Source: Candidatus Omnitrophota bacterium (GTDB lineage: Bacteria; Omnitrophota; Gorgyraeia; Gygaellales; Profunditerraquicolaceae). From it: 64,000 bases of DNA. The notes beneath the pieces are model-generated. The model was not told the DNA's origin, ran no database searches, and saw only the letters and a program-made list of their open reading frames with translations. The stretch lies in contig JAQTQJ010000010.1 of NCBI GenBank assembly GCA_028712255.1, positions 8,097-72,096 on the forward strand, in the 5' to 3' direction. The number at the start of each line of letters is the position of its first letter. Positions within the stretch are counted from its first letter, which is position 1. A program made the position numbers and the translations under genes. Of the stretch, positions 1 through 64,000 are shown in pieces.

Positions 1-123
1 ATAAGATACATAAGAACAGAGGATAAAGTAGAAAAGTTAAAAAAATTCTTTAAGATTTCCTCGCCAAAACAGGTTGGAGAAAAAACCTTTGATTATACCT
101 ATAGCCGGGAGTGTAAAGAATAA
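1..123 (+). CDS. 3' end (last 40 codons) of an upstream gene of unknown function; its stop overlaps the next start (TAATG)
   Basis: Frame 1 is open from position 1 to the TAA at 121-123 (…KTFDYTYSRECKE*). The ATG of the next ORF at 123-125 overlaps this stop, consistent with translational coupling. Confidence 0.3.
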   Translation: MRYIRTEDKVEKLKKFFKISSPKQVGEKTFDYTYSRECKE

Positions 124-1097
124 TGTCTGGAAGCTATAGAAAGATAAATTATGATCTTCGGCCAGCGAAATCAATTGAGCGTAAAATGCTTTGTGAAGCA
201 TTAAGAAAACTGATAATTTTCTGCGATCTGGCTAAATATAGGTATGTTGGTTTCGGTGCGACATTTTTCACTGACTTTTTACTTATACACAAGTCTCTTG
301 GATTAAATGATTTGATAAGCATTGAGAAAGAGAAAGAGGACAAAAGAAGATTTGAATTTAATTGTCCTTATAGATGTGTTCAATTGCGCTTTGGAGAAGC
401 GAATGATATTTTGCCCATAATCAGCTGGACAAAAAAGATAATCCTTTGGCTTGATTACGATGATCCATTAAAGGATAGTATGCTTACCGATATTGGTACT
501 TTCATTTCGCGAGCACAGACAGGAAGTATTATATTGATAACAATAGATGTTAAACCCGATAAATCTACAGATCAAAATAGTGAAAAAAACAGATATGTGC
601 AATTAACAGAACGAATTAGTAAGACAAAGATTCCAATTGGCGTTGAAGAAAAAGATTTGGATAACGAAAATTATCCGAGAGTTTGTTATAACATTGTAAA
701 TAACGAGATAGATGAAGTTCTCTCAAAAAGAAATGGTGGGCTTACAAATAAGCTGGCCTATAAACAACTTTTTAATTTTTATTATCAAGACTCTTCGCCC
801 ATGCTAAGCGTTGGGGGAATACTTTATGCAGAAAATGATGATGCTCAAATAAAAAAATGCCATTTTGAAAAATTAGATTTTATTAAATGTGAAAGGGATA
901 AATACGACCCTTATAAAATAATCGTTCCCAATCTTACTTTTAGAGAAATGCGGTCTTTGGATAAGGTTATGCCTTATGATAAAATATCAAAAATAAAGAA
1001 GAAACAGAGACCCGTATTTTTAACAGAAAAACTGGTAGAAGAGTACAGTAAAATATATAGATACGTTCCTAACTTCGTAGAAGCAGAGATACATTGA
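123..1097 (+). CDS. hypothetical protein, 324 aa. No motif I recognise. It is co-transcribed with the C5-MTase, so it is a candidate cognate restriction endonuclease or other R-M partner.
   Basis: Long ORF with an ATG start. Its stop lies 4 nt before the MTase ATG (1102), with coupled genes on both sides. Genomic context is the only functional evidence. Confidence 0.5.
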   Translation: MSGSYRKINYDLRPAKSIERKMLCEALRKLIIFCDLAKYRYVGFGATFFTDFLLIHKSLGLNDLISIEKEKEDKRRFEFNCPYRCVQLRFGEANDILPIISWTKKIILWLDYDDPLKDSMLTDIGTFISRAQTGSIILITIDVKPDKSTDQNSEKNRYVQLTERISKTKIPIGVEEKDLDNENYPRVCYNIVNNEIDEVLSKRNGGLTNKLAYKQLFNFYYQDSSPMLSVGGILYAENDDAQIKKCHFEKLDFIKCERDKYDPYKIIVPNLTFREMRSLDKVMPYDKISKIKKKQRPVFLTEKLVEEYSKIYRYVPNFVEAEIH

Positions 1098-1101
1098 TAA
1101 A

Positions 1102-2289
1102 ATGGGCAAAATAAATAAATATAAAGTTATAGACTTGTTTTCTGGGGCTGGAGGTTTCGGGTTAGGATTTAAGATGGCCGGATACGACCTATGTTTTTCT
1201 TTGGAAATAGATAAATGGGCAACTGATACGCTATCCGAAAATAATAAAAATGGGATGCTTATAGTGCAGGACGATATTAGGAATTATGAAACGGAGAAGG
1301 ATATATTAGAAGCCTGCAGAAAAGCTCCTGATATTGTAATAGGCGGGCCTCCTTGCCAGGGGTTTAGTAATGCCGGTTCCTTAAAAAGAGATCCGAATGA
1401 TCCCAGAAACTCTCTTTTTAGGAATTTTGCTAAATGGGTTCAATATTTAGAGCCTACTATTTTTATAATGGAAAATGTAAAGGGAATATTGTCAAGATGC
1501 AGTTCAGATGGCGTCAAGATGATTGAAATGATAAGGAAAACCTTTTCTGATATAGGCTATACTAATCTAAATATATGGACGCTGAATGCAGCTGAATATG
1601 GAGTTCCGCAATTGAGAGAGCGCGTATTTATTGTTGGACACAGGAAGAATATATCTATAGATGCCCCACCGAAAACGCATTATATAAATAAGAGGGCAAG
1701 GGCCCTAGAAAAGGCAATCACCGTTAAAGAGGCAATCTCTGATTTGCCAAGAATCAATGCATCTGAAGGACAGGAAATTCAGGACTATAAGGAAAAACCA
1801 AAATCAAAATATCAGATGTGGGCAAGGGGAGGTCAAAAAATACTGTATAACCATACTGCTATGAAACATACAAAAAGAATTATCGAAAGGTTTAGTCATA
1901 TTAATATTGGAGAATCGGTTTCTCACGTTTCTATTAAATACAAAGAAAGGAAGAGAAACGGAAATGGTGAGATCTCGACGAGCTCATATAATATGAACAA
2001 TCGCAGGCTCTATCCTAATAAGCCTGCCTATACAATTCCGGCATCATTTTACTCTAGCTTTATTCACCCCTATTTAAACAGAAATATAACTGCGAGAGAG
2101 GCTGCTCGTCTTCAATCCTTCCCCGATAATTATCGATTTATGGGGAAGAGAACTCTTATATCATCGAAGCTATCAAAGAAAAATGGCCGGTCTGATCACG
2201 ACTATTTATCTCAATATAACCAGATAGGCAATGCCGTTCCCCCTATTTTATCTAAGGTTATTGCTGAACATATCCATTCCTTTTTATAA
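1102..2289 (+). CDS. DNA (cytosine-5)-methyltransferase (Dcm-type, type II R-M MTase)
   Basis: Motif I is FSGAGGFGLGF (AdoMet binding). Motif IV is GGPPCQGFS (catalytic Pro-Cys). Motif VI is ENV(KG). The C-terminal motif X is QIGNAVPP. A long variable (TRD) region lies between them. Confidence 0.9.
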   Translation: MGKINKYKVIDLFSGAGGFGLGFKMAGYDLCFSLEIDKWATDTLSENNKNGMLIVQDDIRNYETEKDILEACRKAPDIVIGGPPCQGFSNAGSLKRDPNDPRNSLFRNFAKWVQYLEPTIFIMENVKGILSRCSSDGVKMIEMIRKTFSDIGYTNLNIWTLNAAEYGVPQLRERVFIVGHRKNISIDAPPKTHYINKRARALEKAITVKEAISDLPRINASEGQEIQDYKEKPKSKYQMWARGGQKILYNHTAMKHTKRIIERFSHINIGESVSHVSIKYKERKRNGNGEISTSSYNMNNRRLYPNKPAYTIPASFYSSFIHPYLNRNITAREAARLQSFPDNYRFMGKRTLISSKLSKKNGRSDHDYLSQYNQIGNAVPPILSKVIAEHIHSFL

Positions 2290-2392
2290 CTTAGACGGCC
2301 TGTCATGAAGTATATTTGGTTTTAGAATTGAGAAATTTTTTAATGATCCCATTAGTCGAAGGGCAAGGAGTTAGAGAAAAAGGGTAGCCGAA

Positions 2393-3232
2393 ATGGAAAT
2401 ACTCCTTAATATTATTACTGGTGGTCTAAGTGGAGCTTTATTGGTTTGGCTTCTGCGGGGCTGGATTACAGAGCGCCTAAAACAATCCATACAGCATGAA
2501 TATGCCCAAAAGCTCGAAACTCATAAGGCCGAATTAAATGCAAAATTGCAAGCAGTATTATATGAGCAACAGATATATCAACTTCGGACGTCATTATTTT
2601 TTGATCACCAGAGAGAGGCATTTGCTGCGTTGCTTAGTCAGATTGCTGAAATTGAACGGAAATGGCTTGAAGTCGGTTATGATCCTGATCTGCAAGAGTT
2701 TACTAAATCGGTTCCTTCTGAAGAGTACTATAAGCTCAAAAAGTCATTCTATGATCATCAACTTTTTCTTGATAGGGATTGCATTTTTGCTATGAATTTA
2801 GTTCTTGAGGCCATGAGTGATTCTTTTCCTGTTGATGACGGAAACGGAGAACTGCATGAAAGGGTTTGTCGTGAGCCATATGAACGACTTAAGTTCCTTC
2901 ACTCTAGAGTTGCTGAACTATTCCGAGAAAAGATTGGGATAGCAGTATCAGTTTCGACAAGAATTGAGCTTGCTTTTTTAGGAGCAATTAGATTGCTAAA
3001 TCAGTATCACTTTGCAGATATCGGATTACCACCCAAAGGGGAATTGTGTTTAACTGCCCGGGATAGTGTTGCAGATGCAGTTGCTAAAGCGGTAAATAAT
3101 AAAGCCGGATTAATTTCAAAACTTAAAGAGTTTAAAGCATACTTAGAGAAAGACCATTCTTTTTTTTACGAAGCCTTAGAAAAGGTAACTCTCTATTTAA
3201 ATATTCTTGAAAATAAGAATAGCACTGTTTAG
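2393..3232 (+). CDS. hypothetical protein with an N-terminal single TM anchor, 279 aa
   Basis: ATG start. Hydrophobic N-terminus (LLNIITGGLSGALLVWLL) followed by a soluble, partly coiled domain. No recognisable catalytic motif. Confidence 0.5.
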   Translation: MEILLNIITGGLSGALLVWLLRGWITERLKQSIQHEYAQKLETHKAELNAKLQAVLYEQQIYQLRTSLFFDHQREAFAALLSQIAEIERKWLEVGYDPDLQEFTKSVPSEEYYKLKKSFYDHQLFLDRDCIFAMNLVLEAMSDSFPVDDGNGELHERVCREPYERLKFLHSRVAELFREKIGIAVSVSTRIELAFLGAIRLLNQYHFADIGLPPKGELCLTARDSVADAVAKAVNNKAGLISKLKEFKAYLEKDHSFFYEALEKVTLYLNILENKNSTV

Positions 3233-3319
3233 TAGATAATCCAGATACTAAGGTGCAGGAAGAGCTAAACTTGCACACGCGTCAAATTTTAAATAATAAT
3301 TCTATTTTTGAAGTGCGTA

Positions 3320-3691
3320 CTATTTGTTTGGCAATAGGTGTTCAATCATGTCCCGGCGTTCTTGGATAGTTTTAAGGCGGGCAATATTTAGAAGTCTTCT
3401 GCCGGTAAAGATTCTCAGCGTTTCTTGATCGTCGCGTTGCTTCATGTTTTCGACGAACTCCGGAGGCAATTTATTGACTATTTTTAATAAGTGTGCTAAT
3501 TTGGATTCCGACATATTGAGTTCTCTACAGGTTTTTGCCCAGGTTATTCTAGTTGTGCCGCCGCTGATGAAGGCCTTAATCTTTAGAGCTTCTACTATGG
3601 TATTTGGGTAGACCCGGGGCCTTCTGATGGGTACCGGAGGTAAAGGATCTACTAAACTGAGCAAAGTCCGCTTGCTTCGCCGGATCTCCAT
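3320..3691 (-). CDS. small ParB-like HTH DNA-binding protein (about 123 aa from the internal ATG; the ORF-track start at 3703 is a TTG)
   Basis: MSESKLAHLLKIVNKLPPEFVENM and FTGRRLLNIARL resemble the ParB HTH region (…SRSxVANxLRLLxLPxxVqe… / …GHARALL…). There is no N-terminal ParB/Srx nuclease-like domain. The gene lies convergent to the upstream operon. Confidence 0.45.
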   Translation of the reverse strand: MEIRRSKRTLLSLVDPLPPVPIRRPRVYPNTIVEALKIKAFISGGTTRITWAKTCRELNMSESKLAHLLKIVNKLPPEFVENMKQRDDQETLRIFTGRRLLNIARLKTIQERRDMIEHLLPNK

Positions 3692-3857
3692 CTTTACAAC
3701 CAATTGAACTACTTGGAGTTCTGCGGTGCGGCGGGCGACAACGCTGGGCAGTTGATAACTATGATTAAAAAGGCAAAAATTAATTGGCCAATATAAAAAA
3801 GCAGAAATTCATAAGAGGTTAAGGCAGGTAGAATATTTTAAACATAGGAGGAAAGAT

Positions 3858-4247
3858 ATGTTTAAGAAAATAGGGGTTTTTATCTTCTCAGGGTTATTAC
3901 TTTTAAATTTGTGTGGTTGTTTTCTGTTAGTAGCAGGGGCTGTAGGTGGTGTTGGCACAGCAGTTTGGCTCTCCGGAAAATTAACTCAGCAGTTTAACGC
4001 TCCTTATGATCGGACAATAAAAGCTACTGAATTGGCTTTGAGGTCTTTTGATTTTGAAATAGCAAAGCAAGCAAAGGAAACCAATGTTACAACGTTTAGA
4101 AGCCACTATACTGATGGCAAAGAAATCTGGGTTGATGTTAGGAAAATCACTGATACTTCTACAAAGGTAGAGGTTCGTGTGGGTGGGGTGAGCGCAGACA
4201 AAGAAGCCTGCACTAAAATTCTAGATAGAATAAAAAGTTATCTATAA
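3858..4247 (+). CDS. small lipoprotein (DUF3568-like)
   Basis: Signal peptide with lipobox (LLLNLCGC). RBS AGGAGG sits 8 nt upstream of the ATG. Confidence 0.55.
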   Translation: MFKKIGVFIFSGLLLLNLCGCFLLVAGAVGGVGTAVWLSGKLTQQFNAPYDRTIKATELALRSFDFEIAKQAKETNVTTFRSHYTDGKEIWVDVRKITDTSTKVEVRVGGVSADKEACTKILDRIKSYL

Positions 4248-4291
4248 ATTATTTTTTTCGGCCATAAAAAGATTTAAAAAGGAGAAATAGT

Positions 4292-4618
4292 ATGGGGAAA
4301 GTTGTTAATTTGTCTCTACTTACTATTTTTATTTTGGTTGGTTGCAGCCAGAAAGATGACTTATTTTCTGGTACACGAACACAATATTATTCAGCAAAAT
4401 ATGTTGAAGCTGAAAATCCTTCGCAAGCTGCTTATAGAGGCAAATGGTCTGTGGAAAGAAGCGGTTATGATCCTGGGTACGGTTCTTACTCAGGCCAAGG
4501 GCAAGGCAATTACGATGAAGGTTGGACAGAGCATAGAACTTATGATGATGGCCAGCAGGTTGATATAGAGAGAAATCCAGATGGTTCAAGAAAAGGCGAA
4601 TCTTTGTTTGGGAGGTAA
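4292..4618 (+). CDS. small Gly/Tyr/Asp-rich lipoprotein
   Basis: Signal peptide with lipobox (ILVGCSQ). RBS AAGGAG upstream. Low-complexity mature region. Confidence 0.5.
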   Translation: MGKVVNLSLLTIFILVGCSQKDDLFSGTRTQYYSAKYVEAENPSQAAYRGKWSVERSGYDPGYGSYSGQGQGNYDEGWTEHRTYDDGQQVDIERNPDGSRKGESLFGR

Positions 4619-4712
4619 CGGTTTACCATAAAAATCATCTCCAATAATTCCAATCTCTTGGAATTCTCCACCAGTAAATAAGTTATTCCTTTAAACTACT
4701 TTTAAAAAAATA

Positions 4713-4739
4713 TTGACAAGATTTTTCTGTTTTTATAAA
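4713..4739 (+). promoter_or_regulatory. sigma70-like promoter for hsp20
   Basis: TTGACA at 4713-4718, a roughly 15-nt spacer, then TATAAA at 4734-4739. It is followed by RBS AAGGAGGTG at 4755-4763 and an ATG at 4767. Confidence 0.4.
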
Positions 4740-4766
4740 ATATTGTTAAAAAATAAGGAGGTGCGT

Positions 4767-5372
4767 ATGAAAAATAAAATTATTATCGGAGTTATTGCTG
4801 TTTTAGCGGTAATTTTTATTTTTGAAAACGCATATTTACTTGGGAGGTATAACGCCGAACATGTTAAAAATATAGCGTTTGTACGTTATCAGCCGGTTCC
4901 TATAGAGGTGCTGCCGGAGAATAATCTACCTATTATTTATAAAATGAGCTCTTGGGATCCTTTTACAGAGATAAATAGAATGCAGGAGAGAATGAATCGT
5001 ATCTTTGAGAATAACTTTTCAGCTGCCTCCAATATTGGTGATAATAAAGCGTCTTTTGGTTCTAGTATAAGTTTTAGCAATAATGGTACATCTTATATGG
5101 TAAAAGTTGGCATGCCCGGTATAACTAAGGATGACATAGATATCCAGGTTAAGGGCAGACAGCTAATAATCTCCGGGCAAAATAAGAATAATAAGGCTAG
5201 CAAAGGTAAAGATTACTATAATCAAGAATCAAGCTATGGTAATTTTTTAAGTAATTTTATGCTTCCGGAAGATGCACAAATAAACCGAATAACTTCAGAT
5301 TATAAAGATGGAGTTTTAACTATAAGTATCCCGCTGGTTCAAAATAAGCCATCTAAACCTAAAGAAAAATAG
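4767..5372 (+). CDS. Hsp20/alpha-crystallin family small heat-shock protein
   Basis: Alpha-crystallin domain signatures (…MPGITKDDIDIQVKGRQLIISGQ…DGVLTISIP). The true start is the ATG at 4767 (MKNKIIIG), behind a strong SD. The ORF-track start at 4713 is a TTG inside the promoter. Confidence 0.85.
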   Translation: MKNKIIIGVIAVLAVIFIFENAYLLGRYNAEHVKNIAFVRYQPVPIEVLPENNLPIIYKMSSWDPFTEINRMQERMNRIFENNFSAASNIGDNKASFGSSISFSNNGTSYMVKVGMPGITKDDIDIQVKGRQLIISGQNKNNKASKGKDYYNQESSYGNFLSNFMLPEDAQINRITSDYKDGVLTISIPLVQNKPSKPKEK

Positions 5373-5798
5373 TTTATCAAGCTTAACCAAACAGGTGGGT
5401 AGGGGTTAGGCCTTTTCGTATTCAATCTCAGAGCAAGCAGATTTTTTACTGCTAGGGGCATTTTATTTTTTCACATACTTTTTGGATTATATTTAGGCCG
5501 ATTAGTAACTCTGTATAGACAGCTCCCACCGAAACCCTGCTTGCATACACATTTTTTTCTGCAGGAAAACTAACTTTTAATTCTATAGGGAAGAAACGCA
5601 GTTAGTGTGTAATCCCATTAAAGGCAATGGGTTATATAGTAAATATTACAGCTTAAGTAACACCAAGAAATTAATAGATTTATTGAATAAACTCTGTACC
5701 TGTTGTATAATAAAACTAGTTGAAAATCTGCCCCCCAGATAGGGATAAATTGTATTTGGTATTCATATCCAAAATGCCGCCATTCTACAAATGAGATT

Positions 5799-6788
5799 AT
5801 GGAAAAACAAGATAAAACCAACAAAATAAGCTACAAGTTAGTGCTGCAGGAATTAAAAGAGGATCCCTATAAGAAACTCAATATAGCTTTTTCTTTAATG
5901 GTTGTTGTGCCGTTTTTGGTGTTCTTTTATCTTCTAACAAGCAGGTTATTTACTATGGATGTCCTTATCGGCAATACTGGTTTTATAGTGATGCTTTCTT
6001 TATTTATCTCTCTTTGCGGTTTTTATATAGTTTATAGTATCTTAAAGAATATTTTTAATAAGATTCTAGCTTATGCTGCACAGGCAAAACATAGCGATCA
6101 GTTAAAATCAACCTTTGTCGCAACAGTGTCTCACGAGCTAAAGAATCCCTTGGCCTCAATTAAGATCAATATTTATAATATTTCTACTGGTGTTATCGGC
6201 CAGGTAAATGAAGAGCAGAAAGATGCCCTTGGGCTTTGTCAATTAACGGTTGAGCGTATGGTTCGTTTGGTAAACGGCCTGCTAGACTTACATAAAATCG
6301 AGGCCGGGGTTATTGATGTTAAAAGGCATAAGCTTAACCTTACAGAAATCTTAGAAAAACAAATAAAAGAATTGCAAATTTTAGCAGATCGAAAGAACAT
6401 AAAGATAATTAAAGAATTTTCGGATAGAAATTTATCCGTCTGGGGCGATGAGGACAAGCTTTCTCAAGCGATTATTAACCTTTTGAGTAATGGAATAAAA
6501 TTTACTCCTGAAAACGGGATGGTTACTTTAAAGATTTATCCTGATGACAAATTCGTGAAATTAGAATGTATAGATACTGGACCCGGGATACCGGATGCTG
6601 ATATGGAGAAGCTTTTTAATAAATTTGAACGGCTCAATGCTGCCAATGAAGGAACTGGCCTGGGGTTGGCTATTACCAAGGACATCGTAGAAATGCACAG
6701 GGGTAAGATTTTGGTAGAGAGCCAAGTTGGTAAGGGTAGCAGGTTTATTCTCCTGTTGCCTTCTGACCTTAGATTAACAAAAAGGTAA
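5799..6788 (+). CDS. sensor histidine kinase, intramembrane-sensing type (two TM, no periplasmic domain)
   Basis: H-box SHELKNPL, N-box LLSNGIKFT, G1 DTGPGI and G2 GTGLGLAI are present. Two N-terminal TM helices with a short loop between them. Confidence 0.85.
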   Translation: MEKQDKTNKISYKLVLQELKEDPYKKLNIAFSLMVVVPFLVFFYLLTSRLFTMDVLIGNTGFIVMLSLFISLCGFYIVYSILKNIFNKILAYAAQAKHSDQLKSTFVATVSHELKNPLASIKINIYNISTGVIGQVNEEQKDALGLCQLTVERMVRLVNGLLDLHKIEAGVIDVKRHKLNLTEILEKQIKELQILADRKNIKIIKEFSDRNLSVWGDEDKLSQAIINLLSNGIKFTPENGMVTLKIYPDDKFVKLECIDTGPGIPDADMEKLFNKFERLNAANEGTGLGLAITKDIVEMHRGKILVESQVGKGSRFILLLPSDLRLTKR

Positions 6789-6793
6789 ATATC

Positions 6794-7180
6794 ATGCAAG
6801 AGAGTGTCTCTAAGAAAATCCTCATAATAGAAGATGAGCAAGAGTTAGCGTTTGGTTTAGCTACTTTACTTAAACCTCAAGGGTATTTGATTACTGCAGC
6901 TTATGATAGCTTATTTGGTATAAGTTTGGCGCATAAAGAAAAGCCGGATTTAATAATTCTAGATTTAGGTTTGCCTGCCGGCGGAGGATTTTATGTCTTG
7001 GAGAATCTAAAAGGTTCTATAAAAACTTTTGATATACCGGTTTTAGTTTTAACAGCACAGCAAGGAGAAGATTTGGAAGAAAGGGTTAAGAAGGCCGGGG
7101 CGGTAGCATATTTTCAGAAGCCTTTTGACCCAGAATCGTTATCCAGCAAAATTAAAGAAATTTTAAGCAGTGTTAGTTGA
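6794..7180 (+). CDS. response regulator, receiver (CheY-like) domain only
   Basis: REC signatures are present (ILIIEDE…, LIILDLGLP, conserved K near …AYFQKPF). There is no output domain. The gene lies 6 nt after the kinase. Confidence 0.85.
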   Translation: MQESVSKKILIIEDEQELAFGLATLLKPQGYLITAAYDSLFGISLAHKEKPDLIILDLGLPAGGGFYVLENLKGSIKTFDIPVLVLTAQQGEDLEERVKKAGAVAYFQKPFDPESLSSKIKEILSSVS

Positions 7181-7215
7181 AATTCGATTACAAAGATAGA
7201 ATCACTTATTTATAA

Positions 7216-7656
7216 GTGGCTACAAAAATGACTAAAGCACAGGAAATAAAAAATAAAAACACAAAGATAAGATTTGTTAGGCCCTCTAAGGACCTAGTTG
7301 TAATGGTTTTAATCAATGTCTTTATATTTGTGCTTTCGTATTTCTTTAACATCTTTGTATTTCTTGTGAGATTTTTTAAAAAATATCCTGATACTATAAC
7401 TTGGGCGGATGAAATTATCACAGGACTTTTAGCTTTAAGCATTTGTTTTGCTGTTTTCTCTTGGCGCAGGTGGAAGGAATTAAAGGAGGAGACTTCCAAA
7501 CGCCTAGAATTACAGGAGGAGCTTATTAAGATTGCAGAAACAAAAGCAGAAACAGAAAGAATTATCTGTAAGCAACTTCACTGTGACATTGAAGAATATA
7601 AGAAGATAGAGCAAGATATTTTATCCCGTCGAAATAAAGCAAAAGGGCTAATTTAA
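7216..7656 (+). CDS. hypothetical membrane protein with a C-terminal coiled coil
   Basis: Hydrophobic segments followed by a charged helical region. GTG start at 7216 or ATG at 7228. I preferred it over the overlapping antisense ORF 7206-7499. Confidence 0.35.
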   Translation: MATKMTKAQEIKNKNTKIRFVRPSKDLVVMVLINVFIFVLSYFFNIFVFLVRFFKKYPDTITWADEIITGLLALSICFAVFSWRRWKELKEETSKRLELQEELIKIAETKAETERIICKQLHCDIEEYKKIEQDILSRRNKAKGLI

Positions 7657-7851
7657 GAACAACAGATTTTGGTCAATTTTATTACTTTCCGTATATCCAG
7701 CTGTAGGTTTTCCCTCCGATAATGTTAATTGCCTCATTTTTTAAGAAGGAAGCGTTTTCTTAATATCAGAAAATACTATTGAAACCTTCTCATTAATATT
7801 GCATATTTAACTAGGCATATATTTAGGCAAAATCTAACGCCAGGGGAGATA

Positions 7852-8199
7852 ATGGATAAAGCGCAAGAGCGTAGAAAATTTATAAGAGTTTCTGAGAAGT
7901 TACAAATAATGTATGAAATTGTTTCCTCTAAGAAAATAGGAGAATATATCACCAAGAATATCAGCCAGGGTGGTGTAAAATTTTTAGTTCATGATTTTAT
8001 ACCCCAAGGCAGTTGTTTGAGGATCAAATTGGTTCTGGAGCCATATCTCAGTTGCGAAGCGCTTGTCAAGATCGCCTGGATTAGGGAAAATCATTTTACT
8101 GAAGAATATGAAGTCGGTGTAGAATTTATAAGCATGCCTCGAGTTGCTCAGGAGGAGCTTATTGAATACATAAAAACCTGTATTGCTGTTGTTAAATAG
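7852..8199 (+). CDS. PilZ-domain protein (putative c-di-GMP receptor)
   Basis: RRKFIR (RxxxR) and NISQGGV (D/NxSxxG) motifs sit in the correct order and spacing. RBS AGGGGAG upstream. Confidence 0.6.
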   Translation: MDKAQERRKFIRVSEKLQIMYEIVSSKKIGEYITKNISQGGVKFLVHDFIPQGSCLRIKLVLEPYLSCEALVKIAWIRENHFTEEYEVGVEFISMPRVAQEELIEYIKTCIAVVK

Positions 8200-8498
8200 T
8201 TTTTAAGATTAATTTGTCCCCACTATGATTCCCAGCCACCTAATCCCTCTTGTTTTATCTAAAATTTAGAGTAAAATAACCTAATTAAGATATTGGTTAA
8301 GGATTATGAAACCCTTTCTGGGAATAAAACCCATATACTTATTGACAATTTTACTTATCCGGAACTGCTTATTTCTTATTTAACATTTAAAGAAAAGTCG
8401 CTTTCTATCGCATGCCTCCGATTATTATCTATGAAATATAATCATTAATAAATTTAACATAAAAGCCTGCCGGCTGGGAGTTTTTAATTCTAAAAGCT

Positions 8499-9422
8499 AT
8501 GAAAATAAAAGTACTGCTTTTAATAATTTTACTTATTGTTCTGGGTGCGACCGTATTTTCTTCATTTAAGGTATATGAAAAGAATTTGATTACTGTAAAA
8601 GAACATAACCTTTTAAATAGAAAAAAAGAAGAGTGGTTTCGTTTGAAAAGAACCTTAGAAAGCAAAGTGGGGCATTTTAAAGGCCAGGTTGGCTTGGTGG
8701 TAGAGGATTTAAATACGGGTTGGGTGATTTCGTTCAATGATGACATTTTAATTCCTTCCGCAAGCCTGGTAAAGATTCCGGTTATGCTTTCCTGTTTTTA
8801 TGCTCAGCAGGAAGGTAAAATTAACCTTAAAGACAGCATAGCGCTTAAAAATTTCCAAAAGGTATCCGGTTCGAAAGTTTTAGGAAACTATCCTGTTGGC
8901 TCCCGGTTTATAATAGAAGATTTATTTGATCCAATGATTACCTTGAGTGATAACGCTGCTGCTAATGCTTTGATAGATTTATTGGGTTTTGACGATTTAA
9001 ATATGTATTTTAAGAAGATGGGGCTAAAAAATACCAATATTGTGCGGAATATGATGGATTTTAAAGGTAGGAGCGCAGGCAAAGAGAATTATACCACTGC
9101 TTCCGATATGGCATATATACTGGAGAAGCTCTATCGTGGCCAATTCTTGAGCCAGGGAATATCCGATAGATGCTTAATCTTATTGGGCCAGCAAAAAATT
9201 AACGACCGCATTCCTAAGAATTTGCCAAAAGAAGGAGTTTTCGCTGCGCATAAAACAGGCCTTGAAAGACATATCTGCCATGACGCAGGGATAGTGTATA
9301 CCCAGAAAGGGAATTTCTTAATCTGCGTTTTAGTTCAACATGAAAATAAATTCGCACAACCGGCTAAAAGGCTTATTTCTGATATCGCATTATCTACATA
9401 CAACTATTATAAGGATTTCTAA
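8499..9422 (+). CDS. class A beta-lactamase-fold serine hydrolase (beta-lactamase / PBP-like), secreted
   Basis: Signal peptide present. S-x-x-K (SASLVK), SDN (LSDNAAAN) and KTG (HKTGL) motifs sit in canonical order. Confidence 0.75.
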   Translation: MKIKVLLLIILLIVLGATVFSSFKVYEKNLITVKEHNLLNRKKEEWFRLKRTLESKVGHFKGQVGLVVEDLNTGWVISFNDDILIPSASLVKIPVMLSCFYAQQEGKINLKDSIALKNFQKVSGSKVLGNYPVGSRFIIEDLFDPMITLSDNAAANALIDLLGFDDLNMYFKKMGLKNTNIVRNMMDFKGRSAGKENYTTASDMAYILEKLYRGQFLSQGISDRCLILLGQQKINDRIPKNLPKEGVFAAHKTGLERHICHDAGIVYTQKGNFLICVLVQHENKFAQPAKRLISDIALSTYNYYKDF

Positions 9423-9532
9423 GCCCCGTTGTTTGTCTTCCCCTCTTGTTATCTCCATTCTGTGCTGTATAATAGTTAGGTGGTAATTCCTTTCCCAAAA
9501 GCTTTGTATTTTATTATCTGCAAATATTACTG

Positions 9533-11020
9533 ATGAAAAAAATCTTTGAGTTAGTAGTCCTCTTAGTTTTACTGGTTGTTTTTATTCTTATAGGTAGGAA
9601 TAAATTAGCGGCATTTTATTACAACCGCGGATGTAATTATTACAAGGTTAATTCATATAAAGATGCTATAGATTACTTTAATAAATCCCTTAAATTTAAT
9701 CCTTCAGTTAGCTGGACGCATTACAGCCTTGCAAATGCCTACGACAGAGAGAAACTTGAGGAAAAGGCCCTGGAGGAATACAGAATAGCAATCCGATTAG
9801 ATAAACATTTTCTTTGGAGTTACGAAGCCTTGGCAGATATGTATCTGCGTAAAGGTTCCTACCAGCAAGGAATTGACATCCTAAAAGACGCAGAGGTTAA
9901 TATACCAGATAATCAAGAAATTAAGGATTCTTTAAATTTGGCTTTTTTAAAATATTCAACCTATATAATAAATAGCGGTGTAGAAGCTTATTTGTCAGGA
10001 AAAAAATCAAAGGGGTATGAATTATTGAATAAGGCCCTAGAGATCAATCCGGATTTTTCCGCTGCCTACTATACATTGGGGCATTTTTATTATATTGAAC
10101 ACAGATATGATGAAGCGTTGTATATGCTAAATGAAGCCATCCGTCTAGATGAGAAGTTTTTTGTCGCACATAAATTATTGGGGGATATATATTTTACAAA
10201 AATGATTTTTAATAAAGCAATTGATGAATATAAAGAAGCATTATCTATCAATCCTAAAGATTCAGTTGTCCTTAATAATTTAGGCTTGGCATTCATGAAC
10301 CTTGAAGATTATCCCCGCGCCGCTGAATTTTTGGAAAAAGCCGTAGATTTGAATCCGGGAAAAATAAATTTTCGATATAGCCTGGGCAGTGTGTATAGAG
10401 ATGCCGGTAGGCCAAAAGATGCTGTTTTAGAATATGAAAAGATAATTCAGATACAGCCGGATTATCCTAATGTGCATAATGATTTAGCGGATATTTATAA
10501 GAATGAAGGGCTTATAAAAGAAGCGTCTGAAGAATATCAAAAAGAAATTAATTTTTGCAATGAGAAACTCCTGGTATTACCCAACGATCCTGTGTTGCTA
10601 AATAATATTTCCTATGCCTATAACGGTATCGGCCAATATGTTGAGGCAAAAATATTCATAGATAAAGCCTTGGCACTCAATCCGGATTACCGAGAAGGAT
10701 ATTTGACTTTGGCAAGCATAGAGAGGAATCTTGGAGAATATGAAAGCGCGTTAGCAACCCTGGAAAAAGCTAAAAATTTATCAAGGCAAAGACAGATTTT
10801 TATCGAGCAGGATGCCAAGGGCATTAAAGATGAGCTTGGGACGATTGCCAAAGGAAAAATAGAATTCGATATGGTGTATTTAAAGAATGGCCGTCATTTT
10901 AAGGGAGTTATCGTGGGCCAGACAGAGGATCGGCTGACCTTAGAAATAAATATAGGCACTACCACAGGCAAGGTTACTATTTTTAAGGATACTATCGAAA
11001 GAATAGTCAGTAAAAAATAA
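9533..11020 (+). CDS. TPR-repeat protein with an N-terminal TM/signal anchor
   Basis: Multiple 34-residue TPR-like repeats (…AYYTLGHFYY…, …NNLGLAF…, …HNDLADIY…). Confidence 0.8.
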   Translation: MKKIFELVVLLVLLVVFILIGRNKLAAFYYNRGCNYYKVNSYKDAIDYFNKSLKFNPSVSWTHYSLANAYDREKLEEKALEEYRIAIRLDKHFLWSYEALADMYLRKGSYQQGIDILKDAEVNIPDNQEIKDSLNLAFLKYSTYIINSGVEAYLSGKKSKGYELLNKALEINPDFSAAYYTLGHFYYIEHRYDEALYMLNEAIRLDEKFFVAHKLLGDIYFTKMIFNKAIDEYKEALSINPKDSVVLNNLGLAFMNLEDYPRAAEFLEKAVDLNPGKINFRYSLGSVYRDAGRPKDAVLEYEKIIQIQPDYPNVHNDLADIYKNEGLIKEASEEYQKEINFCNEKLLVLPNDPVLLNNISYAYNGIGQYVEAKIFIDKALALNPDYREGYLTLASIERNLGEYESALATLEKAKNLSRQRQIFIEQDAKGIKDELGTIAKGKIEFDMVYLKNGRHFKGVIVGQTEDRLTLEINIGTTTGKVTIFKDTIERIVSKK

Positions 11021-11075
11021 ATGGAAATAAATTTTACATGTTTTACTTTAGGTTCAGAGTGATTTTAGAATAATA

Positions 11076-11103
11076 TTGACAAAAATAACCGTTATTGTAT
11101 ACT
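11076..11103 (+). promoter_or_regulatory. sigma70-like promoter upstream of the complex-I-like operon
   Basis: TTGACA at 11076-11081, a 16-nt spacer, then TATACT at 11098-11103, about 80 nt upstream of the first gene. Confidence 0.45.
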
Positions 11104-11185
11104 TTTTACTCAAGAAAGCCTTAATTTATTCTGAAGTTTATAGATAAAAGCTCCTTCCTTAAGCCAAAAATCTTAAAAAAACAAA

Positions 11186-13009
11186 ATGGGAAACCTGAAT
11201 ATTTTATTGTTTGATCCTCTTTCTTTATTTTTTCTTTTTGTTATCTTGGGGGTTTCTCTACCCTCTGCAATTTATTCCTGCGGTTACCTAAAAAATGAAT
11301 ATTCCCGCCGTAAGATAATTTTTGGTTGGTTATTGTTGCTTGCGTTTGTGTTCTCTATGGTCTTAGTAGTTATCGTAAATAATATTCTTATTTTCCTCGT
11401 GGCTTGGGAAATCATGTCTTTAGTTTCATATTTTCTGGTTGTTTTTGATTCAGAACATGAGAAATCCATTCAGGCAGGCTTGATTTATATCGTAATGGCT
11501 CATATTGGTACGGCCTTTTTATCGGCTGCTTTCCTGTTAATGTATAAATATGCCCATTCTTTTGATTTTTTTGCCGTTAAAAATGCCTGTCAATTAATGC
11601 CGGCTCAAGTTAAAAATATTGTTTTTCTACTGCTACTGGTTGGTTTCGGGACAAAAGCCGGTATTGTCCCACTGCATGTTTGGTTGCCCTATGCTCATCC
11701 GCAGGCCCCCAGCCATATTTCAAGTATTATGTCTGGTGTAATGATTAAAACTGCTATATACGGAATAGTCCGGTTTGTAATGTTTATCCTTGGCGTAGAT
11801 TCTTCTTGGTGGGGGATCTTGGTTTTGGTTCTGGCGGTTATCTCCTGCTTAGTAGGGGTGATTTATGCGCTTATGGAGCATGATTTAAAGAAATTACTTG
11901 CATATCACAGCGTGGAAAATATCGGAATAATTTTGTTAGGCGTGGGCCTGGCGATGTTTTTTGTCAGCATAAACCTGCCTTACCTAGTTATATTTTCTTT
12001 AATTGCCGGTTTATATCATTTGATTAATCACGCGATCTTTAAAGGGCTCCTGTTTTTATGCGCCGGTAGTGTTTATAAGGCTTGCGGAACTCGCGATATC
12101 GAGAAATTAGGCGGATTAATTAAAAAAATGCCGCAGACTGCCGCATATTTCTTGATAGGGGCGATGGCGATATCGGCATTGCCGCCGCTTAATGGATTTG
12201 TGAGCGAATGGCTTACTTTACAGGCATTTTTTCTGGGGGCTTTGAATACAGCCGGAGGAATTAAGCTTTTCTTGGGCCTCTGCGCGGCGATGCTGGCTTT
12301 AACAAGCGGTTTAGCAGCCGCCTGTTTTGTTAAAGCTTTTGGGATAACATTTTTGGCACAGCCCAGGAGTCATTATGCTGCCAGCGCCAAAGAGGTTTCT
12401 TTATCTATGAGGGCGGGGATGCTCTTTTTGTCATTTCTAATCGTTGTCTTTGGTTTGGCCGCGGCAGTGATTATGAAATTATTGGCAAAAGTTGCCAGCA
12501 GCGTAACAAACATTGATATAAGCAATATGGGTTTCTCTTTAAACAACTTTACTTTGAATCCTCAGATAGGTAAAAGTATTTATCTTTCTACGCCTTTGCT
12601 TGCGTTATGGTTAATTGTCCTGGGAGCTGGCGGTTTTGCCATCTATAGTTTGTTCGGTAAAAAGCGCCGAGTTTATAAAACTTGGGATTGTGGCTACTAC
12701 AAACTCGATTCGCGTAACGAATATACCGCAACTGCTTTTTCAAAGCCTTTTAGGATTGCATTCAGCTTTTTCTTACTTCCTTACCGCAAGACTCAAAAAA
12801 TCAGGGAGTCATTTTATCATGTTAAGTCTTTTTCCTATGAAACACATACTACTTCCGTATTTAAGAAGTATATTTATCTTCCGGTAATTGCCTGGGTTTT
12901 TAAGTCAGCCAAGTTTATGAGAAGAATTCAGCCCGGAAGCATCCATCTGTATCTATCATACATTCTTGTAACCGTGTTATTGTTGATTATGTTTATGTAT
13001 AAATTCTAA
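11186..13009 (+). CDS. HyfB/NuoL/MnhA-like proton-pumping antiporter subunit of a hydrogenase-4/complex-I-like module
   Basis: 607 aa, polytopic. Conserved …GIVPLHVWLPYAHPQAPSHISS… signature of the NuoL/M/N-Mrp antiporter family. Confidence 0.85.
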   Translation: MGNLNILLFDPLSLFFLFVILGVSLPSAIYSCGYLKNEYSRRKIIFGWLLLLAFVFSMVLVVIVNNILIFLVAWEIMSLVSYFLVVFDSEHEKSIQAGLIYIVMAHIGTAFLSAAFLLMYKYAHSFDFFAVKNACQLMPAQVKNIVFLLLLVGFGTKAGIVPLHVWLPYAHPQAPSHISSIMSGVMIKTAIYGIVRFVMFILGVDSSWWGILVLVLAVISCLVGVIYALMEHDLKKLLAYHSVENIGIILLGVGLAMFFVSINLPYLVIFSLIAGLYHLINHAIFKGLLFLCAGSVYKACGTRDIEKLGGLIKKMPQTAAYFLIGAMAISALPPLNGFVSEWLTLQAFFLGALNTAGGIKLFLGLCAAMLALTSGLAAACFVKAFGITFLAQPRSHYAASAKEVSLSMRAGMLFLSFLIVVFGLAAAVIMKLLAKVASSVTNIDISNMGFSLNNFTLNPQIGKSIYLSTPLLALWLIVLGAGGFAIYSLFGKKRRVYKTWDCGYYKLDSRNEYTATAFSKPFRIAFSFFLLPYRKTQKIRESFYHVKSFSYETHTTSVFKKYIYLPVIAWVFKSAKFMRRIQPGSIHLYLSYILVTVLLLIMFMYKF

Positions 13010-13010
13010 A

Positions 13011-13907
13011 ATGACAAAGGTTTTCTTTATTATCCTACAACTGATTTTATTCCTCTTGGCGGCCCCGCTTTTAAGCGGTTTGATCTCTAAGGTCAAAAAT
13101 AATATCAGGATGCGCCGTGGCCAGAGTATTTTCCAGCCGTATTACAATTTAGTAAAGCTTTTTTCCAAAGAAGAGGTAGTCTCAGGAGATTCTTCTTGGA
13201 TTTTTAAGGTTACCCCGTTTATCGTGTTTTCTTCGATGCTTACTGCGGCAATACTGATTCCTGTGTTTATCTTCAGCCCGATGCATCAGATGGGGGATTT
13301 TCTGTCCCTGATATTCATTTTTGCCTTGGGACGTTTTTTTATGGCCCTGGCAGCCTTAGATACCGGCAGCTCTTTTGGCGGAATGGGCGCATCAAGAGAA
13401 ATGTTTATTTCCAGCCTTGTTGAGCCGGCATTTTGCCTGGTAGTGTTTTGTGTATTTTTACAATTCGGCTCAACGGATATCGCGGTGTTTAGCGGGGTTC
13501 ATCCGGTTTCAATTTGTTCGTTTATCACCGCTATTGTTTTATTTATGGTTACTCTTGCCGAAACATCCCGGATTCCCGTAGATAATCAGGAGACGCACCT
13601 TGAATTAACTATGGTGCATGAAGCGATGGTTTTGGAATATTCGGGAAGATCTTTGGCTTTAATAGAGTGGTCTTCATATATAAAACAGATGATTTTGTTT
13701 TTCCTGATTGCGCAGATAGTTTTTCCGGTTAATTTTTCAGGTTTATGGATTTTATGGTATTTTGTCTGGATAATTATTATAGTAATTGCTGTGGCAGTGG
13801 TCGAGGTTTTTGTTGCCAAGATGCGTTTATTCAGAGTGGCTGATTTTTTAGGGTTTGCTTTTGTTTTAGGGGTTATCGCAGTTGTGTGCGCTATTTTAGG
13901 AGTCTAA
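13011..13907 (+). CDS. HyfC/HycD/NuoH-like membrane subunit
   Basis: 298 aa, about 8 TM, NuoH-family-like loops (…RRGQSIFQPY…). Positioned second as in hyf/hyc operons. Confidence 0.75.
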   Translation: MTKVFFIILQLILFLLAAPLLSGLISKVKNNIRMRRGQSIFQPYYNLVKLFSKEEVVSGDSSWIFKVTPFIVFSSMLTAAILIPVFIFSPMHQMGDFLSLIFIFALGRFFMALAALDTGSSFGGMGASREMFISSLVEPAFCLVVFCVFLQFGSTDIAVFSGVHPVSICSFITAIVLFMVTLAETSRIPVDNQETHLELTMVHEAMVLEYSGRSLALIEWSSYIKQMILFFLIAQIVFPVNFSGLWILWYFVWIIIIVIAVAVVEVFVAKMRLFRVADFLGFAFVLGVIAVVCAILGV

Positions 13908-13909
13908 CT

Positions 13910-14545
13910 ATGCAGGCAATAATTTTGTTCGGAGTTCTGGTCTTAACATACCTTATGTTTGTTGCCAAAAGGATGCCTGTTCTAATCCGTAGTTTTCGCT
14001 GCCAGTCGTTTTTTTTATTTTTGGTAACTTCGATAATGGCATTTGATGAGCACCAGCTTGACCTGTATATTGTTGCCGCGTTATTGTTCGTTATAAAAGT
14101 ACTCCTTATTCCATATTTATTATACAGGATTATGAAAAAGATGAGGGTTAGCGGAGATATTGGGTTATTTGTTAATGTTCAGTTATCTTTGTTATGTGCT
14201 TTAGGACTTGCATATTTAGCTTGGATTTTTTCTGCGCGCCTAGTTGCTCCCAGCAGCCAGGCGCAGATTAGCATTTTGACAATTGCTTTTTTTGCGGTAT
14301 TGGCAGGTTTATTTTTAATGATTTCCAGGATGAGCGCGCTTGCTCAAATTATCGGCTTATTGGTTATGGAGAATGGTTTATTCCTGTTGGCTTGTGCGGT
14401 TTCAGGTGGGATGCCATTTTTTGTAGAGATTGCTATCTTTTTCGATGTGTTTGTAAGCGTAGTAATTATGGGTTTTTTTGTTTACAGGATTAATAAACTT
14501 TTTACGCATATTGATGTGAATAAACTTTCAAACTTAAAAGGGTAA
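13910..14545 (+). CDS. HyfE-like small membrane subunit
   Basis: About 212 aa, polytopic, between the NuoH-like and NuoN-like genes as in hyf. The likely start is the ATG at 13910 rather than 13886. Confidence 0.6.
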   Translation: MQAIILFGVLVLTYLMFVAKRMPVLIRSFRCQSFFLFLVTSIMAFDEHQLDLYIVAALLFVIKVLLIPYLLYRIMKKMRVSGDIGLFVNVQLSLLCALGLAYLAWIFSARLVAPSSQAQISILTIAFFAVLAGLFLMISRMSALAQIIGLLVMENGLFLLACAVSGGMPFFVEIAIFFDVFVSVVIMGFFVYRINKLFTHIDVNKLSNLKG

Positions 14546-14547
14546 TT

Positions 14548-16005
14548 ATGCAAATATTTTTTATCTTAGGGATTCCGCTGTTGCTTTCCTTGGCGACTTT
14601 GTTAATCAGAAGGCAAAAGATTCTGGGGATAATCAATTGTATTGGTTATCTGCTAGTATTATTTTGTGGCGCAACTCTTCTAGGGAAAACATTCCTATCA
14701 AAAAGCACCATCTCTTTCTTTAATTTTATATACATGGATACATTAAGTACATTTTTTATCTTTGTTACCTCCATAGTTAGTTTTGTTGTGGCGTTATACT
14801 CTATTGGATATATAAAAAAGGATGTAGAGCAGGGGGTAATCTCCAGAAGAAAGGCCAGGATTTACTATCTTCTTTTTAATCTTTTTTGCTGTTCGATGTT
14901 TCTGGTTCCTGCGGTGAATAATTTAGGGATACTCTGGGTGGCCGTTGAAATGACTACGCTGATTTCGGCGTTTTTAGTAGGATTTTATAATACTAAAAAA
15001 TCAGTGGAGGCGGCCTGGAAATATATTATTATTTGTTCAGTAGGGATAATTTTTGCACTTTTAGGTACGATCCTTTTCTCTTATGCATTCTCTATTTCCG
15101 GGCTGGAAAAGAGCCTGAACTGGTCGTCCATGGTCCCTGTTGCGCACATATTAGACAAAAATATCCTGAAAATCGCTTTTATTTTTATCTTAGTTGGTTA
15201 TGGCACAAAGGCAGGATTAGCGCCCATGCATACGTGGCTACCGGATGCGCATAGTCAGGCGATAGCGCCAATCAGCGCCCTTCTTTCAGGAGTTTTGTTA
15301 AAGACTGCCATCTATGCAATATTAAGATTTGGTATTATTATAATACACGGAGTAGGGTTTGGGTATTTTAGCAACCTGATGATTTTGTTTGGAGCAATCT
15401 CTTTAATTATCTCAAGCGGTTTTATTCTGGTCCAGAAAGACCTCAAACGCCTTCTTGCTTATAGTAGTATTGAGCATATTGGTATTATCGCAATTGGTTT
15501 TGGAATAGGTGCTCCTTTGGCTATCATGGGCGCCCTGCTGCATGTTTTTAACCACGCAATAACCAAGTCGCTTATGTTTTTTGGAGCAGGTAATATCGTT
15601 AGCGTTTACAAAAAGCACAATATGAACGCTATTCGAGGAGTAATTAAGGCAATGCCGTTTACAGGCGTTACGGTCCTTTTGGGAGTGTTTGCTATTACCG
15701 GATTTTGCCCTTTTTCATTATTTATTAGCGAGCTTATGATTTTAACCGGCGCTTTCACAAGTGGTTCTTATTTAGTTGCGGGTTTATTATTATTATCCCT
15801 GGCAATTATTTTTGGGGCATTTATTTATCATTTTGGCAAAATGCTTTTTGGAAATCTTCCCAAAGAAATGATAGTTACAAAAGAGCCTTTAAGCGGTAAG
15901 TTTGTGTTTTCATTTTTATTATTTCTTATTTTAATTCCAGGAATTGGTTTGATTTTTATAAATAAGGATTTATTATGGATTGCCCAGAACTTATTTCAGA
16001 GATAA
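14548..16005 (+). CDS. HyfF/NuoN/NuoM-like antiporter subunit
   Basis: 485 aa. …GLAPMHTWLPDAHSQA… antiporter signature. Confidence 0.8.
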   Translation: MQIFFILGIPLLLSLATLLIRRQKILGIINCIGYLLVLFCGATLLGKTFLSKSTISFFNFIYMDTLSTFFIFVTSIVSFVVALYSIGYIKKDVEQGVISRRKARIYYLLFNLFCCSMFLVPAVNNLGILWVAVEMTTLISAFLVGFYNTKKSVEAAWKYIIICSVGIIFALLGTILFSYAFSISGLEKSLNWSSMVPVAHILDKNILKIAFIFILVGYGTKAGLAPMHTWLPDAHSQAIAPISALLSGVLLKTAIYAILRFGIIIIHGVGFGYFSNLMILFGAISLIISSGFILVQKDLKRLLAYSSIEHIGIIAIGFGIGAPLAIMGALLHVFNHAITKSLMFFGAGNIVSVYKKHNMNAIRGVIKAMPFTGVTVLLGVFAITGFCPFSLFISELMILTGAFTSGSYLVAGLLLLSLAIIFGAFIYHFGKMLFGNLPKEMIVTKEPLSGKFVFSFLLFLILIPGIGLIFINKDLLWIAQNLFQR

Positions 16006-17552
16006 AAAATAAATTACCGGATTTTTCTGCTTTATGTGTCCAGGAAGATTATCCGGACCAGGTATGTATAAAGGTGTCTCCTGAGATCTTCAAAGGCGCC
16101 TGTTTTACTTTGCACAAGATGCTTGCCTCACCCGTAATGATGCTTTTTGCCTTGGATGAGCGCAATGGCTTGAATAAATTCGTAATAAATTGTGTTTTTG
16201 TTAGTTATAGAAGAAGACAATGGATTACCGTCAGCACAGATATTTTACAGGAGAGTGCTTATTTTGATTCATTGGCAAAAACTATATATTCTGCCAGCCT
16301 TTTTGAAAGAGAAATTTGGGAGATGTTTGGTATCCAGGCAAGAGGTAATCCTGATTTAAGGCGGCTGCATTTACATGATGAAGTTTGGCCGCAGGAAAAT
16401 TATCCCTTACGTAAAGATTTTCAAAAAGTCCATGAAGGAAATTTAGGAGAGTATAAATTTAGCAGGGTAGAAGGAAGAGGGGTGTTTGAGGTTGCGGTTG
16501 GGCCGGTGCATGCCGGAATTATTGGCCCGGGGCATTTCCGCTTTAGCGTCTCCGGTGAACCGATTATTAACCTGGAGACCAGATTAGGTTTTACGCATCG
16601 GGGGGTGGAGAAGCTTTTTGAAGGGAAGCTTTATTCTCAGGCAATTAATTTATCAGAGAGTGTCTGTGGCAATTCGGTTTTTGCCCATAGTTTGGCGTTT
16701 GCGCAGGCGGCTGAGAAGATATCCGGATTAGTAATTTCTGCGCAAGTAGCTTATCTGCGGGGTATTTTTTTAGAGCTCGAACGTATGTACAATCATGTCA
16801 ATGATATAGGAGGAATTGCTATAGACGTTGGTTTTAGTTTTCCAGCTGCCTTTGCTTCGATTATTAAGGAAGCAATTCTTCAATTAAATGACTCTCTTTG
16901 TGCAAGCAGGTATCTTAAGAAAGTTAATCTGGTGGGGGGAGTTTCGGTAGACATTGATAGCGCTAAAAAATATCTGCTTCTTTGTTCGCTTAAGAACATA
17001 AAGAAAGATTTTAATGAATTGGTTAAAATATTAAATGATTCTGTTTCTTTTATGGATAGGGTGGATACAACAGGTATTCTAAAAAGAAAAACTGCCCAGG
17101 ATTTGGGTGTGGTTGGTTTGGTTGGCCGCGCATCGGGAATTTCTACGGATTTAAGGAGGTATTTTCCAGGGGTATATGAGGAAGCGAAATTTAAGATGAT
17201 CACTCAGGAATCCGGCGATGTTTTAGCCCGCTTAAAGGTTAGGGCTTTAGAATTTTTTGAATCATGTAGGCTGATTGAGGAATTTTCGGAAAAACTTGTT
17301 ACAGGGGGTAATATTAGGGTAAATCCGGAACAAAAGGGTGGCAGTGCTTTGGGTTACGTGGAGGGATGCAGAGGCCCCGTATTATATTGGCTTAAAACTG
17401 ATTCTGCTGGAGTAATTCAGAGGGCTAAGATTGTAGATGCCTCTTTTCATAACTGGCAAGGATTGACTTTTGCCGTATTAGGTAATATCATCCCGGATTT
17501 TCCGGTTTGCAATAAGAGTTTTAATTTGTCATATTCAGGTAATGATCTATGA
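15975..17552 (+). CDS. fused NuoC-NuoD / HycE-like large subunit with degenerate [NiFe]-binding motifs (Ehr-type)
   Basis: The N-terminal domain carries the NuoC signature (…EREIWEMFGI…). The C-terminal domain is NuoD/large-subunit-like (…RLGFTHRGVEKL…). The L1 motif is VCGNSVFAH, whereas hydrogenases have RxCGxCxxxH. The C-terminal DPCxxC is replaced by DASFHNW. Confidence 0.85.
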   Translation: MDCPELISEIKNKLPDFSALCVQEDYPDQVCIKVSPEIFKGACFTLHKMLASPVMMLFALDERNGLNKFVINCVFVSYRRRQWITVSTDILQESAYFDSLAKTIYSASLFEREIWEMFGIQARGNPDLRRLHLHDEVWPQENYPLRKDFQKVHEGNLGEYKFSRVEGRGVFEVAVGPVHAGIIGPGHFRFSVSGEPIINLETRLGFTHRGVEKLFEGKLYSQAINLSESVCGNSVFAHSLAFAQAAEKISGLVISAQVAYLRGIFLELERMYNHVNDIGGIAIDVGFSFPAAFASIIKEAILQLNDSLCASRYLKKVNLVGGVSVDIDSAKKYLLLCSLKNIKKDFNELVKILNDSVSFMDRVDTTGILKRKTAQDLGVVGLVGRASGISTDLRRYFPGVYEEAKFKMITQESGDVLARLKVRALEFFESCRLIEEFSEKLVTGGNIRVNPEQKGGSALGYVEGCRGPVLYWLKTDSAGVIQRAKIVDASFHNWQGLTFAVLGNIIPDFPVCNKSFNLSYSGNDL

Positions 17553-18064
17553 TACTTATACTAAAAAATAGGATATTGAAAGGTGTGGTTACTAGGCATA
17601 TTGAGCCGGGATTAGTCAGAGAACTAAACTCTACTGGGCTCAAACTAAAAGCATTGATCCGGAAAAAATTCGGCAAATCTTTGCATATACGCCAGGTAGA
17701 CACAGGTTCCTGCAGTGGATGTGAATCAGAGATCATTTCAACTAATAACCCGATTTATGATTTACAACGATTTGGCGTAAATTTCGTAGCTTCTCCTCGC
17801 CATGCGGATGCGCTTCTGGTTACCGGCCCTTTATCTAAAAATATGCTGGTTGCCTTGAAAAGCGCATATGAATCTATGCCTGAACCGAAATTTGTCATCA
17901 CGCTTGGAGATTGCGCATTAGATGGGGGATTATTCAAAGGTTCTTATTATATCGAAGGCCCGATAAAAGATATATTGCCGGTAGTGTTGCATATTCCCGG
18001 ATGCCCGCCATCGCCGTTAACAATTATCAAGGCGCTGCTGGATTTATTACAGAAAGAAAAGTAA
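17549..18064 (+). CDS. NuoB/HycG-like small subunit ([4Fe-4S] N2-type cluster)
   Basis: All four cluster cysteines are present (GSCSGCESEI, LGDCALDGG, PGCPPSP). The start overlaps the previous stop (ATGA). Confidence 0.85.
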   Translation: MILILKNRILKGVVTRHIEPGLVRELNSTGLKLKALIRKKFGKSLHIRQVDTGSCSGCESEIISTNNPIYDLQRFGVNFVASPRHADALLVTGPLSKNMLVALKSAYESMPEPKFVITLGDCALDGGLFKGSYYIEGPIKDILPVVLHIPGCPPSPLTIIKALLDLLQKEK

Positions 18065-18083
18065 GGTATAAGATAAAAATTAA

Positions 18084-18126
18084 GGGGGACGGTTCTCTTA
18101 AAAAAGAGAACCGTCCCCCTTTTTTT
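18084..18126 (+). terminator. rho-independent terminator closing the complex-I-like operon
   Basis: Perfect 16-bp stem GGGGGACGGTTCTCTT / AAGAGAACCGTCCCCC with a 4-nt loop. It is followed by T7 (18120-18126), 20 nt after the stop codon. Confidence 0.8.
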
Positions 18127-18165
18127 CATAATCGGTTTTACAATTACTGAAGTAGTTGTATAATA

Positions 18166-20733
18166 ATGCTTATGGCAGAAGAGCTACAAGACCTTAAAGG
18201 GCTTTCTGAAAAACAAGTTCAAGAAAGCTTAAAAAAATACGGGTATAATGAGCTCCCTTCCCAAAAAAAACGCAGTATTTTGGCAATTTTTTTTGGCGTA
18301 GTAAAAGAACCCATGTTGCTTTTATTAATTGGAAGCGGCATGGTTTATTTGTTTTTGGGTGAGATAAGCGATGCTGTTATGCTGCTTTCTTTTGTCTTGG
18401 TTGTCGTGGGGATCACTTTTTATCAGGAAAGAAAAACCGAAAGGACTCTGGAGGCATTAAGGGACCTTTCAAGCCCCAGAGCCCAAGTTATTCGCGACGG
18501 AATCCAAAAAAGGATTGCCGGCGCCCAGGTGGTCAAAGATGATATTATTATCCTTAACGAAGGCGATCGTGTCCCTGCCGATGCGGTAGTTTTATCATGT
18601 TCTAATTTATTAGTTGATGAATCCCTTCTTACAGGCGAATCCGCAGCCGTACGTAAATCCGAAAGTATAAACCAGGATACAATTAATCGGCCAGGCGGAG
18701 ACGACCTCCCCTTTGTTTATTCCGGAACTTTAGTTGTGCAAGGACACGGCATTGCAAGAGTGACTTCAATCGGAATCCATACTGAGATGGGTAAAATAGG
18801 AAAAGCTTTGCAAGGTATCCGTCAGGAAAATACCTTGTTACAGAAAGAAATAGGAAAAATTGTACGTAATTTTTCTATTGCCGGCGGGATTCTTTGTTTG
18901 TTGGTGACAATAATTTATGGTTTGACCCGGGGAAGCTGGTTAAACGGAATACTTTCGGGCCTGACCTTGAGCATGGCTATGTTACCAGAGGAGTTTCCGG
19001 TTGTTTTGATTATTTTTCTTACCCTGGGAGCTTGGAGGATCTCTAAAAGCCAGGTTCTGACCCGTCGTACTCCGGCTATAGAGACTTTGGGGGCAGCAAC
19101 GGTTTTGTGCACGGATAAGACAGGGACTCTTACGCTCAACGCCATGCATTTAACCTCTATGTGCGTTAATGGTATTCATTATGGAATTGACGTTAAAAAA
19201 TCAGAGGATTTGCCTGAGGCTGTCCATGATCTTATGGAGTATGCCATCCTGGCTAGCCAGAAAGATCCATTTGACCCTATAGAAAAAGAAGCCAAACGCC
19301 TGGGAGAATTCTATTTATCTGGCTCCGAGCATATTCATAATAATTGGAAGATTATCAAAGAGTATCCATTATCAAGGGAACTTTTGGCTTTGTCACATGT
19401 TTGGGAGTCTCCGGATAAACAAAATTATGTCATTGCTACTAAAGGTTCTCCTGAAGCAATCGCAGACCTTTGTCATTTTAACAAGGAACAACATATAGAA
19501 TTATTAAAATGCATAGAGGAGATGGCGAAGCGGGGATTACGTATCTTAGGGGTGGCTAAAGCATCTTTTAGGAAGAAGGAGCTTCCGGATATACAGCATG
19601 ATTTTGTATTCAGGTTTGTTGGGCTCCTGGGATTTGTTGATCCGGTACGTTCAACGGTGGCCGCGGCAATTGGCGAGGCCTATGATGCAGGGATGCGGGT
19701 GATTATGATTACTGGTGATTATCCCGGAACAGCTATTAATATTGCCAAAGAGATTGGTTTAAAGAATCCTGAATCATATATAACCGGAACTGAATTAGAG
19801 ATGATGGATCATCGCCAGCTGAAGGAAAAAATAAAGACAATTAACGTATTTGCCAGAGTGGTGCCTGAACAAAAACTGCTTATTATCGATGCATTAAAGG
19901 CTAATCAGGAAGTTGTGGCGATGACCGGAGACGGGGTTAATGATGCTCCCGCATTAAAGTCAGCGCATATCGGTATTGCTATGGGGCAGAGGGGGACTGA
20001 TGTTGCCCGCGAAGCTTCGGCATTAGTATTGCTTAATGATGATTTTTCCTCAATTGTTGCGTCAGTAAAACTTGGCCGGAGAATCTTCGATAATTTAAAG
20101 AAAGCCGTGGCTTATATTTTTGCTATACATGTGCCGATTGCAGGAATGTCATTTTTGCCGGTTTTATTTAATTTACCGATAGTACTTTTGCCTGCGCACA
20201 TTGCGTTTTTGGAATTGATTATCGATCCGGCATGCTCTACGGTCTTTGAGGCCTGCCCGGATGAAAAGAATATTATGAAAAGGCCGCCGCGTAATTTAGA
20301 GGAACCCTTATTCAGTAAAGAAGCTTTTATTTTTAGTTTTTTGCAGGGTTTAGGAATATTAATTGTTGTATTTTTAGTGTTTATAGTGGCGTTGTATTTG
20401 AAGAAAGGCGAGCTTGAAGCCCGTACCTTATCTTTTGCCACCCTGGTATTTGCAAATGTAATGTTAATCTCGACTAACCTTTCCTGGTCCAAAAACTTAT
20501 TCAGTATTATTAAATTAAAGAACAGAGCTTCTTGGATTGTAACGGTAGGAGCGGTGAGTGCCCTTCTTTTGGTTATTTATTTACCGCTGCTGCGCAATCT
20601 TTTTCATTTTTCAGTTTTGTCTGTAGCTGATTTAGCGGTTGCTCTCGCCAGTGGAATTATGAGTTTGTTGTGGTTTGAAGTTTTTAAGGGGATGAATAAA
20701 AAAATGGTTGTACCAAATTTATTAATTAAATAA
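18166..20733 (+). CDS. P-type cation-transporting ATPase (P2-type, Ca2+/Mg2+-ATPase-like)
   Basis: CTDKTGTLT phosphorylation motif, TGES-like actuator region, MITGDYPGTA and GDGVNDAPAL hinge motif. 855 aa with about 10 TM. Confidence 0.9.
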   Translation: MLMAEELQDLKGLSEKQVQESLKKYGYNELPSQKKRSILAIFFGVVKEPMLLLLIGSGMVYLFLGEISDAVMLLSFVLVVVGITFYQERKTERTLEALRDLSSPRAQVIRDGIQKRIAGAQVVKDDIIILNEGDRVPADAVVLSCSNLLVDESLLTGESAAVRKSESINQDTINRPGGDDLPFVYSGTLVVQGHGIARVTSIGIHTEMGKIGKALQGIRQENTLLQKEIGKIVRNFSIAGGILCLLVTIIYGLTRGSWLNGILSGLTLSMAMLPEEFPVVLIIFLTLGAWRISKSQVLTRRTPAIETLGAATVLCTDKTGTLTLNAMHLTSMCVNGIHYGIDVKKSEDLPEAVHDLMEYAILASQKDPFDPIEKEAKRLGEFYLSGSEHIHNNWKIIKEYPLSRELLALSHVWESPDKQNYVIATKGSPEAIADLCHFNKEQHIELLKCIEEMAKRGLRILGVAKASFRKKELPDIQHDFVFRFVGLLGFVDPVRSTVAAAIGEAYDAGMRVIMITGDYPGTAINIAKEIGLKNPESYITGTELEMMDHRQLKEKIKTINVFARVVPEQKLLIIDALKANQEVVAMTGDGVNDAPALKSAHIGIAMGQRGTDVAREASALVLLNDDFSSIVASVKLGRRIFDNLKKAVAYIFAIHVPIAGMSFLPVLFNLPIVLLPAHIAFLELIIDPACSTVFEACPDEKNIMKRPPRNLEEPLFSKEAFIFSFLQGLGILIVVFLVFIVALYLKKGELEARTLSFATLVFANVMLISTNLSWSKNLFSIIKLKNRASWIVTVGAVSALLLVIYLPLLRNLFHFSVLSVADLAVALASGIMSLLWFEVFKGMNKKMVVPNLLIK

Positions 20734-20744
20734 GGAGGTAAGCA

Positions 20745-21671
20745 ATGGTAAATGAAGATATTCAAAAATTAATAACTAACATCGAGAAGGTTATTGTAGG
20801 AAAAACAGAATCGGTAAAACTATTAATCATAGGTTTATTGACAAATGGACATATCCTGATTGAAGATATTCCCGGTTTAGGTAAGACAATGCTCTCTTTA
20901 GCTTTGGCTAAATCCATAAGTGCGGATTTTAAAAGGATACAGGCTACACCGGATCTGCTTCCTACGGATATTACCGGTGGATTCGTTTATAGCCCTAAAA
21001 CAGGAGAATTTGATTTCAGGAAAGGGCCGGTGTTTGCGAATATTCTTTTGGTCGATGAAATTAACAGGACTACTCCGCGTACGCAATCGGCACTTTTAGA
21101 GTGCATGCAGGAGTATAAGGTTACTATTGAAGGGACCTCTTTTGTCTTGCCCTGGCCTTTTATGACCATTGCTACACAGAATCCCATTGAGTACCAGGGG
21201 ACATATGCTTTACCCGAAGCCCAGATCGATAGGTTTCTGATGAAGATTAATATGGGTTATCCATCTGTACAGGAGGAAGCCAAGATAGTTTGCGGACAAA
21301 AGATTAAACATCCGGTAGAAGATGTTATGCCCGTTATGACCCTAGAAAATATTTTAAAGTTACAGGAGCAGGTAAAGAAAATCCAAATATCCCCCACGGT
21401 ATTAGAATATATTGTTAACTTAGTATCATTAACCCGTAAATCAACCGTGGTAAAGCAGGGAGCTAGCCCGCGTGCTTCGATAGCGATTATGAAAGCCAGT
21501 TGTGCCTGGGCATTCATTGAAGGAAGAGACTATGTTATACCCGAAGATGTTATTAAGCTTTTACCTTATATACTGAAACACAGGATTGTGTTGCATCCTA
21601 AGGCCGTAATTTCAGGGACGACCCCGGAATTAGTTATTGAGGGCATATTAAAACAAACTTCCATATCGTAA
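20745..21671 (+). CDS. MoxR-family AAA+ ATPase
   Basis: Walker A GLGKTM, Walker B LLVDEINR and the characteristic MoxR length (308 aa). RBS GGAGG upstream. Confidence 0.9.
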   Translation: MVNEDIQKLITNIEKVIVGKTESVKLLIIGLLTNGHILIEDIPGLGKTMLSLALAKSISADFKRIQATPDLLPTDITGGFVYSPKTGEFDFRKGPVFANILLVDEINRTTPRTQSALLECMQEYKVTIEGTSFVLPWPFMTIATQNPIEYQGTYALPEAQIDRFLMKINMGYPSVQEEAKIVCGQKIKHPVEDVMPVMTLENILKLQEQVKKIQISPTVLEYIVNLVSLTRKSTVVKQGASPRASIAIMKASCAWAFIEGRDYVIPEDVIKLLPYILKHRIVLHPKAVISGTTPELVIEGILKQTSIS

Positions 21672-21687
21672 AAAAAGTACAAAAAAT

Positions 21688-22914
21688 ATGCGTAAGAAAT
21701 TTTTAGTAAAGTGGATATTTCTCCTGGTTTTCTTGGGGTTTAACCTGTTTATGAGCCTGAAGAGCCCTTTTGTTGTTTATTATTTTCTTTTTTGGTCTCT
21801 CTTAGTTTTACCAGTAGTAAGTTTTATGTGGTTAATCTTGGTATATTTTACTAGAAGGCCAGCTCTAGTACGGAAAATAACGCTTAAAATAGAAGAGGGT
21901 GATTTTCTAGAGATTGTATTAGAAGTAGCTAATAAAAGTATCCTTCCGATTTTCGATGTTATTTTAGAGGATCATCTGGGCTGTGCAGTTGCTTCAGAAA
22001 GGCAAAAGTTCATTCTTTTTGATTTTTTGCGGCCTGATTCAATAAATAGGCTAACCTATAATTGTTTATGTCATCAAAGAGGAAAATATGATATAGGTCC
22101 GATAACCGCTTATTTTTTTGATCCACTGGGCCTATTCTATTTTAAAGAAAAATATCCGGCTCACTCAGAGCTTTATGTTTATCCGCGGACATTCAATATT
22201 CGTAAATTTCCGCATTTAAATAAAGGTTCTTCTCCGTGGATGGGTATTGAAACATCGCGGGTAAGCGGAGATGACGATGAATTTTATGGCGTGCGGGAGT
22301 ATAGAAGAGGAGATCCTTTAAAGAAAGTGCATTGGATGGTTTCTGCACGTAAGAACCAACTGATTGTTAAGGAGTTTCAGCGCCAGAGTTTTTTCAGGGC
22401 GACCTTAATGTTTAATCTAGAAAAGGATGATAACTTTGGGGAAGGCAAAGAATCTGTTGCCGAGTATTCCATAAAAATAGTTGCTTCCATCGCCAAATAC
22501 CTTATTAATTCAGGCGTATCCGTAGAGATTATTTCTCACGCCGGGGAAATAGTGCATATTCCATTTAACAAAGGTGCTGGGCATTTAGAGGAAATTCTTA
22601 GGTTTTTGACCATTGCCCAGCCGGAGAGCAGGATAACCTTACTAGAGCTTTTTGAAACATTCCACCGAAATGTTCTAGAAGATTCCAGTTTGATTGTCGT
22701 AATGACAGATAGAAATCAAGTGTTCCTTCCCGCTATGCTATCTTTGGGTGTGAGAAACGTATCTCTGATTCCGGTAATTCTTAATTCCTCCAGCTTCCTT
22801 AAAGATTCTTCTGGAATTAAGGATAGTAAAGATCATTATGCTGATTTACCCGAAAGAGCAAAATTTAACCCTATTTATATTAACTGTCGTGATAATTTAG
22901 AAGAGAAATTCTGA
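21688..22914 (+). CDS. DUF58-family protein (MoxR partner) with N-terminal TM helices
   Basis: Conserved DUF58 core (…FYGVREYRRGDPLKKVHW…). Canonical position immediately after MoxR. Confidence 0.8.
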   Translation: MRKKFLVKWIFLLVFLGFNLFMSLKSPFVVYYFLFWSLLVLPVVSFMWLILVYFTRRPALVRKITLKIEEGDFLEIVLEVANKSILPIFDVILEDHLGCAVASERQKFILFDFLRPDSINRLTYNCLCHQRGKYDIGPITAYFFDPLGLFYFKEKYPAHSELYVYPRTFNIRKFPHLNKGSSPWMGIETSRVSGDDDEFYGVREYRRGDPLKKVHWMVSARKNQLIVKEFQRQSFFRATLMFNLEKDDNFGEGKESVAEYSIKIVASIAKYLINSGVSVEIISHAGEIVHIPFNKGAGHLEEILRFLTIAQPESRITLLELFETFHRNVLEDSSLIVVMTDRNQVFLPAMLSLGVRNVSLIPVILNSSSFLKDSSGIKDSKDHYADLPERAKFNPIYINCRDNLEEKF

Positions 22915-22924
22915 GATTTTTATT

Positions 22925-25633
22925 ATGGAAAGCAAATACCGTTTTTATTCTTTAGAATATTTTTTGACGTTCCTGTTTTTGTCTTCATTATTATTCTTTT
23001 TTCCGCAGGAAGCATCCAGCATGCGAATTTACCTGTTTAGCGGATTTATTATAGGGTCAGTCGTTGCCTATATCAGCAACCAGAAGATTATTTATTTTAG
23101 GAGGATATTTACTTTGGCTGCCAGTATTTTAATTCTATCCTGGACAGTCTATGCTGCATTTAAATCTTCATTTCTTTATAGAGAGCTAATTGTTATTTGT
23201 ATTAGTGGTTTATCCTTTTTAATAGTAGTGAATAGTTTTAGCCTATGCCTACGGTCGTACTTGGGTTCGGTACAGATTTTTGGTATTCTGCTATTTCTTT
23301 GTTTATGCGCATTAACAAGAGGCTATAATAAATATTTTTTAATTCTTGCCGCAGAATTCATTCTTGTAACTTCGATAATAGCCAAAATAAAATTCCATAA
23401 TCTTTTTACTTATTCTGAGAAAACCAGCCAAGAATATCGCGTGGTTAATCCACTGTTTGTCACTATTTTATTCTCAGCTATTTTTATTGGCTGGGTATTA
23501 TTTATGAATGTGCCTTTAGGCCAAATTAGCTCACGAGGGTTTTTAAAGGATGAGGATGCGATCTCTTGGCAAGAGCAAAAGCCGCAGGAAGGAGAAAAAA
23601 ATACGTTTTTACAGGATGAGCAAATTCAGAAGGAGTTGACTAATTTTACGCTTGGGCTTTCTTCTGCCGATCAAATGCATCAGATGCTTGCTTGGATGCA
23701 GGATTTACTGGTTCAGGAAGCTGCCTATGCCTTTGAAGTTAATAAGGCGGAAAAAAACATATTGAAAGCGATCAACGATCAATCGGCAGCATCTAATTTA
23801 ACTAACACCGCCGGGTTAAGTAATAAGGTTAAAGGATATGTAAACAGAAAGATAATGAGAAAATTAGCCCAGATAAAAAATAATATAGGAAAAGTTATTA
23901 ACGATAACCATATTGGATTACTGCAGAGGTTTTCTATATTGAGTTCTGTCAATAAGATAGAATATAGCGGTTCGTATGAGCAGATCGATAAATACAGCCA
24001 ACAACTTAAGAAGGATATCAATAATAAATTTATGCCCGATAGTGCTAAAAGGAAGCTTAATCAGATCTCCAAACAGCTGAAGGAATGGAAATCTTTTCAG
24101 CTGTTTCATAAAAAAATAGATTCTTTTCAGGATAAGGCCAATGCTTACAATGCTGTAAAAAAGAAAGAGCTCAACGATTTAGTTTGGCAGATTAACGAAA
24201 TGGAGAAAGTTTCTACAGCTGTCAAAATAGATAAAACAATAGAAAAAATGCTCGCAACAGAGCCTTCAGAGGAATTAAAGCGTATTGGCGAAGCTAAAGA
24301 TCTGCTTAGCTTAAAAAAAGAAATGCTTGTGTCTAAAGAAAGCAGCCAACTACGTAAGAAATTAGAGGCTTCCAGAGATAAGCCCGATAATCTTGAGGAA
24401 CTTCTTAATGGGATCGAAGAATCTAAAGACCGCCAGGATGCAGTAAAGAAAATCACTCAGCTTTTAGAAAACTTAACCGAGATGAGTGATTTTCAATTGC
24501 CTCAGGAGGCAAGGGATATGCTGGAGGCAAAATTAGATAGCCTTATTAAGGAATCCAGTGATGCAGTGAAAAAACAAATTAAAGAATCTAATATTGGCGA
24601 ACGTAGTAAAGGCTTATTAGAGGATTTAAGGAAGATGGCTGCTGAAAATAATAAAGGTAAGCTTGCATCTTCTACGGCAAAAATGCATAAAACCATAGAT
24701 GCAGCCTATAAACAAGGCAATATCGGTAAAGATAAAAAAGATGATTTAATAAAAGATATCAAGATTACAGAACAGCTTCTTAGTGTGAGAAACGAGTTAG
24801 TTGGAACACAAGAACAGGATAAATCTGCATATGCAACCGGTTCTTTGGATTATAGCGAAAAAGTATCTGAGCTGCTTCAGAGTTCATCCCTTGAAGATGA
24901 GCAAAGAGAATTGATGGATAAGCTTATGGAGAAACTAGCCAATGCCCAAACAATATCACAAGTTGAAGATGTGCTCTCGGCAATCAACCAACAGATAAGC
25001 GCATTAGCTAAAAAAGAATCTACCGTAGAGCTTGAAAAAATGAAGGAGCTGATACAGAAAGCCGCTGATGCTAAGAAGATGTTTATTTTGGAAAGGGATG
25101 GTTATAGCTTACGCAAAAATATTGAAAGTTTAAAGAGTGTATTGCCCCAGCAAGCTGCTTTTTTGCAAGAGAATTTAGATAAAATGAAGGAAACCAAAAC
25201 CAAGCAGGATTTAATCAAAAATATAGATGCGTTAAGTAAGTCGCTTGAATTTAAACAGACTGAAAAAGAATCCCAGTCAGAAATCGTTCCAGAATCATTA
25301 ACTAATAGTGGCGATAGAGAATCATTAAAAATATACTTATTGCCTGATTATGCGGTTTTACCCTTAGGCACAGATATTCTTTTAAAAACCGTAACGACCT
25401 ATAATAATTTTATCAGAGAAAGTAGCTCGGAACTAGAATGGTCTTCTCTAAACCCTAGTATAGCCTTTATCGATCAGCATGGTTTAGTTAGCGCCTTAGG
25501 CATAGGCACAACAGAGATACTCTGCCGGTATAAAGGTGGCCCTAGCGCAAGGTGTAAAATTACGGTAGTGGAAATGATTCCGCAGGCAGAAGCTAACCGA
25601 ATTAAAAATGAATTAGGGGAACAGGTATACTGA
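22925..25633 (+). CDS. large membrane protein, 902 aa. N-terminal multi-TM region, long K/E/Q-rich coiled-coil region, C-terminal Ig-like (Big_2-type) domain.
   Basis: Five or six hydrophobic helices in the first roughly 190 aa. A roughly 550-aa low-complexity helical segment follows. The C-terminal segment (…LPDYAVLPLGTDILLKTVTTYNN…) resembles bacterial Ig-like group 2 domains. No vWA motif found. Confidence 0.5.
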   Translation: MESKYRFYSLEYFLTFLFLSSLLFFFPQEASSMRIYLFSGFIIGSVVAYISNQKIIYFRRIFTLAASILILSWTVYAAFKSSFLYRELIVICISGLSFLIVVNSFSLCLRSYLGSVQIFGILLFLCLCALTRGYNKYFLILAAEFILVTSIIAKIKFHNLFTYSEKTSQEYRVVNPLFVTILFSAIFIGWVLFMNVPLGQISSRGFLKDEDAISWQEQKPQEGEKNTFLQDEQIQKELTNFTLGLSSADQMHQMLAWMQDLLVQEAAYAFEVNKAEKNILKAINDQSAASNLTNTAGLSNKVKGYVNRKIMRKLAQIKNNIGKVINDNHIGLLQRFSILSSVNKIEYSGSYEQIDKYSQQLKKDINNKFMPDSAKRKLNQISKQLKEWKSFQLFHKKIDSFQDKANAYNAVKKKELNDLVWQINEMEKVSTAVKIDKTIEKMLATEPSEELKRIGEAKDLLSLKKEMLVSKESSQLRKKLEASRDKPDNLEELLNGIEESKDRQDAVKKITQLLENLTEMSDFQLPQEARDMLEAKLDSLIKESSDAVKKQIKESNIGERSKGLLEDLRKMAAENNKGKLASSTAKMHKTIDAAYKQGNIGKDKKDDLIKDIKITEQLLSVRNELVGTQEQDKSAYATGSLDYSEKVSELLQSSSLEDEQRELMDKLMEKLANAQTISQVEDVLSAINQQISALAKKESTVELEKMKELIQKAADAKKMFILERDGYSLRKNIESLKSVLPQQAAFLQENLDKMKETKTKQDLIKNIDALSKSLEFKQTEKESQSEIVPESLTNSGDRESLKIYLLPDYAVLPLGTDILLKTVTTYNNFIRESSSELEWSSLNPSIAFIDQHGLVSALGIGTTEILCRYKGGPSARCKITVVEMIPQAEANRIKNELGEQVY

Positions 25634-27798
25634 TGAAATCAAAAAAAATATGTTTGGCTATTTTGTTAACCTTATCTTTTCTCTGTAGAGCTAGTTATGC
25701 GCAGCAGGTATATCAAGAAAAGGTAACTGCTGATGGAAAAATTATTTCTGGCCTTAGCCAGGAGGATGCGCTGCATAAATATGGCGCGCCGATATCAGTC
25801 AGCGATAAATTATGGTATTACGGCGGCCCGGAGAGATTATATGTTTATCTAGAAAATCCGATTAAGGTATATCTTTATCCACGTTTCTGCAATGGATACG
25901 TAGGGGTTCCTCTAGAGTTAAAGATATTAGCCGGTTTGAAAGAAACAACCAATGTTACATCGCAATCCCAATTAGTTTTGAGCAATCCTGATGAATTCAA
26001 TATCGTAGGGGATGGCATTATTGTGCCCAAAAAGCCTGGCGACTATCAAGTGGTGGCATTATACGAAGGCAAATATAGCAATGTGAGTTTTATTTCCGTA
26101 GCTCAGTCAAATAAGCAGCCGCAGGAGGATTTACTTATTAGCCTGGATATTTTTCCATACAAGCCCTACGCTGGCCTGAGAACTCCGATTAATTTTCATG
26201 CTTATGGTACATTTGTTTCTGGTGGACAGTATAGCATAAGGGATGTGACCGATAATGTGGAATGGTATGCCTTACAGAACAATAAAACTTTAAAATTAAA
26301 TGATTCGCATGTTGAGATGTCTTCACCGGGAAAATTTAAGGTATTTTGTAAATATAGGGGATTACAAAGTTTCCCTCAGGATGTGGAGGTGACAGAGAAT
26401 CCTGTTGGGCTTTATCACTATCCATTAAGACAAATAGCTATTGTTCCTGCTTATCTTTCTGTGCTTACGCAGGTTAAAATACCGCTTTCTGTTATTGCTA
26501 CTTATGGGGATAACAGCGTCAATGATGTTACTAAAAACGTAAGTTGGCAGATATTGGATAAAGCAATTTTAAGGACGGATGCGGATAATGTTTTTGTTGG
26601 TGAATCTGTCGGAATAGCAAAAATACAGGCAACGCTGGAAGGTTTAGAGAGCTCACCTTCTAAAATAGCGGTATCATCGGTTGCCAACTATAAGGAAAAC
26701 AGCCAGGATATAATCAAAAAAGAAGAATCTTCTGATAATTTACTCGAAGATATTAAAGACGATTTGGCTAATCTGAAAAATAAAATTGCCGAAGAAGAAA
26801 AATTCAAGTATATAAAGATACTCCCGTCATCTTGTGATATCCGAGCAGGGGAAGAACAGCAGCTTTCTGCGTTTGGTGTACGGCAAAACAATACAGAGCA
26901 AGATATCACTATTCTGAGTAAATGGACAAGCAGTGATGAGTTCGTTGCTACTGTCAGCAGTGGTTTAGTTAAAGCTATTTCTGCAGCAGAGACAAAGGTT
27001 TGTGTTCAGTACAAAGATATGGAGAGCGAATGCGTTAAAGTCGCTGTTAGGGAACCAAAGTTGGTATCCATAACAGTATCTCCGGCAGCTCTGAAAATAA
27101 TTACAGGTGAGCAGGCAAACTTGAAAGCGGAAGGGTTATTTGGTGATTCCTCGCGTAGGGATATTACTTTGTTGGTTGATTGGGTATCTGATAATTTAAG
27201 GATAGCTAAGATGGATAAATTCAAGGTTAGGGCTTTGAAAGCCGGCCAGGCAAAAATACACGCCACTTATTTAGGGCTAACTAGCTTGCCTGTTGCTGTG
27301 GAAGTAGCCAAGGAGAAATACTGGTTATTGAAACTGATCGCCAAGGTTCTAGCTTTTTTATTGTTACTCGTATTTATACTTTATTCCTATTTCTATATAT
27401 TAACTGAGCAGACTAAGTGGCGTATCCTTAAGCTATATGGTACTCCAAGAGAGTTCATAATAGCTCTCTATGGTAATCTCAATAAACTAATGGTTATTTT
27501 CGGCGTTCCATATAAATTCTATATGCCGCCATTGCTATTTGCTTCTTTAGTAGACAAGAAATATGCAATGGATGGAAGTCTTTTCTTTAGGTTTACGCAA
27601 CGTTTTGAAGAAGCTAAATATAGCAGCCATATTCTCACCCAGGAGGAATCCCGGATAGCCCTGGAAAGTTATAACCAAATATTAAAAATAGTATCGGTTC
27701 GGCACAAGAGAATAACAATAATATGCAGTTATCTTAAGGCCTTATTAAAACAAACGCCCCTTCTTATGGAAAACATAGGTAAGAGTGATAAGGTATAA
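25633..27798 (+). CDS. secreted, membrane-anchored protein with multiple Ig-like (Big_2-like) repeats, 721 aa
   Basis: N-terminal signal peptide. Several roughly 80-100-aa repeats with the …V.V.A.G…V.A…G Ig-like pattern. A C-terminal TM (LLKLIAKVLAFLLLLVFILYSYFYIL) is followed by a cytoplasmic tail. The start overlaps the previous stop. Confidence 0.5.
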   Translation: MKSKKICLAILLTLSFLCRASYAQQVYQEKVTADGKIISGLSQEDALHKYGAPISVSDKLWYYGGPERLYVYLENPIKVYLYPRFCNGYVGVPLELKILAGLKETTNVTSQSQLVLSNPDEFNIVGDGIIVPKKPGDYQVVALYEGKYSNVSFISVAQSNKQPQEDLLISLDIFPYKPYAGLRTPINFHAYGTFVSGGQYSIRDVTDNVEWYALQNNKTLKLNDSHVEMSSPGKFKVFCKYRGLQSFPQDVEVTENPVGLYHYPLRQIAIVPAYLSVLTQVKIPLSVIATYGDNSVNDVTKNVSWQILDKAILRTDADNVFVGESVGIAKIQATLEGLESSPSKIAVSSVANYKENSQDIIKKEESSDNLLEDIKDDLANLKNKIAEEEKFKYIKILPSSCDIRAGEEQQLSAFGVRQNNTEQDITILSKWTSSDEFVATVSSGLVKAISAAETKVCVQYKDMESECVKVAVREPKLVSITVSPAALKIITGEQANLKAEGLFGDSSRRDITLLVDWVSDNLRIAKMDKFKVRALKAGQAKIHATYLGLTSLPVAVEVAKEKYWLLKLIAKVLAFLLLLVFILYSYFYILTEQTKWRILKLYGTPREFIIALYGNLNKLMVIFGVPYKFYMPPLLFASLVDKKYAMDGSLFFRFTQRFEEAKYSSHILTQEESRIALESYNQILKIVSVRHKRITIICSYLKALLKQTPLLMENIGKSDKV

Positions 27799-27871
27799 TT
27801 TTAGTAATCTAAAATGATGCCGTAATGTGAAAATACACGGAGATTTAGGTATTCCTGGCGCATATTTTTAG

Positions 27872-27900
27872 TTGTATTTAGTTTTAATTAATAGTATAAT
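27872..27900 (+). promoter_or_regulatory. sigma70-like promoter driving the small K-rich ORF
   Basis: TTGTAT at 27872-27877, a 17-nt spacer, then consensus TATAAT at 27895-27900. It is followed by RBS GGAGGTG at 27910-27916. Confidence 0.45.
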
Positions 27901-27921
27901 TTCCTTTACGGAGGTGAACTA

Positions 27922-28032
27922 ATGAAAGCAAAAAAGATAAATAAGAAGGCAAAAGCACGGAAGGTAAACAAAACTACAAAAGCTAAGAAAAAACTTTCTC
28001 GTTACTGCCGATCAGGCAGGGTATTGTGGTAG
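27922..28032 (+). CDS. 36-aa lysine-rich small protein (MKAKKINKKAKARKVNKTTKAKKKLSRYCRSGRVLW), function unknown
   Basis: Consensus -10, near-consensus -35 and a 7-nt SD 5 nt from the ATG. It is not in the ORF track because it is under 60 aa. It does not match L34/L36 ribosomal protein sequences that I recall. Confidence 0.35.
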   Translation: MKAKKINKKAKARKVNKTTKAKKKLSRYCRSGRVLW

Positions 28033-28254
28033 AAATTTCTTAACCTATCAGAATAGTGTTAGCTTTAACCCCCATTTAATAAAAATTAAGACTATACTAG
28101 ATATAACTAAGTATGGTCTAATATTATTTTCTAGAGGCCGATTATTACGAAGATAATTTCGCCAGTTGTTTTAGTTTATAAATTAGGTTGTTATATAGGT
28201 ATCTCTACAGCTACTGGAGATTTTTACGATCTAGTTCCTGAAATTTATACTGCG

Positions 28255-29102
28255 TTGGAAAAGTGGAACAAAGGAATTTCGCTATTTCCAGGCATTCTTA
28301 GTAAGCAAAGAATTATAGCATTAGCTAAGACGTTTAAGATTTCCCCTAGCATAATCAAGTATTTTACTCTTTCCAAGAAAAAAATATCCTCAGGAACCGA
28401 TCAAAATTTATCCGCCTGTCTTACTGATTTAACCATTAATTTGGCCTCAAATTGTAATTTGCGCTGTGTCTATTGCTGGAATGACCATGGTACATATTCT
28501 AACCGGCGATTTCTAAAAGATCTGACTGAAAAATCTAAGAAAGATACCAAAGACACCTAAATGTTAGTAGAAACTGCCTTAAAAGCAGTAGATACTTTTG
28601 AAAAGCTGGCGTTACGCTAAGTTGAAGATGTTATTTCGGGTAACCTAAATTACAGCAAAACTTTTTTAACCGATTTTTTAAACTAATGCAAAGATTATAC
28701 TATAATCACGAAGTTTCAGGAGGATGCCCGGCGGCTAGGGGGCAGATTGCAGTGGCTGTTGATGGGTCGATTCACCCATGTACCTTATTTCTTGGGATAG
28801 ATAGGGGTATTGACGGTAAGAAATATAAAAAGTTTATTGAGAAAACGGATAGGCGGTTTGAGTGTTGCCAGAGAGAGCGTGACTTATTCAGCCTCTGCCG
28901 TTCGATAGTCTCCTGCCTGAATGTTAATTATTTCTTTAACGGTGATCCTGCTTTACCGTATAAGAAGAGTTGCGACCTTTTTAGTGAAAAATTAGCATTG
29001 GCAGCCGCCAGCCTGGCTATCCTTTCCGAAAAAATTCCCCAGCGATTAGAGAGATTATTTGGTTTTGATCCTGTAGGCCGCAGAGGCAATAAATTATATT
29101 AA
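28255..29102 (+). pseudogene. decayed radical SAM / SPASM-domain maturase (split into N-terminal and SPASM fragments)
   Basis: Fragment 1 carries the CX3CX2C radical SAM motif (NLASNCNLRCVYCWNDHG) and then terminates. A short fragment MLVETALKAVDTFEKLALR* lies in the gap. Fragment 2 begins with a SPASM signature (GGCPAARGQIAVAVDGSIHPC…C…C). The roughly 200-aa radical SAM core that should join them is missing. Confidence 0.5.
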
Positions 29103-29147
29103 AATAAGCTTTAAAGAGAAGACTAAACTGTAAAATATTTTAATTTT

Positions 29148-29834
29148 ATGATATATAAATTGAAGGTTTATGTAGAATTAGTCCGTCCTTTTACGCTGAT
29201 TGCTCCAATGGTGGGTTTTTTGTTAGGAGCGGTAATTGCCGCTGGAACTATGCCCAATCTTACTTGTTTATTGGGCGCTTTATCGGCAGCCATACTAAAT
29301 GGTGCCTCCAATGTGATTAATCAGTATTTCGATTTAGAGATAGATAAAATAAACAAGCCTTTTAGGCCGCTGGCTTCCGGGCGAATATCCAAGAGAGAGA
29401 TAATTAACTTTTCATTTATACTGTATTTTAGCGCGTTATTTTTATCTTCACTGGTAAACTTAAAATTATTTTTTATTATATTAATAACTGCAATTATTTC
29501 ATTTTATTATTCTGTTCCTCACCTTAGGGCCAAGAGATATCCTTTTCTTAGTAATCTTTTTATTGCTTTACCTAGGGGGATGCTTCTGATTGTTGCTGGT
29601 TGGAGTGTAAGTAAGCTAGTATTTAATATTCAACCATGGTTTATCGGACTGATATTTGCTTTATATCTTGCAGGCGCAGCCACCACAAAGGATTTTAGCG
29701 ATATAAAAGGAGATGGTAAATTCGGGATAAAAACGTTACCGGTCTTATACGGCGTAAAAAGAGCAACACAGATGATCACCCTATTCTTTTATCTGCCTTT
29801 TTACTTATTCCTCTGGGCATTATTATGTATATAA
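29148..29834 (+). CDS. UbiA-family aromatic/polyprenyl prenyltransferase (possibly frameshifted at its 3' end)
   Basis: First Asp-rich motif NQYFDLEID and second KDFSDIKGD. Seven or eight TM helices. The ORF stops at 29834, but a TM-like continuation (IIRPAALPLVLLTIWGPIYN*) is open in the +1 frame immediately after. Confidence 0.7.
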   Translation: MIYKLKVYVELVRPFTLIAPMVGFLLGAVIAAGTMPNLTCLLGALSAAILNGASNVINQYFDLEIDKINKPFRPLASGRISKREIINFSFILYFSALFLSSLVNLKLFFIILITAIISFYYSVPHLRAKRYPFLSNLFIALPRGMLLIVAGWSVSKLVFNIQPWFIGLIFALYLAGAATTKDFSDIKGDGKFGIKTLPVLYGVKRATQMITLFFYLPFYLFLWALLCI

Positions 29835-29943
29835 TCAGGCCAGCGGCGCTACCTTTAGTACTTTTAACTATCTGGGGGCCTATATACAACTAAATTGATT
29901 ATGCAAAACTTCCAAGAGCTTACTTTAGAAAAAACCATATTGC

Positions 29944-30877
29944 ATGGATTCACATGTATTTTATACTGATCGTAGGGCAGGCCGGTTTTGCTATTGCCTA
30001 TCTTATAAAGATATGAAAATTAACCCATGCTTATTAAAATTAGATCTATTTTGCCGGCGCGTCAAAATAGATTCTACCTGCGGCTTGCCTAAAGATGCCC
30101 GGCCAATTTTACGTACCAGAGTCGGCTTAGAAAGCGAATTAGAGTTAGTTTTAGGAAAAGATTTATATGTTAATGTTCCGGTTGTGGAGCATTTTATAGA
30201 AAAATCGCCCTATGTTTTAGTAAAAGGACAAAACTGATTATTTTATCAAGAAGAATAATGTGGTTATTTGCAAAGCTAGATTGCCAGCTAGGCCAAAATT
30301 TTATGATAAGTTGACATATGCCAGAAAAATTATGTCTCGTATCGGCGTAATGCAGGGGGCATATTTGGGAATATATTCATCAAGGGTTTGTGAGTTTTGG
30401 AGGATGACTCCTCCAGTTAATTGTAAATTTTGCTCGGTGGGTTTAAATCTAGGGCATACGGAAGAATATGGGAAGAGCGTTGAGGATGTTTTAGAGACAG
30501 TTAAGGCCGCCCAGGAAGAAGTAAAAATTACGATGGTTAATTTTAATACCGGTTATTTTTTTGGCGAAGAATTAGTAATTTTATAGCCATATATAAAAGA
30601 AATCAAGAGCCAAACAAGGCTCCTGGTGGGTGTTCAGTGTCCACCAGCCCCGCGGATTTCTCTAAATATAATTATTTAAAATCTCTGGGGGGGGTTGACC
30701 ATATTTCTTTTTTGCCTGGAAATTTATGGCGAGTATAAATTTCAGGAAGTATGCCCCGGGAAATGTGAATATATTGGCCAGAAAAAATACTTAGAAGCTA
30801 TTGAATATTGTGTTAAAGTGTTTGGAAAGAGAAGTGTCTCAGGTGAGTTGGTTGCAGGCCTAGAGCCGCCAAGCTAA
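29944..30877 (+). pseudogene. three short Cys-containing ORF fragments (97, 108 and 60 aa); likely remnants of one or more degraded genes
   Basis: Consecutive same-strand short ORFs in different frames. Two start at non-ATG codons. They carry Cys patterns (VCEFWRMTPPVNCKFC; VCPGKCEYIG…YC) but no complete domain. They have no credible RBS, and a G7 tract lies at 30686-30692. Confidence 0.3.
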
Positions 30878-31131
30878 ACCATAAGGGCAATCTAACATTT
30901 TGTTAAAGTCGGAGCAGAATCTACGGTTTGTATCTTTAGGCCCTGTTTAGGAAATGCTATTATCATAGGAATGGCTCCCAACGTAAAGGTGAGTTTGGTA
31001 ATTTTACCAGAAGAGGGAAGATATTTTTTAGATAAGTTAAATCCAGTTTTAGTTTATACAGAGATTAAATTAAGTATTTTAAAATTTATCTACCAGATTT
31101 ATTTTAAAGCAAAACTTCTATTTAAACAAAA

Positions 31132-32691
31132 ATGAAAAAAATATTACTCATTAGGCCTCCACGCTATCTGTGGCCATTCATAAATGAATCTGATAATTTT
31201 TTACTCCCTTTAGGTTTACCTTGTATCGCTGGGGCGATAAGGTCAAAACTTCCTGATATAGAGGTAAAGATTATTGATTGCCCACCACAAAAAATCGGAT
31301 GGGAAACTCTGAGTAAGATATTAAGAGAAGAGAATCCGGATATAGTTGGAGCTGCAGAGGAGGCTCTTTATTGCCATGAAGCGGTAAGGTTATTTAATTT
31401 GGCCAAAGAGATTAATCCTGCTGTAATTACTATTGCCGGGGGGCATTTTTTTTCCTGGATGGTCGATCATAGTTTAACGGATTTTCCCATTGATTTTATT
31501 GTCAGATTTGAAGGTGAGGAGACAATTGTAGAATTAATCGAGGCGCTTAATGAGAAAAAAAACTTAGTTGAAATTAAGGGAATTGCTTATAAGCATAATG
31601 GCCAGATAATCAGGACGCCCTCCAGGCCTTTGATAAAAGATCTGGATATGCTTGCTTTACCCGCATTTGATCTTATGCCCATGGGGAAGTATTCACCGTT
31701 TGGTTATCTTTGGCCCCAGAGCGTTACTTTAGAGCATTCTCGGGGCTGTATCGATAGATGTAATTTTTGCTCTTTGTGGACATTTTGGGGCCAGCACCTA
31801 GAAACAGATATAGAAAAAGGCAAGCTGGATGTAGCCCCTAAATACAGAACCAAGAGCGTGAAGAGGACATTAGAAGAAGTAGATATCGTTTACAAAAAAT
31901 ATAATAGAAAATACATTATTTGGGCAGATCCTACTTTTAACGTTGATTCTAAATGGACCAATGATTTTTGCGACGGGTTGTTAAAAAGAAACTATAAAGA
32001 TCTGCATTGGTGGGCCTTTCTAAGGGCAGATTATCTATTGCGGGATGAGCGGGCAGGTATTTTGGAAAAAATGGTCCGGGCAGGATTAACGCACCCTCTT
32101 ATTGGCGTAGAGCGGGGCTGCACGGAGGATCTTAGAAAAATACGAAAATCTGTTTACACCCGTGATTTAGTAAAAGAAGTTTTTCTTATTTTTAAAAAGA
32201 AATATCCACAGGTATTCCGGCAAGGTACTTTTATTACCTGCCTGCCTTTTGATACCAGAGAGTCAATGTTTGATTTGGTGAAGTATGCCATTGAAATAGA
32301 CATAGATTATCCGGCTTTCCATCCAGTGGCCCCGGTTCCTGGAACATTTCTTTACCAAGATGCCTTAAAAAATGATGCTTTGGCGGAAAAAGATTTTAAG
32401 AAATACGATTGGGCTACTCCAATAATGCGTTCTAATAATGGATTATCAATGGAAGAACTTGGCAAGTTGAACATGGAGCTTAATAAGCGGTATATATTGT
32501 ATAGGCCTCACTGGTTAATAAGAGGCCTGTTCTCTCCCTATAAACATAAAAGAGGGCTTTATTGGTGGTTTTTCTTTAATACCATGAGGATGATTATCTG
32601 CGAAATCAGGGATATAATTTTAAGAAGAAAGAAATTTGCAGGTACTACCGGATTTATGCGCTTAAAAAAACCCGGTTGGTATGATAACTAA
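31132..32691 (+). CDS. cobalamin-binding (class B) radical SAM enzyme
   Basis: N-terminal B12-binding-like domain (…ITIAGGHFFS…). Radical SAM cluster motif SRGCIDRCNFCS (CX3CX2C). 519 aa. Confidence 0.85.
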   Translation: MKKILLIRPPRYLWPFINESDNFLLPLGLPCIAGAIRSKLPDIEVKIIDCPPQKIGWETLSKILREENPDIVGAAEEALYCHEAVRLFNLAKEINPAVITIAGGHFFSWMVDHSLTDFPIDFIVRFEGEETIVELIEALNEKKNLVEIKGIAYKHNGQIIRTPSRPLIKDLDMLALPAFDLMPMGKYSPFGYLWPQSVTLEHSRGCIDRCNFCSLWTFWGQHLETDIEKGKLDVAPKYRTKSVKRTLEEVDIVYKKYNRKYIIWADPTFNVDSKWTNDFCDGLLKRNYKDLHWWAFLRADYLLRDERAGILEKMVRAGLTHPLIGVERGCTEDLRKIRKSVYTRDLVKEVFLIFKKKYPQVFRQGTFITCLPFDTRESMFDLVKYAIEIDIDYPAFHPVAPVPGTFLYQDALKNDALAEKDFKKYDWATPIMRSNNGLSMEELGKLNMELNKRYILYRPHWLIRGLFSPYKHKRGLYWWFFFNTMRMIICEIRDIILRRKKFAGTTGFMRLKKPGWYDN

Positions 32692-32696
32692 ACTAA

Positions 32697-34157
32697 ATGA
32701 AATTATTAATATTAAATCCAATTTCCGATATAGCCACCCCCGGCCAAAGATACAGATCAGTAATATCTTTTGTTCCTCCTGTAGGAATAGCTTATCTGGC
32801 CGGCGCTTTAATCCAGGCCGGCATTGATGTCGATGTAGAAGATCAATTTGCCAGCGGCAATACCAATGAATATATCGCTGATAAAATCAGGCGCGAAAAG
32901 TATGAGCTAATCGGTATATCCTGTTTAACTCCCTCGATATCTAATATCAAAAGGCTGGCTAGGTTGATAAGAGAGATTAACCTGGATATAAAGATTGTCC
33001 TGGGGAATATCCATGCCACGGTTTTTCCGGAAGAAATGTTAAAGGAGGCAACCGGAGATATTGTTGTCCGCGGAGAAGGCGAATATGTCTTTGTCGAAGT
33101 GGTTAAAGCCATCGGCCAGAAAAAAAAGCTAGAAGAGGTAAAAGGCATAAGTTTTATTTCCAATGGAAGGATTGTGCATAATCCCGATAGCTATTTAACC
33201 GAAGATTTGGACCAAATACCTTATCCTGCTTGGCAGACATTTGCGTTTGATCTTTATAAAAGGTATCCTATGTTGGGCATATATAATGAAATAATACTGC
33301 CGATCCAGGCTTCCCGCGGCTGTACGCATAACTGTATTTTTTGTTCACAGAATATTATGTACAAAAAGCCAAGGTATCGAAATACCGAAAAAGTACTGGA
33401 TGAAATAGAGTATATGCACGAAAAGTATAAGATACGCTATTTTGGTTTCAATGACGCCTATTTTCCTTTTTCCGTCGAGCATGGTTTGGATTTTTGTGAA
33501 CGACTTATGAAAAGGGGGCTTCATAAAAAAATAAGGTGGATAACCGAGACTAGGGTAAATAAAGTTAATTTAGAGCTTTTAAAAAAAATGAGGCAAGCTG
33601 GTTTAAGGTTGATAATGTATGGTTTTGAAGTAGGCAACCAGTCGATCCTTGATAGCATAAGAAAACAGACAACCTTGAAGCAGGCAGAGGATGCGATGAG
33701 TTATACAAGAAAAGCCGGTGTGCAAAGCTTAGGCTTATTCATGTTAGGCCTTCCCCAAGATACGGAGGAAACCTGCAGGCAGACTATTGATTTTGCAATC
33801 CGCTTAAGCCCGGATATAGCTAAATTTAATATTACCATTCCCCAGCCGGGGTCAGAATTATATAACTCATGCAAAGACAGCTTAATAAACGCTAAACCCG
33901 AAGATTTTACAAGTTGGTCAGATTGGATCTCACCAAACGGCAGTATTATCTATGCTCCCAAAAATATCACAAGGGAAAAACTGTTATATCTGCAGAGAGA
34001 AGCAATGTTTAGGTATTACATAAATCCAAGACATATCTTAAGGCTGTTATTGAAAAGAGGATTTCATGTCAAGGATATGTATTTAGGCGCTAAATTAATC
34101 GTCGGGAAATACCTGAAAGAAATATTAAAATTTCAAAGTCGAACTCGGACGGCTTAG
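32697..34157 (+). CDS. cobalamin-binding (class B) radical SAM enzyme (close paralog of 46107-47573)
   Basis: B12-binding domain (…IVLGNIHATVF…). SRGCTHNCIFCS motif. About 55% identical to the 46107 ORF over the core by eye. Confidence 0.85.
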   Translation: MKLLILNPISDIATPGQRYRSVISFVPPVGIAYLAGALIQAGIDVDVEDQFASGNTNEYIADKIRREKYELIGISCLTPSISNIKRLARLIREINLDIKIVLGNIHATVFPEEMLKEATGDIVVRGEGEYVFVEVVKAIGQKKKLEEVKGISFISNGRIVHNPDSYLTEDLDQIPYPAWQTFAFDLYKRYPMLGIYNEIILPIQASRGCTHNCIFCSQNIMYKKPRYRNTEKVLDEIEYMHEKYKIRYFGFNDAYFPFSVEHGLDFCERLMKRGLHKKIRWITETRVNKVNLELLKKMRQAGLRLIMYGFEVGNQSILDSIRKQTTLKQAEDAMSYTRKAGVQSLGLFMLGLPQDTEETCRQTIDFAIRLSPDIAKFNITIPQPGSELYNSCKDSLINAKPEDFTSWSDWISPNGSIIYAPKNITREKLLYLQREAMFRYYINPRHILRLLLKRGFHVKDMYLGAKLIVGKYLKEILKFQSRTRTA

Positions 34158-34169
34158 GCTGGCGTTATA

Positions 34170-35867
34170 ATGGAAAAATCTTCAAGGTTTAAACATCAAT
34201 TTGCATTTCTCTTTTTAACCATTCTTATCCTGTTCCATATCATAAATAACTATATTTGGCTAACTAAGAACTCCGCTTTGGGCTTTGGAGATGCTTCATT
34301 GCACCTAGCCAATTCTTTAAATTTTTACAAATATCTTAAAGCAGACGAAGGGAATCTATTCGTAAGAATATTTGATTTATTCAATGGCAATAAAATAATA
34401 TATAGATTTTGGCCGCCTTTTGTCTATCTGGTTACCGCAGGATTACGTTTTATCTTTGGCCATTCACTTATAGCGGTAAAATTGGCGACTTCAAGTTTTT
34501 ATTTCATTATTCTTATTTTATCGGTTCATTTTTTGGGTTACTATTACCGAAATGTACGCACAGGTATATTCTCCGCATTTCTGGTTTCGATGTATGCCGG
34601 TGTTTTTGGCCTATCCAGGGAATACCTTTTAGATTTTCCTCTGGTTGCAATGGTTAGCTTATGTATACTGTTTTTTTTAAAAAGTGATGCATTTAAAAAC
34701 CGTTTATATGCCGTAATCTTTGGGTTAACCTTTGGCATAAGTATTCTTACTAAACCTCAGGCTGCTTTTTTTATTTTACCCGTTGTTCTATGTTTCTTAG
34801 CGGTAAGGACAAAAGATAATCGGCGAGTAAAATTAAAAAATTTTCTATTGGCAATATTAACCGCTTTAACAGTTACTTCTGTCTGGTTTTATGGTTTTTG
34901 GAGCGATAATCCGGATAAATGGTCGGTAAAAAACGCTTTTCTTAGCAGTATTTTTTCGACCTACACGGGCCAAGCAATCAACTTTTCTGCAGGCAAAGAT
35001 TTTTTTCCGGTAGTTGCTAATGCCAGCCTGATAACAAAATTATTCAGTATAAACAATTGGATCTATTATTTGAACGCTATTATTTTATATATCACCCCGA
35101 TTTTTGCTATTATTTTTGTTTTTAGCGTTTATTTTCTTTGTAAATCCCAAAAAGCTCCCAAAGAATTACTTATCTGGGTTATAGTCCCTTATCTCATATT
35201 TTCTTTCCTATCTCCGAAAGATGCGCGTTATTTATTCCCAGCATTTCCGGCAATAACCCTATTAACTGTTGTGGGAGTAGAAAACATAAAAAAACGGTTT
35301 TTTAAAAATTTAACTTTCATTTTAATATTTGTATTGGCCGTGGCTAATTATTATGCTTATTCTTACCTTGGCTCCGACCTTGTTTTCCGGTATAGCCTTA
35401 AGACCAGGCAATCTCTATTCTATGTCCATCCTCCGTTTAAAAGCAATTATCAGCATGTAGTAAAAAGATTTATGGAAGAGATAGGGGGAAGGGGGGATTT
35501 AAGCAAGGTAAATATCGGTATAATTTCTCCGCCAGGCGAATTTGATTTTAAAGGCGCGCCAATTCTGACATATTATATGGAATCCTATAAACCAGATCTT
35601 CCCTGGAAGTGGTCTAAAAAAGACCACTTTTTCAATGATTATAAAAAATATAATTTTTTAATGGTAGTCAACGATTCCGCTGCCGGTGGCTTGAATTTAA
35701 CCCAGCTATTATCCAACACCGGTTATCTAGGTCAAAATAATACTACAATAACAAAAGAAAAAATAAATGAAATTGTAGATTATTTTGAGTCGTTTAAGAT
35801 AATCGACAAAGATGAAATTATAAACGAATTTGATAAAAAGAATATTTTTCTTTACCAGGCCAAGTGA
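34170..35867 (+). CDS. polytopic GT-C-fold membrane glycosyltransferase (ArnT/PMT/GT39-like)
   Basis: 565 aa, about 12 TM at the N-terminus, with a large C-terminal soluble, probably periplasmic, domain. Paralogous to the next gene. The first-loop acidic motif is degenerate (GDAS). Confidence 0.55.
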   Translation: MEKSSRFKHQFAFLFLTILILFHIINNYIWLTKNSALGFGDASLHLANSLNFYKYLKADEGNLFVRIFDLFNGNKIIYRFWPPFVYLVTAGLRFIFGHSLIAVKLATSSFYFIILILSVHFLGYYYRNVRTGIFSAFLVSMYAGVFGLSREYLLDFPLVAMVSLCILFFLKSDAFKNRLYAVIFGLTFGISILTKPQAAFFILPVVLCFLAVRTKDNRRVKLKNFLLAILTALTVTSVWFYGFWSDNPDKWSVKNAFLSSIFSTYTGQAINFSAGKDFFPVVANASLITKLFSINNWIYYLNAIILYITPIFAIIFVFSVYFLCKSQKAPKELLIWVIVPYLIFSFLSPKDARYLFPAFPAITLLTVVGVENIKKRFFKNLTFILIFVLAVANYYAYSYLGSDLVFRYSLKTRQSLFYVHPPFKSNYQHVVKRFMEEIGGRGDLSKVNIGIISPPGEFDFKGAPILTYYMESYKPDLPWKWSKKDHFFNDYKKYNFLMVVNDSAAGGLNLTQLLSNTGYLGQNNTTITKEKINEIVDYFESFKIIDKDEIINEFDKKNIFLYQAK

Positions 35868-37567
35868 AAGCACAATATAAAGGACAGATAATTGTAGCTG
35901 TAATTTTATTTTTTTTAATAATATTTCATGCTATCAATAATTATATTTGGCTTAAGCTGGACTGTCTTTTTACGCCCGTGCATGACGTAGTAAACACGGT
36001 ATCCCACCTAATTAACCAGTTAAATTTTTACTACAATTTAAAGGAGCTTTTAAACTGCGATATCACATTTTTTGGTAAAATTAAGGAATTCATAATGTTT
36101 TTTAAGCCAGGGAATATCTGGCCGCAATTTGAATGGCCGGGTTTTGTTTATTTTGTAACCTCACTGGTCAATTCAATTTTTGGTTTTACACCATTTATTG
36201 TAAGGTTTTCCAATATTATTTTTCTTGCCCTGCTGGCTATATTTACCTACCTGATTGGCAAGCGGTGCTATGACATAAAAGCAGGATTGCTAGCAGCTTT
36301 TTTAGTGACATTTTATCCCAGCTTATTCGGAGTAGGAAGGATGTATGATCTGGACTTTCATTTAACGGCAATGGTTACCATGTGCGTTTATTTTTTGATT
36401 AAAACAACTGATTTCAAGAATAGATTATTTTCAATTATTCTCGGAATTTCGTCAGGTTTAGGCATTTTAACTAAAGGTCAATTTTTAATTTTCTTTATCG
36501 GTCCTTTAACCTTTGCTTTATATTCTATTTTTAAGGACCGTAATCAGAATGGGGGTAATATCCGCCGGCAAGTTTTTAACTTTGTTTTATTTATTTTTTT
36601 TTGTTTATTTATCAGCTCCATATGGTTATTCGCCTCAACTGTCAAGTTATCGCATATTTTTCTGACTCACTTTCTGGCAGGTTATCTTCCGGAAAAATAT
36701 AATTTGTTTGGGCTAGATTTTGATGTTTTTTCAGTCAAATGGATGTTTTATCAGCTGTTTTATATTATAGACCACGTTTCGCTGCCGCTTTATATTGTAT
36801 TTTGTTTTAGTCTTTTCTGGCTACACAAAAAGATTGAACCGGTAATTAATATAATTTTATTGTGGATTTTAATACCTCTGGTCATATTCACCTTGATGTC
36901 GGCAAAATGGGAGCATTATTGTTTTGCTTTTTTACCGGCGATTGCAATTTTGACTGCGGTAGGGGTGATGAAGCTGGGTAGACAGATAAAAATCCCTTTA
37001 ATTTTATTTATTATTGTTTATTCACTCCTGCAATTCTTTGCGGTTTCTTACCGGATTGGACCTAAAATAGTCAAGCTTGTGGCATTTTACAATGTTGTGC
37101 CTCTGCCTGAATGGGGAAGAACAGGCTTATATAAAGCGCCGATAAAAATAAATAATTATGAAAAAATAATTCAGGGATTTGCTGAAAAAATAAAAAAAGA
37201 TGTAAGCTCTAAACGTAAAATACTAGTGGGTATAATCGGGACTAAAGACGAGGAGATTAATGGTTTCCTAGCCTCTTATTATTTGAGAGCGTATCTGGAT
37301 AACTCTGAAGCTTTTATTCTGGCGGATGATTTAAGCTCAATGCCCAATGCCAAATCTATGGCAAAAAGGTTTATTGAAAAAATCGGTGAGTTTAATTTTA
37401 TGATATTGATCAATAGTAGCTTAAAAGACGGCTCAGCTCCTGTAATAACCAATTGCTTATTGGAAGGTCAGTTACTTAAAAAATTAAGCGATAATATAAA
37501 TAAAAGGAAGCTGATTCAAAGGCATAAATTATTTCCCGGCCATAGGAATATTTTTCTTTTTAGGTGA
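35864..37567 (+). CDS. polytopic GT-C-fold membrane glycosyltransferase (paralog of 34170-35867)
   Basis: 567 aa, same architecture and a similar N-terminus (…FHAINNYIWL…). GTG start overlapping the previous stop. Confidence 0.55.
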   Translation: MKAQYKGQIIVAVILFFLIIFHAINNYIWLKLDCLFTPVHDVVNTVSHLINQLNFYYNLKELLNCDITFFGKIKEFIMFFKPGNIWPQFEWPGFVYFVTSLVNSIFGFTPFIVRFSNIIFLALLAIFTYLIGKRCYDIKAGLLAAFLVTFYPSLFGVGRMYDLDFHLTAMVTMCVYFLIKTTDFKNRLFSIILGISSGLGILTKGQFLIFFIGPLTFALYSIFKDRNQNGGNIRRQVFNFVLFIFFCLFISSIWLFASTVKLSHIFLTHFLAGYLPEKYNLFGLDFDVFSVKWMFYQLFYIIDHVSLPLYIVFCFSLFWLHKKIEPVINIILLWILIPLVIFTLMSAKWEHYCFAFLPAIAILTAVGVMKLGRQIKIPLILFIIVYSLLQFFAVSYRIGPKIVKLVAFYNVVPLPEWGRTGLYKAPIKINNYEKIIQGFAEKIKKDVSSKRKILVGIIGTKDEEINGFLASYYLRAYLDNSEAFILADDLSSMPNAKSMAKRFIEKIGEFNFMILINSSLKDGSAPVITNCLLEGQLLKKLSDNINKRKLIQRHKLFPGHRNIFLFR

Positions 37568-37574
37568 AGAGTCA

Positions 37575-38570
37575 ATGAAAACCGCAAACTTAAAAAAACC
37601 CTTGATTAGTTTTATTGTATGCATTTTTATTCTTTTTTCGGCTGAGTTATTCTTGAGAAAAAACGATATTTCCGAAAGGACGGGATTTACAAACATAGGC
37701 GAAATGTTTAATACGGGAGTTTTTAAAAGAGACAGATTGTTATTCTGGAGATTTTCTCCCAGTAAGTTTTATACTAAGCCAAGCACCCATTATAAAGGGG
37801 TATTAAGAGTTAATTCAATCGGTTTTCGGGAAAGAGAAATAAGTAAAGAAAAAGGCCAGCAAACTTACAGGATATTTTGTTTAGGAGGCTCAAATACATG
37901 CGGAGAAGGTTTATTTGAAAATGAAAGGTTTAGCAATATAGTCGAACAAAAATTAAATAGCTTGCCCGGGGCGCTTACTTTTGAAGTTTATAATTTTGGG
38001 ATGCCGGGGTATTCTACTTTACAAATGCTCAGGCTGTTTAAAAATGAACTGATAAATTTTAATCCGGATTTAATAATCGTAAACCCGGAACAGGCGGATG
38101 GATTAGGACTCTCGGGCCTGGCGCCGTTTAGCGATTCTAAGGTTAAAATTTTACCGGCCATTTTTTTTAATTTAACCTGCTTTTTGGAAGATAATAGCTC
38201 TATATATAGATTGGTAAAACAAAATTTGCTAAATGATTCTTGGCGGCTAAGAAATAAAAGGTCAGGAAATTCATCTAAGAGCCTGGTTAGGGTCACTTTG
38301 GAAGAGCATAAAGATAACCTGTCAGAAATGTTAAAGCTAGCAGAAAATAAGGGGGTAAAAATAATTTTTTTGACGGGCCTGGGCATTAGAGACGATAAAG
38401 TGGTTAATGTCGATAAAGACTATGGTTGCCAACCAAGCATAGATATTACGCCTTTATTTAAAGATGGGCAAAAGAACGGCCTGTTTCAGGACCAGGGGCA
38501 CATTAGCGCTAAAGGGCATTACTTGGTTGCAGAATTGTTAGCAGAATATATCAAGAATAATCTTTTCTAA
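37575..38570 (+). CDS. membrane-anchored SGNH/GDSL-family hydrolase (esterase / acyl-transferase-like)
   Basis: N-terminal TM anchor. Block I is FCLGGSNTCGEG with a Ser nucleophile. Paralog of 47549-48520. Confidence 0.65.
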   Translation: MKTANLKKPLISFIVCIFILFSAELFLRKNDISERTGFTNIGEMFNTGVFKRDRLLFWRFSPSKFYTKPSTHYKGVLRVNSIGFREREISKEKGQQTYRIFCLGGSNTCGEGLFENERFSNIVEQKLNSLPGALTFEVYNFGMPGYSTLQMLRLFKNELINFNPDLIIVNPEQADGLGLSGLAPFSDSKVKILPAIFFNLTCFLEDNSSIYRLVKQNLLNDSWRLRNKRSGNSSKSLVRVTLEEHKDNLSEMLKLAENKGVKIIFLTGLGIRDDKVVNVDKDYGCQPSIDITPLFKDGQKNGLFQDQGHISAKGHYLVAELLAEYIKNNLF

Positions 38571-38578
38571 AAAACGTT

Positions 38579-39301
38579 ATGTTTACTGGAAGCTTATCGG
38601 TAATTTTATTATCTTACAATGAAGCAGAAAACATTGATGAGGTAATCAAATCCGTATTGAATAAAATTTCTTCCATTATTTCAGATTTCGAGATTATCGT
38701 AGTCGATGACGGCTCAAAGGATAGAACTTTTGAAATCTTAAACGGTTTAAAGGATTACGGTAACCATATTAAAATTGTCCGCCATCTGTCAAATAAAGGA
38801 TACGGAGCGTCTTTCAAATCGGGATTAGAAAAATCAAAAAAAGATTATGTGATGATGATGGATGCAGACGGACAATTCGACATTACGGATCTCACCAAGC
38901 TTATTCCCTATTGTTTGTTATATGATATGGTAATAGGCTTTCGCATGAAAAGACAGGACCCGTTTTACCGGTGTATTTTAGGTAATATTTTTAATTTTAT
39001 TATAAAGATTATATTTAATATTAAGGTAAGAGATATAGATTGCGGATTTAAGTTTTTTAATAAAGAATTATTAAAAACATTGACTTTAAATTCGAACGGT
39101 TTTATTATTAATACCGAAATGGTTGTATTGGCCCTTAAAAACGGAGCAAAAATAAAAGAAGTAGGGATTTCCCACTACCCCAGGTTATATGGAAGGCAAA
39201 AGGTGTTGAATTTTAAAACTGTTTTGGCGATTGCTTCGGATTTATTAGCGCTTAAATGGAGATTGTTGTCCGGTAAAAACATAAAAAGCCAGCTAAAATA
39301 A
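38579..39301 (+). CDS. GT2 polyprenyl-phosphate sugar synthase (Dpm1/ArnC/GtrB-like)
   Basis: LSVILLSYNEAENI…VVDDGSKD and the DAD motif MMDADGQ. 240 aa, the soluble GT-A type used to charge undecaprenyl-P with a sugar for GT-C enzymes. Confidence 0.85.
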   Translation: MFTGSLSVILLSYNEAENIDEVIKSVLNKISSIISDFEIIVVDDGSKDRTFEILNGLKDYGNHIKIVRHLSNKGYGASFKSGLEKSKKDYVMMMDADGQFDITDLTKLIPYCLLYDMVIGFRMKRQDPFYRCILGNIFNFIIKIIFNIKVRDIDCGFKFFNKELLKTLTLNSNGFIINTEMVVLALKNGAKIKEVGISHYPRLYGRQKVLNFKTVLAIASDLLALKWRLLSGKNIKSQLK

Positions 39302-39374
39302 ATTAATATTTCCTGAAAATGTGGTATGATAACTTTAGTAAAAAGCCTTATTTAATTACGGAGCAAGTTAAATA

Positions 39375-40160
39375 ATGGGCAAAGGTAAATTAATGAAAGG
39401 ACTTGAAATGAAAAATAAATCAGTTTTTTTCTTTACGGCTCTTTTTATTGCCTTGGTATCGCTTACCGCCTTTTGTTTAAATTCTTATGCTGCCGAAAAT
39501 CCTAGTAAGGTTAATGTTTGCGGTAAAATTATATACCCCAGTTTTAAAAATGGCTGGCTGTTAATTACAGTCCAGAGGGTAATAGGCGGCCAGGAAGAAA
39601 AAGAGCCAATAATCAAATATACTATATCTCAACCAGGAGCTTATTGTCTGGCAGTGCCAAAGGGAACGGGCAAAGTTAACTTAAAAGTATTCAATCTTAC
39701 CAATGAAACATTTATACCCGGAAGTGAAACTGAGCGCAATGACCTAGCGCCATTTTCTCCCTATTTGGATAATCCTTTAATAATCGCAGACGAAGATATA
39801 ACAGATGCTGATATAGAGTTTTTAGAGATCCCTTCCGTACCCGTGATGAGCAGATATAAAGGAGAAACCATTACAATTTCTGGTGAAGTTTCCATGCCTG
39901 ATTACAAAGAAGGACGTGTTGTAGTAACCGTAAATAATACGGGATTTGGCTACCCGAACGTTGCTTCTGTTATTCTGGATAAACCCGGAAATTATTCGCT
40001 AAAAGTGGCAAAAAATCAAGGGGATATTTATATCGGCGCATTTAACCTGTTGCCCGGAGAATCCCAACCCGGATTTAATTCTCCTAAGGGGGAATATTCC
40101 GCCAATCCTCTTGGGGCTAAAGAAGAGGATATTACCGATATAAACATTAATATACAATAA
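39375..40160 (+). CDS. secreted protein with two carboxypeptidase-regulatory-like (PGxYxL) beta-sandwich repeats
   Basis: Signal peptide present. Internal duplication …ISQPGAYCLAVPKGTGKVNLKVFNL… / …LDKPGNYSLKVAKNQGDIYIGAFNL…. Confidence 0.5.
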   Translation: MGKGKLMKGLEMKNKSVFFFTALFIALVSLTAFCLNSYAAENPSKVNVCGKIIYPSFKNGWLLITVQRVIGGQEEKEPIIKYTISQPGAYCLAVPKGTGKVNLKVFNLTNETFIPGSETERNDLAPFSPYLDNPLIIADEDITDADIEFLEIPSVPVMSRYKGETITISGEVSMPDYKEGRVVVTVNNTGFGYPNVASVILDKPGNYSLKVAKNQGDIYIGAFNLLPGESQPGFNSPKGEYSANPLGAKEEDITDININIQ

Positions 40161-40165
40161 CAAAT

Positions 40166-41637
40166 ATGAAAAGAGAAAATATCTTTGTTTTTTTTTAAGC
40201 ATTTTCTCTTTTTTTGTTTTTTTAGATCTTTATGTATCGAAAATTATAACTTCGCCAAAATTTGACAGCTATATATTATATAATGTAGACGATATATTCC
40301 ACTTCTGCTACGCCAAATCCGCCTTAATTAATCCTCTTGTACTCTTAAATCCGTATGCCAAACCCCTGCCTACCATAATCCAAGCCTTGACATTAAAGAT
40401 ATTTTCTCCTTCCTTTGTTACTTTAAGGATTATTAATTCGTTTTTATCGGTCTTGACCCTGTTTTTATTGTATCTTTTTACCAGGCAATCGAAAATGCGC
40501 AATTGGCTTATTGCCGCACCGGTTGCCCTTACCTTAATTTCTCCATTTTATTTTCTTAGCTGTCTATCCGCTATAGTAGAGCCGTTTTTTGGCTTATTTC
40601 TTATTTTGTCTGTATTTTTGCTCTATAAAAAGAAATACCTTTTAAGCAGCGTAATAATTTCGTTACTTCCCGTAACTCACCAGTTAGGCGTTATTTACGC
40701 TGCGCCGGCAGTTGTCTATTTTTTTACTAGACGAAAATACAATTACTGCCTATTAATTTTACTTCCTTCCTTACTTTGGGTGATTCTTAACCAAATCATA
40801 TTAAAACATGGTTTAGCTTACACATTTTTTTATCCCGGGAAGATTTCCCCTTATTCCCGTCCTCCCGAAAACTCAATGCTGCCTATAGGCCAGATTAACC
40901 CGCTGTTTTTTGTATCCTTTTTACCTATGGCTGTATTTTTTATTTTTGGCTTGATAAACTCCTGGATTAAGAAAGAAAACCTGTTGATTAACCTGTTTAT
41001 CCTTCCGATATTAACTATCGTAATCGGCTATAATATTTATTTAATCAATACGCAAAGGTCTTTTTGGTGGGAGTTTCGCTATCTTGTCCCAATTATTCCT
41101 TTTTTCTCGTTTATCGTCGTAAACGGCATTGATTATATTAGCCAGAAATTACCCAAAAGCAAAAATTCCAGTTATTTTACATTTTTCTTTATTTTAATTT
41201 TAATCAGTTCACAGGCAATGCAATTTTTTTATTTAGAAAATAATAAGAGAGTGTTAGCCGAACGGATTTCTCCTGTTCAGGAGGAAAAATTGAAGTCAGT
41301 CTCTAATTGGTTAAATAATTTTATGAATGAAAATAAAATAAAGAATTTATATCTTTTAAACGGAGGAGATATAACCGATAAATATGTCCGCAGGATTTGG
41401 ATGTATTTGGAAAAGAAATATAACTTCTATTGTTTTACAAAAGACTTTAATAATAATGATAAAATAGAGTTGTTTGATACGATTACCTATAAATTTAAAG
41501 AGCCAAAGGAAATTTCAGGGGTTTTTTTGCATACGAAAAGAAGCCTTAATAACGCTTTTTTACCAGCCGGTTTTAGGTCCCGGATGATCAAAGAAGAACC
41601 CGAAGTTTTTTTATATTTTTTTATACCCGATAATTAA
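40166..41637 (+). CDS. GT-C-fold membrane glycosyltransferase, interrupted by a +1 frameshift in a T9 tract (40188-40196); paralog of 43082-44554
   Basis: The ORF track starts at the TTG at 40387. About 75 upstream in-frame codons (…FDSYILYNVDDIFHFCYAKSALINPLVLLNPYAKP…) align with the N-terminus of the 43082 paralog (…FNIDESLHYCYAKSALYYPIALINPFAKV…). They have no start codon. The ATG at 40166 (MKRENIFVFF) enters this frame only if the T9 run is T10. Confidence 0.55.
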
Positions 41638-41659
41638 TTGTTAAGGAATTTATTTTATT

Positions 41660-43081
41660 ATGGTAATTACTTTAATAAATCTGCCGGCTAAAAGGTTTCG
41701 TTTTACTACTTTAGGCGTTCTTCCGCCGTTGGGCCTGGCTTATTTAGCTTCGGTTTTGGAAAAAGAAGGGCATGAAGTTGAAATAATCGATATTCCGGCT
41801 GAAAATATTTCAATTAAAGATTTTCAAGCCAGGGTTGGGTTGAAAAAGAGCGATATTTACGGAATAAGTAGCACACTTTTTGGTTTTCAGGATGTAATTA
41901 AATTTTCTGCTTTAATCCGCAAGGTAGATCCGCAATCGCTTATTATCCTTGGTGGTTTATGTACGGTGCTTTCACCCGAACTGATACTTAAAAACATCCC
42001 CGAAATCGATATTGTTGTCCAGGGGGAAGGCGAGGTAGCAATGAAGCGGATCTGCAGTTCTTTAGCCGCAAAAACGCGCTGGGATGGTATTGGCGGAGTT
42101 TGTTTCAGGCATAACGGAAGTTATTTTTATAATCAGGAAATCGAGTTAATTAACTTTGATGAACTTCCCCTTCCGGCTTACCATTTACTTAATATTAAAC
42201 ATTATTACCTGCATCCGCCTTTTGGGCTTTACTCTCCGGTTATAAGCATGGAAACTAGCAGGGGATGTATTTTTAAATGTGAATTTTGCTGTTTATCCAA
42301 GAATTACAGGGCTAGGCTAGTTGAAAGTGTAGTCGAAGAAATGGTTTATTTGAAGAGAACCTATGGTATTAATGAGATATATTTTGTCGACCACACATTT
42401 ACGATATCCCAGGAATATATTAGAATGCTTTGCCAGAGGATAATTGATAAAAAGCTTAAGCTTCACTGGACCTGTAAAACTAGAGTTGATTGTGTTAGCC
42501 CGGAAACCTTAAAAATTATGAAAGCAGCCGGCTGTTATATGATTTCTTACGGCGTTGAATCTGGTTCGGAAAAGATACTCAAGAATCTAAACAAAGGTAT
42601 TACAGTAGCCGACATTGAAACTGCCTTTGTTTTAACAAGAAAATACGGGATACGTTCAATTGCTTACCTGATTGTCGGCTCTCCCGGGGAAAACAAAGAT
42701 ACGATTAAAGAGACTTTAAGGATGGTCAGGAGGATAAAACCAGATTATGTGCTTTATAACGCATTGGCGCCTGATCCGGCCTCAGAGCTTTATAACCGGG
42801 CAATTAATGAAAAAATAGTTTCAAAAAATTTTTTTGGCAGATCTATTTTTCTGGAACCAAAGGTTCAGTGGCCGATGTATACTACTAACGAATTTAGCCG
42901 CTCGGACATAGATTTTTGGGTAAGGAAGGGGACAAGGGATTTTTATCTAGATATTTTTTATATAATCAGGTGTTTACTAAGGATTAGGACGCTTAATGAA
43001 GTTAAAGTTGTTTTAAAGGGAGCATTCTCGCTTATCGCCGACATGATTTGCTTAAAGCGGAAGCAGCTAGTGGATTATTAG
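41660..43081 (+). CDS. cobalamin-binding (class B) radical SAM enzyme
   Basis: B12-binding region (…IILGGLCTVLSPE…). SRGCIFKCEFCC motif. 473 aa. Confidence 0.85.
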   Translation: MVITLINLPAKRFRFTTLGVLPPLGLAYLASVLEKEGHEVEIIDIPAENISIKDFQARVGLKKSDIYGISSTLFGFQDVIKFSALIRKVDPQSLIILGGLCTVLSPELILKNIPEIDIVVQGEGEVAMKRICSSLAAKTRWDGIGGVCFRHNGSYFYNQEIELINFDELPLPAYHLLNIKHYYLHPPFGLYSPVISMETSRGCIFKCEFCCLSKNYRARLVESVVEEMVYLKRTYGINEIYFVDHTFTISQEYIRMLCQRIIDKKLKLHWTCKTRVDCVSPETLKIMKAAGCYMISYGVESGSEKILKNLNKGITVADIETAFVLTRKYGIRSIAYLIVGSPGENKDTIKETLRMVRRIKPDYVLYNALAPDPASELYNRAINEKIVSKNFFGRSIFLEPKVQWPMYTTNEFSRSDIDFWVRKGTRDFYLDIFYIIRCLLRIRTLNEVKVVLKGAFSLIADMICLKRKQLVDY

Positions 43082-44554
43082 ATGAAAATTTTCGGCTTAA
43101 AATTTTCCTCATATTTTTATATCTTATTCTGCCTATCAGCAATCTATTTATATTTTGATTGGGTTGCTTCCGACCAGATTTATAGTATAAAATTAGACCG
43201 TTTTGAGTTGTTTAATATCGACGAGTCGCTACATTATTGTTATGCTAAATCAGCATTGTATTATCCGATAGCCTTAATTAATCCGTTTGCCAAGGTCGGT
43301 TTTACATCAAGCTGTTTTTTGTTTTTAAAGATATTTTCTGAGAATATCTTAAGCTTAAGGATAATGAATTCAGTCTATTCTATCGGTGTGTTCATATTAA
43401 TGGTTAAAATTGGATCTTTTTTAAAACTGTCTAAAAAAACAGTGGTTTTAAGCATAATTCTTACGGCATTTTTCCCCCTATTTTTCCTCGGTTCAATTTC
43501 AGTCATAAATGAAGCGATGTTTTCTTTTTTCCTTTTAGTTGCAATCTGGTCAGCCTATAAAGAAAAGCTTTTTGCCTCCGCTTTAGCCGTATCGTTTCTT
43601 CCTCTAATCAGCCAATTCGGTTTCATTTACCTGCTTATCTGGACGGCTTGGTTGATTAAGAAAGGAAAATTTAAACCGGTTATTTTAATTTTTGGGCCGA
43701 CTGTCTTGTGGACAATCACAAACATGCTTCTTTTGGGGCATTCTCTGTTTTATACTCTTTATTATCGAACCTTACTTATGCCACATCCCCCTTTAGACAG
43801 CCTGGTGACCCCCGGGGAATTTGTTAATTTCTATTTTTTAACCTTTTGTCCGTTGATAATTTTATTCATATTCCTTTCTGTATTTAACCGGAAAAAATAT
43901 CTGGGAGATGGAAAACTTTGGTTAATTCAGGCGGTTTTGGTTTTCCAATTGTTGCAGTTTATTTTTGAAATTTTCATTATGCCTTTTTTTTACAGTGGGA
44001 TGTTTATTTATAAAATTAGGCAGTTAATTCCGGCCGTACCTTTGTTGGCAATTTTAACCGCCTTTATTTTAGAGAAAACAATTCAGGCAGTTAAAAAGAG
44101 TAGGCTGGGAGACTACCTTTATATTTTAATAGCCGCGATTTCAATCGTTTATCTTCCGTATTCTATTATTAAACTTCAAAAATTCCCTTTGATTAAAAAT
44201 GAGTTTTTAAGCCCCGAGCAGGAAAAATCCATAATCGAAGCCGGCGTTTGGTTAAAAGGTTACTGCCAAAAACATGATATTACCTCTTTAGTAGGAGATG
44301 GAGAGGATCTTCCTTCTTCCGTAAACCGCAGGATTTGGATGCAGGCGCCGAATAAAATTATATATTATGGAACTAAAGGCCTAAAAAGGGTCCCTAATAC
44401 GGCGCTTAACCTTTTAACTTATAAGAGTTCTCCGATAGGCGCGCTTGAGAAATGTTTATTCCTGGTCCGTAATCCCGACAAAAGCTTGGTATCAACAGAA
44501 ATTAAATTAATAAAAGATTTTCCTTCAATTTCATTATATTTTTATGCCAAATAA
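43082..44554 (+). CDS. GT-C-fold membrane glycosyltransferase
   Basis: 490 aa, polytopic. The first-loop acidic motif is FNIDESLHY. The ATG is immediately adjacent to the previous stop. Confidence 0.55.
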   Translation: MKIFGLKFSSYFYILFCLSAIYLYFDWVASDQIYSIKLDRFELFNIDESLHYCYAKSALYYPIALINPFAKVGFTSSCFLFLKIFSENILSLRIMNSVYSIGVFILMVKIGSFLKLSKKTVVLSIILTAFFPLFFLGSISVINEAMFSFFLLVAIWSAYKEKLFASALAVSFLPLISQFGFIYLLIWTAWLIKKGKFKPVILIFGPTVLWTITNMLLLGHSLFYTLYYRTLLMPHPPLDSLVTPGEFVNFYFLTFCPLIILFIFLSVFNRKKYLGDGKLWLIQAVLVFQLLQFIFEIFIMPFFYSGMFIYKIRQLIPAVPLLAILTAFILEKTIQAVKKSRLGDYLYILIAAISIVYLPYSIIKLQKFPLIKNEFLSPEQEKSIIEAGVWLKGYCQKHDITSLVGDGEDLPSSVNRRIWMQAPNKIIYYGTKGLKRVPNTALNLLTYKSSPIGALEKCLFLVRNPDKSLVSTEIKLIKDFPSISLYFYAK

Positions 44555-46094
44555 AGATAAGCCTTTACTTAAAAATCCGGTTATTCTAGCCATTCTGCTA
44601 GTCTGCGGGTTAATTTTAAGGCTCTATCATTTAGGCGTAAGGAGTCTTTGGTTCGACGAAGCATATACAATTTTTAACGGGCAATACCTTGCTTCTGTCG
44701 TTTCTCGGCTCGGCGCATTACCGGACAGGTATCCTTCGTTTTTATCCGATATACCGGTCTATTTTTGGTCACTTTTGTCAGGTAGGAATGAATTTACCCT
44801 CAGGTTATTTTCAGTAGTATTCGGCATAGCCGCAATATGGCTTATCTATAAATTTGGGTTGAAGATTTTCGGCCAGAAAACCGCTTTAATTGCTGCGTTT
44901 TTGTTGGCAATTTCTCCTATCCATATTTATTATTCTCAAGAATTAAGGCCATACTCATTGATTTTATTAATCAGCCTAGGCTCAGCATTGTTTTTACTAA
45001 AAGCCCTGGAAAAAGGGGCTTTGGCATTTTGGACTGGTTACGTTATTTTAAACGTTTTAAATATCTACCTGCATTATATGACAATTTTTTTCCTGTTCGC
45101 CCAGGTGGTATTTTTCCTGATTTTTATGAAAGATTATAAAAATCAGATTAGAAAATGGATATTTTATAATTCAGTAATTTTTGTTTTATTAGCGCCCTGG
45201 CTTATAAACAGCATCATTTTACTGAAAGCTTCGCTGGGGCCTGATTTATATCTTTGGGTGCCCTCTTGGGCTAAAACCATCGGAGCCAAAAATATTTTTT
45301 TTACAATCAAAAATTTCAGCATAGGTTATAATGTAGAAAAGCAGGCATATGTATTTATTACGGTATTTCTCACCGGCATATTGGCTTTCGGGATAACTAG
45401 GTTAAAGAAAAATGAAGTCAAAAACTATGTCCTATGCTTATGTTGTTTTGTCCTGCCGATATTGAGCATGTTTTTAATCTCTAAAGTCAAAGTTTGGTAT
45501 GTCGACAGGTATGTATTGGGTAGCCTACCTTTTTACTATATACTAATAGGCAATAGCCTAGCAAAAATAAGGACCAGATATGCCTTTTTATTATTAGGCG
45601 TTGTTGCTTTGTTTTGTGCCTTTTCTTTAAATAATTATTATCAAAGCCGATCTCTAGATGCTGCAAGTTGCATCGGCATAGTCTATAAGTATGATTATAA
45701 AGATGCTGCGGATTATTTGGCGCAAAACATGGAAGATGGGGACATCGTTTTTCATACTTCTTACAGCTCGACAGTGCCTTTTATGTATTATCTGAAGAAA
45801 AGTAGTTTAAGTAGCGCTAATGAAAGGCCCGCTTTTGTATTATTCCCGGCAAATGAGAACAAAATAGAAGCCAGGGAGCTTTTATTAAAAGGGTGTAAGT
45901 TTAAAAATATTGACTATGACGACTTTGTATCTGGTAAAAGAAGGATTTGGCTGGTATGTTCAGATTGGTTTTTTAATGAAAAAAACTGTTTTGATTCCAA
46001 AGCCTACCAGATAGCGCGCTGGATGCAGGATAACTATAAAGAAAAAGAAAGCTGTTTGTTTAAAGGGATAATATTGTATCTGTTTGAAAGGTAA
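44544..46094 (+). CDS. glycosyltransferase family 39/83 (ArnT/PMT_2-like) membrane protein
   Basis: Canonical …LYHLGVRSLWFDEAYTIFNG… first-loop DE motif of PMT/ArnT-type GT-C enzymes. 516 aa, about 12 TM plus a C-terminal soluble domain. Confidence 0.75.
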   Translation: MPNKDKPLLKNPVILAILLVCGLILRLYHLGVRSLWFDEAYTIFNGQYLASVVSRLGALPDRYPSFLSDIPVYFWSLLSGRNEFTLRLFSVVFGIAAIWLIYKFGLKIFGQKTALIAAFLLAISPIHIYYSQELRPYSLILLISLGSALFLLKALEKGALAFWTGYVILNVLNIYLHYMTIFFLFAQVVFFLIFMKDYKNQIRKWIFYNSVIFVLLAPWLINSIILLKASLGPDLYLWVPSWAKTIGAKNIFFTIKNFSIGYNVEKQAYVFITVFLTGILAFGITRLKKNEVKNYVLCLCCFVLPILSMFLISKVKVWYVDRYVLGSLPFYYILIGNSLAKIRTRYAFLLLGVVALFCAFSLNNYYQSRSLDAASCIGIVYKYDYKDAADYLAQNMEDGDIVFHTSYSSTVPFMYYLKKSSLSSANERPAFVLFPANENKIEARELLLKGCKFKNIDYDDFVSGKRRIWLVCSDWFFNEKNCFDSKAYQIARWMQDNYKEKESCLFKGIILYLFER

Positions 46095-46106
46095 GCAAAA
46101 AGTTAA

Positions 46107-47573
46107 ATGAAGGTATTGCTGATAAACCCCCAATCCAAGGCCATCGAAAAAAGCTGTATTTGGCAGCGGGAGATGTTGACTCCGGTTATTCCTTTGGGCT
46201 TAGCTTATATTGCCGCGGTACTGGAGAAAAACACGATACCAGTGAAAGTTTTTGACCAGGTTGCCGAAAAATGGAATGAAGATAAATTATTCGCCAGTAT
46301 TGTAAGCGAAAAGCCTGATCTGGTTGGCATAACCTGTCTTAGCGCAAGCATGGATACAGTAATCTCTTTATCCCGGAGGATCAAAAACTACAATAAAGAT
46401 ATTAAAATTATTTTAGGCAATATTCACGCTTCGATATTTGCCAAACAGTTGTTAAACGCAGGCATAGCGGATATTATTGTCCACGGTGAAGGTGAATACA
46501 CCATGCTTGAGGTTGTTTCGAGGATAGAAAGAAAGCTTAATTTCAGCGGGATAGGGGGGATCGGTTATATCGAAGAAGGCAAACTGTATAATAACCGAGA
46601 AAATTACATAATTCCGGATTTGGACAATTTACCATATCCAGCGTTTCACCTGTTCGATTTAAATAAATATAAAGAGATCCCCTTGGCTTCGATTTACGGC
46701 GAAATTGCCCTGGTGATTTCAGCTTCAAGAGGTTGTCCTTTTGATTGCATTTTTTGCGCCCAAAATAAAATTTTTGCCAAAACCAGATACAGAAAAATTG
46801 AAAATGTCATTGATGAAATGGAATATATGCATACGATATACAATGCGAAATATTTTGGTTTTGTGGACGCCTTTTTCCCTTTTTCCATAGAGCATGGAAT
46901 GGAATTTTGCGAACAACTTATAAAAAGGGGGTTAAATAAAAAGGTCAGGTGGGTTACCGAGACCGTGGTTAACCTGATTGACCCGCAATTGACCAAGAAA
47001 ATGAAAGAAGCTGGGCTGCATATGCTTGAGTTTGGTTTTGAATCCGGAAGCCAGAGGGTGCTTGATACCTTCGGAAAAAAAATTAACCTGGAACAGGGCA
47101 AAAAAGCTGTCCGTTATGCAAAAGACGCCGGTATTCTTACTCTTGGCCTGTTTATGCTTGGGCTTCCCGGCGAGACTGCCGAAGAATGCGAGCAAACTGT
47201 AAAGTTTGCCAAAGAATTAGATTGCGACTTCGTGAAATTTAATTTAGCTACGCCTTATCCAGGCTCAAGGTTATATGAGCTCAGTATGGAAAAAATAGGT
47301 AAAATCAGAAATTTAAGCGGGTTTAACAGCTGGTATGACTGGTTTGAAAATAAAGATAATGAATTTTATACAGTGGGTCTAATGAGCGTAAAAGAACTCA
47401 GGAATATCCAGCGAAAAGCAATGTTCAGTTTTTATTTTCGGCCGGTCAAGGTAATAAAAACAATAGTCAATAAAAGGGTGTCCTTTAAGTTCTTGCTGTT
47501 TGGAGCGATGTTGCTGTTAACCGGTTATTTTAAGGCGCTTTCGGGGAAATGGGAAAAACCAAAGATAAATTAA
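46107..47573 (+). CDS. cobalamin-binding (class B) radical SAM enzyme (paralog of 32697-34157)
   Basis: …IILGNIHASIF… B12-binding region. SRGCPFDCIFCA motif. 488 aa. Confidence 0.85.
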   Translation: MKVLLINPQSKAIEKSCIWQREMLTPVIPLGLAYIAAVLEKNTIPVKVFDQVAEKWNEDKLFASIVSEKPDLVGITCLSASMDTVISLSRRIKNYNKDIKIILGNIHASIFAKQLLNAGIADIIVHGEGEYTMLEVVSRIERKLNFSGIGGIGYIEEGKLYNNRENYIIPDLDNLPYPAFHLFDLNKYKEIPLASIYGEIALVISASRGCPFDCIFCAQNKIFAKTRYRKIENVIDEMEYMHTIYNAKYFGFVDAFFPFSIEHGMEFCEQLIKRGLNKKVRWVTETVVNLIDPQLTKKMKEAGLHMLEFGFESGSQRVLDTFGKKINLEQGKKAVRYAKDAGILTLGLFMLGLPGETAEECEQTVKFAKELDCDFVKFNLATPYPGSRLYELSMEKIGKIRNLSGFNSWYDWFENKDNEFYTVGLMSVKELRNIQRKAMFSFYFRPVKVIKTIVNKRVSFKFLLFGAMLLLTGYFKALSGKWEKPKIN

Positions 47574-48520
47574 CAGTTTCTTTTATTTCTCTATTTTTTT
47601 CTTTATTGTTGATCGAAATAATTTTGAGGTTAACTTATCCGTTATACTCAAATTATGCGATGGAGATGTGGAGGTATGGAATAAATTTAAAAAAGCAAGC
47701 TTCCGATCGCTCTATTACTCATGAACATGCCCCGAATAAAAGTTTTCGCTTTTATGGAGTTGAAATAAAGACAAACTCGCTGGGGTTAAGGAGCGATAGG
47801 GAGTATTTAGCGCCAAAACCGCAAAATTTAAAGCGGATACTGGTCTTAGGAGATTCTATAACTATGGGTTGGGGAGTAAGTTTTAAAGAAACATACCCTT
47901 ATATTCTGGAAACCCTTATAAATAAAGGCTCCAAGTTAAATTTGGAAGTAATCAACTCAGGGGTAGGTAATTACAATTCAGTTTCAGAGTTATCAGCTTT
48001 AAAAAGGCTTAGCGTCTTAGAACCTGACATGATAATATTGGGTTTCTATATAAATGATCTTGAAGATATCCGGCCTTCTTCGGGTATAAGTTATTTTCTA
48101 AGCAGACATTCCTATCTTTATGCATTTATTTGGAGTAAATTAATCAATATAAAATACTATTATCCCAACAATGATTATCGGGCCTATTATTCAAAGCTAT
48201 ATCAAGACCCAAATTTAAGGCTTAAAGCAAAAGATGCGATTAACCGGATGATCGAGATTGCCGATAAGCGCCGGATACCTTTTGTATTTATCAATATACC
48301 GGAAATGCACAGCTTTAAAGAAGGTTCTTTTGAAGCCGCGCGGAATTTTACGAAAGAGATAAAAAGAGAACACCCGGAAATTATTTTCGTCGACCTGGCA
48401 GAAACTTTAAAAGGAAAGAATGCGCGGGATTTCTGGGTTTCTTCCGAAGATCCGCATCCGAATGCCAGCCTGCACAGGATTATCGCCGAGTCGATTTATA
48501 GCTCAATTGGTGGCAAATGA
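47549..48520 (+). CDS. membrane-anchored SGNH/GDSL-family hydrolase (paralog of 37575-38570)
   Basis: N-terminal TM. Block I is VLGDSITMGWG. Confidence 0.65.
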   Translation: MGKTKDKLTVSFISLFFSLLLIEIILRLTYPLYSNYAMEMWRYGINLKKQASDRSITHEHAPNKSFRFYGVEIKTNSLGLRSDREYLAPKPQNLKRILVLGDSITMGWGVSFKETYPYILETLINKGSKLNLEVINSGVGNYNSVSELSALKRLSVLEPDMIILGFYINDLEDIRPSSGISYFLSRHSYLYAFIWSKLINIKYYYPNNDYRAYYSKLYQDPNLRLKAKDAINRMIEIADKRRIPFVFINIPEMHSFKEGSFEAARNFTKEIKREHPEIIFVDLAETLKGKNARDFWVSSEDPHPNASLHRIIAESIYSSIGGK

Positions 48521-48672
48521 AAAAAGATCTGCTGTTTAAAATATTAACTTTTTTAAAAGTAAACCTGGTCTGGTGGCTGAGTCCTGTTGCGCTTATAATA
48601 GTTTTATTCGGATTATTGGTTTTTTTAGGCCGGAGTTCTCAATCGGTCCCCTTTGCCTATACTCCGTATTAA
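48517..48672 (+). CDS. 51-aa single-TM small protein, translationally coupled (ATGA) to the SGNH hydrolase
   Basis: The ATG at 48517 overlaps the TGA at 48518-48520. It encodes MKKDLLFKILTFLKVNLVWWLSPVALIIVLFGLLVFLGRSSQSVPFAYTPY*. It is not in the ORF track because it is under 60 aa. Confidence 0.3.
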   Translation: MKKDLLFKILTFLKVNLVWWLSPVALIIVLFGLLVFLGRSSQSVPFAYTPY

Positions 48673-48682
48673 CCATAAACAT

Positions 48683-49726
48683 ATGATCAAAATAGTTTCT
48701 CCCATAACAAATATCAGCGAAGTCGATCCTTTGATTAACGCCGGCGCCAGTGAATTTTATTGCGGGGTAATGACTGAGCAGGAAAATAAATCACTGACCA
48801 ATATATATTGCCTTAACCGGCGTCCTTCTTTATTCTCAAATTTGTCCAGCTTCAAGGAATTGGAGGCTTTGGTTAAAAAAGCAAAAATACGTAAGGTAAA
48901 AGTTAATTTTACCCTTAATGAATTTTACACCGCAGATCAGTTTGAAAACGTCAAGGATCAGGTAAAAAAAGCCATCGATTGCGGGATAGATGCTTTTATT
49001 GCGGCAGATTTAGGGTTAATCAAAGAGCTGCAGAAATATAAGGATAGGGTAAAGACGCATATTGGCGTGGGCGCAACTACCTTTAATGCCTATACCGCCG
49101 GTTTTTATAAAGGTATGGGGGCTGAAAGGATAATTCTGCCCAGGCAACTGACTCTGGATGAGATCGGCGATATTTGTTCAAAAGAGAAAGGCCTTGAATT
49201 CGAGTGTTTGATTTTAAATGAGAGATGCCATTTTATCGATGGTTACTGTAATTTCTTGCATAGCGCATTTTCTTATCAAAACCCTTTGCTTAATCTTTTT
49301 AAATATGACCGTTTTAGGAATAAAATTTGGCAATTCTTACCGGCTGCAATTTCAAAAATGATCCACGTCCACGGCATGAAGAAAGAGGTAGCCTGCTGTT
49401 TTAATTATAAAGCAGAAACCAACTCAAGCCCTGCTTTATCGAAGAATAGGTCGAGCCTGGGCAATTTCTTTAATGCCGAAACTTTTTTAAATGCCTGCGG
49501 CGCATGTTCTCTTCAAGCATTAGACAAAGCGCAAATAAGCTTTGTAAAAATAGTCGGAAGGACATCTTTTAAGAACAAGGTAAAGGACGTCGAATTTATT
49601 GCTCGCTGCCTTAAACTTTTAAAAGAAGAAATTGGCGCAGGTTTTTGTAATGCCGTAGAGGATATTTATCGCCAAACCTATAAAAACCATTGCCGTAAAT
49701 CTTATTGTTATTATCCGAAAGAATAG
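48683..49726 (+). CDS. peptidase U32-like family protein
   Basis: The N-terminus MIKIVSPITNISEVDPLINAGASEFYCG resembles the U32 N-terminal box (ELLSPAG…A…GADAVYxG). Multiple conserved Cys. The likely start is the ATG at 48683. Confidence 0.45.
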   Translation: MIKIVSPITNISEVDPLINAGASEFYCGVMTEQENKSLTNIYCLNRRPSLFSNLSSFKELEALVKKAKIRKVKVNFTLNEFYTADQFENVKDQVKKAIDCGIDAFIAADLGLIKELQKYKDRVKTHIGVGATTFNAYTAGFYKGMGAERIILPRQLTLDEIGDICSKEKGLEFECLILNERCHFIDGYCNFLHSAFSYQNPLLNLFKYDRFRNKIWQFLPAAISKMIHVHGMKKEVACCFNYKAETNSSPALSKNRSSLGNFFNAETFLNACGACSLQALDKAQISFVKIVGRTSFKNKVKDVEFIARCLKLLKEEIGAGFCNAVEDIYRQTYKNHCRKSYCYYPKE

Positions 49727-49731
49727 TAAAT

Positions 49732-50541
49732 ATGGAATTCTGCATTTTCATAACCCGTTTGGATCAGTTGAATTCTTGGAATAAGAATTATAAAAGAATT
49801 TACTTTGGCAGTGAGTTTTGTAGCCATCTTATCCCGGAAAAAGAAGATTTGAATAGATTGCTTGATTTTGTCCAAATGAGAAACCTCTCCTTTTGTTTAG
49901 TCTCAGGTTATGCAACTAATCAGGAGATTAAGAAATATGAAGTCCTTTTAGATATTTTAATGAAACGTAAAGTAAGCGCCGAATTAATAATCAATGATTG
50001 GGGAGTGCTTGAGTTATCCCGTAATTTTGCCGTTATTCCCGTTTTGGGGCGTTTATTGATCAGGCAAAAGAAAGATCCGCAAATATTAAAAATTTTTAAT
50101 AAATTGCCGCCGATCACCAAAAAGCGCTATCAGGCAATAGCGCTTAATGAAAAATTTTCCGAACTTTTAAAAGAAAAAGGAATTAAGAGAATAGAAATTG
50201 ATAATCTGTTTCAGGGGGTTACTTTGGGCGATCTGGGGCGCGATTTCTCCTTTTCTTTATACACACCCTACGCCTATCTGACTACCACCCGGTTGTGCCC
50301 GTCTAATGCCAGTAATAACCGGCCGGCTAAAGCGCTTGAAATACCTTTTGCCTGCACGAAGGAGTGCCTGGACAGGCATATTATTATAAGGCATGTAAAT
50401 ATGCCTTATCCTCTGATTTTAAAAGGAAATACCATTTTTTATAGACAGAATAGTATCGGCCAAGCCTGTAAAGATAAAAGGATAGATAGGTTTATTTTCC
50501 AGCTTCCATTCGCCGAAAAAGTAAAGGGACAATGTTTTTAA
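49732..50541 (+). CDS. second U32-like / hypothetical protein (partner of the preceding gene)
   Basis: Similar N-terminal box (…KRIYFGSEFC…). Adjacent to the U32-like gene, as in two-gene U32 pairs. Weak. Confidence 0.35.
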   Translation: MEFCIFITRLDQLNSWNKNYKRIYFGSEFCSHLIPEKEDLNRLLDFVQMRNLSFCLVSGYATNQEIKKYEVLLDILMKRKVSAELIINDWGVLELSRNFAVIPVLGRLLIRQKKDPQILKIFNKLPPITKKRYQAIALNEKFSELLKEKGIKRIEIDNLFQGVTLGDLGRDFSFSLYTPYAYLTTTRLCPSNASNNRPAKALEIPFACTKECLDRHIIIRHVNMPYPLILKGNTIFYRQNSIGQACKDKRIDRFIFQLPFAEKVKGQCF

Positions 50542-51665
50542 TTATACTGATACTTATATTTATCCGACCCTTCATTTCTTCGTCGGCATTTGTTTATTTA
50601 AACTTTGTTTATTCCGCTTTGCTTTTGTTATTCTTGATTATGTATATCTATTCCAAAAAAATAGCTTTTTTCCCGGAGAAGAACTTCAACCATCCAGTTA
50701 CCTTTTTTATAGCGGCTTTAATCATTTCCCTGGTTTATTCTTTAGACCAAATATATAGTTTATTGGAAATTTATAAATATATCGGCGGTTTACTTTTATT
50801 CCTGGTGGTTTATTCTTTTCCAGAAGAAAAACAACGTTTGTTGCTGCGGGCAATAGCTGTTTGCGGATTATTAATTAGTTTTCTGGCTTTATATCAATAT
50901 TTTTTCGGATTTAAGCATCTTCGGGATTATTTTTCGACTAACAAAATACAATCTTCTTTTATCTCGGATTATATCAGGAATAAACGGGTTTTTGCGCCAT
51001 TTATAACTCCCGGTATCTTGGGCGGGTATTTAGCCATGATCCTGCCGCTGTGCCTGATTAATAAAAAAAGGTTTTGGTTTATTTTTCCCATATCTTTGGC
51101 CCTGTTTTTTACTAAATCCCTTTCAGCCATGCTTAGCCTGTTTTTCGGCCTGGCGATATATTTTTACCTACGAGGCAGATCGAAAAAGAAGGCTGTTTTT
51201 TACCTTATCCTTACTTTTCTATTTACGATTGTTGTTTTTGTTTTACGCAACGATTCAATAAGGGAGCATACCTTGCCTTTATTTTCTGTGGTAATGAGAT
51301 TAAATTACTGGAAGGATGCTTTTGGCATTATCGCAGTTCATCCCATTGTAGGTATTGGGCCGGGAAATTTTAGTTTAAATATGAGTAGATTCGCCCATAA
51401 CTCTTATATCCAGATTTGGGCTGAGTTAGGTATATTCGGATTATTTTCTTATATCTGGCTGGTATTTGAGGTTTTAAAAGCCGGATTTAAAAGCCTAAAA
51501 GGATCGGAGGATAAAAATAAAAGCAGCTGCCTTTTAGCGGCAGCGGCAGTATTTTTAATCCATAATTTTCTTGATTTTACTTTTTTTCTGCCAGAAACGG
51601 TCTTTATCTGGTGGGTAATCTTAGGGTTGATCGCCTCTTTGCCCAAGAAAGAGCAAATAGCGTAA
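50532..51665 (+). CDS. O-antigen ligase-like (Wzy_C domain) polytopic membrane protein
   Basis: About 10 TM with a periplasmic loop carrying …HNSYIQIWAELGIFGL… (Wzy_C/WaaL-type signature). Confidence 0.65.
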   Translation: MFLIILILIFIRPFISSSAFVYLNFVYSALLLLFLIMYIYSKKIAFFPEKNFNHPVTFFIAALIISLVYSLDQIYSLLEIYKYIGGLLLFLVVYSFPEEKQRLLLRAIAVCGLLISFLALYQYFFGFKHLRDYFSTNKIQSSFISDYIRNKRVFAPFITPGILGGYLAMILPLCLINKKRFWFIFPISLALFFTKSLSAMLSLFFGLAIYFYLRGRSKKKAVFYLILTFLFTIVVFVLRNDSIREHTLPLFSVVMRLNYWKDAFGIIAVHPIVGIGPGNFSLNMSRFAHNSYIQIWAELGIFGLFSYIWLVFEVLKAGFKSLKGSEDKNKSSCLLAAAAVFLIHNFLDFTFFLPETVFIWWVILGLIASLPKKEQIA

Positions 51666-51722
51666 AAAAGCATTTTTTTAGCGGGTTAAGTATGATAAAA
51701 TTACATAAAGCTTTCTGGCTGA

Positions 51723-52886
51723 ATGAATCATAAAATAAACCTTCTTTATATTATTACCAAGCTGGAATTGGGGGGAGCCCAAAGGCAGCTGTTAAGTTTG
51801 ATTGCCGGCCTTGACAAGGAAAAATACAGAGTTTTTTTGTTTTCCGCCAAAGAAGGTTTATTGGCCAAAGAAGCAGAGTTAATTCCCGGATTAACACTAA
51901 AGAAATCCAGATTCCTCGAACGGCCGGTTAATTTCATTAAAGATATCCTGGTTTTTATCGAAATCTGCGCCTTTATTAAAAAAAATAAGATTGAGCTGGT
52001 TCATACTCATAGTTCTAAAGCGGGGATTTTGGGTAGGTTTGCTGCCAGGGCCTGTAAAGTAACGGCGATTATCCATACAGTCCACGGTTGGAGTTTCAAC
52101 GATTATCAGCCGAGAATACTGCGTAATTTTTATCTTTTTTTTGAAAAACTATGCGCAAAATTCACCGGTAAAATAATCGTAGTTTCATATTCGGATAGGG
52201 AAAAAGGATTGAACAGTTCTATTGGCAGCCAAGGGCAATATGTTTTGATCAGGTACGGAATAAATGCAAGTGAATTTGCGGCAAGTGATTTACGTAATCA
52301 GGCCAGGCAGGCTTTGGGAATAAATAAAGATGAGCTTGCGGTAGGAATGGTTGCCTGTTTTAAACCCCAGAAATCGCCGTTAGATTTTGTAAAAATCGCC
52401 TTGGCCGTAAAAAAAGAAATTTGCGGCATAAAATTTATTATGGTCGGAGACGGACAGCTGCGCAATAAGGTCTCCTTGTTGATTAAGGAACTTGGTTTGC
52501 AGGATAAGATAATTTTAACCGGTTGGCGGCCAGACATAGCCTTTATCTTATCAGCTTTAGATATTTTTATTTTGACTTCATTGTGGGAAGGGTTACCAAT
52601 AGCAGTCCTTGAGGCCATGGCAGCAGGTAAACCGATAATTGCTACTGATACAGGGGGGATTAGTGAAGTCATCGAAAACGGAAAAAACGGTTATTTAGTC
52701 AAGCCTCAAGACAACCAGGCTATGCAAAACCGGATTACAGAATTATTAAGAAGCAGGCAAAAAAGGGAAGAATTTATAAGCTTGGGCAGGGCGAGGATTG
52801 ATTCGGAAGAATTTTTATTAACTAAAATGGTCAGAGCTACCGGGGAATTATATTTAAATCTTTGGGAGGAAGCCCGAAATGCTTAA
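51723..52886 (+). CDS. glycosyltransferase family 4 (GT-B, retaining)
   Basis: C-terminal …EGLPIAVLEAMAAGKPIIATDTGG… E-x7-E motif region. Confidence 0.85.
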   Translation: MNHKINLLYIITKLELGGAQRQLLSLIAGLDKEKYRVFLFSAKEGLLAKEAELIPGLTLKKSRFLERPVNFIKDILVFIEICAFIKKNKIELVHTHSSKAGILGRFAARACKVTAIIHTVHGWSFNDYQPRILRNFYLFFEKLCAKFTGKIIVVSYSDREKGLNSSIGSQGQYVLIRYGINASEFAASDLRNQARQALGINKDELAVGMVACFKPQKSPLDFVKIALAVKKEICGIKFIMVGDGQLRNKVSLLIKELGLQDKIILTGWRPDIAFILSALDIFILTSLWEGLPIAVLEAMAAGKPIIATDTGGISEVIENGKNGYLVKPQDNQAMQNRITELLRSRQKREEFISLGRARIDSEEFLLTKMVRATGELYLNLWEEARNA

Positions 52887-53862
52887 TTTTATCGTTGTTT
52901 TTTTATCAGCATTAACATTCACCATAGTATTCACGTTTTTTCTGTCGAAGATTTCTTTAAAATTCAATCTGCTTAAAACCGGCCAAATTCCTTTGGTTGG
53001 CGGTTTAGCTGCTGGGTTAGCTTTTATTATATCTCTGGCTTTGAGCATTATTATGTTTAATCTGGCTGCGGGTAAGGTTTTGGTTATAGCCGGGGCAAGC
53101 TTACTTATGCTTTTACTGGGTGTAATCGATGATTTAAAAGAACTTTCAGTAATCCAGAAATTATTAGGGCAAGCATTTTGCGCAATTTTATTGATGGCCT
53201 CCGGTATAAGGACCGAGATTATATATTTTGGTTTCTGGTTGAATTCGCTAATTACCTTTATCTGGATTTTGGGAATAACCAATGCCTTTAATCTTCTTGA
53301 CATCATGGACGGCCTGGCCGGCGGAGTGACTTTTATTGTAGCCAGCGCCTTTTTGCTGATCGGCTATTTTAATGCGGATTTAAACGTCCAGATTTTAAGC
53401 CTTATTTTATGCGTTTCCAGCGCCGGGTTTTTATTTTTTAATCTTTCTCCGGCAAAGGTATATTTAGGTAATTCCGGGAGCCATTTTTTCGGTTTCCTTG
53501 TGGCATCACTTGCTTTAATTACCCAATATGCATCCTCAAGCAATGCTTTTGCTTTAGCCACCCCGGTAATGATAGTAGGTTTGCCAGTCATAGATACGGT
53601 GTTACTTGTACTTTTCCGGCTGATTAAAAAAAGGCCGCCTTTTAAAAAAAGCAATGACCATATAGCTTTAAAAATAGGCTCTTTGGGGGTTTCACCCCTT
53701 AAGACTATCCTGATTATGTATTTACTGGGAGCTATTTTTGCTGCCTGCGGAGTTGGATTATCTAGAGTAAACAATATCTTCGGAGCCGTTATCATTATTT
53801 GTGTTTTCTTGCTTAGTATAGGAATCTTTTTGAAATTTGTGAAGATCGAAACGAATGTCTGA
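52879..53862 (+). CDS. WecA/MraY-family polyprenyl-phosphate N-acetylhexosamine-1-phosphate transferase (initiating enzyme)
   Basis: …NAFNLLDIMDGLAGG… and polytopic topology. 327 aa. Confidence 0.85.
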   Translation: MLNFIVVFLSALTFTIVFTFFLSKISLKFNLLKTGQIPLVGGLAAGLAFIISLALSIIMFNLAAGKVLVIAGASLLMLLLGVIDDLKELSVIQKLLGQAFCAILLMASGIRTEIIYFGFWLNSLITFIWILGITNAFNLLDIMDGLAGGVTFIVASAFLLIGYFNADLNVQILSLILCVSSAGFLFFNLSPAKVYLGNSGSHFFGFLVASLALITQYASSSNAFALATPVMIVGLPVIDTVLLVLFRLIKKRPPFKKSNDHIALKIGSLGVSPLKTILIMYLLGAIFAACGVGLSRVNNIFGAVIIICVFLLSIGIFLKFVKIETNV

Positions 53863-55168
53863 AAAGATAATTATTTTAGGGGCCGGGCTTTCGGGGTTAA
53901 GCGCCGCCTGGCATTTAAAAGAAAAAGGGCTTAAAGCCAGCGTATATGAAAAGGAAGGTAGCGTAGGAGGGCTTTGCCGTTCGAAAAAAAGCGGTAATTT
54001 TATTTTTGATTATGACGGGCACCTTTTGCATTTTCAAAACAACTATGCTTTTGAACTGGTAAAAAAATTACTCAAAGGTAATCTTGCCCACCACGAAAGA
54101 TGCGCCTGGATAAGCAATTTTGGGATTTTTAGCCGCTACCCTTTCCAGGTAAATCTGCATGCTCTACCGAAAAAAGTGGCGATTGAATGCCTCTGGGGTT
54201 TCTTGCGGGTTTGCAATACAAGGTCTTCCGGAGACAGAAAAAATTTCCTTAAATGGATAAATGCAAACCTGGGGCAGGGAATCGCGAAATATTTCATGAT
54301 TCCCTACAATGAAAAATTCTGGACAGTCCCGTTAAGCCAGATGGTTTGTTCTACTTGGACAGATAAATTTATTCCTCAGGTATATCTTTACGACATAGTC
54401 AGCGGATTTTTCGGGACCAACGGCTCTGGTTTCGGTTATAACGCTTGTTTTTGGTACCCCAAAAAAGGGGGGATAATCCAGTTGCCATTAGCTTTTGAGA
54501 AGCAAGCCGGGCCGATCTTTAAAAACTGCCTTATAACCGGCATTGATCTTAAAAATAAAGAAATAACAATCAAGGGCAGGAGTAAAGAGAAGTTTGACCA
54601 GTTGATTTATACAATTCCTTTGCCGGAATTAGTTAAAATAGCCGGTCCACTGCCCAAGAGAATAATTGAAAACCTTAATCAGCTACGCTGGAATTCGATT
54701 TTTAATCTGAATCTGGCGGTAGAAGGCAGGGTTCATCCCGGTAAGCATTGGGTTTATTTTCCTCAAAAAAATACTGTTTTTTTTAGGGCCGGTTTTTACC
54801 ACAATTTTTCCGCTAGTAATGCGCCGGATAGAAAAAGCTCCCTATATACAGAGGTTTCATATTCCAAAGATAAACCGATCGATAAAAAAACTGTCATAAG
54901 CCGGATTTTAAATGGTCTCCACTCGAAAAATATTATCGGCAGAAAGAATAAAATCCTGACTATGGATCAAAATGATATAAATTACGGATATCCTATTTAT
55001 GACAGTAACTACCTCAGGGTAACGGCGGAAATTAAAGAATTTTTAGCTGCCAAGGATATAATTGCCTGCGGCCGCTACGGTTCCTGGAAATATATGTCAA
55101 TGGAGGATTCCATCTTGGACGGGAAACTGGCTGCTTCCAAGATCCTAAAAAAATGCTCAAAAGATTAA
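53855..55168 (+). CDS. FAD-dependent oxidoreductase, UDP-galactopyranose mutase / amine-oxidase-like
   Basis: N-terminal Rossmann IIILGAGLSGLSAAWHL…E…GGLCRS. …DGHLLHF… recalls the UGM HxFH region. 437 aa. Confidence 0.55.
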   Translation: MSEKIIILGAGLSGLSAAWHLKEKGLKASVYEKEGSVGGLCRSKKSGNFIFDYDGHLLHFQNNYAFELVKKLLKGNLAHHERCAWISNFGIFSRYPFQVNLHALPKKVAIECLWGFLRVCNTRSSGDRKNFLKWINANLGQGIAKYFMIPYNEKFWTVPLSQMVCSTWTDKFIPQVYLYDIVSGFFGTNGSGFGYNACFWYPKKGGIIQLPLAFEKQAGPIFKNCLITGIDLKNKEITIKGRSKEKFDQLIYTIPLPELVKIAGPLPKRIIENLNQLRWNSIFNLNLAVEGRVHPGKHWVYFPQKNTVFFRAGFYHNFSASNAPDRKSSLYTEVSYSKDKPIDKKTVISRILNGLHSKNIIGRKNKILTMDQNDINYGYPIYDSNYLRVTAEIKEFLAAKDIIACGRYGSWKYMSMEDSILDGKLAASKILKKCSKD

Positions 55169-55929
55169 AAAACTTATATTTATACCGGCATACTTTATGG
55201 GATATGTCTTTAAAGCAGGTCAAAGCCAAATATACGGCTTCCTTCTTGGGTATCTTTTGGGCGGTGATTAACCCGCTTTTAATTATGTCGGCCATAAGTT
55301 TTGTTTTTGCAGTGATTTTTAGAATCGAAATAAAAAACTTTTCTTTATTTATACTCGCCGGTATTTATCCCTGGCTGTTTTTTTCTTCCGTTTTATCTGA
55401 GTCGGCAGGGGCGATCCTTAATCAACAGACTATCCTTCACCAATTTAACCTGCCGCGTGAAATCCTCCCTTTAAGCCTTTCTTTAGCGGGCTTTTTTAAT
55501 TTCCTTGGCGGATGGCTGGTAGTTTACCCGGTTTTCTTATTTTTTAACCCTCATATAATTTACCTTTTTCCGTTATTAATACTTATTTTAGCGCTTAATT
55601 TTATATTCCTTTGCGGCCTGAGTTTGGCTTTGTCAGTTCTAAATATATTCTTCCGCGATCTTGAGCATATGCTGGGTACTTTATTAATGTTTTGGTTTTG
55701 GGTTACCCCGGTGTTTTATTCCATCGAAATGGTCCCTGAGAAATTCCGCTGGTTAACTAACCTCAACCCGATGTCTGCTTATATCATTTATTATTGCGAC
55801 GTTTTATACCGGGGTGTTATACCGCAGGAAGTTACTTTTATCAGGGTTTTCCTTTGGGCTTTAGTAAGCATCTTGAGCGGTTTTCTAATTTTTATCAGAC
55901 TGGAAAAAAAGATTTTAAAAAGGATATAA
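55153..55929 (+). CDS. ABC-2 type polysaccharide exporter permease (Wzm/TagG-like)
   Basis: 258 aa, 6 TM, typical ABC-2 family. Immediately upstream of the ATPase. Confidence 0.8.
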   Translation: MLKRLKNLYLYRHTLWDMSLKQVKAKYTASFLGIFWAVINPLLIMSAISFVFAVIFRIEIKNFSLFILAGIYPWLFFSSVLSESAGAILNQQTILHQFNLPREILPLSLSLAGFFNFLGGWLVVYPVFLFFNPHIIYLFPLLILILALNFIFLCGLSLALSVLNIFFRDLEHMLGTLLMFWFWVTPVFYSIEMVPEKFRWLTNLNPMSAYIIYYCDVLYRGVIPQEVTFIRVFLWALVSILSGFLIFIRLEKKILKRI

Positions 55930-55935
55930 CTAAAT

Positions 55936-58659
55936 ATGGACCGGATTGTATTTTGTGACCTTTGGGCAATGTACAGAATTAAATTTATCATTGACTCAAA
56001 GCCTAAATGGGAAAACTTTTGGGCTTTAAAAGGGATTAATTTTAAAGTAGAGCAAGGCGAAGTTGTCGGGATAATCGGTGAAAACGGGGCAGGTAAATCG
56101 ACTATCTTAAAAATAATCGCCGGCATGATATCTTCTGACCGGGGGCAAGTTCAAGTGTCGGGGAGGATCTCGGGCCTTTTGGAGTTAGGGGCTGGTTTTC
56201 AGCCGGAACTGACCGGAAGCGAAAATATTTATTTGATTGCCGGGTTGTTTGGGCTGAGCAGGCTTGAGGTCGAATCAATATATGAAGAGATATTAAGCTT
56301 TGCCGACATAGGAAAATTCATAAATGCCCCGGTTAAATGTTATTCTCAGGGTATGTTTGTAAGGCTGGCTTTTGCCATTGCCATAAATGTAAACTCCGAT
56401 ATTATTCTGATTGACGACACCCTGGCAGTGGGCGATGAGTATTTCCAGAAAAAATGTATTAAGAAGATTTTTGAGCTAAAAGACCAGGGCAAAACCATTA
56501 TTTTTGTTACTCATGATATGGAGGTCGTCCGTCGTTTGTGCCAGCGGGCTATTTTTCTTAAAGACGGCAAGATTGTAAAAGACGGCCCGGTCAACCAGGC
56601 TATTCCTTTATACGCCCAGACTTCCGGGGCAAAAGAAGGAGTGGGTATCTTAAAAAGCGGACATTTAAGCATTATTTTCAATAATGGGCGCCTGTTATTT
56701 AATTGGAAAGACCGCTTGTTGACTCCGGGATTAGGGGGACATACCATTCTGGGCATTATGAATAAACAGTATAATTCTACCCAGGCAGATTGGTTGGTTG
56801 AAAAACAGGATGATCAAAAAATTATTGCCAAGGGCAAATTTAACCAGCTTAACGTCGAGCAAACCTGGCAAATAGAAATAGATAAGGACCTGGGTTTAAA
56901 GTGGGATATCGGGATTAAATCTTCCGATAGGGAGCAGGTTTCAGAATGCCAAGCCAATATTATGCTGGTTAAAGAATATGGCAGCTGGTCTACCGGAATA
57001 GAAAAGGGCGACTTTCCGATTACTGAACAGACAAATAAGGCCTGGCAGCATCTTTTAGGAAATAATATTTTCAGGAAAGTAATCGGGGTAGATATGGCAG
57101 CTGGCCCGGATTTTTCCCTTCCTTCTTTATTTTTTGAAAGATCCTCAAGTATGGAGCCGAATTCCCCGCAGATTCTCAATACGGATTACCTTTTTAACTG
57201 CCGGATGCTTCAATACAAAATTTCCGGTTTGAATAACTTGCTTACCTTCCAGCAAAACTCGGCTGATCTATTTTCAGGTAAGATTATTTTTGATGTTTTT
57301 AACCAAGAAAGCTACTTTGAACAGATTAACCAGGATTTTATTTTGTCTTCTAAAGATACCAGTCTGATCTTTGCAAACGGAGAAGCGATACTTTCATATA
57401 AAGGATTAAGCTTGACTAAAAACAGCCATTTAAATACCTCCATTAATATTGCCGGAAAATGGTATGATTCAGCTTGCGCAAATTGGGAATTTAAGAGGCA
57501 AGCCCAAAATCTAATTGTCGGATTTGGTTCTTGGCCAGGACTGCTTTTAAAACAGGTTTGGGAGTTTGAAATTCATAAAGAAGGGGCTTTTTTATGGAAG
57601 GTATGGCTACAGGTTGAGAAAGAAACCGATATACAGCAGCAGCGTTTACAATTTATGTGCACAGGTAAATACAGGAATTTTTTTACAGAGTACTCAGGCG
57701 GAGAATTTTCGGATAAGTTTTTTGAAACAGAATCGGATATGCTGCAAAGGTGTGTTTCCACAGGAACAATCGGATTAAGCGGCCAAGATGATAAATTACC
57801 GGTTTTAAGTTTATCGTTTTCGCCAAACTCCGGAAATTTTGCCAAAATCCTTAATTCTGATTTTTACCATAAGGCCCGCATATTAAGGATTGAAAAAATC
57901 GATCCGGAAGAAGAAACTATCTTTAAGCCCGGCAGATACAAATCATTTGAAATAGAAGCCCGGTTAGATGCGGCCAAGGAGTTGCAAAAAAATAACCTTC
58001 CGAATGCAATCGAAAAGGGAAGGTTAAAATTTATTTTTGACCGGGGGAAAGGATCGGTTTTCTGGGAGGGCAGGGAACTTACTAAAAAACTGGGTTTTTA
58101 TACCTCTTTACGTTCCTGCGGCCGTTGGCATGATTCCGTGTCTTCGGCTGATTGGAAGATTGAAGGGCAGGATAATAGTTCGATCAGGGTGAAGGGAAAA
58201 TGGCTGCATTTACCGATTTCCCAGGTCTGGAAGCTAAATTTACCCGAAGAGGGGGTAATTGAATTCAATGTTTTTTTAGAAGTAAACGAGAAGATAGTTT
58301 TCGAGCGCTTGCAGGCTAATCTTATGCTTTTGGAGAAATACACTGATTGGGTGGCTAAAGAGAATAAAGGAAAATTTCCGGTTTTTGCCGCAGATATAAC
58401 CGATGATTGGCAACAGGTTTATCGGGCTGATAGTAAATTTATCGGAGTTTTTTCAAAGCCAGAAAAGAAAGTCTTGCCCGAAATATTGTTTGCCCCCCTT
58501 TCTTTAAAAGCCGATTGGTCCTTAAATATTCTAAATTCGGATCTTTACCATCGGGGTAGGGTGCTTCAGTTCTTAAATGCCAACAATACCGTCCTTGAGC
58601 CAGGACAGCATCCTTACGCCCACGGTTTAATCAGCGTTGCTAAAAAAACTGATGTCTAA
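55936..58659 (+). CDS. ABC transporter ATP-binding protein (Wzt-like) with a roughly 650-aa C-terminal extension of three tandem repeats
   Basis: Walker A GENGAGKST, signature YSQGM, Walker B IILIDD. After about aa 235 come three roughly 115-aa repeats sharing IF.NG…L.[WY]K…LT…G.W.DS.A.W……Q.W..E[IL]……Q.N[IL]ML[VL].[EK]Y..W. Confidence 0.85.
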   Translation: MDRIVFCDLWAMYRIKFIIDSKPKWENFWALKGINFKVEQGEVVGIIGENGAGKSTILKIIAGMISSDRGQVQVSGRISGLLELGAGFQPELTGSENIYLIAGLFGLSRLEVESIYEEILSFADIGKFINAPVKCYSQGMFVRLAFAIAINVNSDIILIDDTLAVGDEYFQKKCIKKIFELKDQGKTIIFVTHDMEVVRRLCQRAIFLKDGKIVKDGPVNQAIPLYAQTSGAKEGVGILKSGHLSIIFNNGRLLFNWKDRLLTPGLGGHTILGIMNKQYNSTQADWLVEKQDDQKIIAKGKFNQLNVEQTWQIEIDKDLGLKWDIGIKSSDREQVSECQANIMLVKEYGSWSTGIEKGDFPITEQTNKAWQHLLGNNIFRKVIGVDMAAGPDFSLPSLFFERSSSMEPNSPQILNTDYLFNCRMLQYKISGLNNLLTFQQNSADLFSGKIIFDVFNQESYFEQINQDFILSSKDTSLIFANGEAILSYKGLSLTKNSHLNTSINIAGKWYDSACANWEFKRQAQNLIVGFGSWPGLLLKQVWEFEIHKEGAFLWKVWLQVEKETDIQQQRLQFMCTGKYRNFFTEYSGGEFSDKFFETESDMLQRCVSTGTIGLSGQDDKLPVLSLSFSPNSGNFAKILNSDFYHKARILRIEKIDPEEETIFKPGRYKSFEIEARLDAAKELQKNNLPNAIEKGRLKFIFDRGKGSVFWEGRELTKKLGFYTSLRSCGRWHDSVSSADWKIEGQDNSSIRVKGKWLHLPISQVWKLNLPEEGVIEFNVFLEVNEKIVFERLQANLMLLEKYTDWVAKENKGKFPVFAADITDDWQQVYRADSKFIGVFSKPEKKVLPEILFAPLSLKADWSLNILNSDLYHRGRVLQFLNANNTVLEPGQHPYAHGLISVAKKTDV

Positions 58660-60685
58660 ATTAAAAAGTAAATTTTTATTATTTATTTTTGTTTTATCAA
58701 TCTTGGCAACATTTATCTTTAGGCCAGGCGAAAATAAAGTTGTTAATCTAAACGAAGATGATTGGTTCGTTACTACCGATTCAGGCTGGAAAGGTGCATC
58801 AAATGGGCAAGTTGTCAGTACCGGAAACAACCTTTGGCCGGTTGAACTTAGGTACCGGTTAATAGCCACAAAACTCTGGCCGTGGCCGGAGATCGATTTT
58901 TGGTTAAAATTTAGAAAAGAACATGATTTAAGCAAGTATTCCGGCATAAAATTAGTAATAACCAGCCAGCAAAAAGATGAAATTTACGTTTATTTTATGG
59001 CCGAGGATCAAAATTTAAAACTGCTTAAGCCTCTGGCCCAAAAATGCCGGTTAAATGGCAAGCCGAATCAGGAAATTTTCCTTCTTTTTTCCGATTTTCA
59101 AATACCTAAGGATTGGAGTGCGCGGGTTAGCGGTTTTAACAGCGTTTTTAAATGGGATAAAACCAGACGTTTGGGAATACACAAAAAAGGCAGCGATAAA
59201 GAGGAAGGGAAGCTTTTAATTAAGCAAATCCAACTTTTTAACAATCCGAGTTCAAAAGGAAAAATACTGGAAAGGACAAGGCCGCCAAAGCATTACACTT
59301 TTGATTTGACTCTTAAGCCCGGCAATTATGATAATGAAATTGTTATTTTAGATTCAGACCATGATCCCGTAGGCCCATATTTTTATGGCGCAAACTGGGG
59401 TGTTTGGCTTGATCTACCTGATAAAGACAAAACAGCTTTTTTAGAGTTAAAAGTTATCAGGGCAGGAGGGCCTTTTATGGATAGGTATGATTGGCGCAAA
59501 TCAAAATTTACCTTCCCCGGAAATGACCGCAAATTAAATATGGTTAGCCTGGATGAGTTTATTAAATATTGCCGTAATATCGGGGCTGAACCTTTAATCC
59601 AGGTAAGCGCTTTGGGGGATAATCCGGCTGAAAATGCCGCCGAACTTTTGAGATATCTTAATCAGGAAAAAGGATATGGGGTAAAATTCTTTGAGATAGG
59701 CAATGAGCCTTTTATCTGGCACCAGGTGCATTTTGACCTTTGTGATCATCCTTGTTCACTGGCCGAATATTTCGTAATATTTAAGAAGATATCCTTAGCC
59801 TTACGGAATACACAAGAAAGTATCAACCCGGATTTTAAAATAAGCATTTTTGCCCCCGGGATTGAAACAGCTTGGCTTGACTGGAGTACCCTTTCGGGAA
59901 AAGATGGTAAAAAACCAGTGCTTGGTCAGTTTTTGAAGATGTGCAAAGATTTCGAAAAAGACAGGAAATTAAACCCAAAAGGAATAAGGCTGATCGACGT
60001 TTTAAGTTTTCATCTCTTTCCTTCCTTTAAGGGCGCCCAACCTTTAAAAGGCGAAATTGATGACTCGCTTATTTTAGAGTCGGCCCAAACATGGTATAGG
60101 CCCGATTATCTGAATAAATATGACAGCTCTTTACCTTTGAATAAACCTGGCGGCGTTATCCCCAGGCTTAAAGATATAATAAAAAACAATTATCCCGGTA
60201 TAAAGTTGGCGCTTACCGAATTTAATCTTGAATCTAAATCAATGGTTGACTATGATCCTTTAACCAAGGTCCTCTATTTAGCCGACCTCTACGGGATTCT
60301 GGCAAGATCAGGGGTAGATTATTTTATGCAGTTTTGTTTGAATTCCAGCGACCAAAATACTGCGCTATTGGATGATCTTGATAACATTACGCCGCTTTAC
60401 CATTCCCTGGCTTTATTTGCCAGGAATTTTAACGGTAATATTTTAGAGGTAAAAAACACTCACCCCGAAAAGCTTAGCATCTACGCATGTAATAAAGGCC
60501 AAGATATAGTTATTATGGCAATTAACAAGGAAAACTTTGCAAAAAAAGCGAAGGTTTTATTGAAGGTTAATGATCAATTCAATTTTAGTTTATCTTTTCC
60601 TGCTCTGAGCCTTACCTGCGTAAAAATAGATAAACTGAATCAGAAAGCCGAATGCTGGGAATATGGAAAAGAACAGATTAATTGA
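58652..60685 (+). CDS. secreted or membrane-anchored TIM-barrel glycoside hydrolase-like protein (clan GH-A-like)
   Basis: N-terminal signal/TM. …FEIGNEPFIW… (candidate acid/base NEP) and …LALTEFNLES… (candidate nucleophile TE) in the clan-A order and spacing (about 170 aa apart). The start is probably the ATG at 58652. Confidence 0.45.
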   Translation: MSKLKSKFLLFIFVLSILATFIFRPGENKVVNLNEDDWFVTTDSGWKGASNGQVVSTGNNLWPVELRYRLIATKLWPWPEIDFWLKFRKEHDLSKYSGIKLVITSQQKDEIYVYFMAEDQNLKLLKPLAQKCRLNGKPNQEIFLLFSDFQIPKDWSARVSGFNSVFKWDKTRRLGIHKKGSDKEEGKLLIKQIQLFNNPSSKGKILERTRPPKHYTFDLTLKPGNYDNEIVILDSDHDPVGPYFYGANWGVWLDLPDKDKTAFLELKVIRAGGPFMDRYDWRKSKFTFPGNDRKLNMVSLDEFIKYCRNIGAEPLIQVSALGDNPAENAAELLRYLNQEKGYGVKFFEIGNEPFIWHQVHFDLCDHPCSLAEYFVIFKKISLALRNTQESINPDFKISIFAPGIETAWLDWSTLSGKDGKKPVLGQFLKMCKDFEKDRKLNPKGIRLIDVLSFHLFPSFKGAQPLKGEIDDSLILESAQTWYRPDYLNKYDSSLPLNKPGGVIPRLKDIIKNNYPGIKLALTEFNLESKSMVDYDPLTKVLYLADLYGILARSGVDYFMQFCLNSSDQNTALLDDLDNITPLYHSLALFARNFNGNILEVKNTHPEKLSIYACNKGQDIVIMAINKENFAKKAKVLLKVNDQFNFSLSFPALSLTCVKIDKLNQKAECWEYGKEQIN

Positions 60686-62576
60686 ACTGTCGGTAGTCAT
60701 CCCGACCTACAACAGAAAAAAATTTTTAAAGGAATGTGTCAATTCCCTTCTTAATCAGGATTACCCGGCTGAGAAATATGAAATTATTGTTGTTGACGAC
60801 GGATCTAGCGACGGGACAGATTTAATGATGGCATCTTTCACCGAGAGTCATCCAAATATTGAATATTTGCAAAGGGAGCATCAAGGGCCGGCTGCCGCCA
60901 GGAATGCTGGAATCAAGCATTCAAGCGGTCAAATCATAGCTTTAACGGATAATGATTGCCTACCGGCTAAAAATTGGGTAGGTAGTATTCTAAGGTCCCA
61001 TAAACTGCATAATGAAGCATTGGCAGTAGGAGGGTTAACCGAAGTCAGCCCACGCAATATCAAAGCTTTGGTAAGCCAATCATTGAGCAATGGGGCAATG
61101 TCGGTTGAAATTAAAAATAAAAAAGAACTTATTTTTTTCCCCACCTGCAATGTTTCTTTTAAAAAAGAATACCTTTTTGAGAATTTTAATGAATTATTTC
61201 CTTTGCCCGCAGGAGAGGATTTAGAATTCTTTTGGAGGATTTTTAAAGGGGGGAGTAAATTTGTCTATGATGAAAAAATCGGGGTTTTCCACAATTGCCA
61301 CCCCAATTTCAGATCTTTCCTGAAACAGGCATATATGTATGGAAAAGGCAATTTTCTCGTTCAGCATCTCCATAAGGACCACCCTTTATTAAAGGAAATA
61401 TTACCGCAGAGTTTCTGTGCATTTGTTTTAGGCACAACCGTTAATTTTTTAAAAATTCCGCGCTTTTCTTACCTTTTGGGTTCTAGTCTTATTGCCTCTG
61501 GTTTAAATTTAAACGGATACGAAAAATTTCAGGTTTATTTTTATTTTACTTTGCATAAAATAATGTATTTAGCCGGTAATATCGCGGAATTTACAAGGGT
61601 AGAAAGGTTAAATAAGGAAAATGAAATTATAAAAAAACCAAAGCTGCTTATTTTAGATATAACCCATGAATGCAATCTCAAATGCAGGATTTGCGATATC
61701 TGGAAGACATCGTCATCCGAAATTAACCTCGATTTTCGTTATATTAGAAAACTCCTTTTTGAAGCCAGGGAATTAAAAATAAAAGAAATTGCCCTTTCCG
61801 GAGGGGAACCCTTATTAAGAAACGATATATTTGAGATATTCGACTACGCAAAAAAAATCGGGCTTAAAAATATTGGGATTTTAACTAATGGCATGCTTGT
61901 TGAACGCCACCTAGAAAAGTTAAAACCATATCTGATCACCGGCTTCGTGTCGCCGGTTATTTCATTCGATTCTTTAAACCCCCAACTGCATAACCATATA
62001 AGGAATAATGGTCTGGCCTGGCAGATGACCAAAAAGGCATTAAATATGCTGGCTTCCTTAAAAAAAGAACATCCCAAGACAAATTTTAACGTAATTACAA
62101 TAATCTTGGGGCAGAATCTGGAAGAGCTACAGGAGCTTGCTGTATTCGTGAAATCATTAAACGCTAATTCATTACAGTTCCAGCCGCTTTTAGCCAATAA
62201 CCTAGATATGGCGGAAAGGAAAAGTTCCCCTTTCTGGGTTCCCAGGGACAGATTATTGGTTCTTGATTCTGTGATTGACGGCTTAATAGGGCTGAAGAGA
62301 AAAGACCCACGATTTATCAAAAATTCGGAAAGGAATTTATCGCTTATAAAAAAGTATTACCGCCAAACCCTGACTTATTTTGATGCTAGCTGTCTTTCAG
62401 CGGATAAAACCGTTTTGGTCGCCAATCAAGGCGATTTCAGGACCTGTTTTTCTGGTTACGGAGATATTAAAAGCCAGGGGTTAAAACAGGTATTACAGGG
62501 TAAAAAAATAATCCAGGTTCGCCAAAAGGCAAGAAAATGTTCATCTCCCTGCCTTTTGCCCTGCTTTTTTGATTAA
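60663..62576 (+). CDS. fusion protein: N-terminal GT2 (GT-A) glycosyltransferase + C-terminal radical SAM domain with a Cys-rich SPASM/twitch-like tail
   Basis: GT2 block: LSVVIPTYNRKKF…VVDDGSSDGT…TDNDC. Radical SAM block: LLILDITHECNLKCRICDIW (CX3CX2C) and SGGEPLL. C-terminus: …CFSGYGD…CSSPCLLPCFF. Single uninterrupted 637-aa ORF. Confidence 0.75.
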   Translation: MEKNRLIELSVVIPTYNRKKFLKECVNSLLNQDYPAEKYEIIVVDDGSSDGTDLMMASFTESHPNIEYLQREHQGPAAARNAGIKHSSGQIIALTDNDCLPAKNWVGSILRSHKLHNEALAVGGLTEVSPRNIKALVSQSLSNGAMSVEIKNKKELIFFPTCNVSFKKEYLFENFNELFPLPAGEDLEFFWRIFKGGSKFVYDEKIGVFHNCHPNFRSFLKQAYMYGKGNFLVQHLHKDHPLLKEILPQSFCAFVLGTTVNFLKIPRFSYLLGSSLIASGLNLNGYEKFQVYFYFTLHKIMYLAGNIAEFTRVERLNKENEIIKKPKLLILDITHECNLKCRICDIWKTSSSEINLDFRYIRKLLFEARELKIKEIALSGGEPLLRNDIFEIFDYAKKIGLKNIGILTNGMLVERHLEKLKPYLITGFVSPVISFDSLNPQLHNHIRNNGLAWQMTKKALNMLASLKKEHPKTNFNVITIILGQNLEELQELAVFVKSLNANSLQFQPLLANNLDMAERKSSPFWVPRDRLLVLDSVIDGLIGLKRKDPRFIKNSERNLSLIKKYYRQTLTYFDASCLSADKTVLVANQGDFRTCFSGYGDIKSQGLKQVLQGKKIIQVRQKARKCSSPCLLPCFFD

Positions 62577-63505
62577 TGGCTGAAGTAGTGAAAAGAAGAT
62601 ATATAAAAATGAATTTAAGCAGGCTTAAAAATATTTTCCTGAATATATTAATAGTGCTTTCCATTATTTTTATAGCCAGGAATATATATAAATTCTGGCC
62701 TCTTATCGTCAATGTAAAAATTAAAATAAACCTGCTTTATTTCGCCGCGATTAGTTTTTTAATTATCAGCCAGCATTTTTTCTACGTGTTTGTTTGGAAA
62801 AAACTGCTTAATTACCTAGCTGTAAACTTTTCCTATTCTGAATTGCTGAAGCTTCACTTTTTTACCATAGTTACGAAATATATCCCCGGCCAAATTTGGT
62901 TTCCTTTAGCCAGGGGAAAATATATCATCGATAGAGGAGTAAGTGTGCGGCGGACAAGTTTTATTATTCTGCTCGATTTGTCTTTAGGGCTAGGCGCAGC
63001 TTTGTTATTGATAATCGGATGTTTCTTTATATATAAGTGGAACAACTCTTTAACCGTCTATCCGCCGGCGATTGTTATTGGCCTGGCCTATATATTTAAA
63101 GATAAACGCAAACAATATATTAAAAGCTTAAGCAGCTTTAAAGAAAAAGCAATAATTTTTATGAAAACAATATTTAAATTTTTTCATTATTACCTGGCTT
63201 TAGCTCTTTTTGACGGAATAATCTTTTATCTGTTTTTTAATTTGTTCGTATCGGTTGAATTCCAAAAAATACCGGTTTTTATCGGTTTAAATTCTATACT
63301 CAGGATAATTTTTAGCATTTTGCCTAACCAGCTTGGTATCGGGGAAACAGTACAGTTATTTTTGTTAAAATATTTTTTGGTTGCGCCATATTTTATTTTA
63401 ATCCCTTTATTAATCAGGTGCTGGAAGGTCGCTATCGACTTACTGCTCTTTTCAGTTATCCTGACTTACAAAAAACCGCAATATTTAGCCAAAGAGGTAA
63501 AATGA
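62576..63505 (+). CDS. flippase-like polytopic membrane protein (lysylphosphatidylglycerol-synthase-TM-like / UPF0104 type)
   Basis: 309 aa, about 8 TM with a basic N-terminus. The start overlaps the previous stop (TAATG). Confidence 0.45.
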   Translation: MAEVVKRRYIKMNLSRLKNIFLNILIVLSIIFIARNIYKFWPLIVNVKIKINLLYFAAISFLIISQHFFYVFVWKKLLNYLAVNFSYSELLKLHFFTIVTKYIPGQIWFPLARGKYIIDRGVSVRRTSFIILLDLSLGLGAALLLIIGCFFIYKWNNSLTVYPPAIVIGLAYIFKDKRKQYIKSLSSFKEKAIIFMKTIFKFFHYYLALALFDGIIFYLFFNLFVSVEFQKIPVFIGLNSILRIIFSILPNQLGIGETVQLFLLKYFLVAPYFILIPLLIRCWKVAIDLLLFSVILTYKKPQYLAKEVK

Positions 63506-64000
63506 AAAATAAAATATTCCTAATTGCTGTAATTTTTATTTTTTGCATAGGTATAATCGCCCATATCTTTTTTAAGGATAAATCGGATTTTAGCGAAAAG
63601 AACTATAAGTTGATGAAAAAAATAATTTCGCTGGAAAAAGCAAAATTCCGTAAGTTATCCCTAAAGGTAGAACCTTTCCAGCCGGTTCTGACCGGAGACC
63701 ATTTAAAATTTGTTTTAAGGGATGATTTGGGAAACCAGTGGCTTTTTAAAGAACAGAACGACTTCAATCAGGTAAAGAAAATGCTGGCTGTTTACCAGTT
63801 CACTAAAATTTGCGGAATCAATTTTCCGGAGACACATGAAGTTACCTTAACCATAAACGGTAAAGAAACCAATGGAATAATTACCAGATTTTATTCTGAG
63901 GCGGTTAACCTGGGTGATATTTCCCCTGAAGGGCTGGGTAAAAAATCAATCGAAGAGCTGCAAAGGCTGCATGCCTTAGACTGGCTTTTATTTAATTTTG
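63502..64000 (+). CDS. 5' part of a gene truncated by the window end. N-terminal TM, then a domain ending …LHALDWLLFNF (possibly kinase-like)
   Basis: The ATG overlaps the previous stop (ATGA). Open to the end of the window. Confidence 0.4.
   Translation, partial: MKNKIFLIAVIFIFCIGIIAHIFFKDKSDFSEKNYKLMKKIISLEKAKFRKLSLKVEPFQPVLTGDHLKFVLRDDLGNQWLFKEQNDFNQVKKMLAVYQFTKICGINFPETHEVTLTINGKETNGIITRFYSEAVNLGDISPEGLGKKSIEELQRLHALDWLLFNF

Follow-up and report, generated by a model that had tools for sequence, protein, structure and literature searches.

[quoted passage not shown] Described examples include Geobacter sulfurreducens GSU0739-45 and those of Riflemargulisbacteria, Saganbacteria, Melainabacteria, Elusimicrobia and comammox Nitrospira. 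The hydrogenases closest to Ehr are those of group 4f (PMC10284858).

In the window, a 64-kb stretch of genomic DNA from a Candidatus Omnitrophota bacterium, ORF calls gave six tightly packed co-directional genes at 11186-18064 on the + strand. The features of this region are as follows.

11076..11103, + strand: promoter-like site, TTGACA-16 nt-TATACT (11/12 match, best in the region; consensus match only)
11186..13009, + strand: HyfB-like (NuoL-type) antiporter-like membrane subunit, 607 aa (NCBIfam HyfB, 4e-190)
13011..13907, + strand: HyfC/HycD/NuoH-like membrane subunit, 298 aa (Pfam NADHdh, 1.4e-34)
13886..14545, + strand: HyfE-like membrane subunit (NCBIfam hydrogenase-4 membrane subunit HyfE, 3.5e-24)
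14548..16005, + strand: HyfF-like (NuoM/N-type) antiporter-like membrane subunit, 485 aa (NCBIfam HyfF, 1.6e-132)
15975..17552, + strand: fused NuoC and NuoD/HycE-like large subunit without a [NiFe] site, 525 aa (Pfam Complex1_30kDa and Complex1_49kDa)
17549..18064, + strand: NuoB-like small subunit with one [4Fe-4S] site and no ferredoxin domain, 171 aa (Pfam Oxidored_q6, 2.4e-28)
18082..18121, + strand: intrinsic terminator at the operon end, 18-bp stem (10 GC pairs), 4-nt loop, TTTTTTT tail

Gene content and operon organization

The content of HyfB-, HyfC-, HyfE- and HyfF-like proteins, a fused NuoC-NuoD protein and a NuoB-like protein, as proposed in a sequence-only reading of this DNA, was borne out by Pfam and NCBIfam. 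The HyfE-like ORF was called from the GTG at 13886 (219 aa) and its true start is likely the ATG at 13910 (211 aa); orthologous ORFs were 633-636 nt long. Compared with E. coli HyfB, the HyfB-like subunit is shorter by about 70 residues at the N-terminus, as the NCBIfam HyfB model was matched from position 76 on and the tblastn alignment spanned HyfB residues 75-668. A strict six-gene order was found in every locus with enough flanking sequence in the Omnitrophota, Elusimicrobia, Margulisiibacteriota and Saganbacteria, and dozens of genomes in four phyla had six intact ORFs whose lengths and overlaps were conserved (50-88% identity).

The same reading had placed the operon between a sigma70 promoter and a strong terminator; the terminator stood, and the promoter did so as an 11/12 consensus match only. 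This site lies within the 165-nt intergenic gap downstream of a TPR gene, and since the total of promoter-like sites in the region was not above that of shuffled sequences, only its position and quality back it as a promoter. A short block at about 11136-11160 (TATAGATAAAAGCTCCTTCC), which also occurs in a few relatives, could serve as an alternative -10 region. About 100 relatives have a leader RNA that is specific to Ehr, has no annotation and includes a terminator; the window lacks it. A separate promoter-like site was located at 18137-18164, upstream of a P-type ATPase gene.

The gene order corresponds to hyf B-C-E-F-G-I of the E. coli hydrogenase-4/formate hydrogenlyase-2 operon (hyfABCDEFGHIJ), with 38% identity to HyfB and 43% to HyfF, although HyfA, HyfD, HyfH and HyfJ are absent and, in contrast to E. 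coli FHL, neither a formate dehydrogenase nor hyp genes are linked. Complex I (Nuo/Nqo) shares homologs of NuoB, C, D, H and L/M/N and the ligands of the N2-type cluster, but NuoA, E, F, G, I, J and K and the quinone-ligating Tyr/His are missing and the proteins scored far under the NCBIfam NuoD and NuoH cutoffs. These missing subunits and residues indicate that the complex is not an NADH:quinone oxidoreductase. The MBH (6CFW) and MBS/Mbx (6U8Y) complexes of Pyrococcus belong to the same superfamily and likewise join a Mrp-like membrane arm to a NuoB/C/D/H-like module. Both also have a NuoI-like subunit and small subunits of the Mrp type, which are absent from the window operon.

Loss of the [NiFe] site and remodelling of its pocket

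The best solved relative of the large subunit (MDD5109005.1) was HycE of E. coli FHL-1 (Hyc; PDB 7Z0S, 7z0s_E; E = 4.6e-55 by phmmer), with weaker similarity to MbhL (5.7e-34) and MbsL (4.1e-20). In the HycE alignment the L1 motif reads SVCGNSVFAH against RVCGICGFAH, and CGICSFSH of MBH, a true four-Cys hydrogenase, pairs with the same segment. The departure of L1, previously read as VCGNSVFAH, from RxCGxCxxxH was thus upheld. The C-terminal DPCxxC had been equated with DASFHNW; this location of L2 was incorrect, as DASFHNW pairs with HycE AATYANW and the HycE DPCYSC pairs with the extreme C-terminus, NLSYSG(NDL-stop), although both cysteines are indeed lost.

Three of the four NiFe cysteines are therefore gone, a [NiFe] site cannot form as had been stated, and the protein is not a hydrogenase. 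A sequencing error was discounted as the source of the loss, with Ser at the HycE Cys531 position in 188/189 relatives and Gly at the Cys534 position in 185/189; the Cys244 position carries Ser, Ala or Thr. The equivalent of HycE Cys241 is kept in the window and in only 29/189 relatives, and is a minority state rather than a conserved ligand. The large subunit stops 3 aa past the Cys534 position, compared to 35 aa in HycE, and so lacks the 32-aa C-terminal peptide that HycI removes; complex I NuoD likewise ends directly after the L2-equivalent position.

In a set of 90 diverse large subunits of the Cys-less type, conservation was highest in three blocks, the β1-β2 loop, DFPLCNKSF and the terminal SGNDL, which are all elements of the former active site. 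The HycE-243 position is Asp in 90/105 Cys-less members and Val, Ala or Leu in four-Cys members, while the HycE-294 position (D284 of the window) is Asp in 87/105 Cys-less members and Gly in 15/20 four-Cys members; both Asp residues are gains that track the Cys loss. Asp284 pairs with NuoCD Asp325 of complex I, the Gly in the NuoD 'HG' is matched by Gly184, and the quinone-binding residues are replaced, as Nqo4 Tyr87 pairs with Gly and His38 with Ile. The β1-β2 Glu kept by 102/105 other Cys-less members is Gly in the window clade, and a near-invariant Asp233 is Asn in the window lineage. These changes could reflect a reduced or altered pocket chemistry.

Conserved cluster and ion path, and placement as Ehr

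Residues C55, C58, C122 and C152 of the NuoB-like subunit pair with the cluster ligands of NuoB, HycG and HyfI and were invariant in 67/67 relatives, in agreement with the four [4Fe-4S] cysteines noted previously. The membrane subunits were similarly constrained. The TM5 Glu, TM7 Lys, TM8 Lys, TM11 His and TM12 Glu of the HyfB-like subunit were invariant in 49/49 relatives, and in the HyfF-like subunit the TM5 Glu, TM7 Lys and TM11 His were found in 62/62, the TM8 Lys in 61/62 and the TM12 Glu in 59/62. In the NuoH-like subunit, the acidic channel residues E138, D191, E194, E198, E204 and E209, which match NuoH E157, D213, E216, E220 and E228 in the alignment, and Y210 were kept in 50-53/53 relatives; E162, E181 and D187 of the HyfE-like subunit were invariant (60/60). 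Conservation of the cluster and ion-path residues at or near invariance, together with that of the old active-site loops, indicates a functional complex.

The clade's NuoB-like ORFs were mostly 165-186 aa, with three longer ORF calls of up to 225 aa, and none contained a Fer4 motif. No NuoI/HycF/HyfH, HyfA/HycB, NuoE/F/G or Hyp homologs were found by tblastn in the window, nor any CxxCxxCxxxC motif in any frame, consistent with the reported lack of a NuoI/HycF-type subunit or electron-input module. Hyp and HycI genes were likewise not found in the window or within 10 kb on either side of 79 related loci. The predicted peripheral arm thus comprises only the fused NuoC-NuoD-like protein and a NuoB-like protein with a single [4Fe-4S] cluster, on a membrane arm of one NuoH-like, one HyfE-like and two antiporter-like subunits.

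Each trait by which Ehr is defined in the literature (PMC6349859, PMC10284858, PMC7894505) was tested and found here: a large subunit homologous to group-4 [NiFe]/NuoD proteins without CxxC, an intact NuoB-like cluster site, NuoH-like and HyfE-like subunits and two antiporter-like subunits of the HyfB/HyfF (NuoL-like) type. The large subunit falls within one large Cys-less radiation adjoining a four-Cys, group-4f-like hydrogenase clade. The operon therefore very probably encodes a reduced Ehr-type complex, as had been assigned. NuoC is fused to NuoD in Margulisbacteria RA1A as in the window, but the Ehr of Margulisbacteria RA1A, Firmicutes and hyperthermophiles, as well as a diverse Cys-less relative (P0130), carry a NuoB-NuoI-like 2x[4Fe-4S] fusion in place of the clade's bare NuoB (171 aa in the window), and the clade's HyfB is about 70 aa shorter at the N-terminus. 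With no NuoI/Fer4 domain, the β1-β2 Glu lost and HyfB shortened, the window clade is a reduced Ehr subtype.

The four-Cys relatives with an equally short C-terminus are probably group 4f [NiFe] hydrogenases. They share the gene order B-C-E-F-large-small, the C-terminal KSFxLxYxxxD-stop without a protease-cleaved extension, the NuoH-like loop DNxxTHLELTMVHEAMxLEY and the β1-β2 loop AGIIEPGHF. Unlike the window clade, they keep all four Cys (CGxC ... CYxC), have Val/Ala/Leu and Gly at the Ehr Asp243 and Asp294 positions, and carry a ferredoxin-like module, which has a gene of its own in P0141 (114 aa) and is fused to NuoB as Fer4-NuoB in P0145.

Proposed redox coupling and alternative functions

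Taken as a whole, an Ehr complex that couples redox chemistry to ion movement was the best explanation, with a probability of about 0.6; the coupling mechanism by itself is proposed tentatively, at slightly below even odds. In the scheme that we infer for cluster turnover, donor, acceptor, ion and direction, the complex would still work as an energy-coupling member of the complex-I superfamily. A one-electron redox step at the N2-type cluster, beside the remodelled, hydrophilic and Cys-free pocket where NuoB, NuoD and NuoH meet, would drive H+ or Na+ through the intact E-channel and both antiporter-like subunits, or possibly run in reverse. As a ferredoxin subunit of the NuoI type is missing, the donor would bind NuoB/NuoCD directly, a soluble low-potential ferredoxin being most plausible, and an acceptor other than H+ would sit in the former NiFe pocket. 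The four-Cys sister clade, with its same C-terminus and NuoH loop and its ferredoxin-like module, indicates that the scaffold descends from a redox-driven enzyme. Counting against redox turnover, no gene for an electron donor or acceptor was found in the operon, elsewhere in the window or in the 10 kb on either side of the 79 related loci, and invariant cluster cysteines would equally be expected for a purely structural cluster.

A redox-independent, Mrp-like antiporter exchanging Na+ or another cation for H+ is possible but unlikely. Exchange would be carried out by the two antiporter-like subunits with the HyfE- and NuoH-like subunits, and the NuoB/NuoCD cap would be a structural or regulatory relic whose cluster is structural or a redox sensor. 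Such a function would agree with the intact antiporter residues, the lack of an encoded or linked electron-input or acceptor module and the loss of the Fer4 domain and proton-relay Glu in the clade, and the genes next to relatives often encode transporters of ions or metabolites (DMT_6, ACR3 and permeases; TauE, SatP, CLC and EamA at more distant loci) and not redox enzymes. It does not readily account for the peak of large-subunit conservation in the former active-site loops, the invariant cluster cysteines or the new conserved acidic residues in the pocket. True Mrp antiporters function without any NuoB/C/D/H module, and strict purifying selection across phyla on the approximately 1,000 codons of the peripheral arm and NuoH therefore argues that these parts need a function.

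It is rather improbable that the operon supplies the membrane module of a larger complex with a catalytic partner encoded elsewhere. A formate dehydrogenase-Ehr complex was proposed for Riflemargulisbacteria and Saganbacteria from fdhA and nuoE/F-like genes in Ehr-carrying genomes (PMC6349859), and Ehr subunits of Geobacter were more abundant during growth on formate (PMC7894505). However, neither fdhA nor nuoE/F/G-like genes are linked in the window, NuoEFG-like genes occurred at 1/79 related loci (L017), the published Margulisbacteria Ehr takes electrons via the NuoI-NuoB fusion that the window clade lacks, and the operon is bounded by a promoter-like site and a terminator of its own.

A bona fide complex I or functional [NiFe] hydrogenase is very improbable in spite of matches to PF00346, PF00329, PF01058, PF00146 and PF00361 and the names 'NADH-quinone oxidoreductase subunit C' (PGAP) and 'Ni,Fe-hydrogenase III large subunit' (JGI). 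The NCBIfam NuoD, NuoH and HyfB equivalog scores were all under their cutoffs, and both identities were refuted at the sequence level by the lack of NuoA, E, F, G, I, J and K, of the quinone Tyr and His, of three of the four NiFe cysteines (the fourth being non-conserved) and of Hyp/HycI genes in the window and the 79 loci. A decaying remnant of a hydrogenase operon, as might be read from the lost catalytic ligands, Fer4 module, proton-relay Glu and HyfB N-terminus, has almost no likelihood and is contradicted by the six intact ORFs across four phyla, the functional residues at or near invariance and the dedicated conserved leader RNA of many relatives.

No mention of Ehr was found in two published Omnitrophota genome surveys. 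Ehr complexes are known from sister phyla and are widespread, and the Omnitrophota operon adds a member to them.

Operon structure and metal-site motifs

The region 11186-18064 was filled by six co-directional ORFs separated by gaps of 1-2 nt or joined by short overlaps. Positions relevant to the operon and its borders are as follows.

Features of the operon region
11076-11103: promoter-like site TTGACA-16-TATACT in the intergenic gap, the best match in the region (11/12)
11186-13009: HyfB-like gene
13910 (ATG; listed from GTG 13886): start of the HyfE-like gene
15975-17552: large subunit gene
16880-17203, minus strand: antisense ORF of 107 aa
18082-18121: hairpin with an 18-bp stem and T-run at the operon 3' end
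18137-18164: second promoter-like site ahead of the next gene
18166-20733: type-II P-type cation ATPase gene

The six ORFs and their Pfam and NCBIfam families bore out the operon proposed in the sequence-only reading, whose coordinates ran from promoter to terminator. Matches were obtained for the HyfB-like ORF (NCBIfam HyfB NF005086, 4e-190, beginning only at model position 76), the NuoH/HyfC-like ORF (Pfam PF00146, 1.4e-34), the HyfE-like ORF (NCBIfam NF008556, 3.5e-24), the HyfF-like ORF (NCBIfam NF005044, 1.6e-132) and the NuoB-like ORF (Pfam PF01058, 2.4e-28), while the large subunit carried the Complex1_30kDa (NuoC, PF00329) and Complex1_49kDa (NuoD, PF00346) domains fused in one ORF. 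Every score against the NCBIfam NuoD, NuoH, HyfB and HyfF equivalogs was under the curated cutoff, and the operon proteins are therefore relatives rather than orthologs of the E. coli proteins. Given the promoter-like site, the hairpin and the separate promoter-like site of the next gene, the operon is a self-contained unit. The ATPase directly downstream has its best match to a PMR1-type Ca2+ ATPase, under cutoff, and its adjacency to Ehr (energy-converting-hydrogenase-related) genes was not kept in relatives.

The listed GTG start of the HyfE-like ORF gives a 22-nt overlap with the upstream gene; its orthologs are 211 aa long, which fits the ATG right behind the upstream stop. The HyfB-like subunit begins at about HyfB residue 75 and lacks approximately 70 aa, probably two helices, at its N-terminus. 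Its size was steady in the window clade, that is, among the close relatives of the window (592-635 aa), and full-length HyfB-like proteins were found in L085, a relative with all four NiFe cysteines (661 aa), and in relatives with the NuoB gene first (642-689 aa). The antisense ORF, seemingly conserved in many loci, was rejected as an artefact lying opposite the conserved large subunit gene.

The closest solved protein to the large subunit was E. coli HycE (7z0s_E, 4.6e-55, residues 81-524), and alignment with it upheld the expected loss of Cys ligands for three of the four NiFe cysteines. At the N-terminal motif L1 the window reads S-V-C-G-N-S-V-F-A-H against R-V-C241-G-I-C244-G-F-A-H in HycE, confirming the VCGNSVFAH read from the sequence; the first Cys remains, and Ser takes the place of the second. 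The C-terminal motif L2 had been placed wrongly: DASFHNW, read earlier as the counterpart of DPCxxC, pairs with AATYANW of HycE, and the true L2 is N-L-S-Y-S-G, three residues from the stop, against D-P-C531-Y-S-C534. Among 189 relatives, HycE Cys531 was replaced by Ser in 188, Pro530 by Leu in 188 and Cys534 by Gly in 185. The large subunit ended three residues past the Cys534 position in all 189, compared to 35 further residues in HycE that include the peptide cut off by HycI. The retained L1 Cys was a minority state (29/189). Most relatives had a Cys two residues upstream of it, at HycE-239, and 38 had no Cys in the loop at all, which rules out either Cys as a new conserved ligand.

Membership in the Ehr class

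The large subunit is homologous to group 4 [NiFe]-hydrogenase large subunits and NuoD, as judged from PF00346, PF00329 and the HycE match. It lacks the CxxC motifs for Ni/Fe ligation that are absent from Ehr, and does not have the four cysteines of a group 4 [NiFe] hydrogenase. The membrane set consists of NuoH-like, HyfE-like and Mrp/NuoL-type antiporter-like subunits by Pfam and NCBIfam, and the subunit composition is the same as that of Margulisbacteria RA1A and of Geobacter EhrA, EhrC, EhrL and EhrS. All of the defining features of Ehr are thus present, as the sequence-only reading had assigned, and the window operon is an Ehr complex of known kind. Ehr was first named in Geobacter and has been reported from Margulisbacteria, Saganbacteria, Melainabacteria, Elusimicrobia and Nitrospira, with no function assigned in any of them (PMC6349859, PMC10284858, PMC7894505, 10.1101/765248).

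The complex is neither a hydrogenase nor complex I. The full core set NuoA-N of complex I includes NuoA, I, J and K and, where NADH is used, NuoE, F and G; tblastn with these seven E. coli proteins gave no match in the window. The NuoD quinone-headgroup ligands were missing from the large subunit, where Nqo4 Tyr87 pairs with Gly232 and His38 with Ile183 (T. thermophilus numbering). Unlike the seven-subunit Mrp antiporter MrpA-G, which has no peripheral redox arm, the cassette has integral NuoB, NuoC-D and NuoH homologs; only MrpA/D-type subunits are held in common, with NCBIfam scores far under cutoffs. These differences are compatible with Mrp-like transport.

In Margulisbacteria RA1A the Ehr NuoB is fused to NuoI (PMC6349859, Supplementary Note 4). 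The window differs from this fused subtype, which also occurs in Firmicutes, in that its NuoB-like protein is 171 aa long and has no NuoI-like 2x[4Fe-4S] domain. NuoB-like ORFs of the clade were mostly 165-186 aa, with three longer calls of up to 225 aa, and none contained a Fer4 motif. The bare NuoB, together with the lack of a tblastn match in the window, agrees with the earlier observation that a NuoI/HycF-type subunit is missing from the operon. Set against relatives with Fer4-NuoB, the bare NuoB, the replacement of the β1-β2 Glu by Gly (181/195 clade members; Glu kept by 102/105 other Cys-less representatives) and the HyfB-like subunit shorter by about 70 residues mark the window clade as a reduced Ehr subtype. 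Further residues of the window lineage in the large subunit were Asn233 (Asp in 183/195), Ser229 and Ala484.

Relatives and the Ehr leader

MDD5109005.1, encoded on a 72.6-kb contig of a Candidatus Omnitrophota MAG, has the same sequence as the large subunit. Relatives formed over 120 clusters with an identity of at least 69%, nearly all of 525 aa. Every GTDB species-genome locus with enough flank had the same B-C-E-F-large-small order, and this strict cassette order occurred in Omnitrophota, Elusimicrobia, Margulisiibacteriota and Saganbacteria. Relatives at about 38% identity in Actinomycetota and Mycobacterium sp. (L073-L077) were Cys-less and arranged as NuoB-B-C-E-F-large behind an ArsR-type regulator, which resembles the "formate hydrogenlyase-like" locus Rv0081-Rv0087 of M. 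tuberculosis. Should Rv0087 prove Cys-less as well, the M. tuberculosis locus would be an Ehr.

An exhaustive large-subunit search returned 7,158 representatives, including 801 at an E-value of 1e-30 or better. Among the best 150 of the 7,158, approximately 24 had all four Cys (CGxC ... KSF[EN]LCYxCxD-stop) and the other full-length sequences were mostly Cys-less (SGD[STEN] ... KSFNLSYSGND-stop). A crude neighbor-joining tree of 127 representatives, with no named Ehr or group 4f references anchoring it, placed a compact four-Cys clade beside one large Cys-less radiation that held the window, with E. coli HycE and HyfG outside both groups. The phylogeny suggested with the sequence-only reading, at this resolution and free of named Ehr or 4f anchors, thus supports the assignment, and the placement agrees with the published position of Ehr near group 4f hydrogenases yet without CxxC motifs (PMC10284858).

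In the four-Cys representative P0141 the genes of the large and small subunits were separated by a 114-aa 2x[4Fe-4S] gene, the place of hyfH in E. coli, and a Fer4-NuoB fusion was found in four-Cys P0145 and in Cys-less P0130, though not in Cys-less P0170, where NuoB is first. P0130 shows that the Fer4 subunit was not strictly lost together with the NiFe ligands. Some Ehr-carrying genomes had, within 10 kb of Ehr, either a further NuoB/NuoC/NuoD set accompanied by a HycB-like ferredoxin or three additional antiporter-like genes (L007:18643-21575, L029:15769-20476 and L064:178-5008), and Ehr therefore coexists with other complex-I-family enzymes.

Of the 47 genome loci whose upstream sequence was long enough, 20 had a conserved leader unit immediately ahead of the HyfB-like gene. 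In order, it comprises CTTGATTTT-N17-TAATAT as a promoter-like sequence, TTCCGAGTTTTAAGGTGGGTCTGGA as an invariant 5' block, a variable linker, and ACGAGAAACCTTTG, which opens an 18-bp terminator hairpin with a U-run that is followed by AGAGG and the ATG. The leader, which occurs in many Omnitrophota relatives, is about 110 nt long; its invariant block covers 29 nt (UUCCGAGUUUUAAGGUGGGUCUGGA) and ACGAGAAACCUUUG opens the covarying terminator.

Examples of the leader in relatives
L004:4987-5113
L019:5072-5198
L008:5061-5187
77 metagenome loci (L088-L175)

A metagenome scan with the 5' block gave 88 sites, 77 of them ahead of a HyfB-like gene. Five of the others were cut by contig ends, four were chance matches in GC-rich coding sequence, one was degraded, and the last (L133) had the leader straight ahead of a DMT_6/DUF486 gene. 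The block was invariant over 81 distinct leader sequences, in which the upper terminator stem covaried with GC/AU/GU and CG/UA exchanges. No Rfam family matched the leader. It was found essentially only ahead of Ehr genes and looks like a dedicated transcription attenuator or riboswitch, a candidate new element. A simple antiterminator pairing was unconvincing (5 bp, AAGGU:ACCUU, vs the 18-bp terminator), and the single-sequence fold was no better than shuffles (z = -0.68). The leader was absent from the window, whose operon is therefore regulated differently; Rfam gave no riboswitch in the window's own leader, and sub-threshold matches to miRNA-precursor and plastid 3'-UTR hairpin families were on or near the terminator (18074-18321).

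The DMT_6/DUF486 gene encodes a membrane protein of 119 aa (PF04342, 1e-45). In 11 related loci it came immediately after NuoB, and the Ehr leader was present wherever such a locus included upstream sequence. The gene was absent from the window.

Examples of DMT_6/DUF486 genes behind NuoB
L019:12092-12451
L005:12105-12461
nine more loci, besides L133

Conservation and candidate functions

NuoB-like C55, C58, C122 and C152, the four [4Fe-4S] cysteines recognized earlier from the sequence, line up with the cluster ligands of NuoB, HycG and HyfI and were invariant in 67/67 relatives. The TM5 Glu, TM7 Lys, TM8 Lys, TM11 His and TM12 Glu were kept in 49/49 HyfB-like and 59-62/62 HyfF-like proteins. 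The NuoH-like subunit retains its acidic channel residues and Tyr (E138, D191, E194, E198, E204, E209, Y210), and the HyfE-like subunit retains the acidic residues E162, E181 and D187. The NuoH-like loop His196 was dismissed as an Ehr-specific change, being present in L085. The window encodes an intact, selected complex of six subunits that belongs to the complex I superfamily and combines a single FeS cluster with a full apparatus for ion translocation.

The three best conserved blocks of the Cys-less large subunits, taken from 90 diverse representatives of 50%-identity clusters, were AGIIEPGHF in the β1-β2 loop, DFPLCNKSF and the terminal SGNDL. All three are elements of the former NiFe site. 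No part of the protein is under tighter constraint than this old active site, which is not a decaying relic. Judged by this pattern of conservation, the Ehr operon is predicted to be functional. Two acidic residues went with the loss of the Cys ligands: HycE-243 was Asp in 90/105 Cys-less members and Val, Ala or Leu in four-Cys members, and HycE-294 was Asp in 87/105 Cys-less members and Gly in 15/20 four-Cys members. The latter residue is Asp284 of the window and pairs with E. coli NuoCD Asp325; its reading as a purely complex-I-like trait is weakened since MbhL also has Asp there in the HycE-search alignment.

The best model for the complex, to which we give a probability of roughly 40%, is a redox-coupled ion translocator. 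The N2-type cluster would take electrons straight from a low-potential soluble donor that is probably ferredoxin, with no NuoI-type relay, and would hand them to a non-proton acceptor in the polar pocket left after remodelling. The change in charge or conformation that results would drive H+ or Na+ via the NuoH-like channel and the two antiporter-like subunits.

Linked redox partners were sought with E. coli queries. HycF/HyfH/NuoI, HyfA/HycB, NuoE/F/G, NuoA/J/K, HypA-E, HycI and HycH/HyfJ had no tblastn match in the window, and the CxxCxxCxxxC motif was absent from all window frames. The same queries gave only sporadic weak ferredoxin-like matches across 79 related loci, with NuoEFG-like genes in a single locus. 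Genes for Hyp maturation proteins or an endopeptidase were found neither in the 64 kb of the window nor up to 10 kb on either side of the 79 loci. When 1,470 flank proteins of these loci were clustered, no family occurred in more than 11 loci and no redox enzyme or partner was among the recurring families; Ehr flanking genes are not conserved. Recurring transporter-type genes near Ehr and 4f-like operons included ArsR/ACR3/ArsP-like, TauE, SatP/YaaH, CLC, carbonic anhydrase and EamA genes. ACR3 or an ArsP-like permease was near Ehr in L008, L015, L016, L018, L027 and L068, and an ArsR-type regulator in L005, L010, L014, L028 and L047. L085 and L087 were also among the loci with small-anion or metabolite transporter neighbours, and an EamA (DMT) gene followed the four-Cys relative L083. 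With few loci each, these neighbours could reflect shared ancestry instead of function.

The lack of a linked donor or acceptor gene speaks for the main rival, a redox-independent or redox-gated Mrp-like antiporter in which the peripheral arm is structural or regulatory, and the loss of the Fer4 domain and β1-β2 Glu and the transporter-rich neighbourhoods point the same way. Against it stand the old active site and the cluster ligands, both extremely conserved, and we regard it as somewhat unlikely.

A broader proposal is that Cys loss in the Ehr lineage led not to an empty pocket but to a new acidic site with hard ligands, strictly conserved and adjacent to the [4Fe-4S] cluster, that would bind another metal, a cation or a polar substrate. 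Such a site would comprise the L1 Ser-Gly-Asp-Ser, the new HycE-294 Asp, the retained β1-β2 Glu and the L2 Ser-x-x-Gly. Ehr would then be a distinct energy-coupling enzyme class, and expression in the Omnitrophota clade would be governed by a dedicated riboswitch-like leader, new to the literature, whose ligand would name the Ehr substrate or signal; taken whole, this is improbable. Formate dehydrogenase is one example of an unlinked partner that may be involved (PMC6349859; proteomics of Geobacter, PMC7894505), with no support from gene linkage in the window or the 79 loci.

Elsewhere in the window, repeated cassettes at 31132-48520 contained four paralogous B12-binding radical-SAM enzymes (31132, 32697, 41660, 46107), PMT_2-type glycosyltransferases (34170, 35864, 44544) and GDSL lipases (37575, 47549), then Wzy_C and glycosyltransferase genes, which looks like a large cell-envelope modification island. 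A short UbiA-family prenyltransferase (29148-29834, 228 aa) was under all specific NCBIfam cutoffs, and a U32 peptidase (48653-49726) had weak similarity to UbiU. Both were far under the specific NCBIfam cutoffs and are therefore not enough to infer quinone synthesis by the organism.

Both public names of the large subunit, "NADH-quinone oxidoreductase subunit C" (NCBI) and "Ni,Fe-hydrogenase III large subunit" (JGI), are misleading. An Omnitrophota survey scored respiratory complex I by PF00346 alone (PMC10066038), a model that the large subunit matches at 118 bits, and complex I may be over-called in Omnitrophota; genomes with only an Ehr cassette may be credited with respiration or H2 metabolism that they lack. 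Two Omnitrophota genome surveys make no mention of Ehr, and its prevalence in the phylum and the traits of the reduced subtype appear to be new in the literature searched. Ehr is common in anaerobic and candidate-phylum bacteria, with hundreds of 50%-identity clusters in the search, and stands at the evolutionary junction of membrane hydrogenases and complex I. The window operon comes from an uncultured organism; the Ehr-specific leader of its relatives offers an experimental route to the physiological signal through ligand screening. The window clade is the most reduced Ehr among those found, having a single FeS cluster and neither a ferredoxin domain nor the proton-relay Glu, yet with every ion-path residue kept, and represents a useful minimal case for what the peripheral arm adds to coupling.

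Follow-up and report, generated by a model that had tools for sequence, protein, structure and literature searches.

The question raised by this locus is why genes for B12-binding radical SAM (rSAM) enzymes should alternate with genes for membrane glycosyltransferases, and on which molecule the radical enzymes would act. According to the ORF list of the window (the whole stretch of 64,000 nucleotides that was analysed), the region from 31132 to 48520 holds 13 co-directional, tightly packed genes on the + strand, and all 13 ORFs reported in the initial annotation were recovered. They encode four B12-binding rSAM enzymes, five polytopic GT-C enzymes, two membrane-anchored SGNH hydrolases, one GT2 and one secreted protein with tandem repeats:

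31132 to 32691, + strand: rSAM1, B12-binding radical SAM enzyme of a distinct orthogroup (Pfam B12-binding and Radical_SAM)
32697 to 34157, + strand: rSAM2, B12-binding radical SAM enzyme (Pfam matches of 98.6 and 75.2 bits)
34170 to 35867, + strand: GTC1, polytopic GT-C (Pfam PMT_2 and PMT; eight hydrophobic segments)
35864 to 37567, + strand: GTC2, polytopic GT-C (Pfam PMT_2, 52.4 bits; weak ArnT match)
37575 to 38570, + strand: SGNH1, membrane-anchored SGNH/GDSL hydrolase (Pfam Lipase_GDSL, 26.4 bits, GA 23.6)
38579 to 39301, + strand: GT2 of the polyprenyl-phosphate sugar synthase type, Dpm1/ArnC/GtrB-like (Pfam Glycos_transf_2, 112 bits)
39375 to 40160, + strand: secreted or anchored protein with two repeats of ~100 aa (N-terminal hydrophobic segment)
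40166 to 41637, + strand: GTC3, GT-C of the unannotated family GTCb (28.5% identity to GTC4; frameshifted)
41660 to 43081, + strand: rSAM3, B12-binding radical SAM enzyme of a third orthogroup (Pfam)
43082 to 44554, + strand: GTC4, GT-C of the unannotated family GTCb (Foldseek; remote homology)
44544 to 46094, + strand: GTC5, polytopic GT-C (Pfam PMT_2, 55.1 bits; weak Agl23 and mannosyltransferase matches)
46107 to 47573, + strand: rSAM4, B12-binding radical SAM enzyme, old paralog of rSAM2 (Pfam)
47549 to 48520, + strand: SGNH2, SGNH/GDSL hydrolase with N-terminal membrane anchor (Pfam Lipase_GDSL_2, 45.2 bits, GA 32.9)

Pfam, fold and remote homology upheld the class assignments first made for the rSAM, GT-C, SGNH and GT2 proteins. 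Both the B12-binding and the Radical_SAM domains were found above the gathering score in all four rSAMs (31132, 32697, 41660 and 46107), together with PMT_2 in three proteins, GDSL in two and Glycos_transf_2 in one; for the remaining two GT-Cs the assignment came from fold and remote homology. Neighbouring genes overlap by up to 25 nt, where SGNH2 starts inside rSAM4, or lie at most 22 nt apart, except for a single gap of 73 nt, and at 43081/43082 the stop of rSAM3 and the start of GTC4 are in contact. This spacing supports the translational coupling that had been proposed for most of the array. No nucleotide-sugar enzyme was found inside 31-48.5 kb of the window, and no flippase of the GtrA, SMR, MATE or Wzx type inside the operon.

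The set of genes is found again in related genomes, where the proteins are 45-82% identical, so chance is not a credible explanation of it. Locus L008, the closest relative, is collinear with the array (about 45-76% identity), and loci L003, L005-L010 and L085-L087 hold the same gene families; the rSAM and GT-C neighbourhood is thus conserved in relatives. Among the 16 best-matching loci of a genome scan (L005-L020, 33-68% identity to rSAM2), GT-C genes were present in 9 of the 14 longer than 9 kb. Neighbouring rSAM1 and rSAM2 genes also occur in Elusimicrobiota, Deltaproteobacteria and Myxococcales assemblies. More distant rSAM homologs often lie in arrays of 4-11 rSAM genes, in which home-made profiles of limited sensitivity detected no glycosyltransferase.

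The array had initially been read as a duplicated module (rSAM / GT-C / GT-C / SGNH) present in two rounds. The paralogous pairs named at that time do exist: rSAM2 and rSAM4 (43% identity, E 3e-147), GTC1 and GTC2 (34170/35864; 29%, E 5e-46), GTC3 and GTC4 (40166/43082; E 5e-52) and, more distantly, SGNH1 and SGNH2 (37575/47549; 27% over 232 aa, pairwise E 3e-11). However, the duplicated-module reading is too simple, since the gene set is conserved, L008 is collinear and the rSAM1-rSAM2 pair is kept across phyla. Sequence comparison indicates that the four rSAMs represent three old orthogroups with old duplicates, as each has its own ortholog in L008 (76, 68, 60 and 61% identity for rSAM1 to rSAM4), and each GT-C pair comes from a GT-C family of its own.

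rSAM1 orthologs (37-82% identity) adjoin rSAM2 orthologs in six loci (L001, L008, L013, L014, L015 and L016). In rSAM1, the CxxxCxxC motif (C206/C210/C213) is invariant (alignment A3) and the C-terminus carries a conserved KPxWYD motif. For rSAM2, a protein with 100% identity is known at NCBI from a Candidatus Omnitrophica MAG, and the contig itself belongs to a metagenome-assembled Candidatus Omnitrophica genome. The AF2 model of rSAM2 (pLDDT 89.3) shows the full class-B architecture, with TsrM, AprD4, MgmA, OxsB, CysS and TokK as best folds and the highest TM-score for AprD4, an enzyme whose substrate is an aminoglycoside sugar. Orthologs of rSAM3 are found in L008, L001 (41%) and L020 (37%), and its top NCBIfam match is HpnJ (187 bits vs. 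a cut-off of 577.6). The only TM segments seen in the four rSAMs are false positives in Rossmann strands. The enzymes are cytoplasmic and soluble, and any radical step must come before export.

None of the four rSAMs reaches any NCBIfam cut-off. BchE and HpnJ match best, at 118-242 bits as compared to cut-offs of 481-578 (less than about half), so the enzymes are members of neither family, BchE-type placement having been the risk foreseen in the initial annotation. With no curated family matched, the profiles constrain neither the substrate nor the type of reaction. C-methylation is the most frequent reaction of class-B rSAM enzymes and had been considered probable here. This is unproven: the closest curated families, BchE and HpnJ, and AprD4, one of the two closest structures, are not methylases. 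C-methylation, an HpnJ-like rearrangement of a lipid-linked hexosamine and an AprD4-like deoxygenation would be equally compatible with the data.

As for the glycosyltransferases, GTC2 has a 44% ortholog in L008 and overlaps GTC1 by 4 nt, whilst GTC5 carries a WFDEAY motif after TM1. GTC3 (40387/40166) matched no Pfam family, and GTC4 (43082) neither a Pfam nor an NCBIfam family. From the ATG at 40166, GTC3 is interrupted by a frameshift in the T9 run at 40188-40196, and a reading-frame check showed that one added T gives a 490-aa ORF, with a 45% ortholog in L008. GTCb proteins share an invariant D..N.D motif after TM1 (alignment A2); the family comprises 1226 representative clusters at E<=1e-3, and its distant members either match Pfam PMT or have a GT2 domain fused at the N-terminus. 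The GTC4 AF2 model is of low confidence (pLDDT 56.6, pTM 0.64), but its top 13 Foldseek matches in the PDB are all GT-C (ALG9, ALG12, STT3, ArnT, AftA, PglB), which supports its GT-C identity. GT2 is nearest, as first proposed, to the polyprenyl-phosphate sugar synthases DPMS (5mlz, 2.3e-17), ArnC and GtrB by PDB sequence matches; its best NCBIfam matches (AglJ, ArnC, PgfS and PpgS) are all below cut-off. SGNH1 has a single N-terminal TM segment and a 52% ortholog in L008, and SGNH2 a weak match to the Leptospira LA_2486 family. The 39375 protein matched no Pfam family; it contains an internal tandem repeat (31% identity, E 5e-13), and a homolog sits directly upstream of a GTCb gene in L003 and L008. 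In this position it is a conserved partner of the GTCb-type enzymes.

The array is flanked by further genes of interest:

28168 to 31105, + strand: three pseudogenes immediately before the array (PapB-like rSAM/SPASM maturase, UbiA prenyltransferase and a variant radical SAM enzyme)
48517 to 48672, + strand: DUF5989 membrane peptide of 51 aa (Pfam DUF5989, 39.1 bits, GA 27)
48653 to 50541, + strand: U32-family protein (Pfam Peptidase_U32, 90.8 bits) and a 278-aa protein of no assigned family
50532 to 58659, + strand: glycan-assembly block directly downstream of the array
60663 to 62576, + strand: GT2::radical SAM fusion protein (Pfam Glycos_transf_2 at aa 10-133, Radical_SAM at aa 333-495)

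The upstream pseudogenes, with in-frame stops and frameshifts, were found by tblastn of the intact L085 genes against the window. Together with the GTC3 frameshift, they suggest that this genome may be losing part of the pathway. Upstream of the array we also observed genes for Big_2 giant proteins and, just before it, a small Cys-containing ORF. The start of the DUF5989 peptide overlaps the SGNH2 stop (ATGA). The U32 protein has a UbiU-like match (77.7 bits vs. a cut-off of 440) and is no ortholog of the U32 pairs (~400 aa) in relatives' loci; the 48653 to 50541 genes are tentatively placed with the operon. The glycan-assembly block encodes Wzy_C/O-antigen-ligase-like, GT4, WecA-like and FAD oxidoreductase (UGM-like) proteins, an ABC-2 permease and a 907-aa Wzt/TagH-like ATPase.

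The rSAM domain of the 60663 fusion has homologs in eight related loci, where separate rSAM/SPASM genes encode them as proteins of ~350 aa, and GT2::rSAM fusions with a SPASM domain also occur in L013 and L016. A B12-rSAM is fused to an HpnK-like YdjC carbohydrate deacetylase in L081 and to an rSAM-SPASM protein in L006 and L065. Relatives' loci also contain genes for a DegT aminotransferase, an NAD-dependent sugar epimerase/dehydratase and an AsnB-like amidotransferase. The fusions of rSAM proteins to GT2 and deacetylase, and these sugar-nucleotide enzymes, point to sugar substrates.

Among known systems, the operon looks like a modified form of three-component periplasmic glycosylation, examples of which are GtrB/GtrA/Gtr* in Shigella and Salmonella, ArnC/ArnT and CsbB/YfhO. 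In both cases a polyprenyl-phosphate sugar synthase-type GT2 is encoded beside GT-Cs, and our locus also holds a WecA-primed, ABC-transporter-type glycan assembly block, but it has five GT-C genes of two families, no recognisable flippase gene, and four interleaved, translationally coupled B12-rSAM genes with other rSAM types nearby. A further system of this kind, in Citrobacter, combines a UbiA-type polyprenyl-phosphoribose synthase with a GT136 GT-C (PMC11127046), whereas the UbiA of this locus is a pseudogene whose best matches are not of the DPPRS type and which has no HAD phosphatase partner. GenK and GenD1 are B12-dependent C-methylases of aminoglycoside pathways. Another enzyme of these pathways is the diol dehydratase AprD4 (PDB 6fd2), whose radical reaction likewise takes place on a sugar ring; among PDB sequences it gives the best match to the rSAM1 and rSAM2 profiles. 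However, this match is limited to the rSAM core, whereas the locus rSAMs have strong B12-domain matches, and the aminoglycoside enzymes belong to secondary metabolism and act on soluble pseudo-oligosaccharides, not in an envelope-glycan context. In the HpnI-HpnK-HpnJ hopanoid branch, GlcNAc-BHT is converted to glucosaminyl-BHT and then to BHT cyclitol ether (PMC12324291). The likeness lies in the GT2, the sugar-tailoring step and a B12-rSAM acting at the cytoplasmic face on a sugar carried by a membrane lipid; for each of the four rSAMs, HpnJ ranks first or second among the NCBIfam matches, and the L081 fusion is HpnK-like. Nevertheless, the rSAMs score 118-201 bits against the HpnJ cut-off, the Hpn pathway lacks GT-C and SGNH partners, and neither the window nor the loci examined showed any hopanoid genes.

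The rSAMs could instead act on a lipid (polyprenyl carrier, membrane lipid or hopanoid-like lipid) by methylation, cyclisation or cross-linking, with GT-C and GT2 glycosylating that lipid or functioning separately. Known class-B rSAMs methylate hopanoids, and the locus rSAMs are weakly similar to HpnR, HpnJ and the ladderane-associated TIGR04072. A UbiA-family gene directly precedes rSAM1 in L085, UbiA matches follow rSAM2 orthologs in L011 and L015, and the decayed copy of the window is nearest to the DGGGP-synthase/chlorophyll-synthase type. We nonetheless regard action on a lipid as unlikely: every lipid-family match is far under its cut-off, UbiA is decayed here whilst the rSAMs are intact, the fusions join rSAMs to GT2 and a carbohydrate deacetylase, not to lipid enzymes, and relatives carry sugar-nucleotide genes.

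A peptide or protein substrate, as for the C-methylases of ribosomal peptides or methyl-coenzyme M reductase, appears very unlikely. The PMT-like GT-Cs would in that case be O-glycosyltransferases of a secreted protein, for instance one of the Big_2 giants or the conserved 39375 product encoded within the operon. PMT_2 and PMT are indeed protein O-mannosyltransferase families, the rSAMs resemble ApyD, TIGR03975 and the MCR glutamine methylase 9ccb, and the decayed PapB-like peptide maturase and the small Cys-containing ORF lie just upstream. However, these matches are no better than others and all below cut-off, the PapB-like gene was seen only in L085 and L008 and does not regularly accompany the cluster, the related loci examined share no precursor-peptide gene beside the rSAMs, and the GT2, SGNH, WecA, ABC-transporter and sugar-nucleotide genes suit polysaccharide over peptide chemistry.

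It is also highly improbable that paralogous rSAMs of unrelated role, e.g. BchE-type cofactor or tetrapyrrole chemistry, merely accumulated in a variable envelope-gene island: BchE (anaerobic Mg-protoporphyrin monomethyl ester cyclase, TIGR02026) is the top NCBIfam match of rSAM1, rSAM2 and rSAM4 and shares the class-B architecture, gene order varies among relatives, and in L001/L002 an rSAM array with SGNH-TPR, MBOAT and carrier-protein genes has no GT-C within 10 kb, but the BchE scores (178-242 bits vs. 481) indicate superfamily-level similarity only, the locus of this non-phototrophic Omnitrophota bacterium lacks chlorophyll-pathway genes, rSAM and GT-C/SGNH genes are linked by overlapping or abutting start and stop codons, L008 is collinear, and GT2::rSAM and rSAM::deacetylase fusions recur.

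The periplasmic glycan decoration first proposed therefore stands as regards the envelope-glycan context (GT2, GT-C, anchored SGNH and the block of WecA, GT4, Wzm-Wzt and ligase-like genes), but not as regards the radical step, which is cytoplasmic. No published account of such a system was found in the searchable literature, in agreement with the initial annotation. What follows on substrates, step order and chemistry we infer from genomic context. The four rSAMs, probably cooperating with SPASM-type radical SAM enzymes encoded nearby, would alter lipid-linked or nucleotide-linked sugar precursors in the cytoplasm. After flipping, each of the five GT-Cs would transfer one type of lipid-linked sugar onto an exported acceptor, most likely the polymer that WecA primes and that the ABC transporter of the neighbouring downstream block exports, and the two anchored SGNH enzymes would attach or cleave off O-acyl groups in the periplasm. 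We give about an even chance to the prediction that this conserved operon of Omnitrophota serves the anoxic tailoring of unusual sugars and their attachment to a cell-envelope glycan.

The array of radical SAM, GT-C and SGNH genes described in the initial annotation was confirmed as 13 consecutive ORFs on the + strand across 31132-48520, with overlaps of up to 25 nt and gaps of up to 22 nt at the gene junctions, apart from a single gap of 73 nt. The genes are as follows.

31132-32691, + strand: rSAM1, B12-binding radical SAM enzyme
32697-34157, + strand: rSAM2, B12-binding radical SAM enzyme
34170-35867, + strand: GTC1, GT-C
35864-37567, + strand: GTC2, GT-C
37575-38570, + strand: SGNH1, SGNH protein
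38579-39301, + strand: GT2
39375-40160, + strand: tandem-repeat protein
40166-41637, + strand: GTC3, GT-C of the family here called GTCb
41660-43081, + strand: rSAM3, B12-binding radical SAM enzyme
43082-44554, + strand: GTC4, GT-C of the GTCb family
44544-46094, + strand: GTC5, GT-C
46107-47573, + strand: rSAM4, B12-binding radical SAM enzyme
47549-48520, + strand: SGNH2, SGNH protein

The strand bias is extreme throughout the window (1-64000), where nearly every ORF of at least 150 aa lies on the + strand and the GC skew is positive everywhere. In a consensus scan, promoter-like and terminator-like sites were no more frequent in the operon than in shuffled sequence, and the scan is therefore uninformative on the operon limits. 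Pfam bore out the four proteins with B12-binding and Radical_SAM domains (31132, 32697, 41660 and 46107), the two SGNH proteins (37575 and 47549) and the single GT2 (38579). Three ORFs (39375, 40166/40387-41637 and 43082-44554) matched no Pfam family; in the 39375 protein, a hydrophobic segment lies at the N-terminus and a unit of about 100 aa is repeated in tandem.

All four radical SAM proteins exceed both Pfam gathering scores (PF02310 and PF04055), with an N-terminal B12-binding Rossmann domain followed by the radical SAM core. The CxxxCxxC motif reads CIDRCNFC in rSAM1, CTHNCIFC in rSAM2, CIFKCEFC in rSAM3 and CPFDCIFC in rSAM4, and its cysteines are invariant in the protein alignments A1 and A3. 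The structure model of rSAM2, the only one of the four that was modelled, is confident (pLDDT 89.3) and can be superposed along its entire length on TsrM, AprD4, the MCR glutamine methylase MgmA, OxsB, CysS and TokK (Foldseek E 1e-26 to 1e-17, TM-score 0.6-0.72); searches of PDB sequences gave these proteins as the best matches too. When the four were checked against the BchE-type family, all scored below the curated equivalog cut-off of TIGR02026 (201.6, 242.2, 178.1 and 200.4 bits for rSAM1-4 vs. 481.35), and membership was rejected. The same holds for HpnJ (TIGR03471), for which 117.4, 201.3, 187.0 and 171.8 bits were obtained vs. a curated cut-off of 577.6. Dozens of further class-B families in NCBIfam score below BchE and HpnJ for these proteins, and no hopanoid pathway family was found among the matches of the window ORFs scanned. 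Judged by sequence, rSAM1-4 have the class-B architecture and fall outside every described family. About equally near to them are the methylases TsrM, MgmA, CysS and TokK, the ring-contracting OxsB, the cyclase BchE, HpnJ, which acts in the hopanoid cyclitol-ether step, and the sugar diol dehydratase AprD4. The last has the same architecture as class-B enzymes yet is not known to use cobalamin, so that the presence of the domain does not prove B12 use or methylation by the rSAMs. The reaction type cannot be read from the sequence, and C-methylation is one, unproven, candidate chemistry.

The count of five GT-C genes was also borne out: PMT_2 scores above its gathering threshold in GTC1, GTC2 and GTC5 (34170, 35864 and 44544), and the GTCb pair was recognised by paralogy, fold and remote homology. 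GT-C enzymes have a polytopic domain of about 7-13 helices and an acidic motif in the first extracytoplasmic loop. In agreement with this, the hydrophobic segments number 8-12 per protein (10-12 in GTC3 and GTC4), and the acidic motifs that follow TM1 are GFGDAS, VHDVV, NVDDIF, NIDESL and WFDEAY. GTC3 and GTC4 are paralogs (28.5% identity, E 5e-52) with a common D..N.D motif after the first helix, whose residues D39, N45 and D47 are invariant in alignment A2. The structure model of GTC4 (43082) is of low confidence (pLDDT 56.6, pTM 0.64); its top 13 Foldseek matches in the PDB are all GT-C proteins, at TM-scores of 0.31-0.51, and include ALG9, ALG12, STT3, ArnT, AftA and PglB. The GTCb family aligned to GTC5 with hhalign at E 1.9e-4, and PDB sequence searches with the GTCb profile and with GTC5 gave no matches. 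The operon thus contains five GT-C genes from two different GT-C families. At E<=1e-3 the GTCb profile collected 1226 representative clusters. Ten distant members were scanned, of which two match Pfam PMT and two have a GT2 domain at the N-terminus, P0183 showing both features. GTCb is a GT-C family of about 1200 representative clusters that Pfam does not cover.

The frame of GTC3 meets a stop ten codons after the ATG at 40166, and the long frame continues in another phase. The frameshift lies in a T9 run (40188-40196); one extra T (T10) gives a 490-aa ORF, and the frame-restored protein aligns with its paralog GTC4 from the N-terminus on. It could reflect decay, a mistake in the assembly, or slipped-strand phase variation acting on a surface-glycan gene.

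The label "Dpm1/GtrB-like" fits the GT2, whose best solved-structure matches are the Pyrococcus dolichol-phosphate mannose synthase, ArnC and GtrB; the sequence matches (DPMS 5mlz at 2.3e-17, ArnC and GtrB 5ekp) extend over the full catalytic domain, and the protein scores below every NCBIfam equivalog cut-off. SGNH2 matches Lipase_GDSL_2 with 45.2 bits (GA 32.9) and SGNH1 matches Lipase_GDSL with 26.4 bits (GA 23.6), their block I with the nucleophile serine reading LGDSIT and LGGSNT, respectively. The literature on Leptospira loci naming the SGNH families LA_2486 and LA_2490 yielded nothing useful.

Neighbourhoods were collected for two rSAM2 homologs, for 80 genome loci found with the rSAM2 profile and for 80 metagenome loci found with the rSAM1 profile; the ORFs of the relatives were annotated with profiles made from the window proteins, with spot checks by Pfam. 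An NCBI protein from an assembled Candidatus Omnitrophica genome is 100% identical to rSAM2, and the window comes from such a genome. Homologs of rSAM2 with 45-80% identity are numerous, and those that bear a name are almost all from Omnitrophota. Conservation of the neighbourhood had been set beforehand as a test, and the neighbourhood is conserved across related loci. Collinearity with the window is seen in the closest relative, locus L008 (Omnitrophica UBA6249): the order there starts with rSAM1 (76%), rSAM2 (68%), a GTC2-like gene (44%), an SGNH1-like gene (52%) and a GTC5-like gene (31%), and continues with the tandem-repeat protein (45%), a GTC3-like gene (45%), rSAM3 (60%) and rSAM4 (61%). 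The same families occur in shuffled order in the Omnitrophota loci L003, L005-L007, L009, L010 and L085-L087. The genome scan gave 16 best matches (L005-L020, 33-68% identical to rSAM2), of which 14 loci are longer than 9 kb; GT-C genes were present in 9 of these 14. According to the assembly labels, an rSAM1 ortholog adjoins an rSAM2 ortholog in Deltaproteobacteria (L014), Myxococcales (L015) and Elusimicrobiota (L016), and an Oligoflexia assembly (L020) has both in one cluster together with an rSAM3 ortholog. In the metagenome scan, nine loci contained true rSAM1 orthologs, and the other 71 were paralogs of about 30% identity.

The initial annotation had also proposed several paralogies, and those of rSAM2 with rSAM4 (43% identity), of GTC1 with GTC2 (29%) and of SGNH1 with SGNH2 hold, the last though only at 27% over 232 aa. 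The interpretation built on them, two rounds of a duplicated module, did not stand: the radical SAM genes fall into three old orthogroups (rSAM1; rSAM2 with rSAM4; rSAM3) and the GT-C pairs come from two families. The members of the rSAM orthogroups were already separate before the window lineage and L008 split, and this conservation pattern shows that the operon did not arise as a recent doubling of a single module.

Dense arrays, with 6-11 genes for B12-binding radical SAM enzymes in about 20 kb, were seen at L014, L056, L059, L075, L083 and L088, which come from Deltaproteobacteria, Bathyarchaeia, assemblies labelled only "bacterium" and one metagenome contig; GT2 or GT4 genes lie beside some of them. 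At L001, an MBOAT protein, a carrier protein (PP-binding) and an rSAM::AMP-binding fusion (L001:1-3185) precede an array of U32 and B12-rSAM genes, after which come SGNH/NonGDSL-TPR proteins; the genes form a Dlt-like acylation set, and GT-C genes are absent within 10 kb.

The genes that surround the operon are listed here.

28168-31105, + strand: three decayed genes directly upstream, with intact versions in the relative's locus L085
48517-48672, + strand: DUF5989 membrane peptide of 51 aa, whose start overlaps the SGNH2 stop (ATGA)
48653, + strand: U32-family protein (PF01136 90.8 bits; UbiU only 77.7 bits vs. a cut-off of 440)
49705, + strand: 278-aa protein adjoining the U32 protein, no family match
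downstream of this pair: O-antigen-ligase-like Wzy_C protein, GT4, WecA-like initiating transferase
next downstream: UGM-like flavoprotein, ABC-2 permease, 907-aa Wzt/TagH-like ATPase
further downstream: GH44-like protein
60663-62576, + strand: GT2::radical SAM fusion, after the GH44-like protein

The downstream glycan genes place the operon inside a glycan locus of about 35 kb. In several relatives, pairs of Peptidase_U32 paralogs of about 400 aa (32-48% identical within a pair) are interleaved with the B12-rSAM genes (L001:4725-6987, L003:7565-10026, and also L006 and L007). A U32 pair was rejected as a conserved part of the operon, the window having no ortholog of these pairs: the protein at 48653 belongs to another subfamily, and neither it nor the 49705 protein is orthologous to them. 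Such U32 proteins (UbiU/UbiV and TrhP type) are known as O2-independent hydroxylases, and for this reason a link of the pairs to the radical SAM chemistry is possible.

Upstream, the first decayed gene encodes a PapB-family rSAM/SPASM peptide maturase with an internal deletion, the family being assigned from the intact copy in L085 (a 503-aa ORF, L085:4058-5566). A Lys-rich 36-aa ORF ending in SRYCRSGRVLW precedes the maturase fragments, and the whole stretch (27922-29102) has the appearance of a RiPP cassette that has decayed and has no relation to the glycan genes. The other two, within 29142-31105, are a UbiA prenyltransferase pseudogene (frameshift near 29830) and a "variant radical SAM" pseudogene of the NF045502 type with four in-frame stops; both are intact in L085:7900-10001, directly upstream of the rSAM1 ortholog. 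Farther upstream, 20745-27798 encodes large proteins with Big_2 domains as well as a MoxR ATPase and a DUF58 protein; the last two have orthologs (88% and 73% identical, respectively) immediately next to the rSAM/GT-C cluster of L003 (L003:17893-21488). Positions 11186-18064 carry a complex-I/Mrp-like membrane module, and positions 18166-20733 a P-type ATPase.

Three kinds of fusion link these enzyme types with one another and with carbohydrates, and bear on the substrate of the radical SAM enzymes. The GT2::radical SAM fusion of the window (60663-62576) is found with an added SPASM domain in L013:17441-19627 and L016:211-2295 (- strand), and a stand-alone rSAM/SPASM homolog of its radical SAM part, about 350 aa long, is present in eight related loci. 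In L006 and L065 a B12-rSAM is fused to an rSAM-SPASM domain. The protein at L081:17114-19489 joins a B12-rSAM, with 29% identity to rSAM2, to a YdjC-type carbohydrate deacetylase domain, whose best match is HpnK (201.7 bits vs. a cut-off of 232.6). In the hopanoid pathway, HpnI adds GlcNAc, HpnK gives the glucosaminyl lipid and the B12-rSAM HpnJ gives the cyclitol ether (PMC12324291); the fusion mirrors the pairing of HpnJ and HpnK in one protein, but outside any recognised hopanoid context. Formerly unassigned ORFs in the relatives' loci were identified as a DegT-type sugar aminotransferase, NAD-dependent sugar epimerases/dehydratases, an AsnB-like amidotransferase, a sulfatase-family protein and a class-I methyltransferase. 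The fusions and these genes favour, indirectly, sugars over lipids or peptides as substrates of the rSAMs. The GT2::radical SAM architecture was also seen to recur near B12-rSAM arrays in Omnitrophota and Elusimicrobiota.

A lipid substrate is suggested by the UbiA gene, which precedes rSAM1 in L085 and follows the rSAM2 orthologs in L011 and L015. However, UbiA is decayed in the window while the rSAMs are intact, and no fusion joins the rSAMs to lipid enzymes. The PMT family name of the GT-Cs and the similarity to peptide-modifying class-B enzymes suggest instead a peptide or protein substrate, against which it can be said that the related loci examined share no conserved precursor gene alongside the cluster, and that the neighbouring PapB-like maturase belongs to a separate, decayed cassette. 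That the radical SAM and GT-C genes merely lie together without functional coupling is unlikely, given the overlapping start and stop codons, the collinearity with L008 and the domain fusions.

The interpretation in the initial annotation is partly supported, and the envelope glycan pathway belongs to the supported part. Starting from what is shown, namely the parts list, gene order, conservation and fusions, we infer the most likely mechanism from the established roles of the GtrB/ArnC/DPMS, GT-C and SGNH families and from the three-component paradigm of periplasmic glycosylation reviewed in PMC11127046. The GT2 would load a sugar onto polyprenyl phosphate, and the soluble rSAMs would tailor sugar precursors on the cytoplasmic side. 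The tailored lipid-linked sugars would then be flipped across the membrane, where each GT-C may pass its own sugar to an exported acceptor. This acceptor would most simply be a polymer that is primed by WecA and leaves the cell through the ABC transporter of the downstream genes, as suggested solely by the adjacent WecA/Wzm/Wzt genes. Finally, the membrane-anchored SGNH proteins would add or remove O-acyl groups outside the cytoplasm.

The three-component system is the closest one described, and the window holds its GT2 and GT-C components. It differs in that a flippase is a component of that system and no recognisable one is present in the window operon, and no described system of this kind includes four B12-domain rSAMs such as those added here. 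The ORFs of at least 100 aa in 31-50.5 kb are all accounted for and include no transporter, hence no flippase of the GtrA, SMR, MATE or Wzx type, and the only small membrane ORF in this range is the DUF5989 peptide. Within the operon, no sugar-nucleotide enzyme was found. The lack of these two kinds of gene, together with the GTC3 frameshift and the low-confidence GTC4 model, is the weak point of the proposed mechanism. The system that couples a UbiA-type polyprenyl-phosphoribose synthase to GT-C enzymes for pentofuranose transfer (PMC11127046) was rejected, the UbiA of the window being a frameshifted pseudogene of another subtype. Its best NCBIfam matches are prenyltransferases of the DGGGP-synthase and chlorophyll-synthase types, and a HAD domain, the phosphatase partner of the UbiA-type DPPRS/PPPRS, was not found.

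That the system is undescribed, as first supposed, agrees with a full-text literature in which no matching description was found. The texts searched, which include few subscription journals, contain no paper that joins cobalamin-dependent rSAM and GT-C enzymes, none that combines U32 proteins with B12-binding rSAM clusters, and no relevant one on B12-dependent rSAMs with glycans or LPS and C-methylation. In the Omnitrophota genome preprint searched for these terms, the sole mention of radical SAM is of a Pfam domain that occurs in giant proteins. To our knowledge, no class-B radical SAM enzyme has been given a role in building cell-surface glycans. Consistent with this, the words glycan, polysaccharide, lipid and sugar are absent from a 2026 review of B12-dependent rSAM enzymes.

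Tentatively, at a chance that is substantial but below even, we propose that B12-domain and SPASM-type rSAMs may constitute a widespread anaerobic "radical glycan-tailoring" pathway, in which they would C-methylate, deoxygenate or rearrange polyprenyl-phosphate- or nucleotide-linked sugars that dedicated GT-Cs install on the envelope. If this is true, undescribed surface sugars would exist in Omnitrophota and in other uncultured anaerobes, namely Elusimicrobiota, Desulfobacterota/Myxococcota relatives and possibly Bathyarchaeia. Few enzyme groups are larger or less well characterised than the class-B radical SAM enzymes, and the pathway would give many uncharacterised ones among them their first physiological role. 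Omnitrophota are ultra-small, possibly host-dependent bacteria; if their rSAMs tailor lipid-linked or nucleotide sugars, the envelope of these organisms would carry new sugar chemistry, with oxygen-independent routes to branched, deoxy or carbocyclic sugars, and the operon would offer a concrete and compact set of genes ready for heterologous expression.

Follow-up and report, generated by a model that had tools for sequence, protein, structure and literature searches.

The window, a 64,000-nt stretch of a Candidatus Omnitrophota contig, carries a glycan locus in which a single ORF joins a GT2 glycosyltransferase to a radical SAM domain (Table 1). The fusion gene is tightly packed between its neighbors: its first 23 nt also belong to the end of the GH44-like gene upstream, and its stop codon runs into the ATG of the next gene. 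Two ORFs encoding 902 and 721 aa further upstream (22925-27798) were considered as a second Wzt/GH44 pair and ruled out as unrelated Big_2-domain proteins, and therefore the glycan locus starts at about 31 kb.

Table 1. Genes of the glycan locus and domains of the fusion protein (positions within the window).
Feature	Position	Strand	Basis or remark
Upstream tailoring block	31132..47573	+	four B12-binding radical SAM, three PMT_2 GT-C, small GT2, GDSL/SGNH
Four B12-binding radical SAM genes	31132-32691, 32697-34157, 41660-43081, 46107-47573	+	
Second GDSL/SGNH gene	47549-48520		after the tailoring block
Wzy_C (O-antigen ligase-like) membrane protein	50532..51665	+	
GT4-family glycosyltransferase	51723..52886	+	
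WecA/MraY-family polyprenyl-phosphate sugar-phosphate transferase (initiating enzyme)	52879..53862	+	PF00953 E 5e-33; TIGR02380 114 bits, below cut-off
FAD protein like eukaryote-type UDP-galactopyranose mutase (UGM)	53855..55168	+	PDB 4dsg E 6e-45, full length
Wzm ABC-2 permease	55153..55929	+	PF01061
Wzt-type ABC ATPase, long C-terminal extension	55936..58659	+	PF00005
GH44-like protein, 682 aa, hydrophobic N-terminus	58637..60685	+	PF12891 E 7e-9; NCBIfam EpsB-like, far below cut-off
Fusion ORF, 637 aa (GT2, helical linker, radical SAM/twitch)	60663..62576	+	ATG start, no internal stop
GT-A fold GT2 domain, aa 8-215	60684..61307	+	PF00535, invariant columns, Foldseek, K4CP alignment
Conserved helical region and inter-domain linker, aa 216-325	61308..61637	+	AF2 secondary structure, hydropathy
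Radical SAM core, aa 326-510	61638..62192	+	CX3CX2C at 61671-61694; GGEP at 61800-61811
Twitch/abridged-SPASM auxiliary-cluster region, aa 577-634	62391..62564	+	five invariant Cys
Hydrophobic protein, 309 aa	62576..63505	+	translationally coupled to the fusion here; not a conserved neighbor

A sequence-only reading had proposed the fusion, and the follow-up bears it out: the frame is uninterrupted, both domains (Glycos_transf_2 and Radical_SAM) are complete by Pfam and far above cut-off, and all five motifs quoted are in place, namely IVVDDGSSDGT (aa 42-52), TDND (95-98), CNLKCRIC (337-344), GGEP (380-383), and CSSPCLLPC (626-634). A missed stop or frameshift could have merged two separate genes, and in two related loci (L054 and L056) the halves are indeed encoded in two frames that overlap at the linker, whose variable part (about aa 312-325) is the point where the gene is split in these genomes. 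However, an identical 637-aa protein (P0001) has been deposited independently in NCBI as 'MAG: glycosyltransferase [Candidatus Omnitrophica bacterium]'. The same fusion, when sought in other genomes, was found unbroken, as an ORF of 600 aa or more, in 53 independent loci from independent assemblies, nearly all Omnitrophota MAGs, and the full-length architecture is common to more than 120 protein clusters of 50-82% identity; because of these clusters and loci, an assembly artefact is exceedingly improbable. Moreover, in an alignment of 32 homologues, invariant residues (H298, K299, Y302, G305, N306, and E309, then I330, D332, and H335) run through the linker and past the junction (about 61.5-61.6 kb), so the reading frame is under selection there. 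Two minus-strand ORFs inside the fusion (61844-62320 and 62467-62712) are regarded as shadow ORFs, given the strong protein conservation on the sense strand.

The N-terminal half matches PF00535 over aa 10-133 (119.3 bits against a cut-off of 23.3, E 2e-34), as do all 32 aligned homologues. The DxD motif (D96-N-D98, 60948-60956) and the ED motif (E185/D186, 61215-61220) are invariant in the 32 sequences, as is D46, and the GED of the fusion aligns with that of K4CP. The AF2 model is confident here (pLDDT about 90-96 over aa 10-130), and Foldseek comparison against the PDB places the half with the GT-A enzymes RmlT, PcManGT, K4CP, and TarP (E 1e-14). Thus, the complete GT-A/GT2 module with a DxD claimed earlier holds: by profile, motifs, and fold this is a GT2 domain, inverting, for which glycosyl transfer is predicted. 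Its best sequence and fold matches, K4CP chondroitin polymerase, TarP/TarS, RmlT, GalT1, PglI, and WrtF, have the GT-A fold, DxD, and (G)ED in common with it. These polymer-glycan and teichoic acid GT2s lack a radical SAM domain, whereas the fusion family adds three invariant family-specific cysteines (C25, C99, C162) and a helical region of its own. According to AF2 and hydropathy, the latter comprises two short amphipathic hydrophobic helices (251-278) and a 37-residue helix (285-321); no true TM helix was found by hydropathy in aa 216-325.

The C-terminal half matches PF04055 over aa 333-495 (86.5 bits against 29.5, E 3e-24), with C337/C341/C344 of the CX3CX2C motif and G380-G381-E382 invariant in the 32-homologue alignment, and shows a partial (beta/alpha)6 TIM-barrel fold. 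Profile, motifs, and fold place it in the radical SAM superfamily, and SAM cleavage is predicted. The cysteine-rich tail, described earlier as SPASM/twitch-like, fits the twitch (abridged SPASM) pattern but not the full SPASM signature. It reads C577-X12-G590-X4-C595, then C626-X3-C630-X3-C634, with all five Cys invariant (32 homologues), while the seven-Cys SPASM signature is CX9-15GX4C ... CX2CX5CX3C ... C; the first motif is present, and CX3CX3C stands in place of CX2CX5CX3C. PF13186 (SPASM) gives no match in the window protein at E <= 0.01; 21 of the 32 family members match it (best E 3e-6). The predicted topology (AF2: strands 583-586, 591-593, and 598-601, helices 607-624, then the Cys tail) would provide a hairpin Cys pair and C-terminal Cys for one putative cluster on a beta-hairpin/helix extension.

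SkfB, SuiB, ChlB, anSME, and PqqE are near structural neighbors of this half, which in NCBIfam also matches many SPASM peptide maturases, all far below curated cut-offs, and the second-best NCBIfam match of the GT2 half is MftF. In the mycofactocin pathway, a GT2 (MftF) and a SPASM-type radical SAM enzyme (MftC) likewise act together. If the fusion worked like MftC/MftF, sactipeptide, and glycocin systems, a residue of a ribosomal peptide or protein would be modified by the radical SAM domain and glycosylated by the GT2 domain. Unlike the fusion, however, MftF and MftC are encoded by separate genes and serve a peptide-derived cofactor, and the fusion scores far under their cut-offs (TIGR03965, MftF, 125.7 against 280 bits; TIGR03962, MftC, 59.9 against 265). 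No MftA/MftB-type peptide or chaperone gene was found in the window neighborhood. The CX3CX2C motif starts about 12 residues after the linker, without an RRE or other N-terminal peptide-recognition domain and with no other Pfam domain, and in a light test on called genes the loci are tightly packed, with overlapping or abutting genes and no recurrent small ORF apparent in the gene tables. Compared with anSME, SuiB, SkfB, PqqE, BtrN, and MoaA, the fusion has five auxiliary Cys instead of seven, and its context is glycan synthesis, not a peptide, cofactor, or aminoglycoside pathway. With glycan genes (WecA-like, GT4, UGM-like, Wzm/Wzt) as the invariant neighbors, a peptide target is very unlikely.

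These neighbors are those of a Wzm/Wzt-dependent lipid-linked glycan pathway: PF01061, PF00005, PF00953, and GT4 genes lie directly upstream and are kept in 24-32 of 35 loci. The conserved order is GT4, WecA-like transferase, UGM-like protein, Wzm, long Wzt, sometimes the GH44-like gene, and the fusion, with Wzm upstream in 32/35 loci, Wzt in 31/35, the UGM-like gene in 27/35, the WecA-like gene in 25/35, GT4 in 24/35, and the GH44-like gene in 10/35. Conservation of glycan genes alongside the fusion supports the earlier suggestion that it probably acts on the same glycan as the exporter. The position formerly given to it, between Wzm/Wzt and a flippase-like protein, is right as to Wzm/Wzt upstream, but the GH44-like gene intervenes, and the 3' membrane protein is unclassifiable: the flippase label has to be dropped, since no family match (Pfam at E <= 0.1, NCBIfam at E <= 0.01) and no counterpart beside the fusion in other loci was found.

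In most genomes, 3-9 (median 6) more radical SAM genes follow the fusion, representing paralogous twitch/SPASM and B12 radical SAM enzymes. In one such array (L003), NCBIfam gave generic SPASM/twitch and B12 matches alone, far below cut-offs, one paralogue reaching 63 bits on the BlsE model. The family also includes natural split, unfused, and triple-fused variants, and fusions of several radical SAM domains with GT2 occur. Across loci, the identity of the GT half is only weakly correlated with that of the radical SAM half (r = 0.22), over a range of identities too narrow to be informative.

The exporter itself offers another reading, in which radical SAM modification is confined to the residue at the non-reducing end of the finished polymer, and the resulting cap is read by the unusually long C-terminal extension of Wzt, licensing export. 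Methyl, phosphate, or Kdo caps operate in the E. coli O9a and Klebsiella O12 systems, and ABC-dependent O-antigen pathways typically include multidomain polymerase/terminator proteins; the fusion lies immediately 3' of Wzt in 29 of the 53 loci, and about 650 extra residues of Wzt are conserved. Nevertheless, the C-terminal 667 aa of the window's Wzt show neither a detectable resemblance to the carbohydrate-binding modules known from Wzt proteins nor a significant match in the PDB, and such chain termination is improbable.

A lipid substrate is also conceivable in principle: radical SAM chemistry would act on the polyprenyl carrier or a membrane lipid, in the manner of Tes, GDGT-MAS, HpnH, or HpnJ, and GT2 would build the head group of a glycolipid. 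Both Tes and GDGT-MAS turn up as sequence and structure matches, the B12 radical SAMs of the window weakly match HpnJ and BchE models (for HpnJ, 172 bits where the cut-off is 578), and homologues of radical SAM lipid enzymes have been reported in Omnitrophota (10.1101/2023.10.20.563219). However, the Tes and GDGT-MAS matches are weaker than that to BlsE and far below family cut-offs, and the Wzm/Wzt, WecA-like, UGM-like, ligase-like, and GH44-like context belongs to a polymer glycan rather than to membrane-lipid synthesis, which leaves little likelihood for a lipid target.

Taken with its conserved surroundings, the fusion is probably a bifunctional enzyme of a Wzm/Wzt-dependent envelope-glycan pathway that is conserved across Omnitrophota; it would be cytoplasmic and probably peripheral to the membrane, where the amphipathic helices that follow the GT-A fold may keep it at the surface. 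Judging from family knowledge and synteny, the WecA-like enzyme and GT4 would make a polyprenyl-PP-linked primer, and the UGM-like enzyme would provide a furanose nucleotide sugar. The GT2 domain would then move a sugar from its nucleotide to the lipid-linked glycan. The radical SAM domain would reductively cleave SAM at the CX3CX2C cluster, and the 5'-deoxyadenosyl radical would then abstract H from a carbon of the sugar just attached or of one next to it. The electron would be handled by a single auxiliary Fe-S cluster of the twitch type, with the five invariant Cys. The outcome may lie beyond ordinary sugar enzymes, e.g., epimerisation at an unactivated carbon, BlsE-like oxidation/decarboxylation, or deoxygenation. 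Further tailoring would fall to the downstream radical SAMs in most genomes, before export by Wzm/Wzt; the window has its counterparts of these genes, the four B12 radical SAMs, on the upstream side instead. That transfer precedes radical modification of the lipid-linked sugar is proposed tentatively. The hopanoid pathway offers a precedent: a GT2 (HpnI) adds a sugar, which is then rearranged by a radical SAM enzyme on a lipid-anchored substrate. HpnI, HpnK, and HpnJ are, unlike the fusion, separate proteins, with a hopanoid acceptor, and HpnJ belongs to another radical SAM class, the B12-binding one.

The reverse order has the radical SAM domain modify a soluble nucleotide sugar, so that an unusual or unstable activated sugar passes straight to the fused GT2. 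It finds parallels in BlsE, DesII, viperin, and MoaA, whose substrates are nucleoside- or nucleotide-linked. Nonetheless, BlsE (cytosylglucuronate decarboxylase of the blasticidin S pathway; PDB 7VOB) is only 16-17% identical to the fusion, and its family (TIGR04466, equivalog cut-off 400 bits) is absent from the window protein's best 25 NCBIfam matches. BlsE stands alone in a nucleoside-antibiotic pathway, without a fused GT, and has CxCxxC where the fusion has CX12GX4C plus CX3CX3C. Moreover, the long paralogous radical SAM arrays and multi-radical-SAM GT2 fusions resemble successive tailoring of one tethered scaffold, not separate nucleotide-sugar pathways; modification of the donor is thus rather unlikely.

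As the sequence-only reading had supposed, no characterised GT2-radical SAM fusion was found in the literature searched, nor was radical SAM tailoring of Wzm/Wzt or other polymeric lipid-linked envelope glycans. To our knowledge, all carbohydrate-acting radical SAM enzymes described so far work on small soluble metabolites (aminoglycosides, nucleoside antibiotics, TDP-sugars). The conservation of the fusion beside an exporter and, in most genomes, beside rows of radical SAM genes suggests that cell-surface sugars are remodelled by radical chemistry. It is possible, although doubtful, that the fusion is the core enzyme of a phylum-wide pathway rewriting a lipid-linked, ABC-exported polysaccharide residue by residue in this way. 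Were it so, C-H activation might lead to epimerisation, C-methylation by B12 radical SAMs, deoxygenation, decarboxylation, or C-C cross-links, the equivalent for carbohydrates of what proteusin-type tailoring does to peptides, and Omnitrophota surface glycans would contain sugars beyond classical nucleotide-sugar enzymology. Omnitrophota are abundant, largely uncultured, very small anaerobes, and the fusion family offers a compact entry point: 637 aa, at least 50% identity across the phylum, and a place beside recognisable initiation and export machinery, with the natural variants delimiting functional units. Solving its reaction would test the coupling of glycosyl transfer and C-H activation on one polypeptide and would probably reveal new sugar chemistry, giving concrete information on the Omnitrophota cell surface.

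The proposal of the sequence-only reading that a GT2 glycosyltransferase and a radical SAM (rSAM) enzyme are encoded by a single ORF holds: the 637-aa reading frame starts with ATG, contains zero internal stops, and carries all of the motifs originally quoted (see the table). Pfam profiles recognize Glycos_transf_2 (PF00535) at aa 10-133 (E 2e-34) and Radical_SAM (PF04055) at aa 333-495 (E 3e-24), both far over the gathering thresholds, as well as Fer4_12, which confirms the domain architecture. The start of the fusion shares a 23-nt overlap with the stop region of the upstream gene, while its stop overlaps the next ATG, so that the GH44-like gene, the fusion, and the following 309-aa gene appear to be translationally coupled. 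NCBI holds an identical 637-aa protein titled 'MAG: glycosyltransferase [Candidatus Omnitrophica bacterium]'.

The same fusion is present in other genomes. All of the best 120 homology-search matches extend over the full length (96-100% coverage, 50-82% identity) and bear both PF00535 and PF04055. A scan of species-representative genomes has revealed 61 closely related loci; when scan loci were combined with those fetched by exact protein, 53 non-redundant loci had the fusion as one unbroken ORF of at least 600 aa, mostly with a length of 603-655 aa (one has 963 aa and one 1170 aa). In an alignment of 32 homologues, the region where a frameshift had been feared is spanned by the invariant residues H298, K299, Y302, G305, N306, E309, I330, D332, and H335 (numbering of the window protein). 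That a missed stop or a frameshift artificially merges two genes is extremely improbable; the finding is real, and its initial interpretation is essentially right.

Natural variants of the architecture are known as well. In two related loci, L054 (5215-7111) and L056 (10019-11924), the GT2 and rSAM halves are encoded in different frames by a pair of overlapping ORFs, and the break falls precisely within the short variable linker that joins the long helix to the first strand of the rSAM barrel; both split pairs occupy the same position after Wzm-Wzt. These splits may be real or may reflect 1-nt assembly errors. In L066, from a bin labelled Methanosarcinales, separate GT2 and rSAM orthologues (42% and 45% identity; 2556-3551 and 7389-8555) are situated ~4 kb apart within a cluster of ~10 radical SAM genes. 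The three loci represent natural 'Rosetta stone' controls and define the domain boundary at aa ~312-325. Further arrangements that combine these enzyme types include GT2-rSAM-rSAM proteins (P0027, P0039, and P0043; 963-976 aa), a second GT2-rSAM protein of 880 aa in the related locus L005, a B12-rSAM-GT2-rSAM protein (P0124; 1161 aa), and proteins in which a GT2 of another subtype precedes two radical SAM domains (P0135, P0143, and P0150; 1179-1493 aa); fusions of two or three radical SAM domains also occur. Such independent fusions of GT2 with SPASM/twitch rSAM domains argue that the two activities work in one pathway, and probably on one intermediate.

Genes of the window around the fusion, and motifs of the fusion protein
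Feature	Position	Remarks
Peptidase-U32-family gene	48653-49726	
Wzy_C ligase-like	50532-51665	
GT4	51723-52886	
WecA/MraY-family transferase	52879-53862	
FAD 'amine oxidase' gene, UGM-like	53855-55168	full-length match to PDB 4dsg, E 6e-45
Wzm	55153-55929	
Wzt	55936-58659	907 aa
GH44-like protein	58637-60685	directly upstream of fusion
GT2-rSAM fusion	60663-62576 (+)	637 aa
IVVDDGSSDGT	aa 42-52	
TDND	aa 95-98	
CNLKCRIC	aa 337-344	
GGEP	aa 380-383	
CSSPCLLPC	aa 626-634	
Hydrophobic membrane protein	62576-63505	309 aa, directly after fusion
Partial ORF	63502-64000	at least 166 aa; N-terminal hydrophobic segment; no Pfam match

The gene had been placed between the Wzm/Wzt exporter and a flippase-like protein. 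Wzm and Wzt do lie upstream, but the GH44-like gene intervenes, and the 309-aa neighbour has neither a Pfam nor an NCBIfam match and belongs to no recognizable family. The conserved UGM-like protein resembles UDP-galactopyranose mutase (UGM) of the eukaryotic (Trypanosoma/Aspergillus) type over its full length, whereas the classical bacterial Glf is matched at only E 1e-5; this implies a putative furanose sugar in the glycan. The C-terminal extension of Wzt (~650 aa) has no Pfam match and no significant sequence match in the PDB. The total Wzt length of ~900-912 aa is kept in most related loci, and an 'ILNxDxY/F...R.L' motif, seen by eye three times in the extension, suggests possible internal repeats. 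The extension may be a novel module for recognition of the glycan terminus. A variant in which the fusion modifies the terminal residue of the finished polymer, as a chain terminator, is improbable.

Upstream of the core operon, in the 31-48.5 kb region, four B12-binding radical SAM genes alternate with other genes: three of the PMT_2 GT-C type, two GDSL/SGNH genes (the second, at 47549-48520, lies after the last radical SAM gene), a small GT2, and, at 31132-47573, three ORFs of 261-490 aa that have no significant Pfam match. The 31132-47573 segment is an unusually radical-SAM-rich periplasmic-glycosylation block. Peptidase-U32-family genes are found both in the window and in L005 (708-1724 and 3820-4905). 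Their best NCBIfam matches, all far below the cut-off, are the O2-independent hydroxylases UbiU and TrhP; anaerobic hydroxylation of the same product is a possible function. The 902- and 721-aa ORFs at 22925-27798 were considered as a second Wzt/GH44 pair and rejected as unrelated to the glycan locus: they carry Big_2 Ig-like domains and adjoin genes for a DUF58 protein and a P-type ATPase.

The core gene order (GT4, WecA-like, UGM-like, Wzm, Wzt, sometimes GH44-like, then the fusion) is kept elsewhere. When ORFs were called and compared with the window proteins by BLASTP, the 35 loci that extend at least 8 kb upstream had Wzm in 32 cases, Wzt in 31, UGM-like in 27, WecA-like in 25, GT4 in 24, and GH44-like in 10. 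The gene directly upstream of the fusion is Wzt in 29/53 loci, GH44-like in 9/53, and Wzm in 4/53; directly downstream, a radical SAM gene is present in 45/53. Where at least 8 kb of downstream sequence is available (35 loci), it carries 3-9 (median 6) radical SAM-type genes; this array consists of paralogues of the fused domain at ~27% identity and B12-binding radical SAM genes. The window locus is atypical in that its radical SAM tailoring genes lie upstream of the fusion, and no twitch-type rSAM paralogue occurs within the window. The 309-aa gene and the partial ORF (62576-64000) stand where other loci have the radical SAM array, suggesting that this site was rearranged or had a cassette exchanged. 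With few exceptions, the source records carry the label Candidatus Omnitrophota or Omnitrophica (Candidatus Undivivens industriae among them); others are automatically named 'uncultured Planctomycetales/Planctomycetia' bins. Full-length fusions with 42-52% identity also occur in bins labelled DPANN (L051, L052, and L062, assigned to Nanoarchaeota or Woesearchaeota; 42-43%) or CPR (L016, Paceibacterota); these could be mis-binned contigs of small-genome Omnitrophota or result from lateral transfer among ultra-small organisms. Across the phylum, the fusion ORF forms the conserved core of an envelope-glycan locus rich in radical SAM genes.

In the GT half, D46, D96-x-D98, and E185-D186 are invariant in the 32-sequence alignment, and a GED motif aligns with that of the chondroitin polymerase K4CP. 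The GT-A core of the AF2 model is very confident, and Foldseek matches it to RmlT, PcManGT, K4CP, TarP/TarS, and WrtF. NCBIfam has no model near the cut-off for this half (EpsD, 142 vs 370 bits; MftF, 126 vs 280). Three cysteines, C25 (60735-60737), C99 (60957-60959; directly 3′ of the DxD motif), and C162 (61146-61148), are invariant in the family, whereas K4CP has no Cys at the positions of C99 and C162; they may build an additional metal or redox site, or a contact surface towards the rSAM domain. The well-conserved helical region at aa 216-325 includes two short amphipathic hydrophobic helices (aa 251-278), which would serve as a membrane-surface association element; by hydropathy, the transmembrane score is reached nowhere in this region. 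A lipid as the target of the rSAM domain is quite unlikely.

The rSAM half bears invariant C337/C341/C344 and S379-G380-G381-E382, followed by five further invariant cysteines, C577-X12-G590-X4-C595 and C626-X3-C630-X3-C634. The first group matches the CX9-15GX4C signature of SPASM/twitch domains, but the second, CX3CX3C, departs from the canonical SPASM CX2CX5CX3C; Pfam SPASM is reached by 21/32 relatives, the window protein itself falling below. The domain modelled alone (pLDDT 88, pTM 0.88) shows a barrel, then a beta-hairpin, helices, and a Cys tail. Given this Cys pattern and modelled topology, the half is assigned to the twitch type (an abridged SPASM), most probably carrying a single auxiliary cluster; the cysteine cluster noticed earlier is therefore retained, but not as a canonical two-cluster SPASM. 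As for domain packing, each core is modelled confidently, but the mutual position of the two is not, since the full-length model has a pTM of 0.56. No NCBIfam model is near the cut-off for the rSAM half, the best being a tungsten-cofactor maturase model (79 vs 380 bits); a peptide or protein target of the fusion has little likelihood.

Three independent methods ranked BlsE, the cytosylglucuronate decarboxylase of the blasticidin S pathway (7VOB), first for the rSAM half, among them the family profile against PDB sequences (3.7e-13) and Foldseek (E 2e-13, TM 0.71/0.70). BlsE acts on a nucleobase-attached sugar; its very C-terminus bears a Cys triad that its authors put forward as the site of a second cluster (PMC3715490). 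When the rSAM half alone was searched exhaustively, 77 representatives appeared at E < 1e-30, the nearest being mostly fused proteins of 600-640 aa; the farther relatives (~30% identity) comprise stand-alone enzymes (~350 aa) and radical SAM domains fused in tandem. Similarity to BlsE, DesII, viperin, and MoaA speaks for the main rival mechanism, in which the rSAM domain makes an unusual nucleotide sugar and hands it to GT2; it is rather unlikely, the tandem paralogue arrays and multi-domain fusions favouring the tailoring of a tethered scaffold.

Both predicted catalytic domains are, at the sequence level, intact and under selection, and the gene is demonstrably integral to a glycan locus with WecA initiation, Wzm/Wzt export, and many radical SAM genes, in essential agreement with the earlier suggestion that it acts on the exported glycan. 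The fusion is likely a bifunctional enzyme of this pathway. More tentatively, glycosyl transfer would come first, followed by radical modification of the lipid-linked glycan: GT2 would add a sugar to a polyprenyl-PP-linked glycan at the cytoplasmic membrane face, and the tethered rSAM domain would then take an H atom from the added or an adjacent residue, with the auxiliary cluster handling the electron. Downstream radical SAM paralogues would carry on tailoring before export.

Taken singly, the two halves are unremarkable members of very large superfamilies, and the architecture is already in databases, since NCBI and JGI pipelines label it (at JGI, 'MoaA/NifB/PqqE/SkfB family radical SAM enzyme/GT2 family glycosyltransferase'). 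No curated family covers the fusion, no structure or assay is on record, and its chemistry is entirely inferred. Full-text literature, a scope mostly outside subscription journals, yielded no paper that describes a fusion of GT2 with radical SAM or the tailoring of Wzm/Wzt glycans by radical SAM enzymes. The finding is larger than first stated, as the fusion belongs to a phylum-wide locus; the surrounding polymer-glycan pathway, which includes as many as nine radical SAM enzymes, could prove more novel than the fusion itself.
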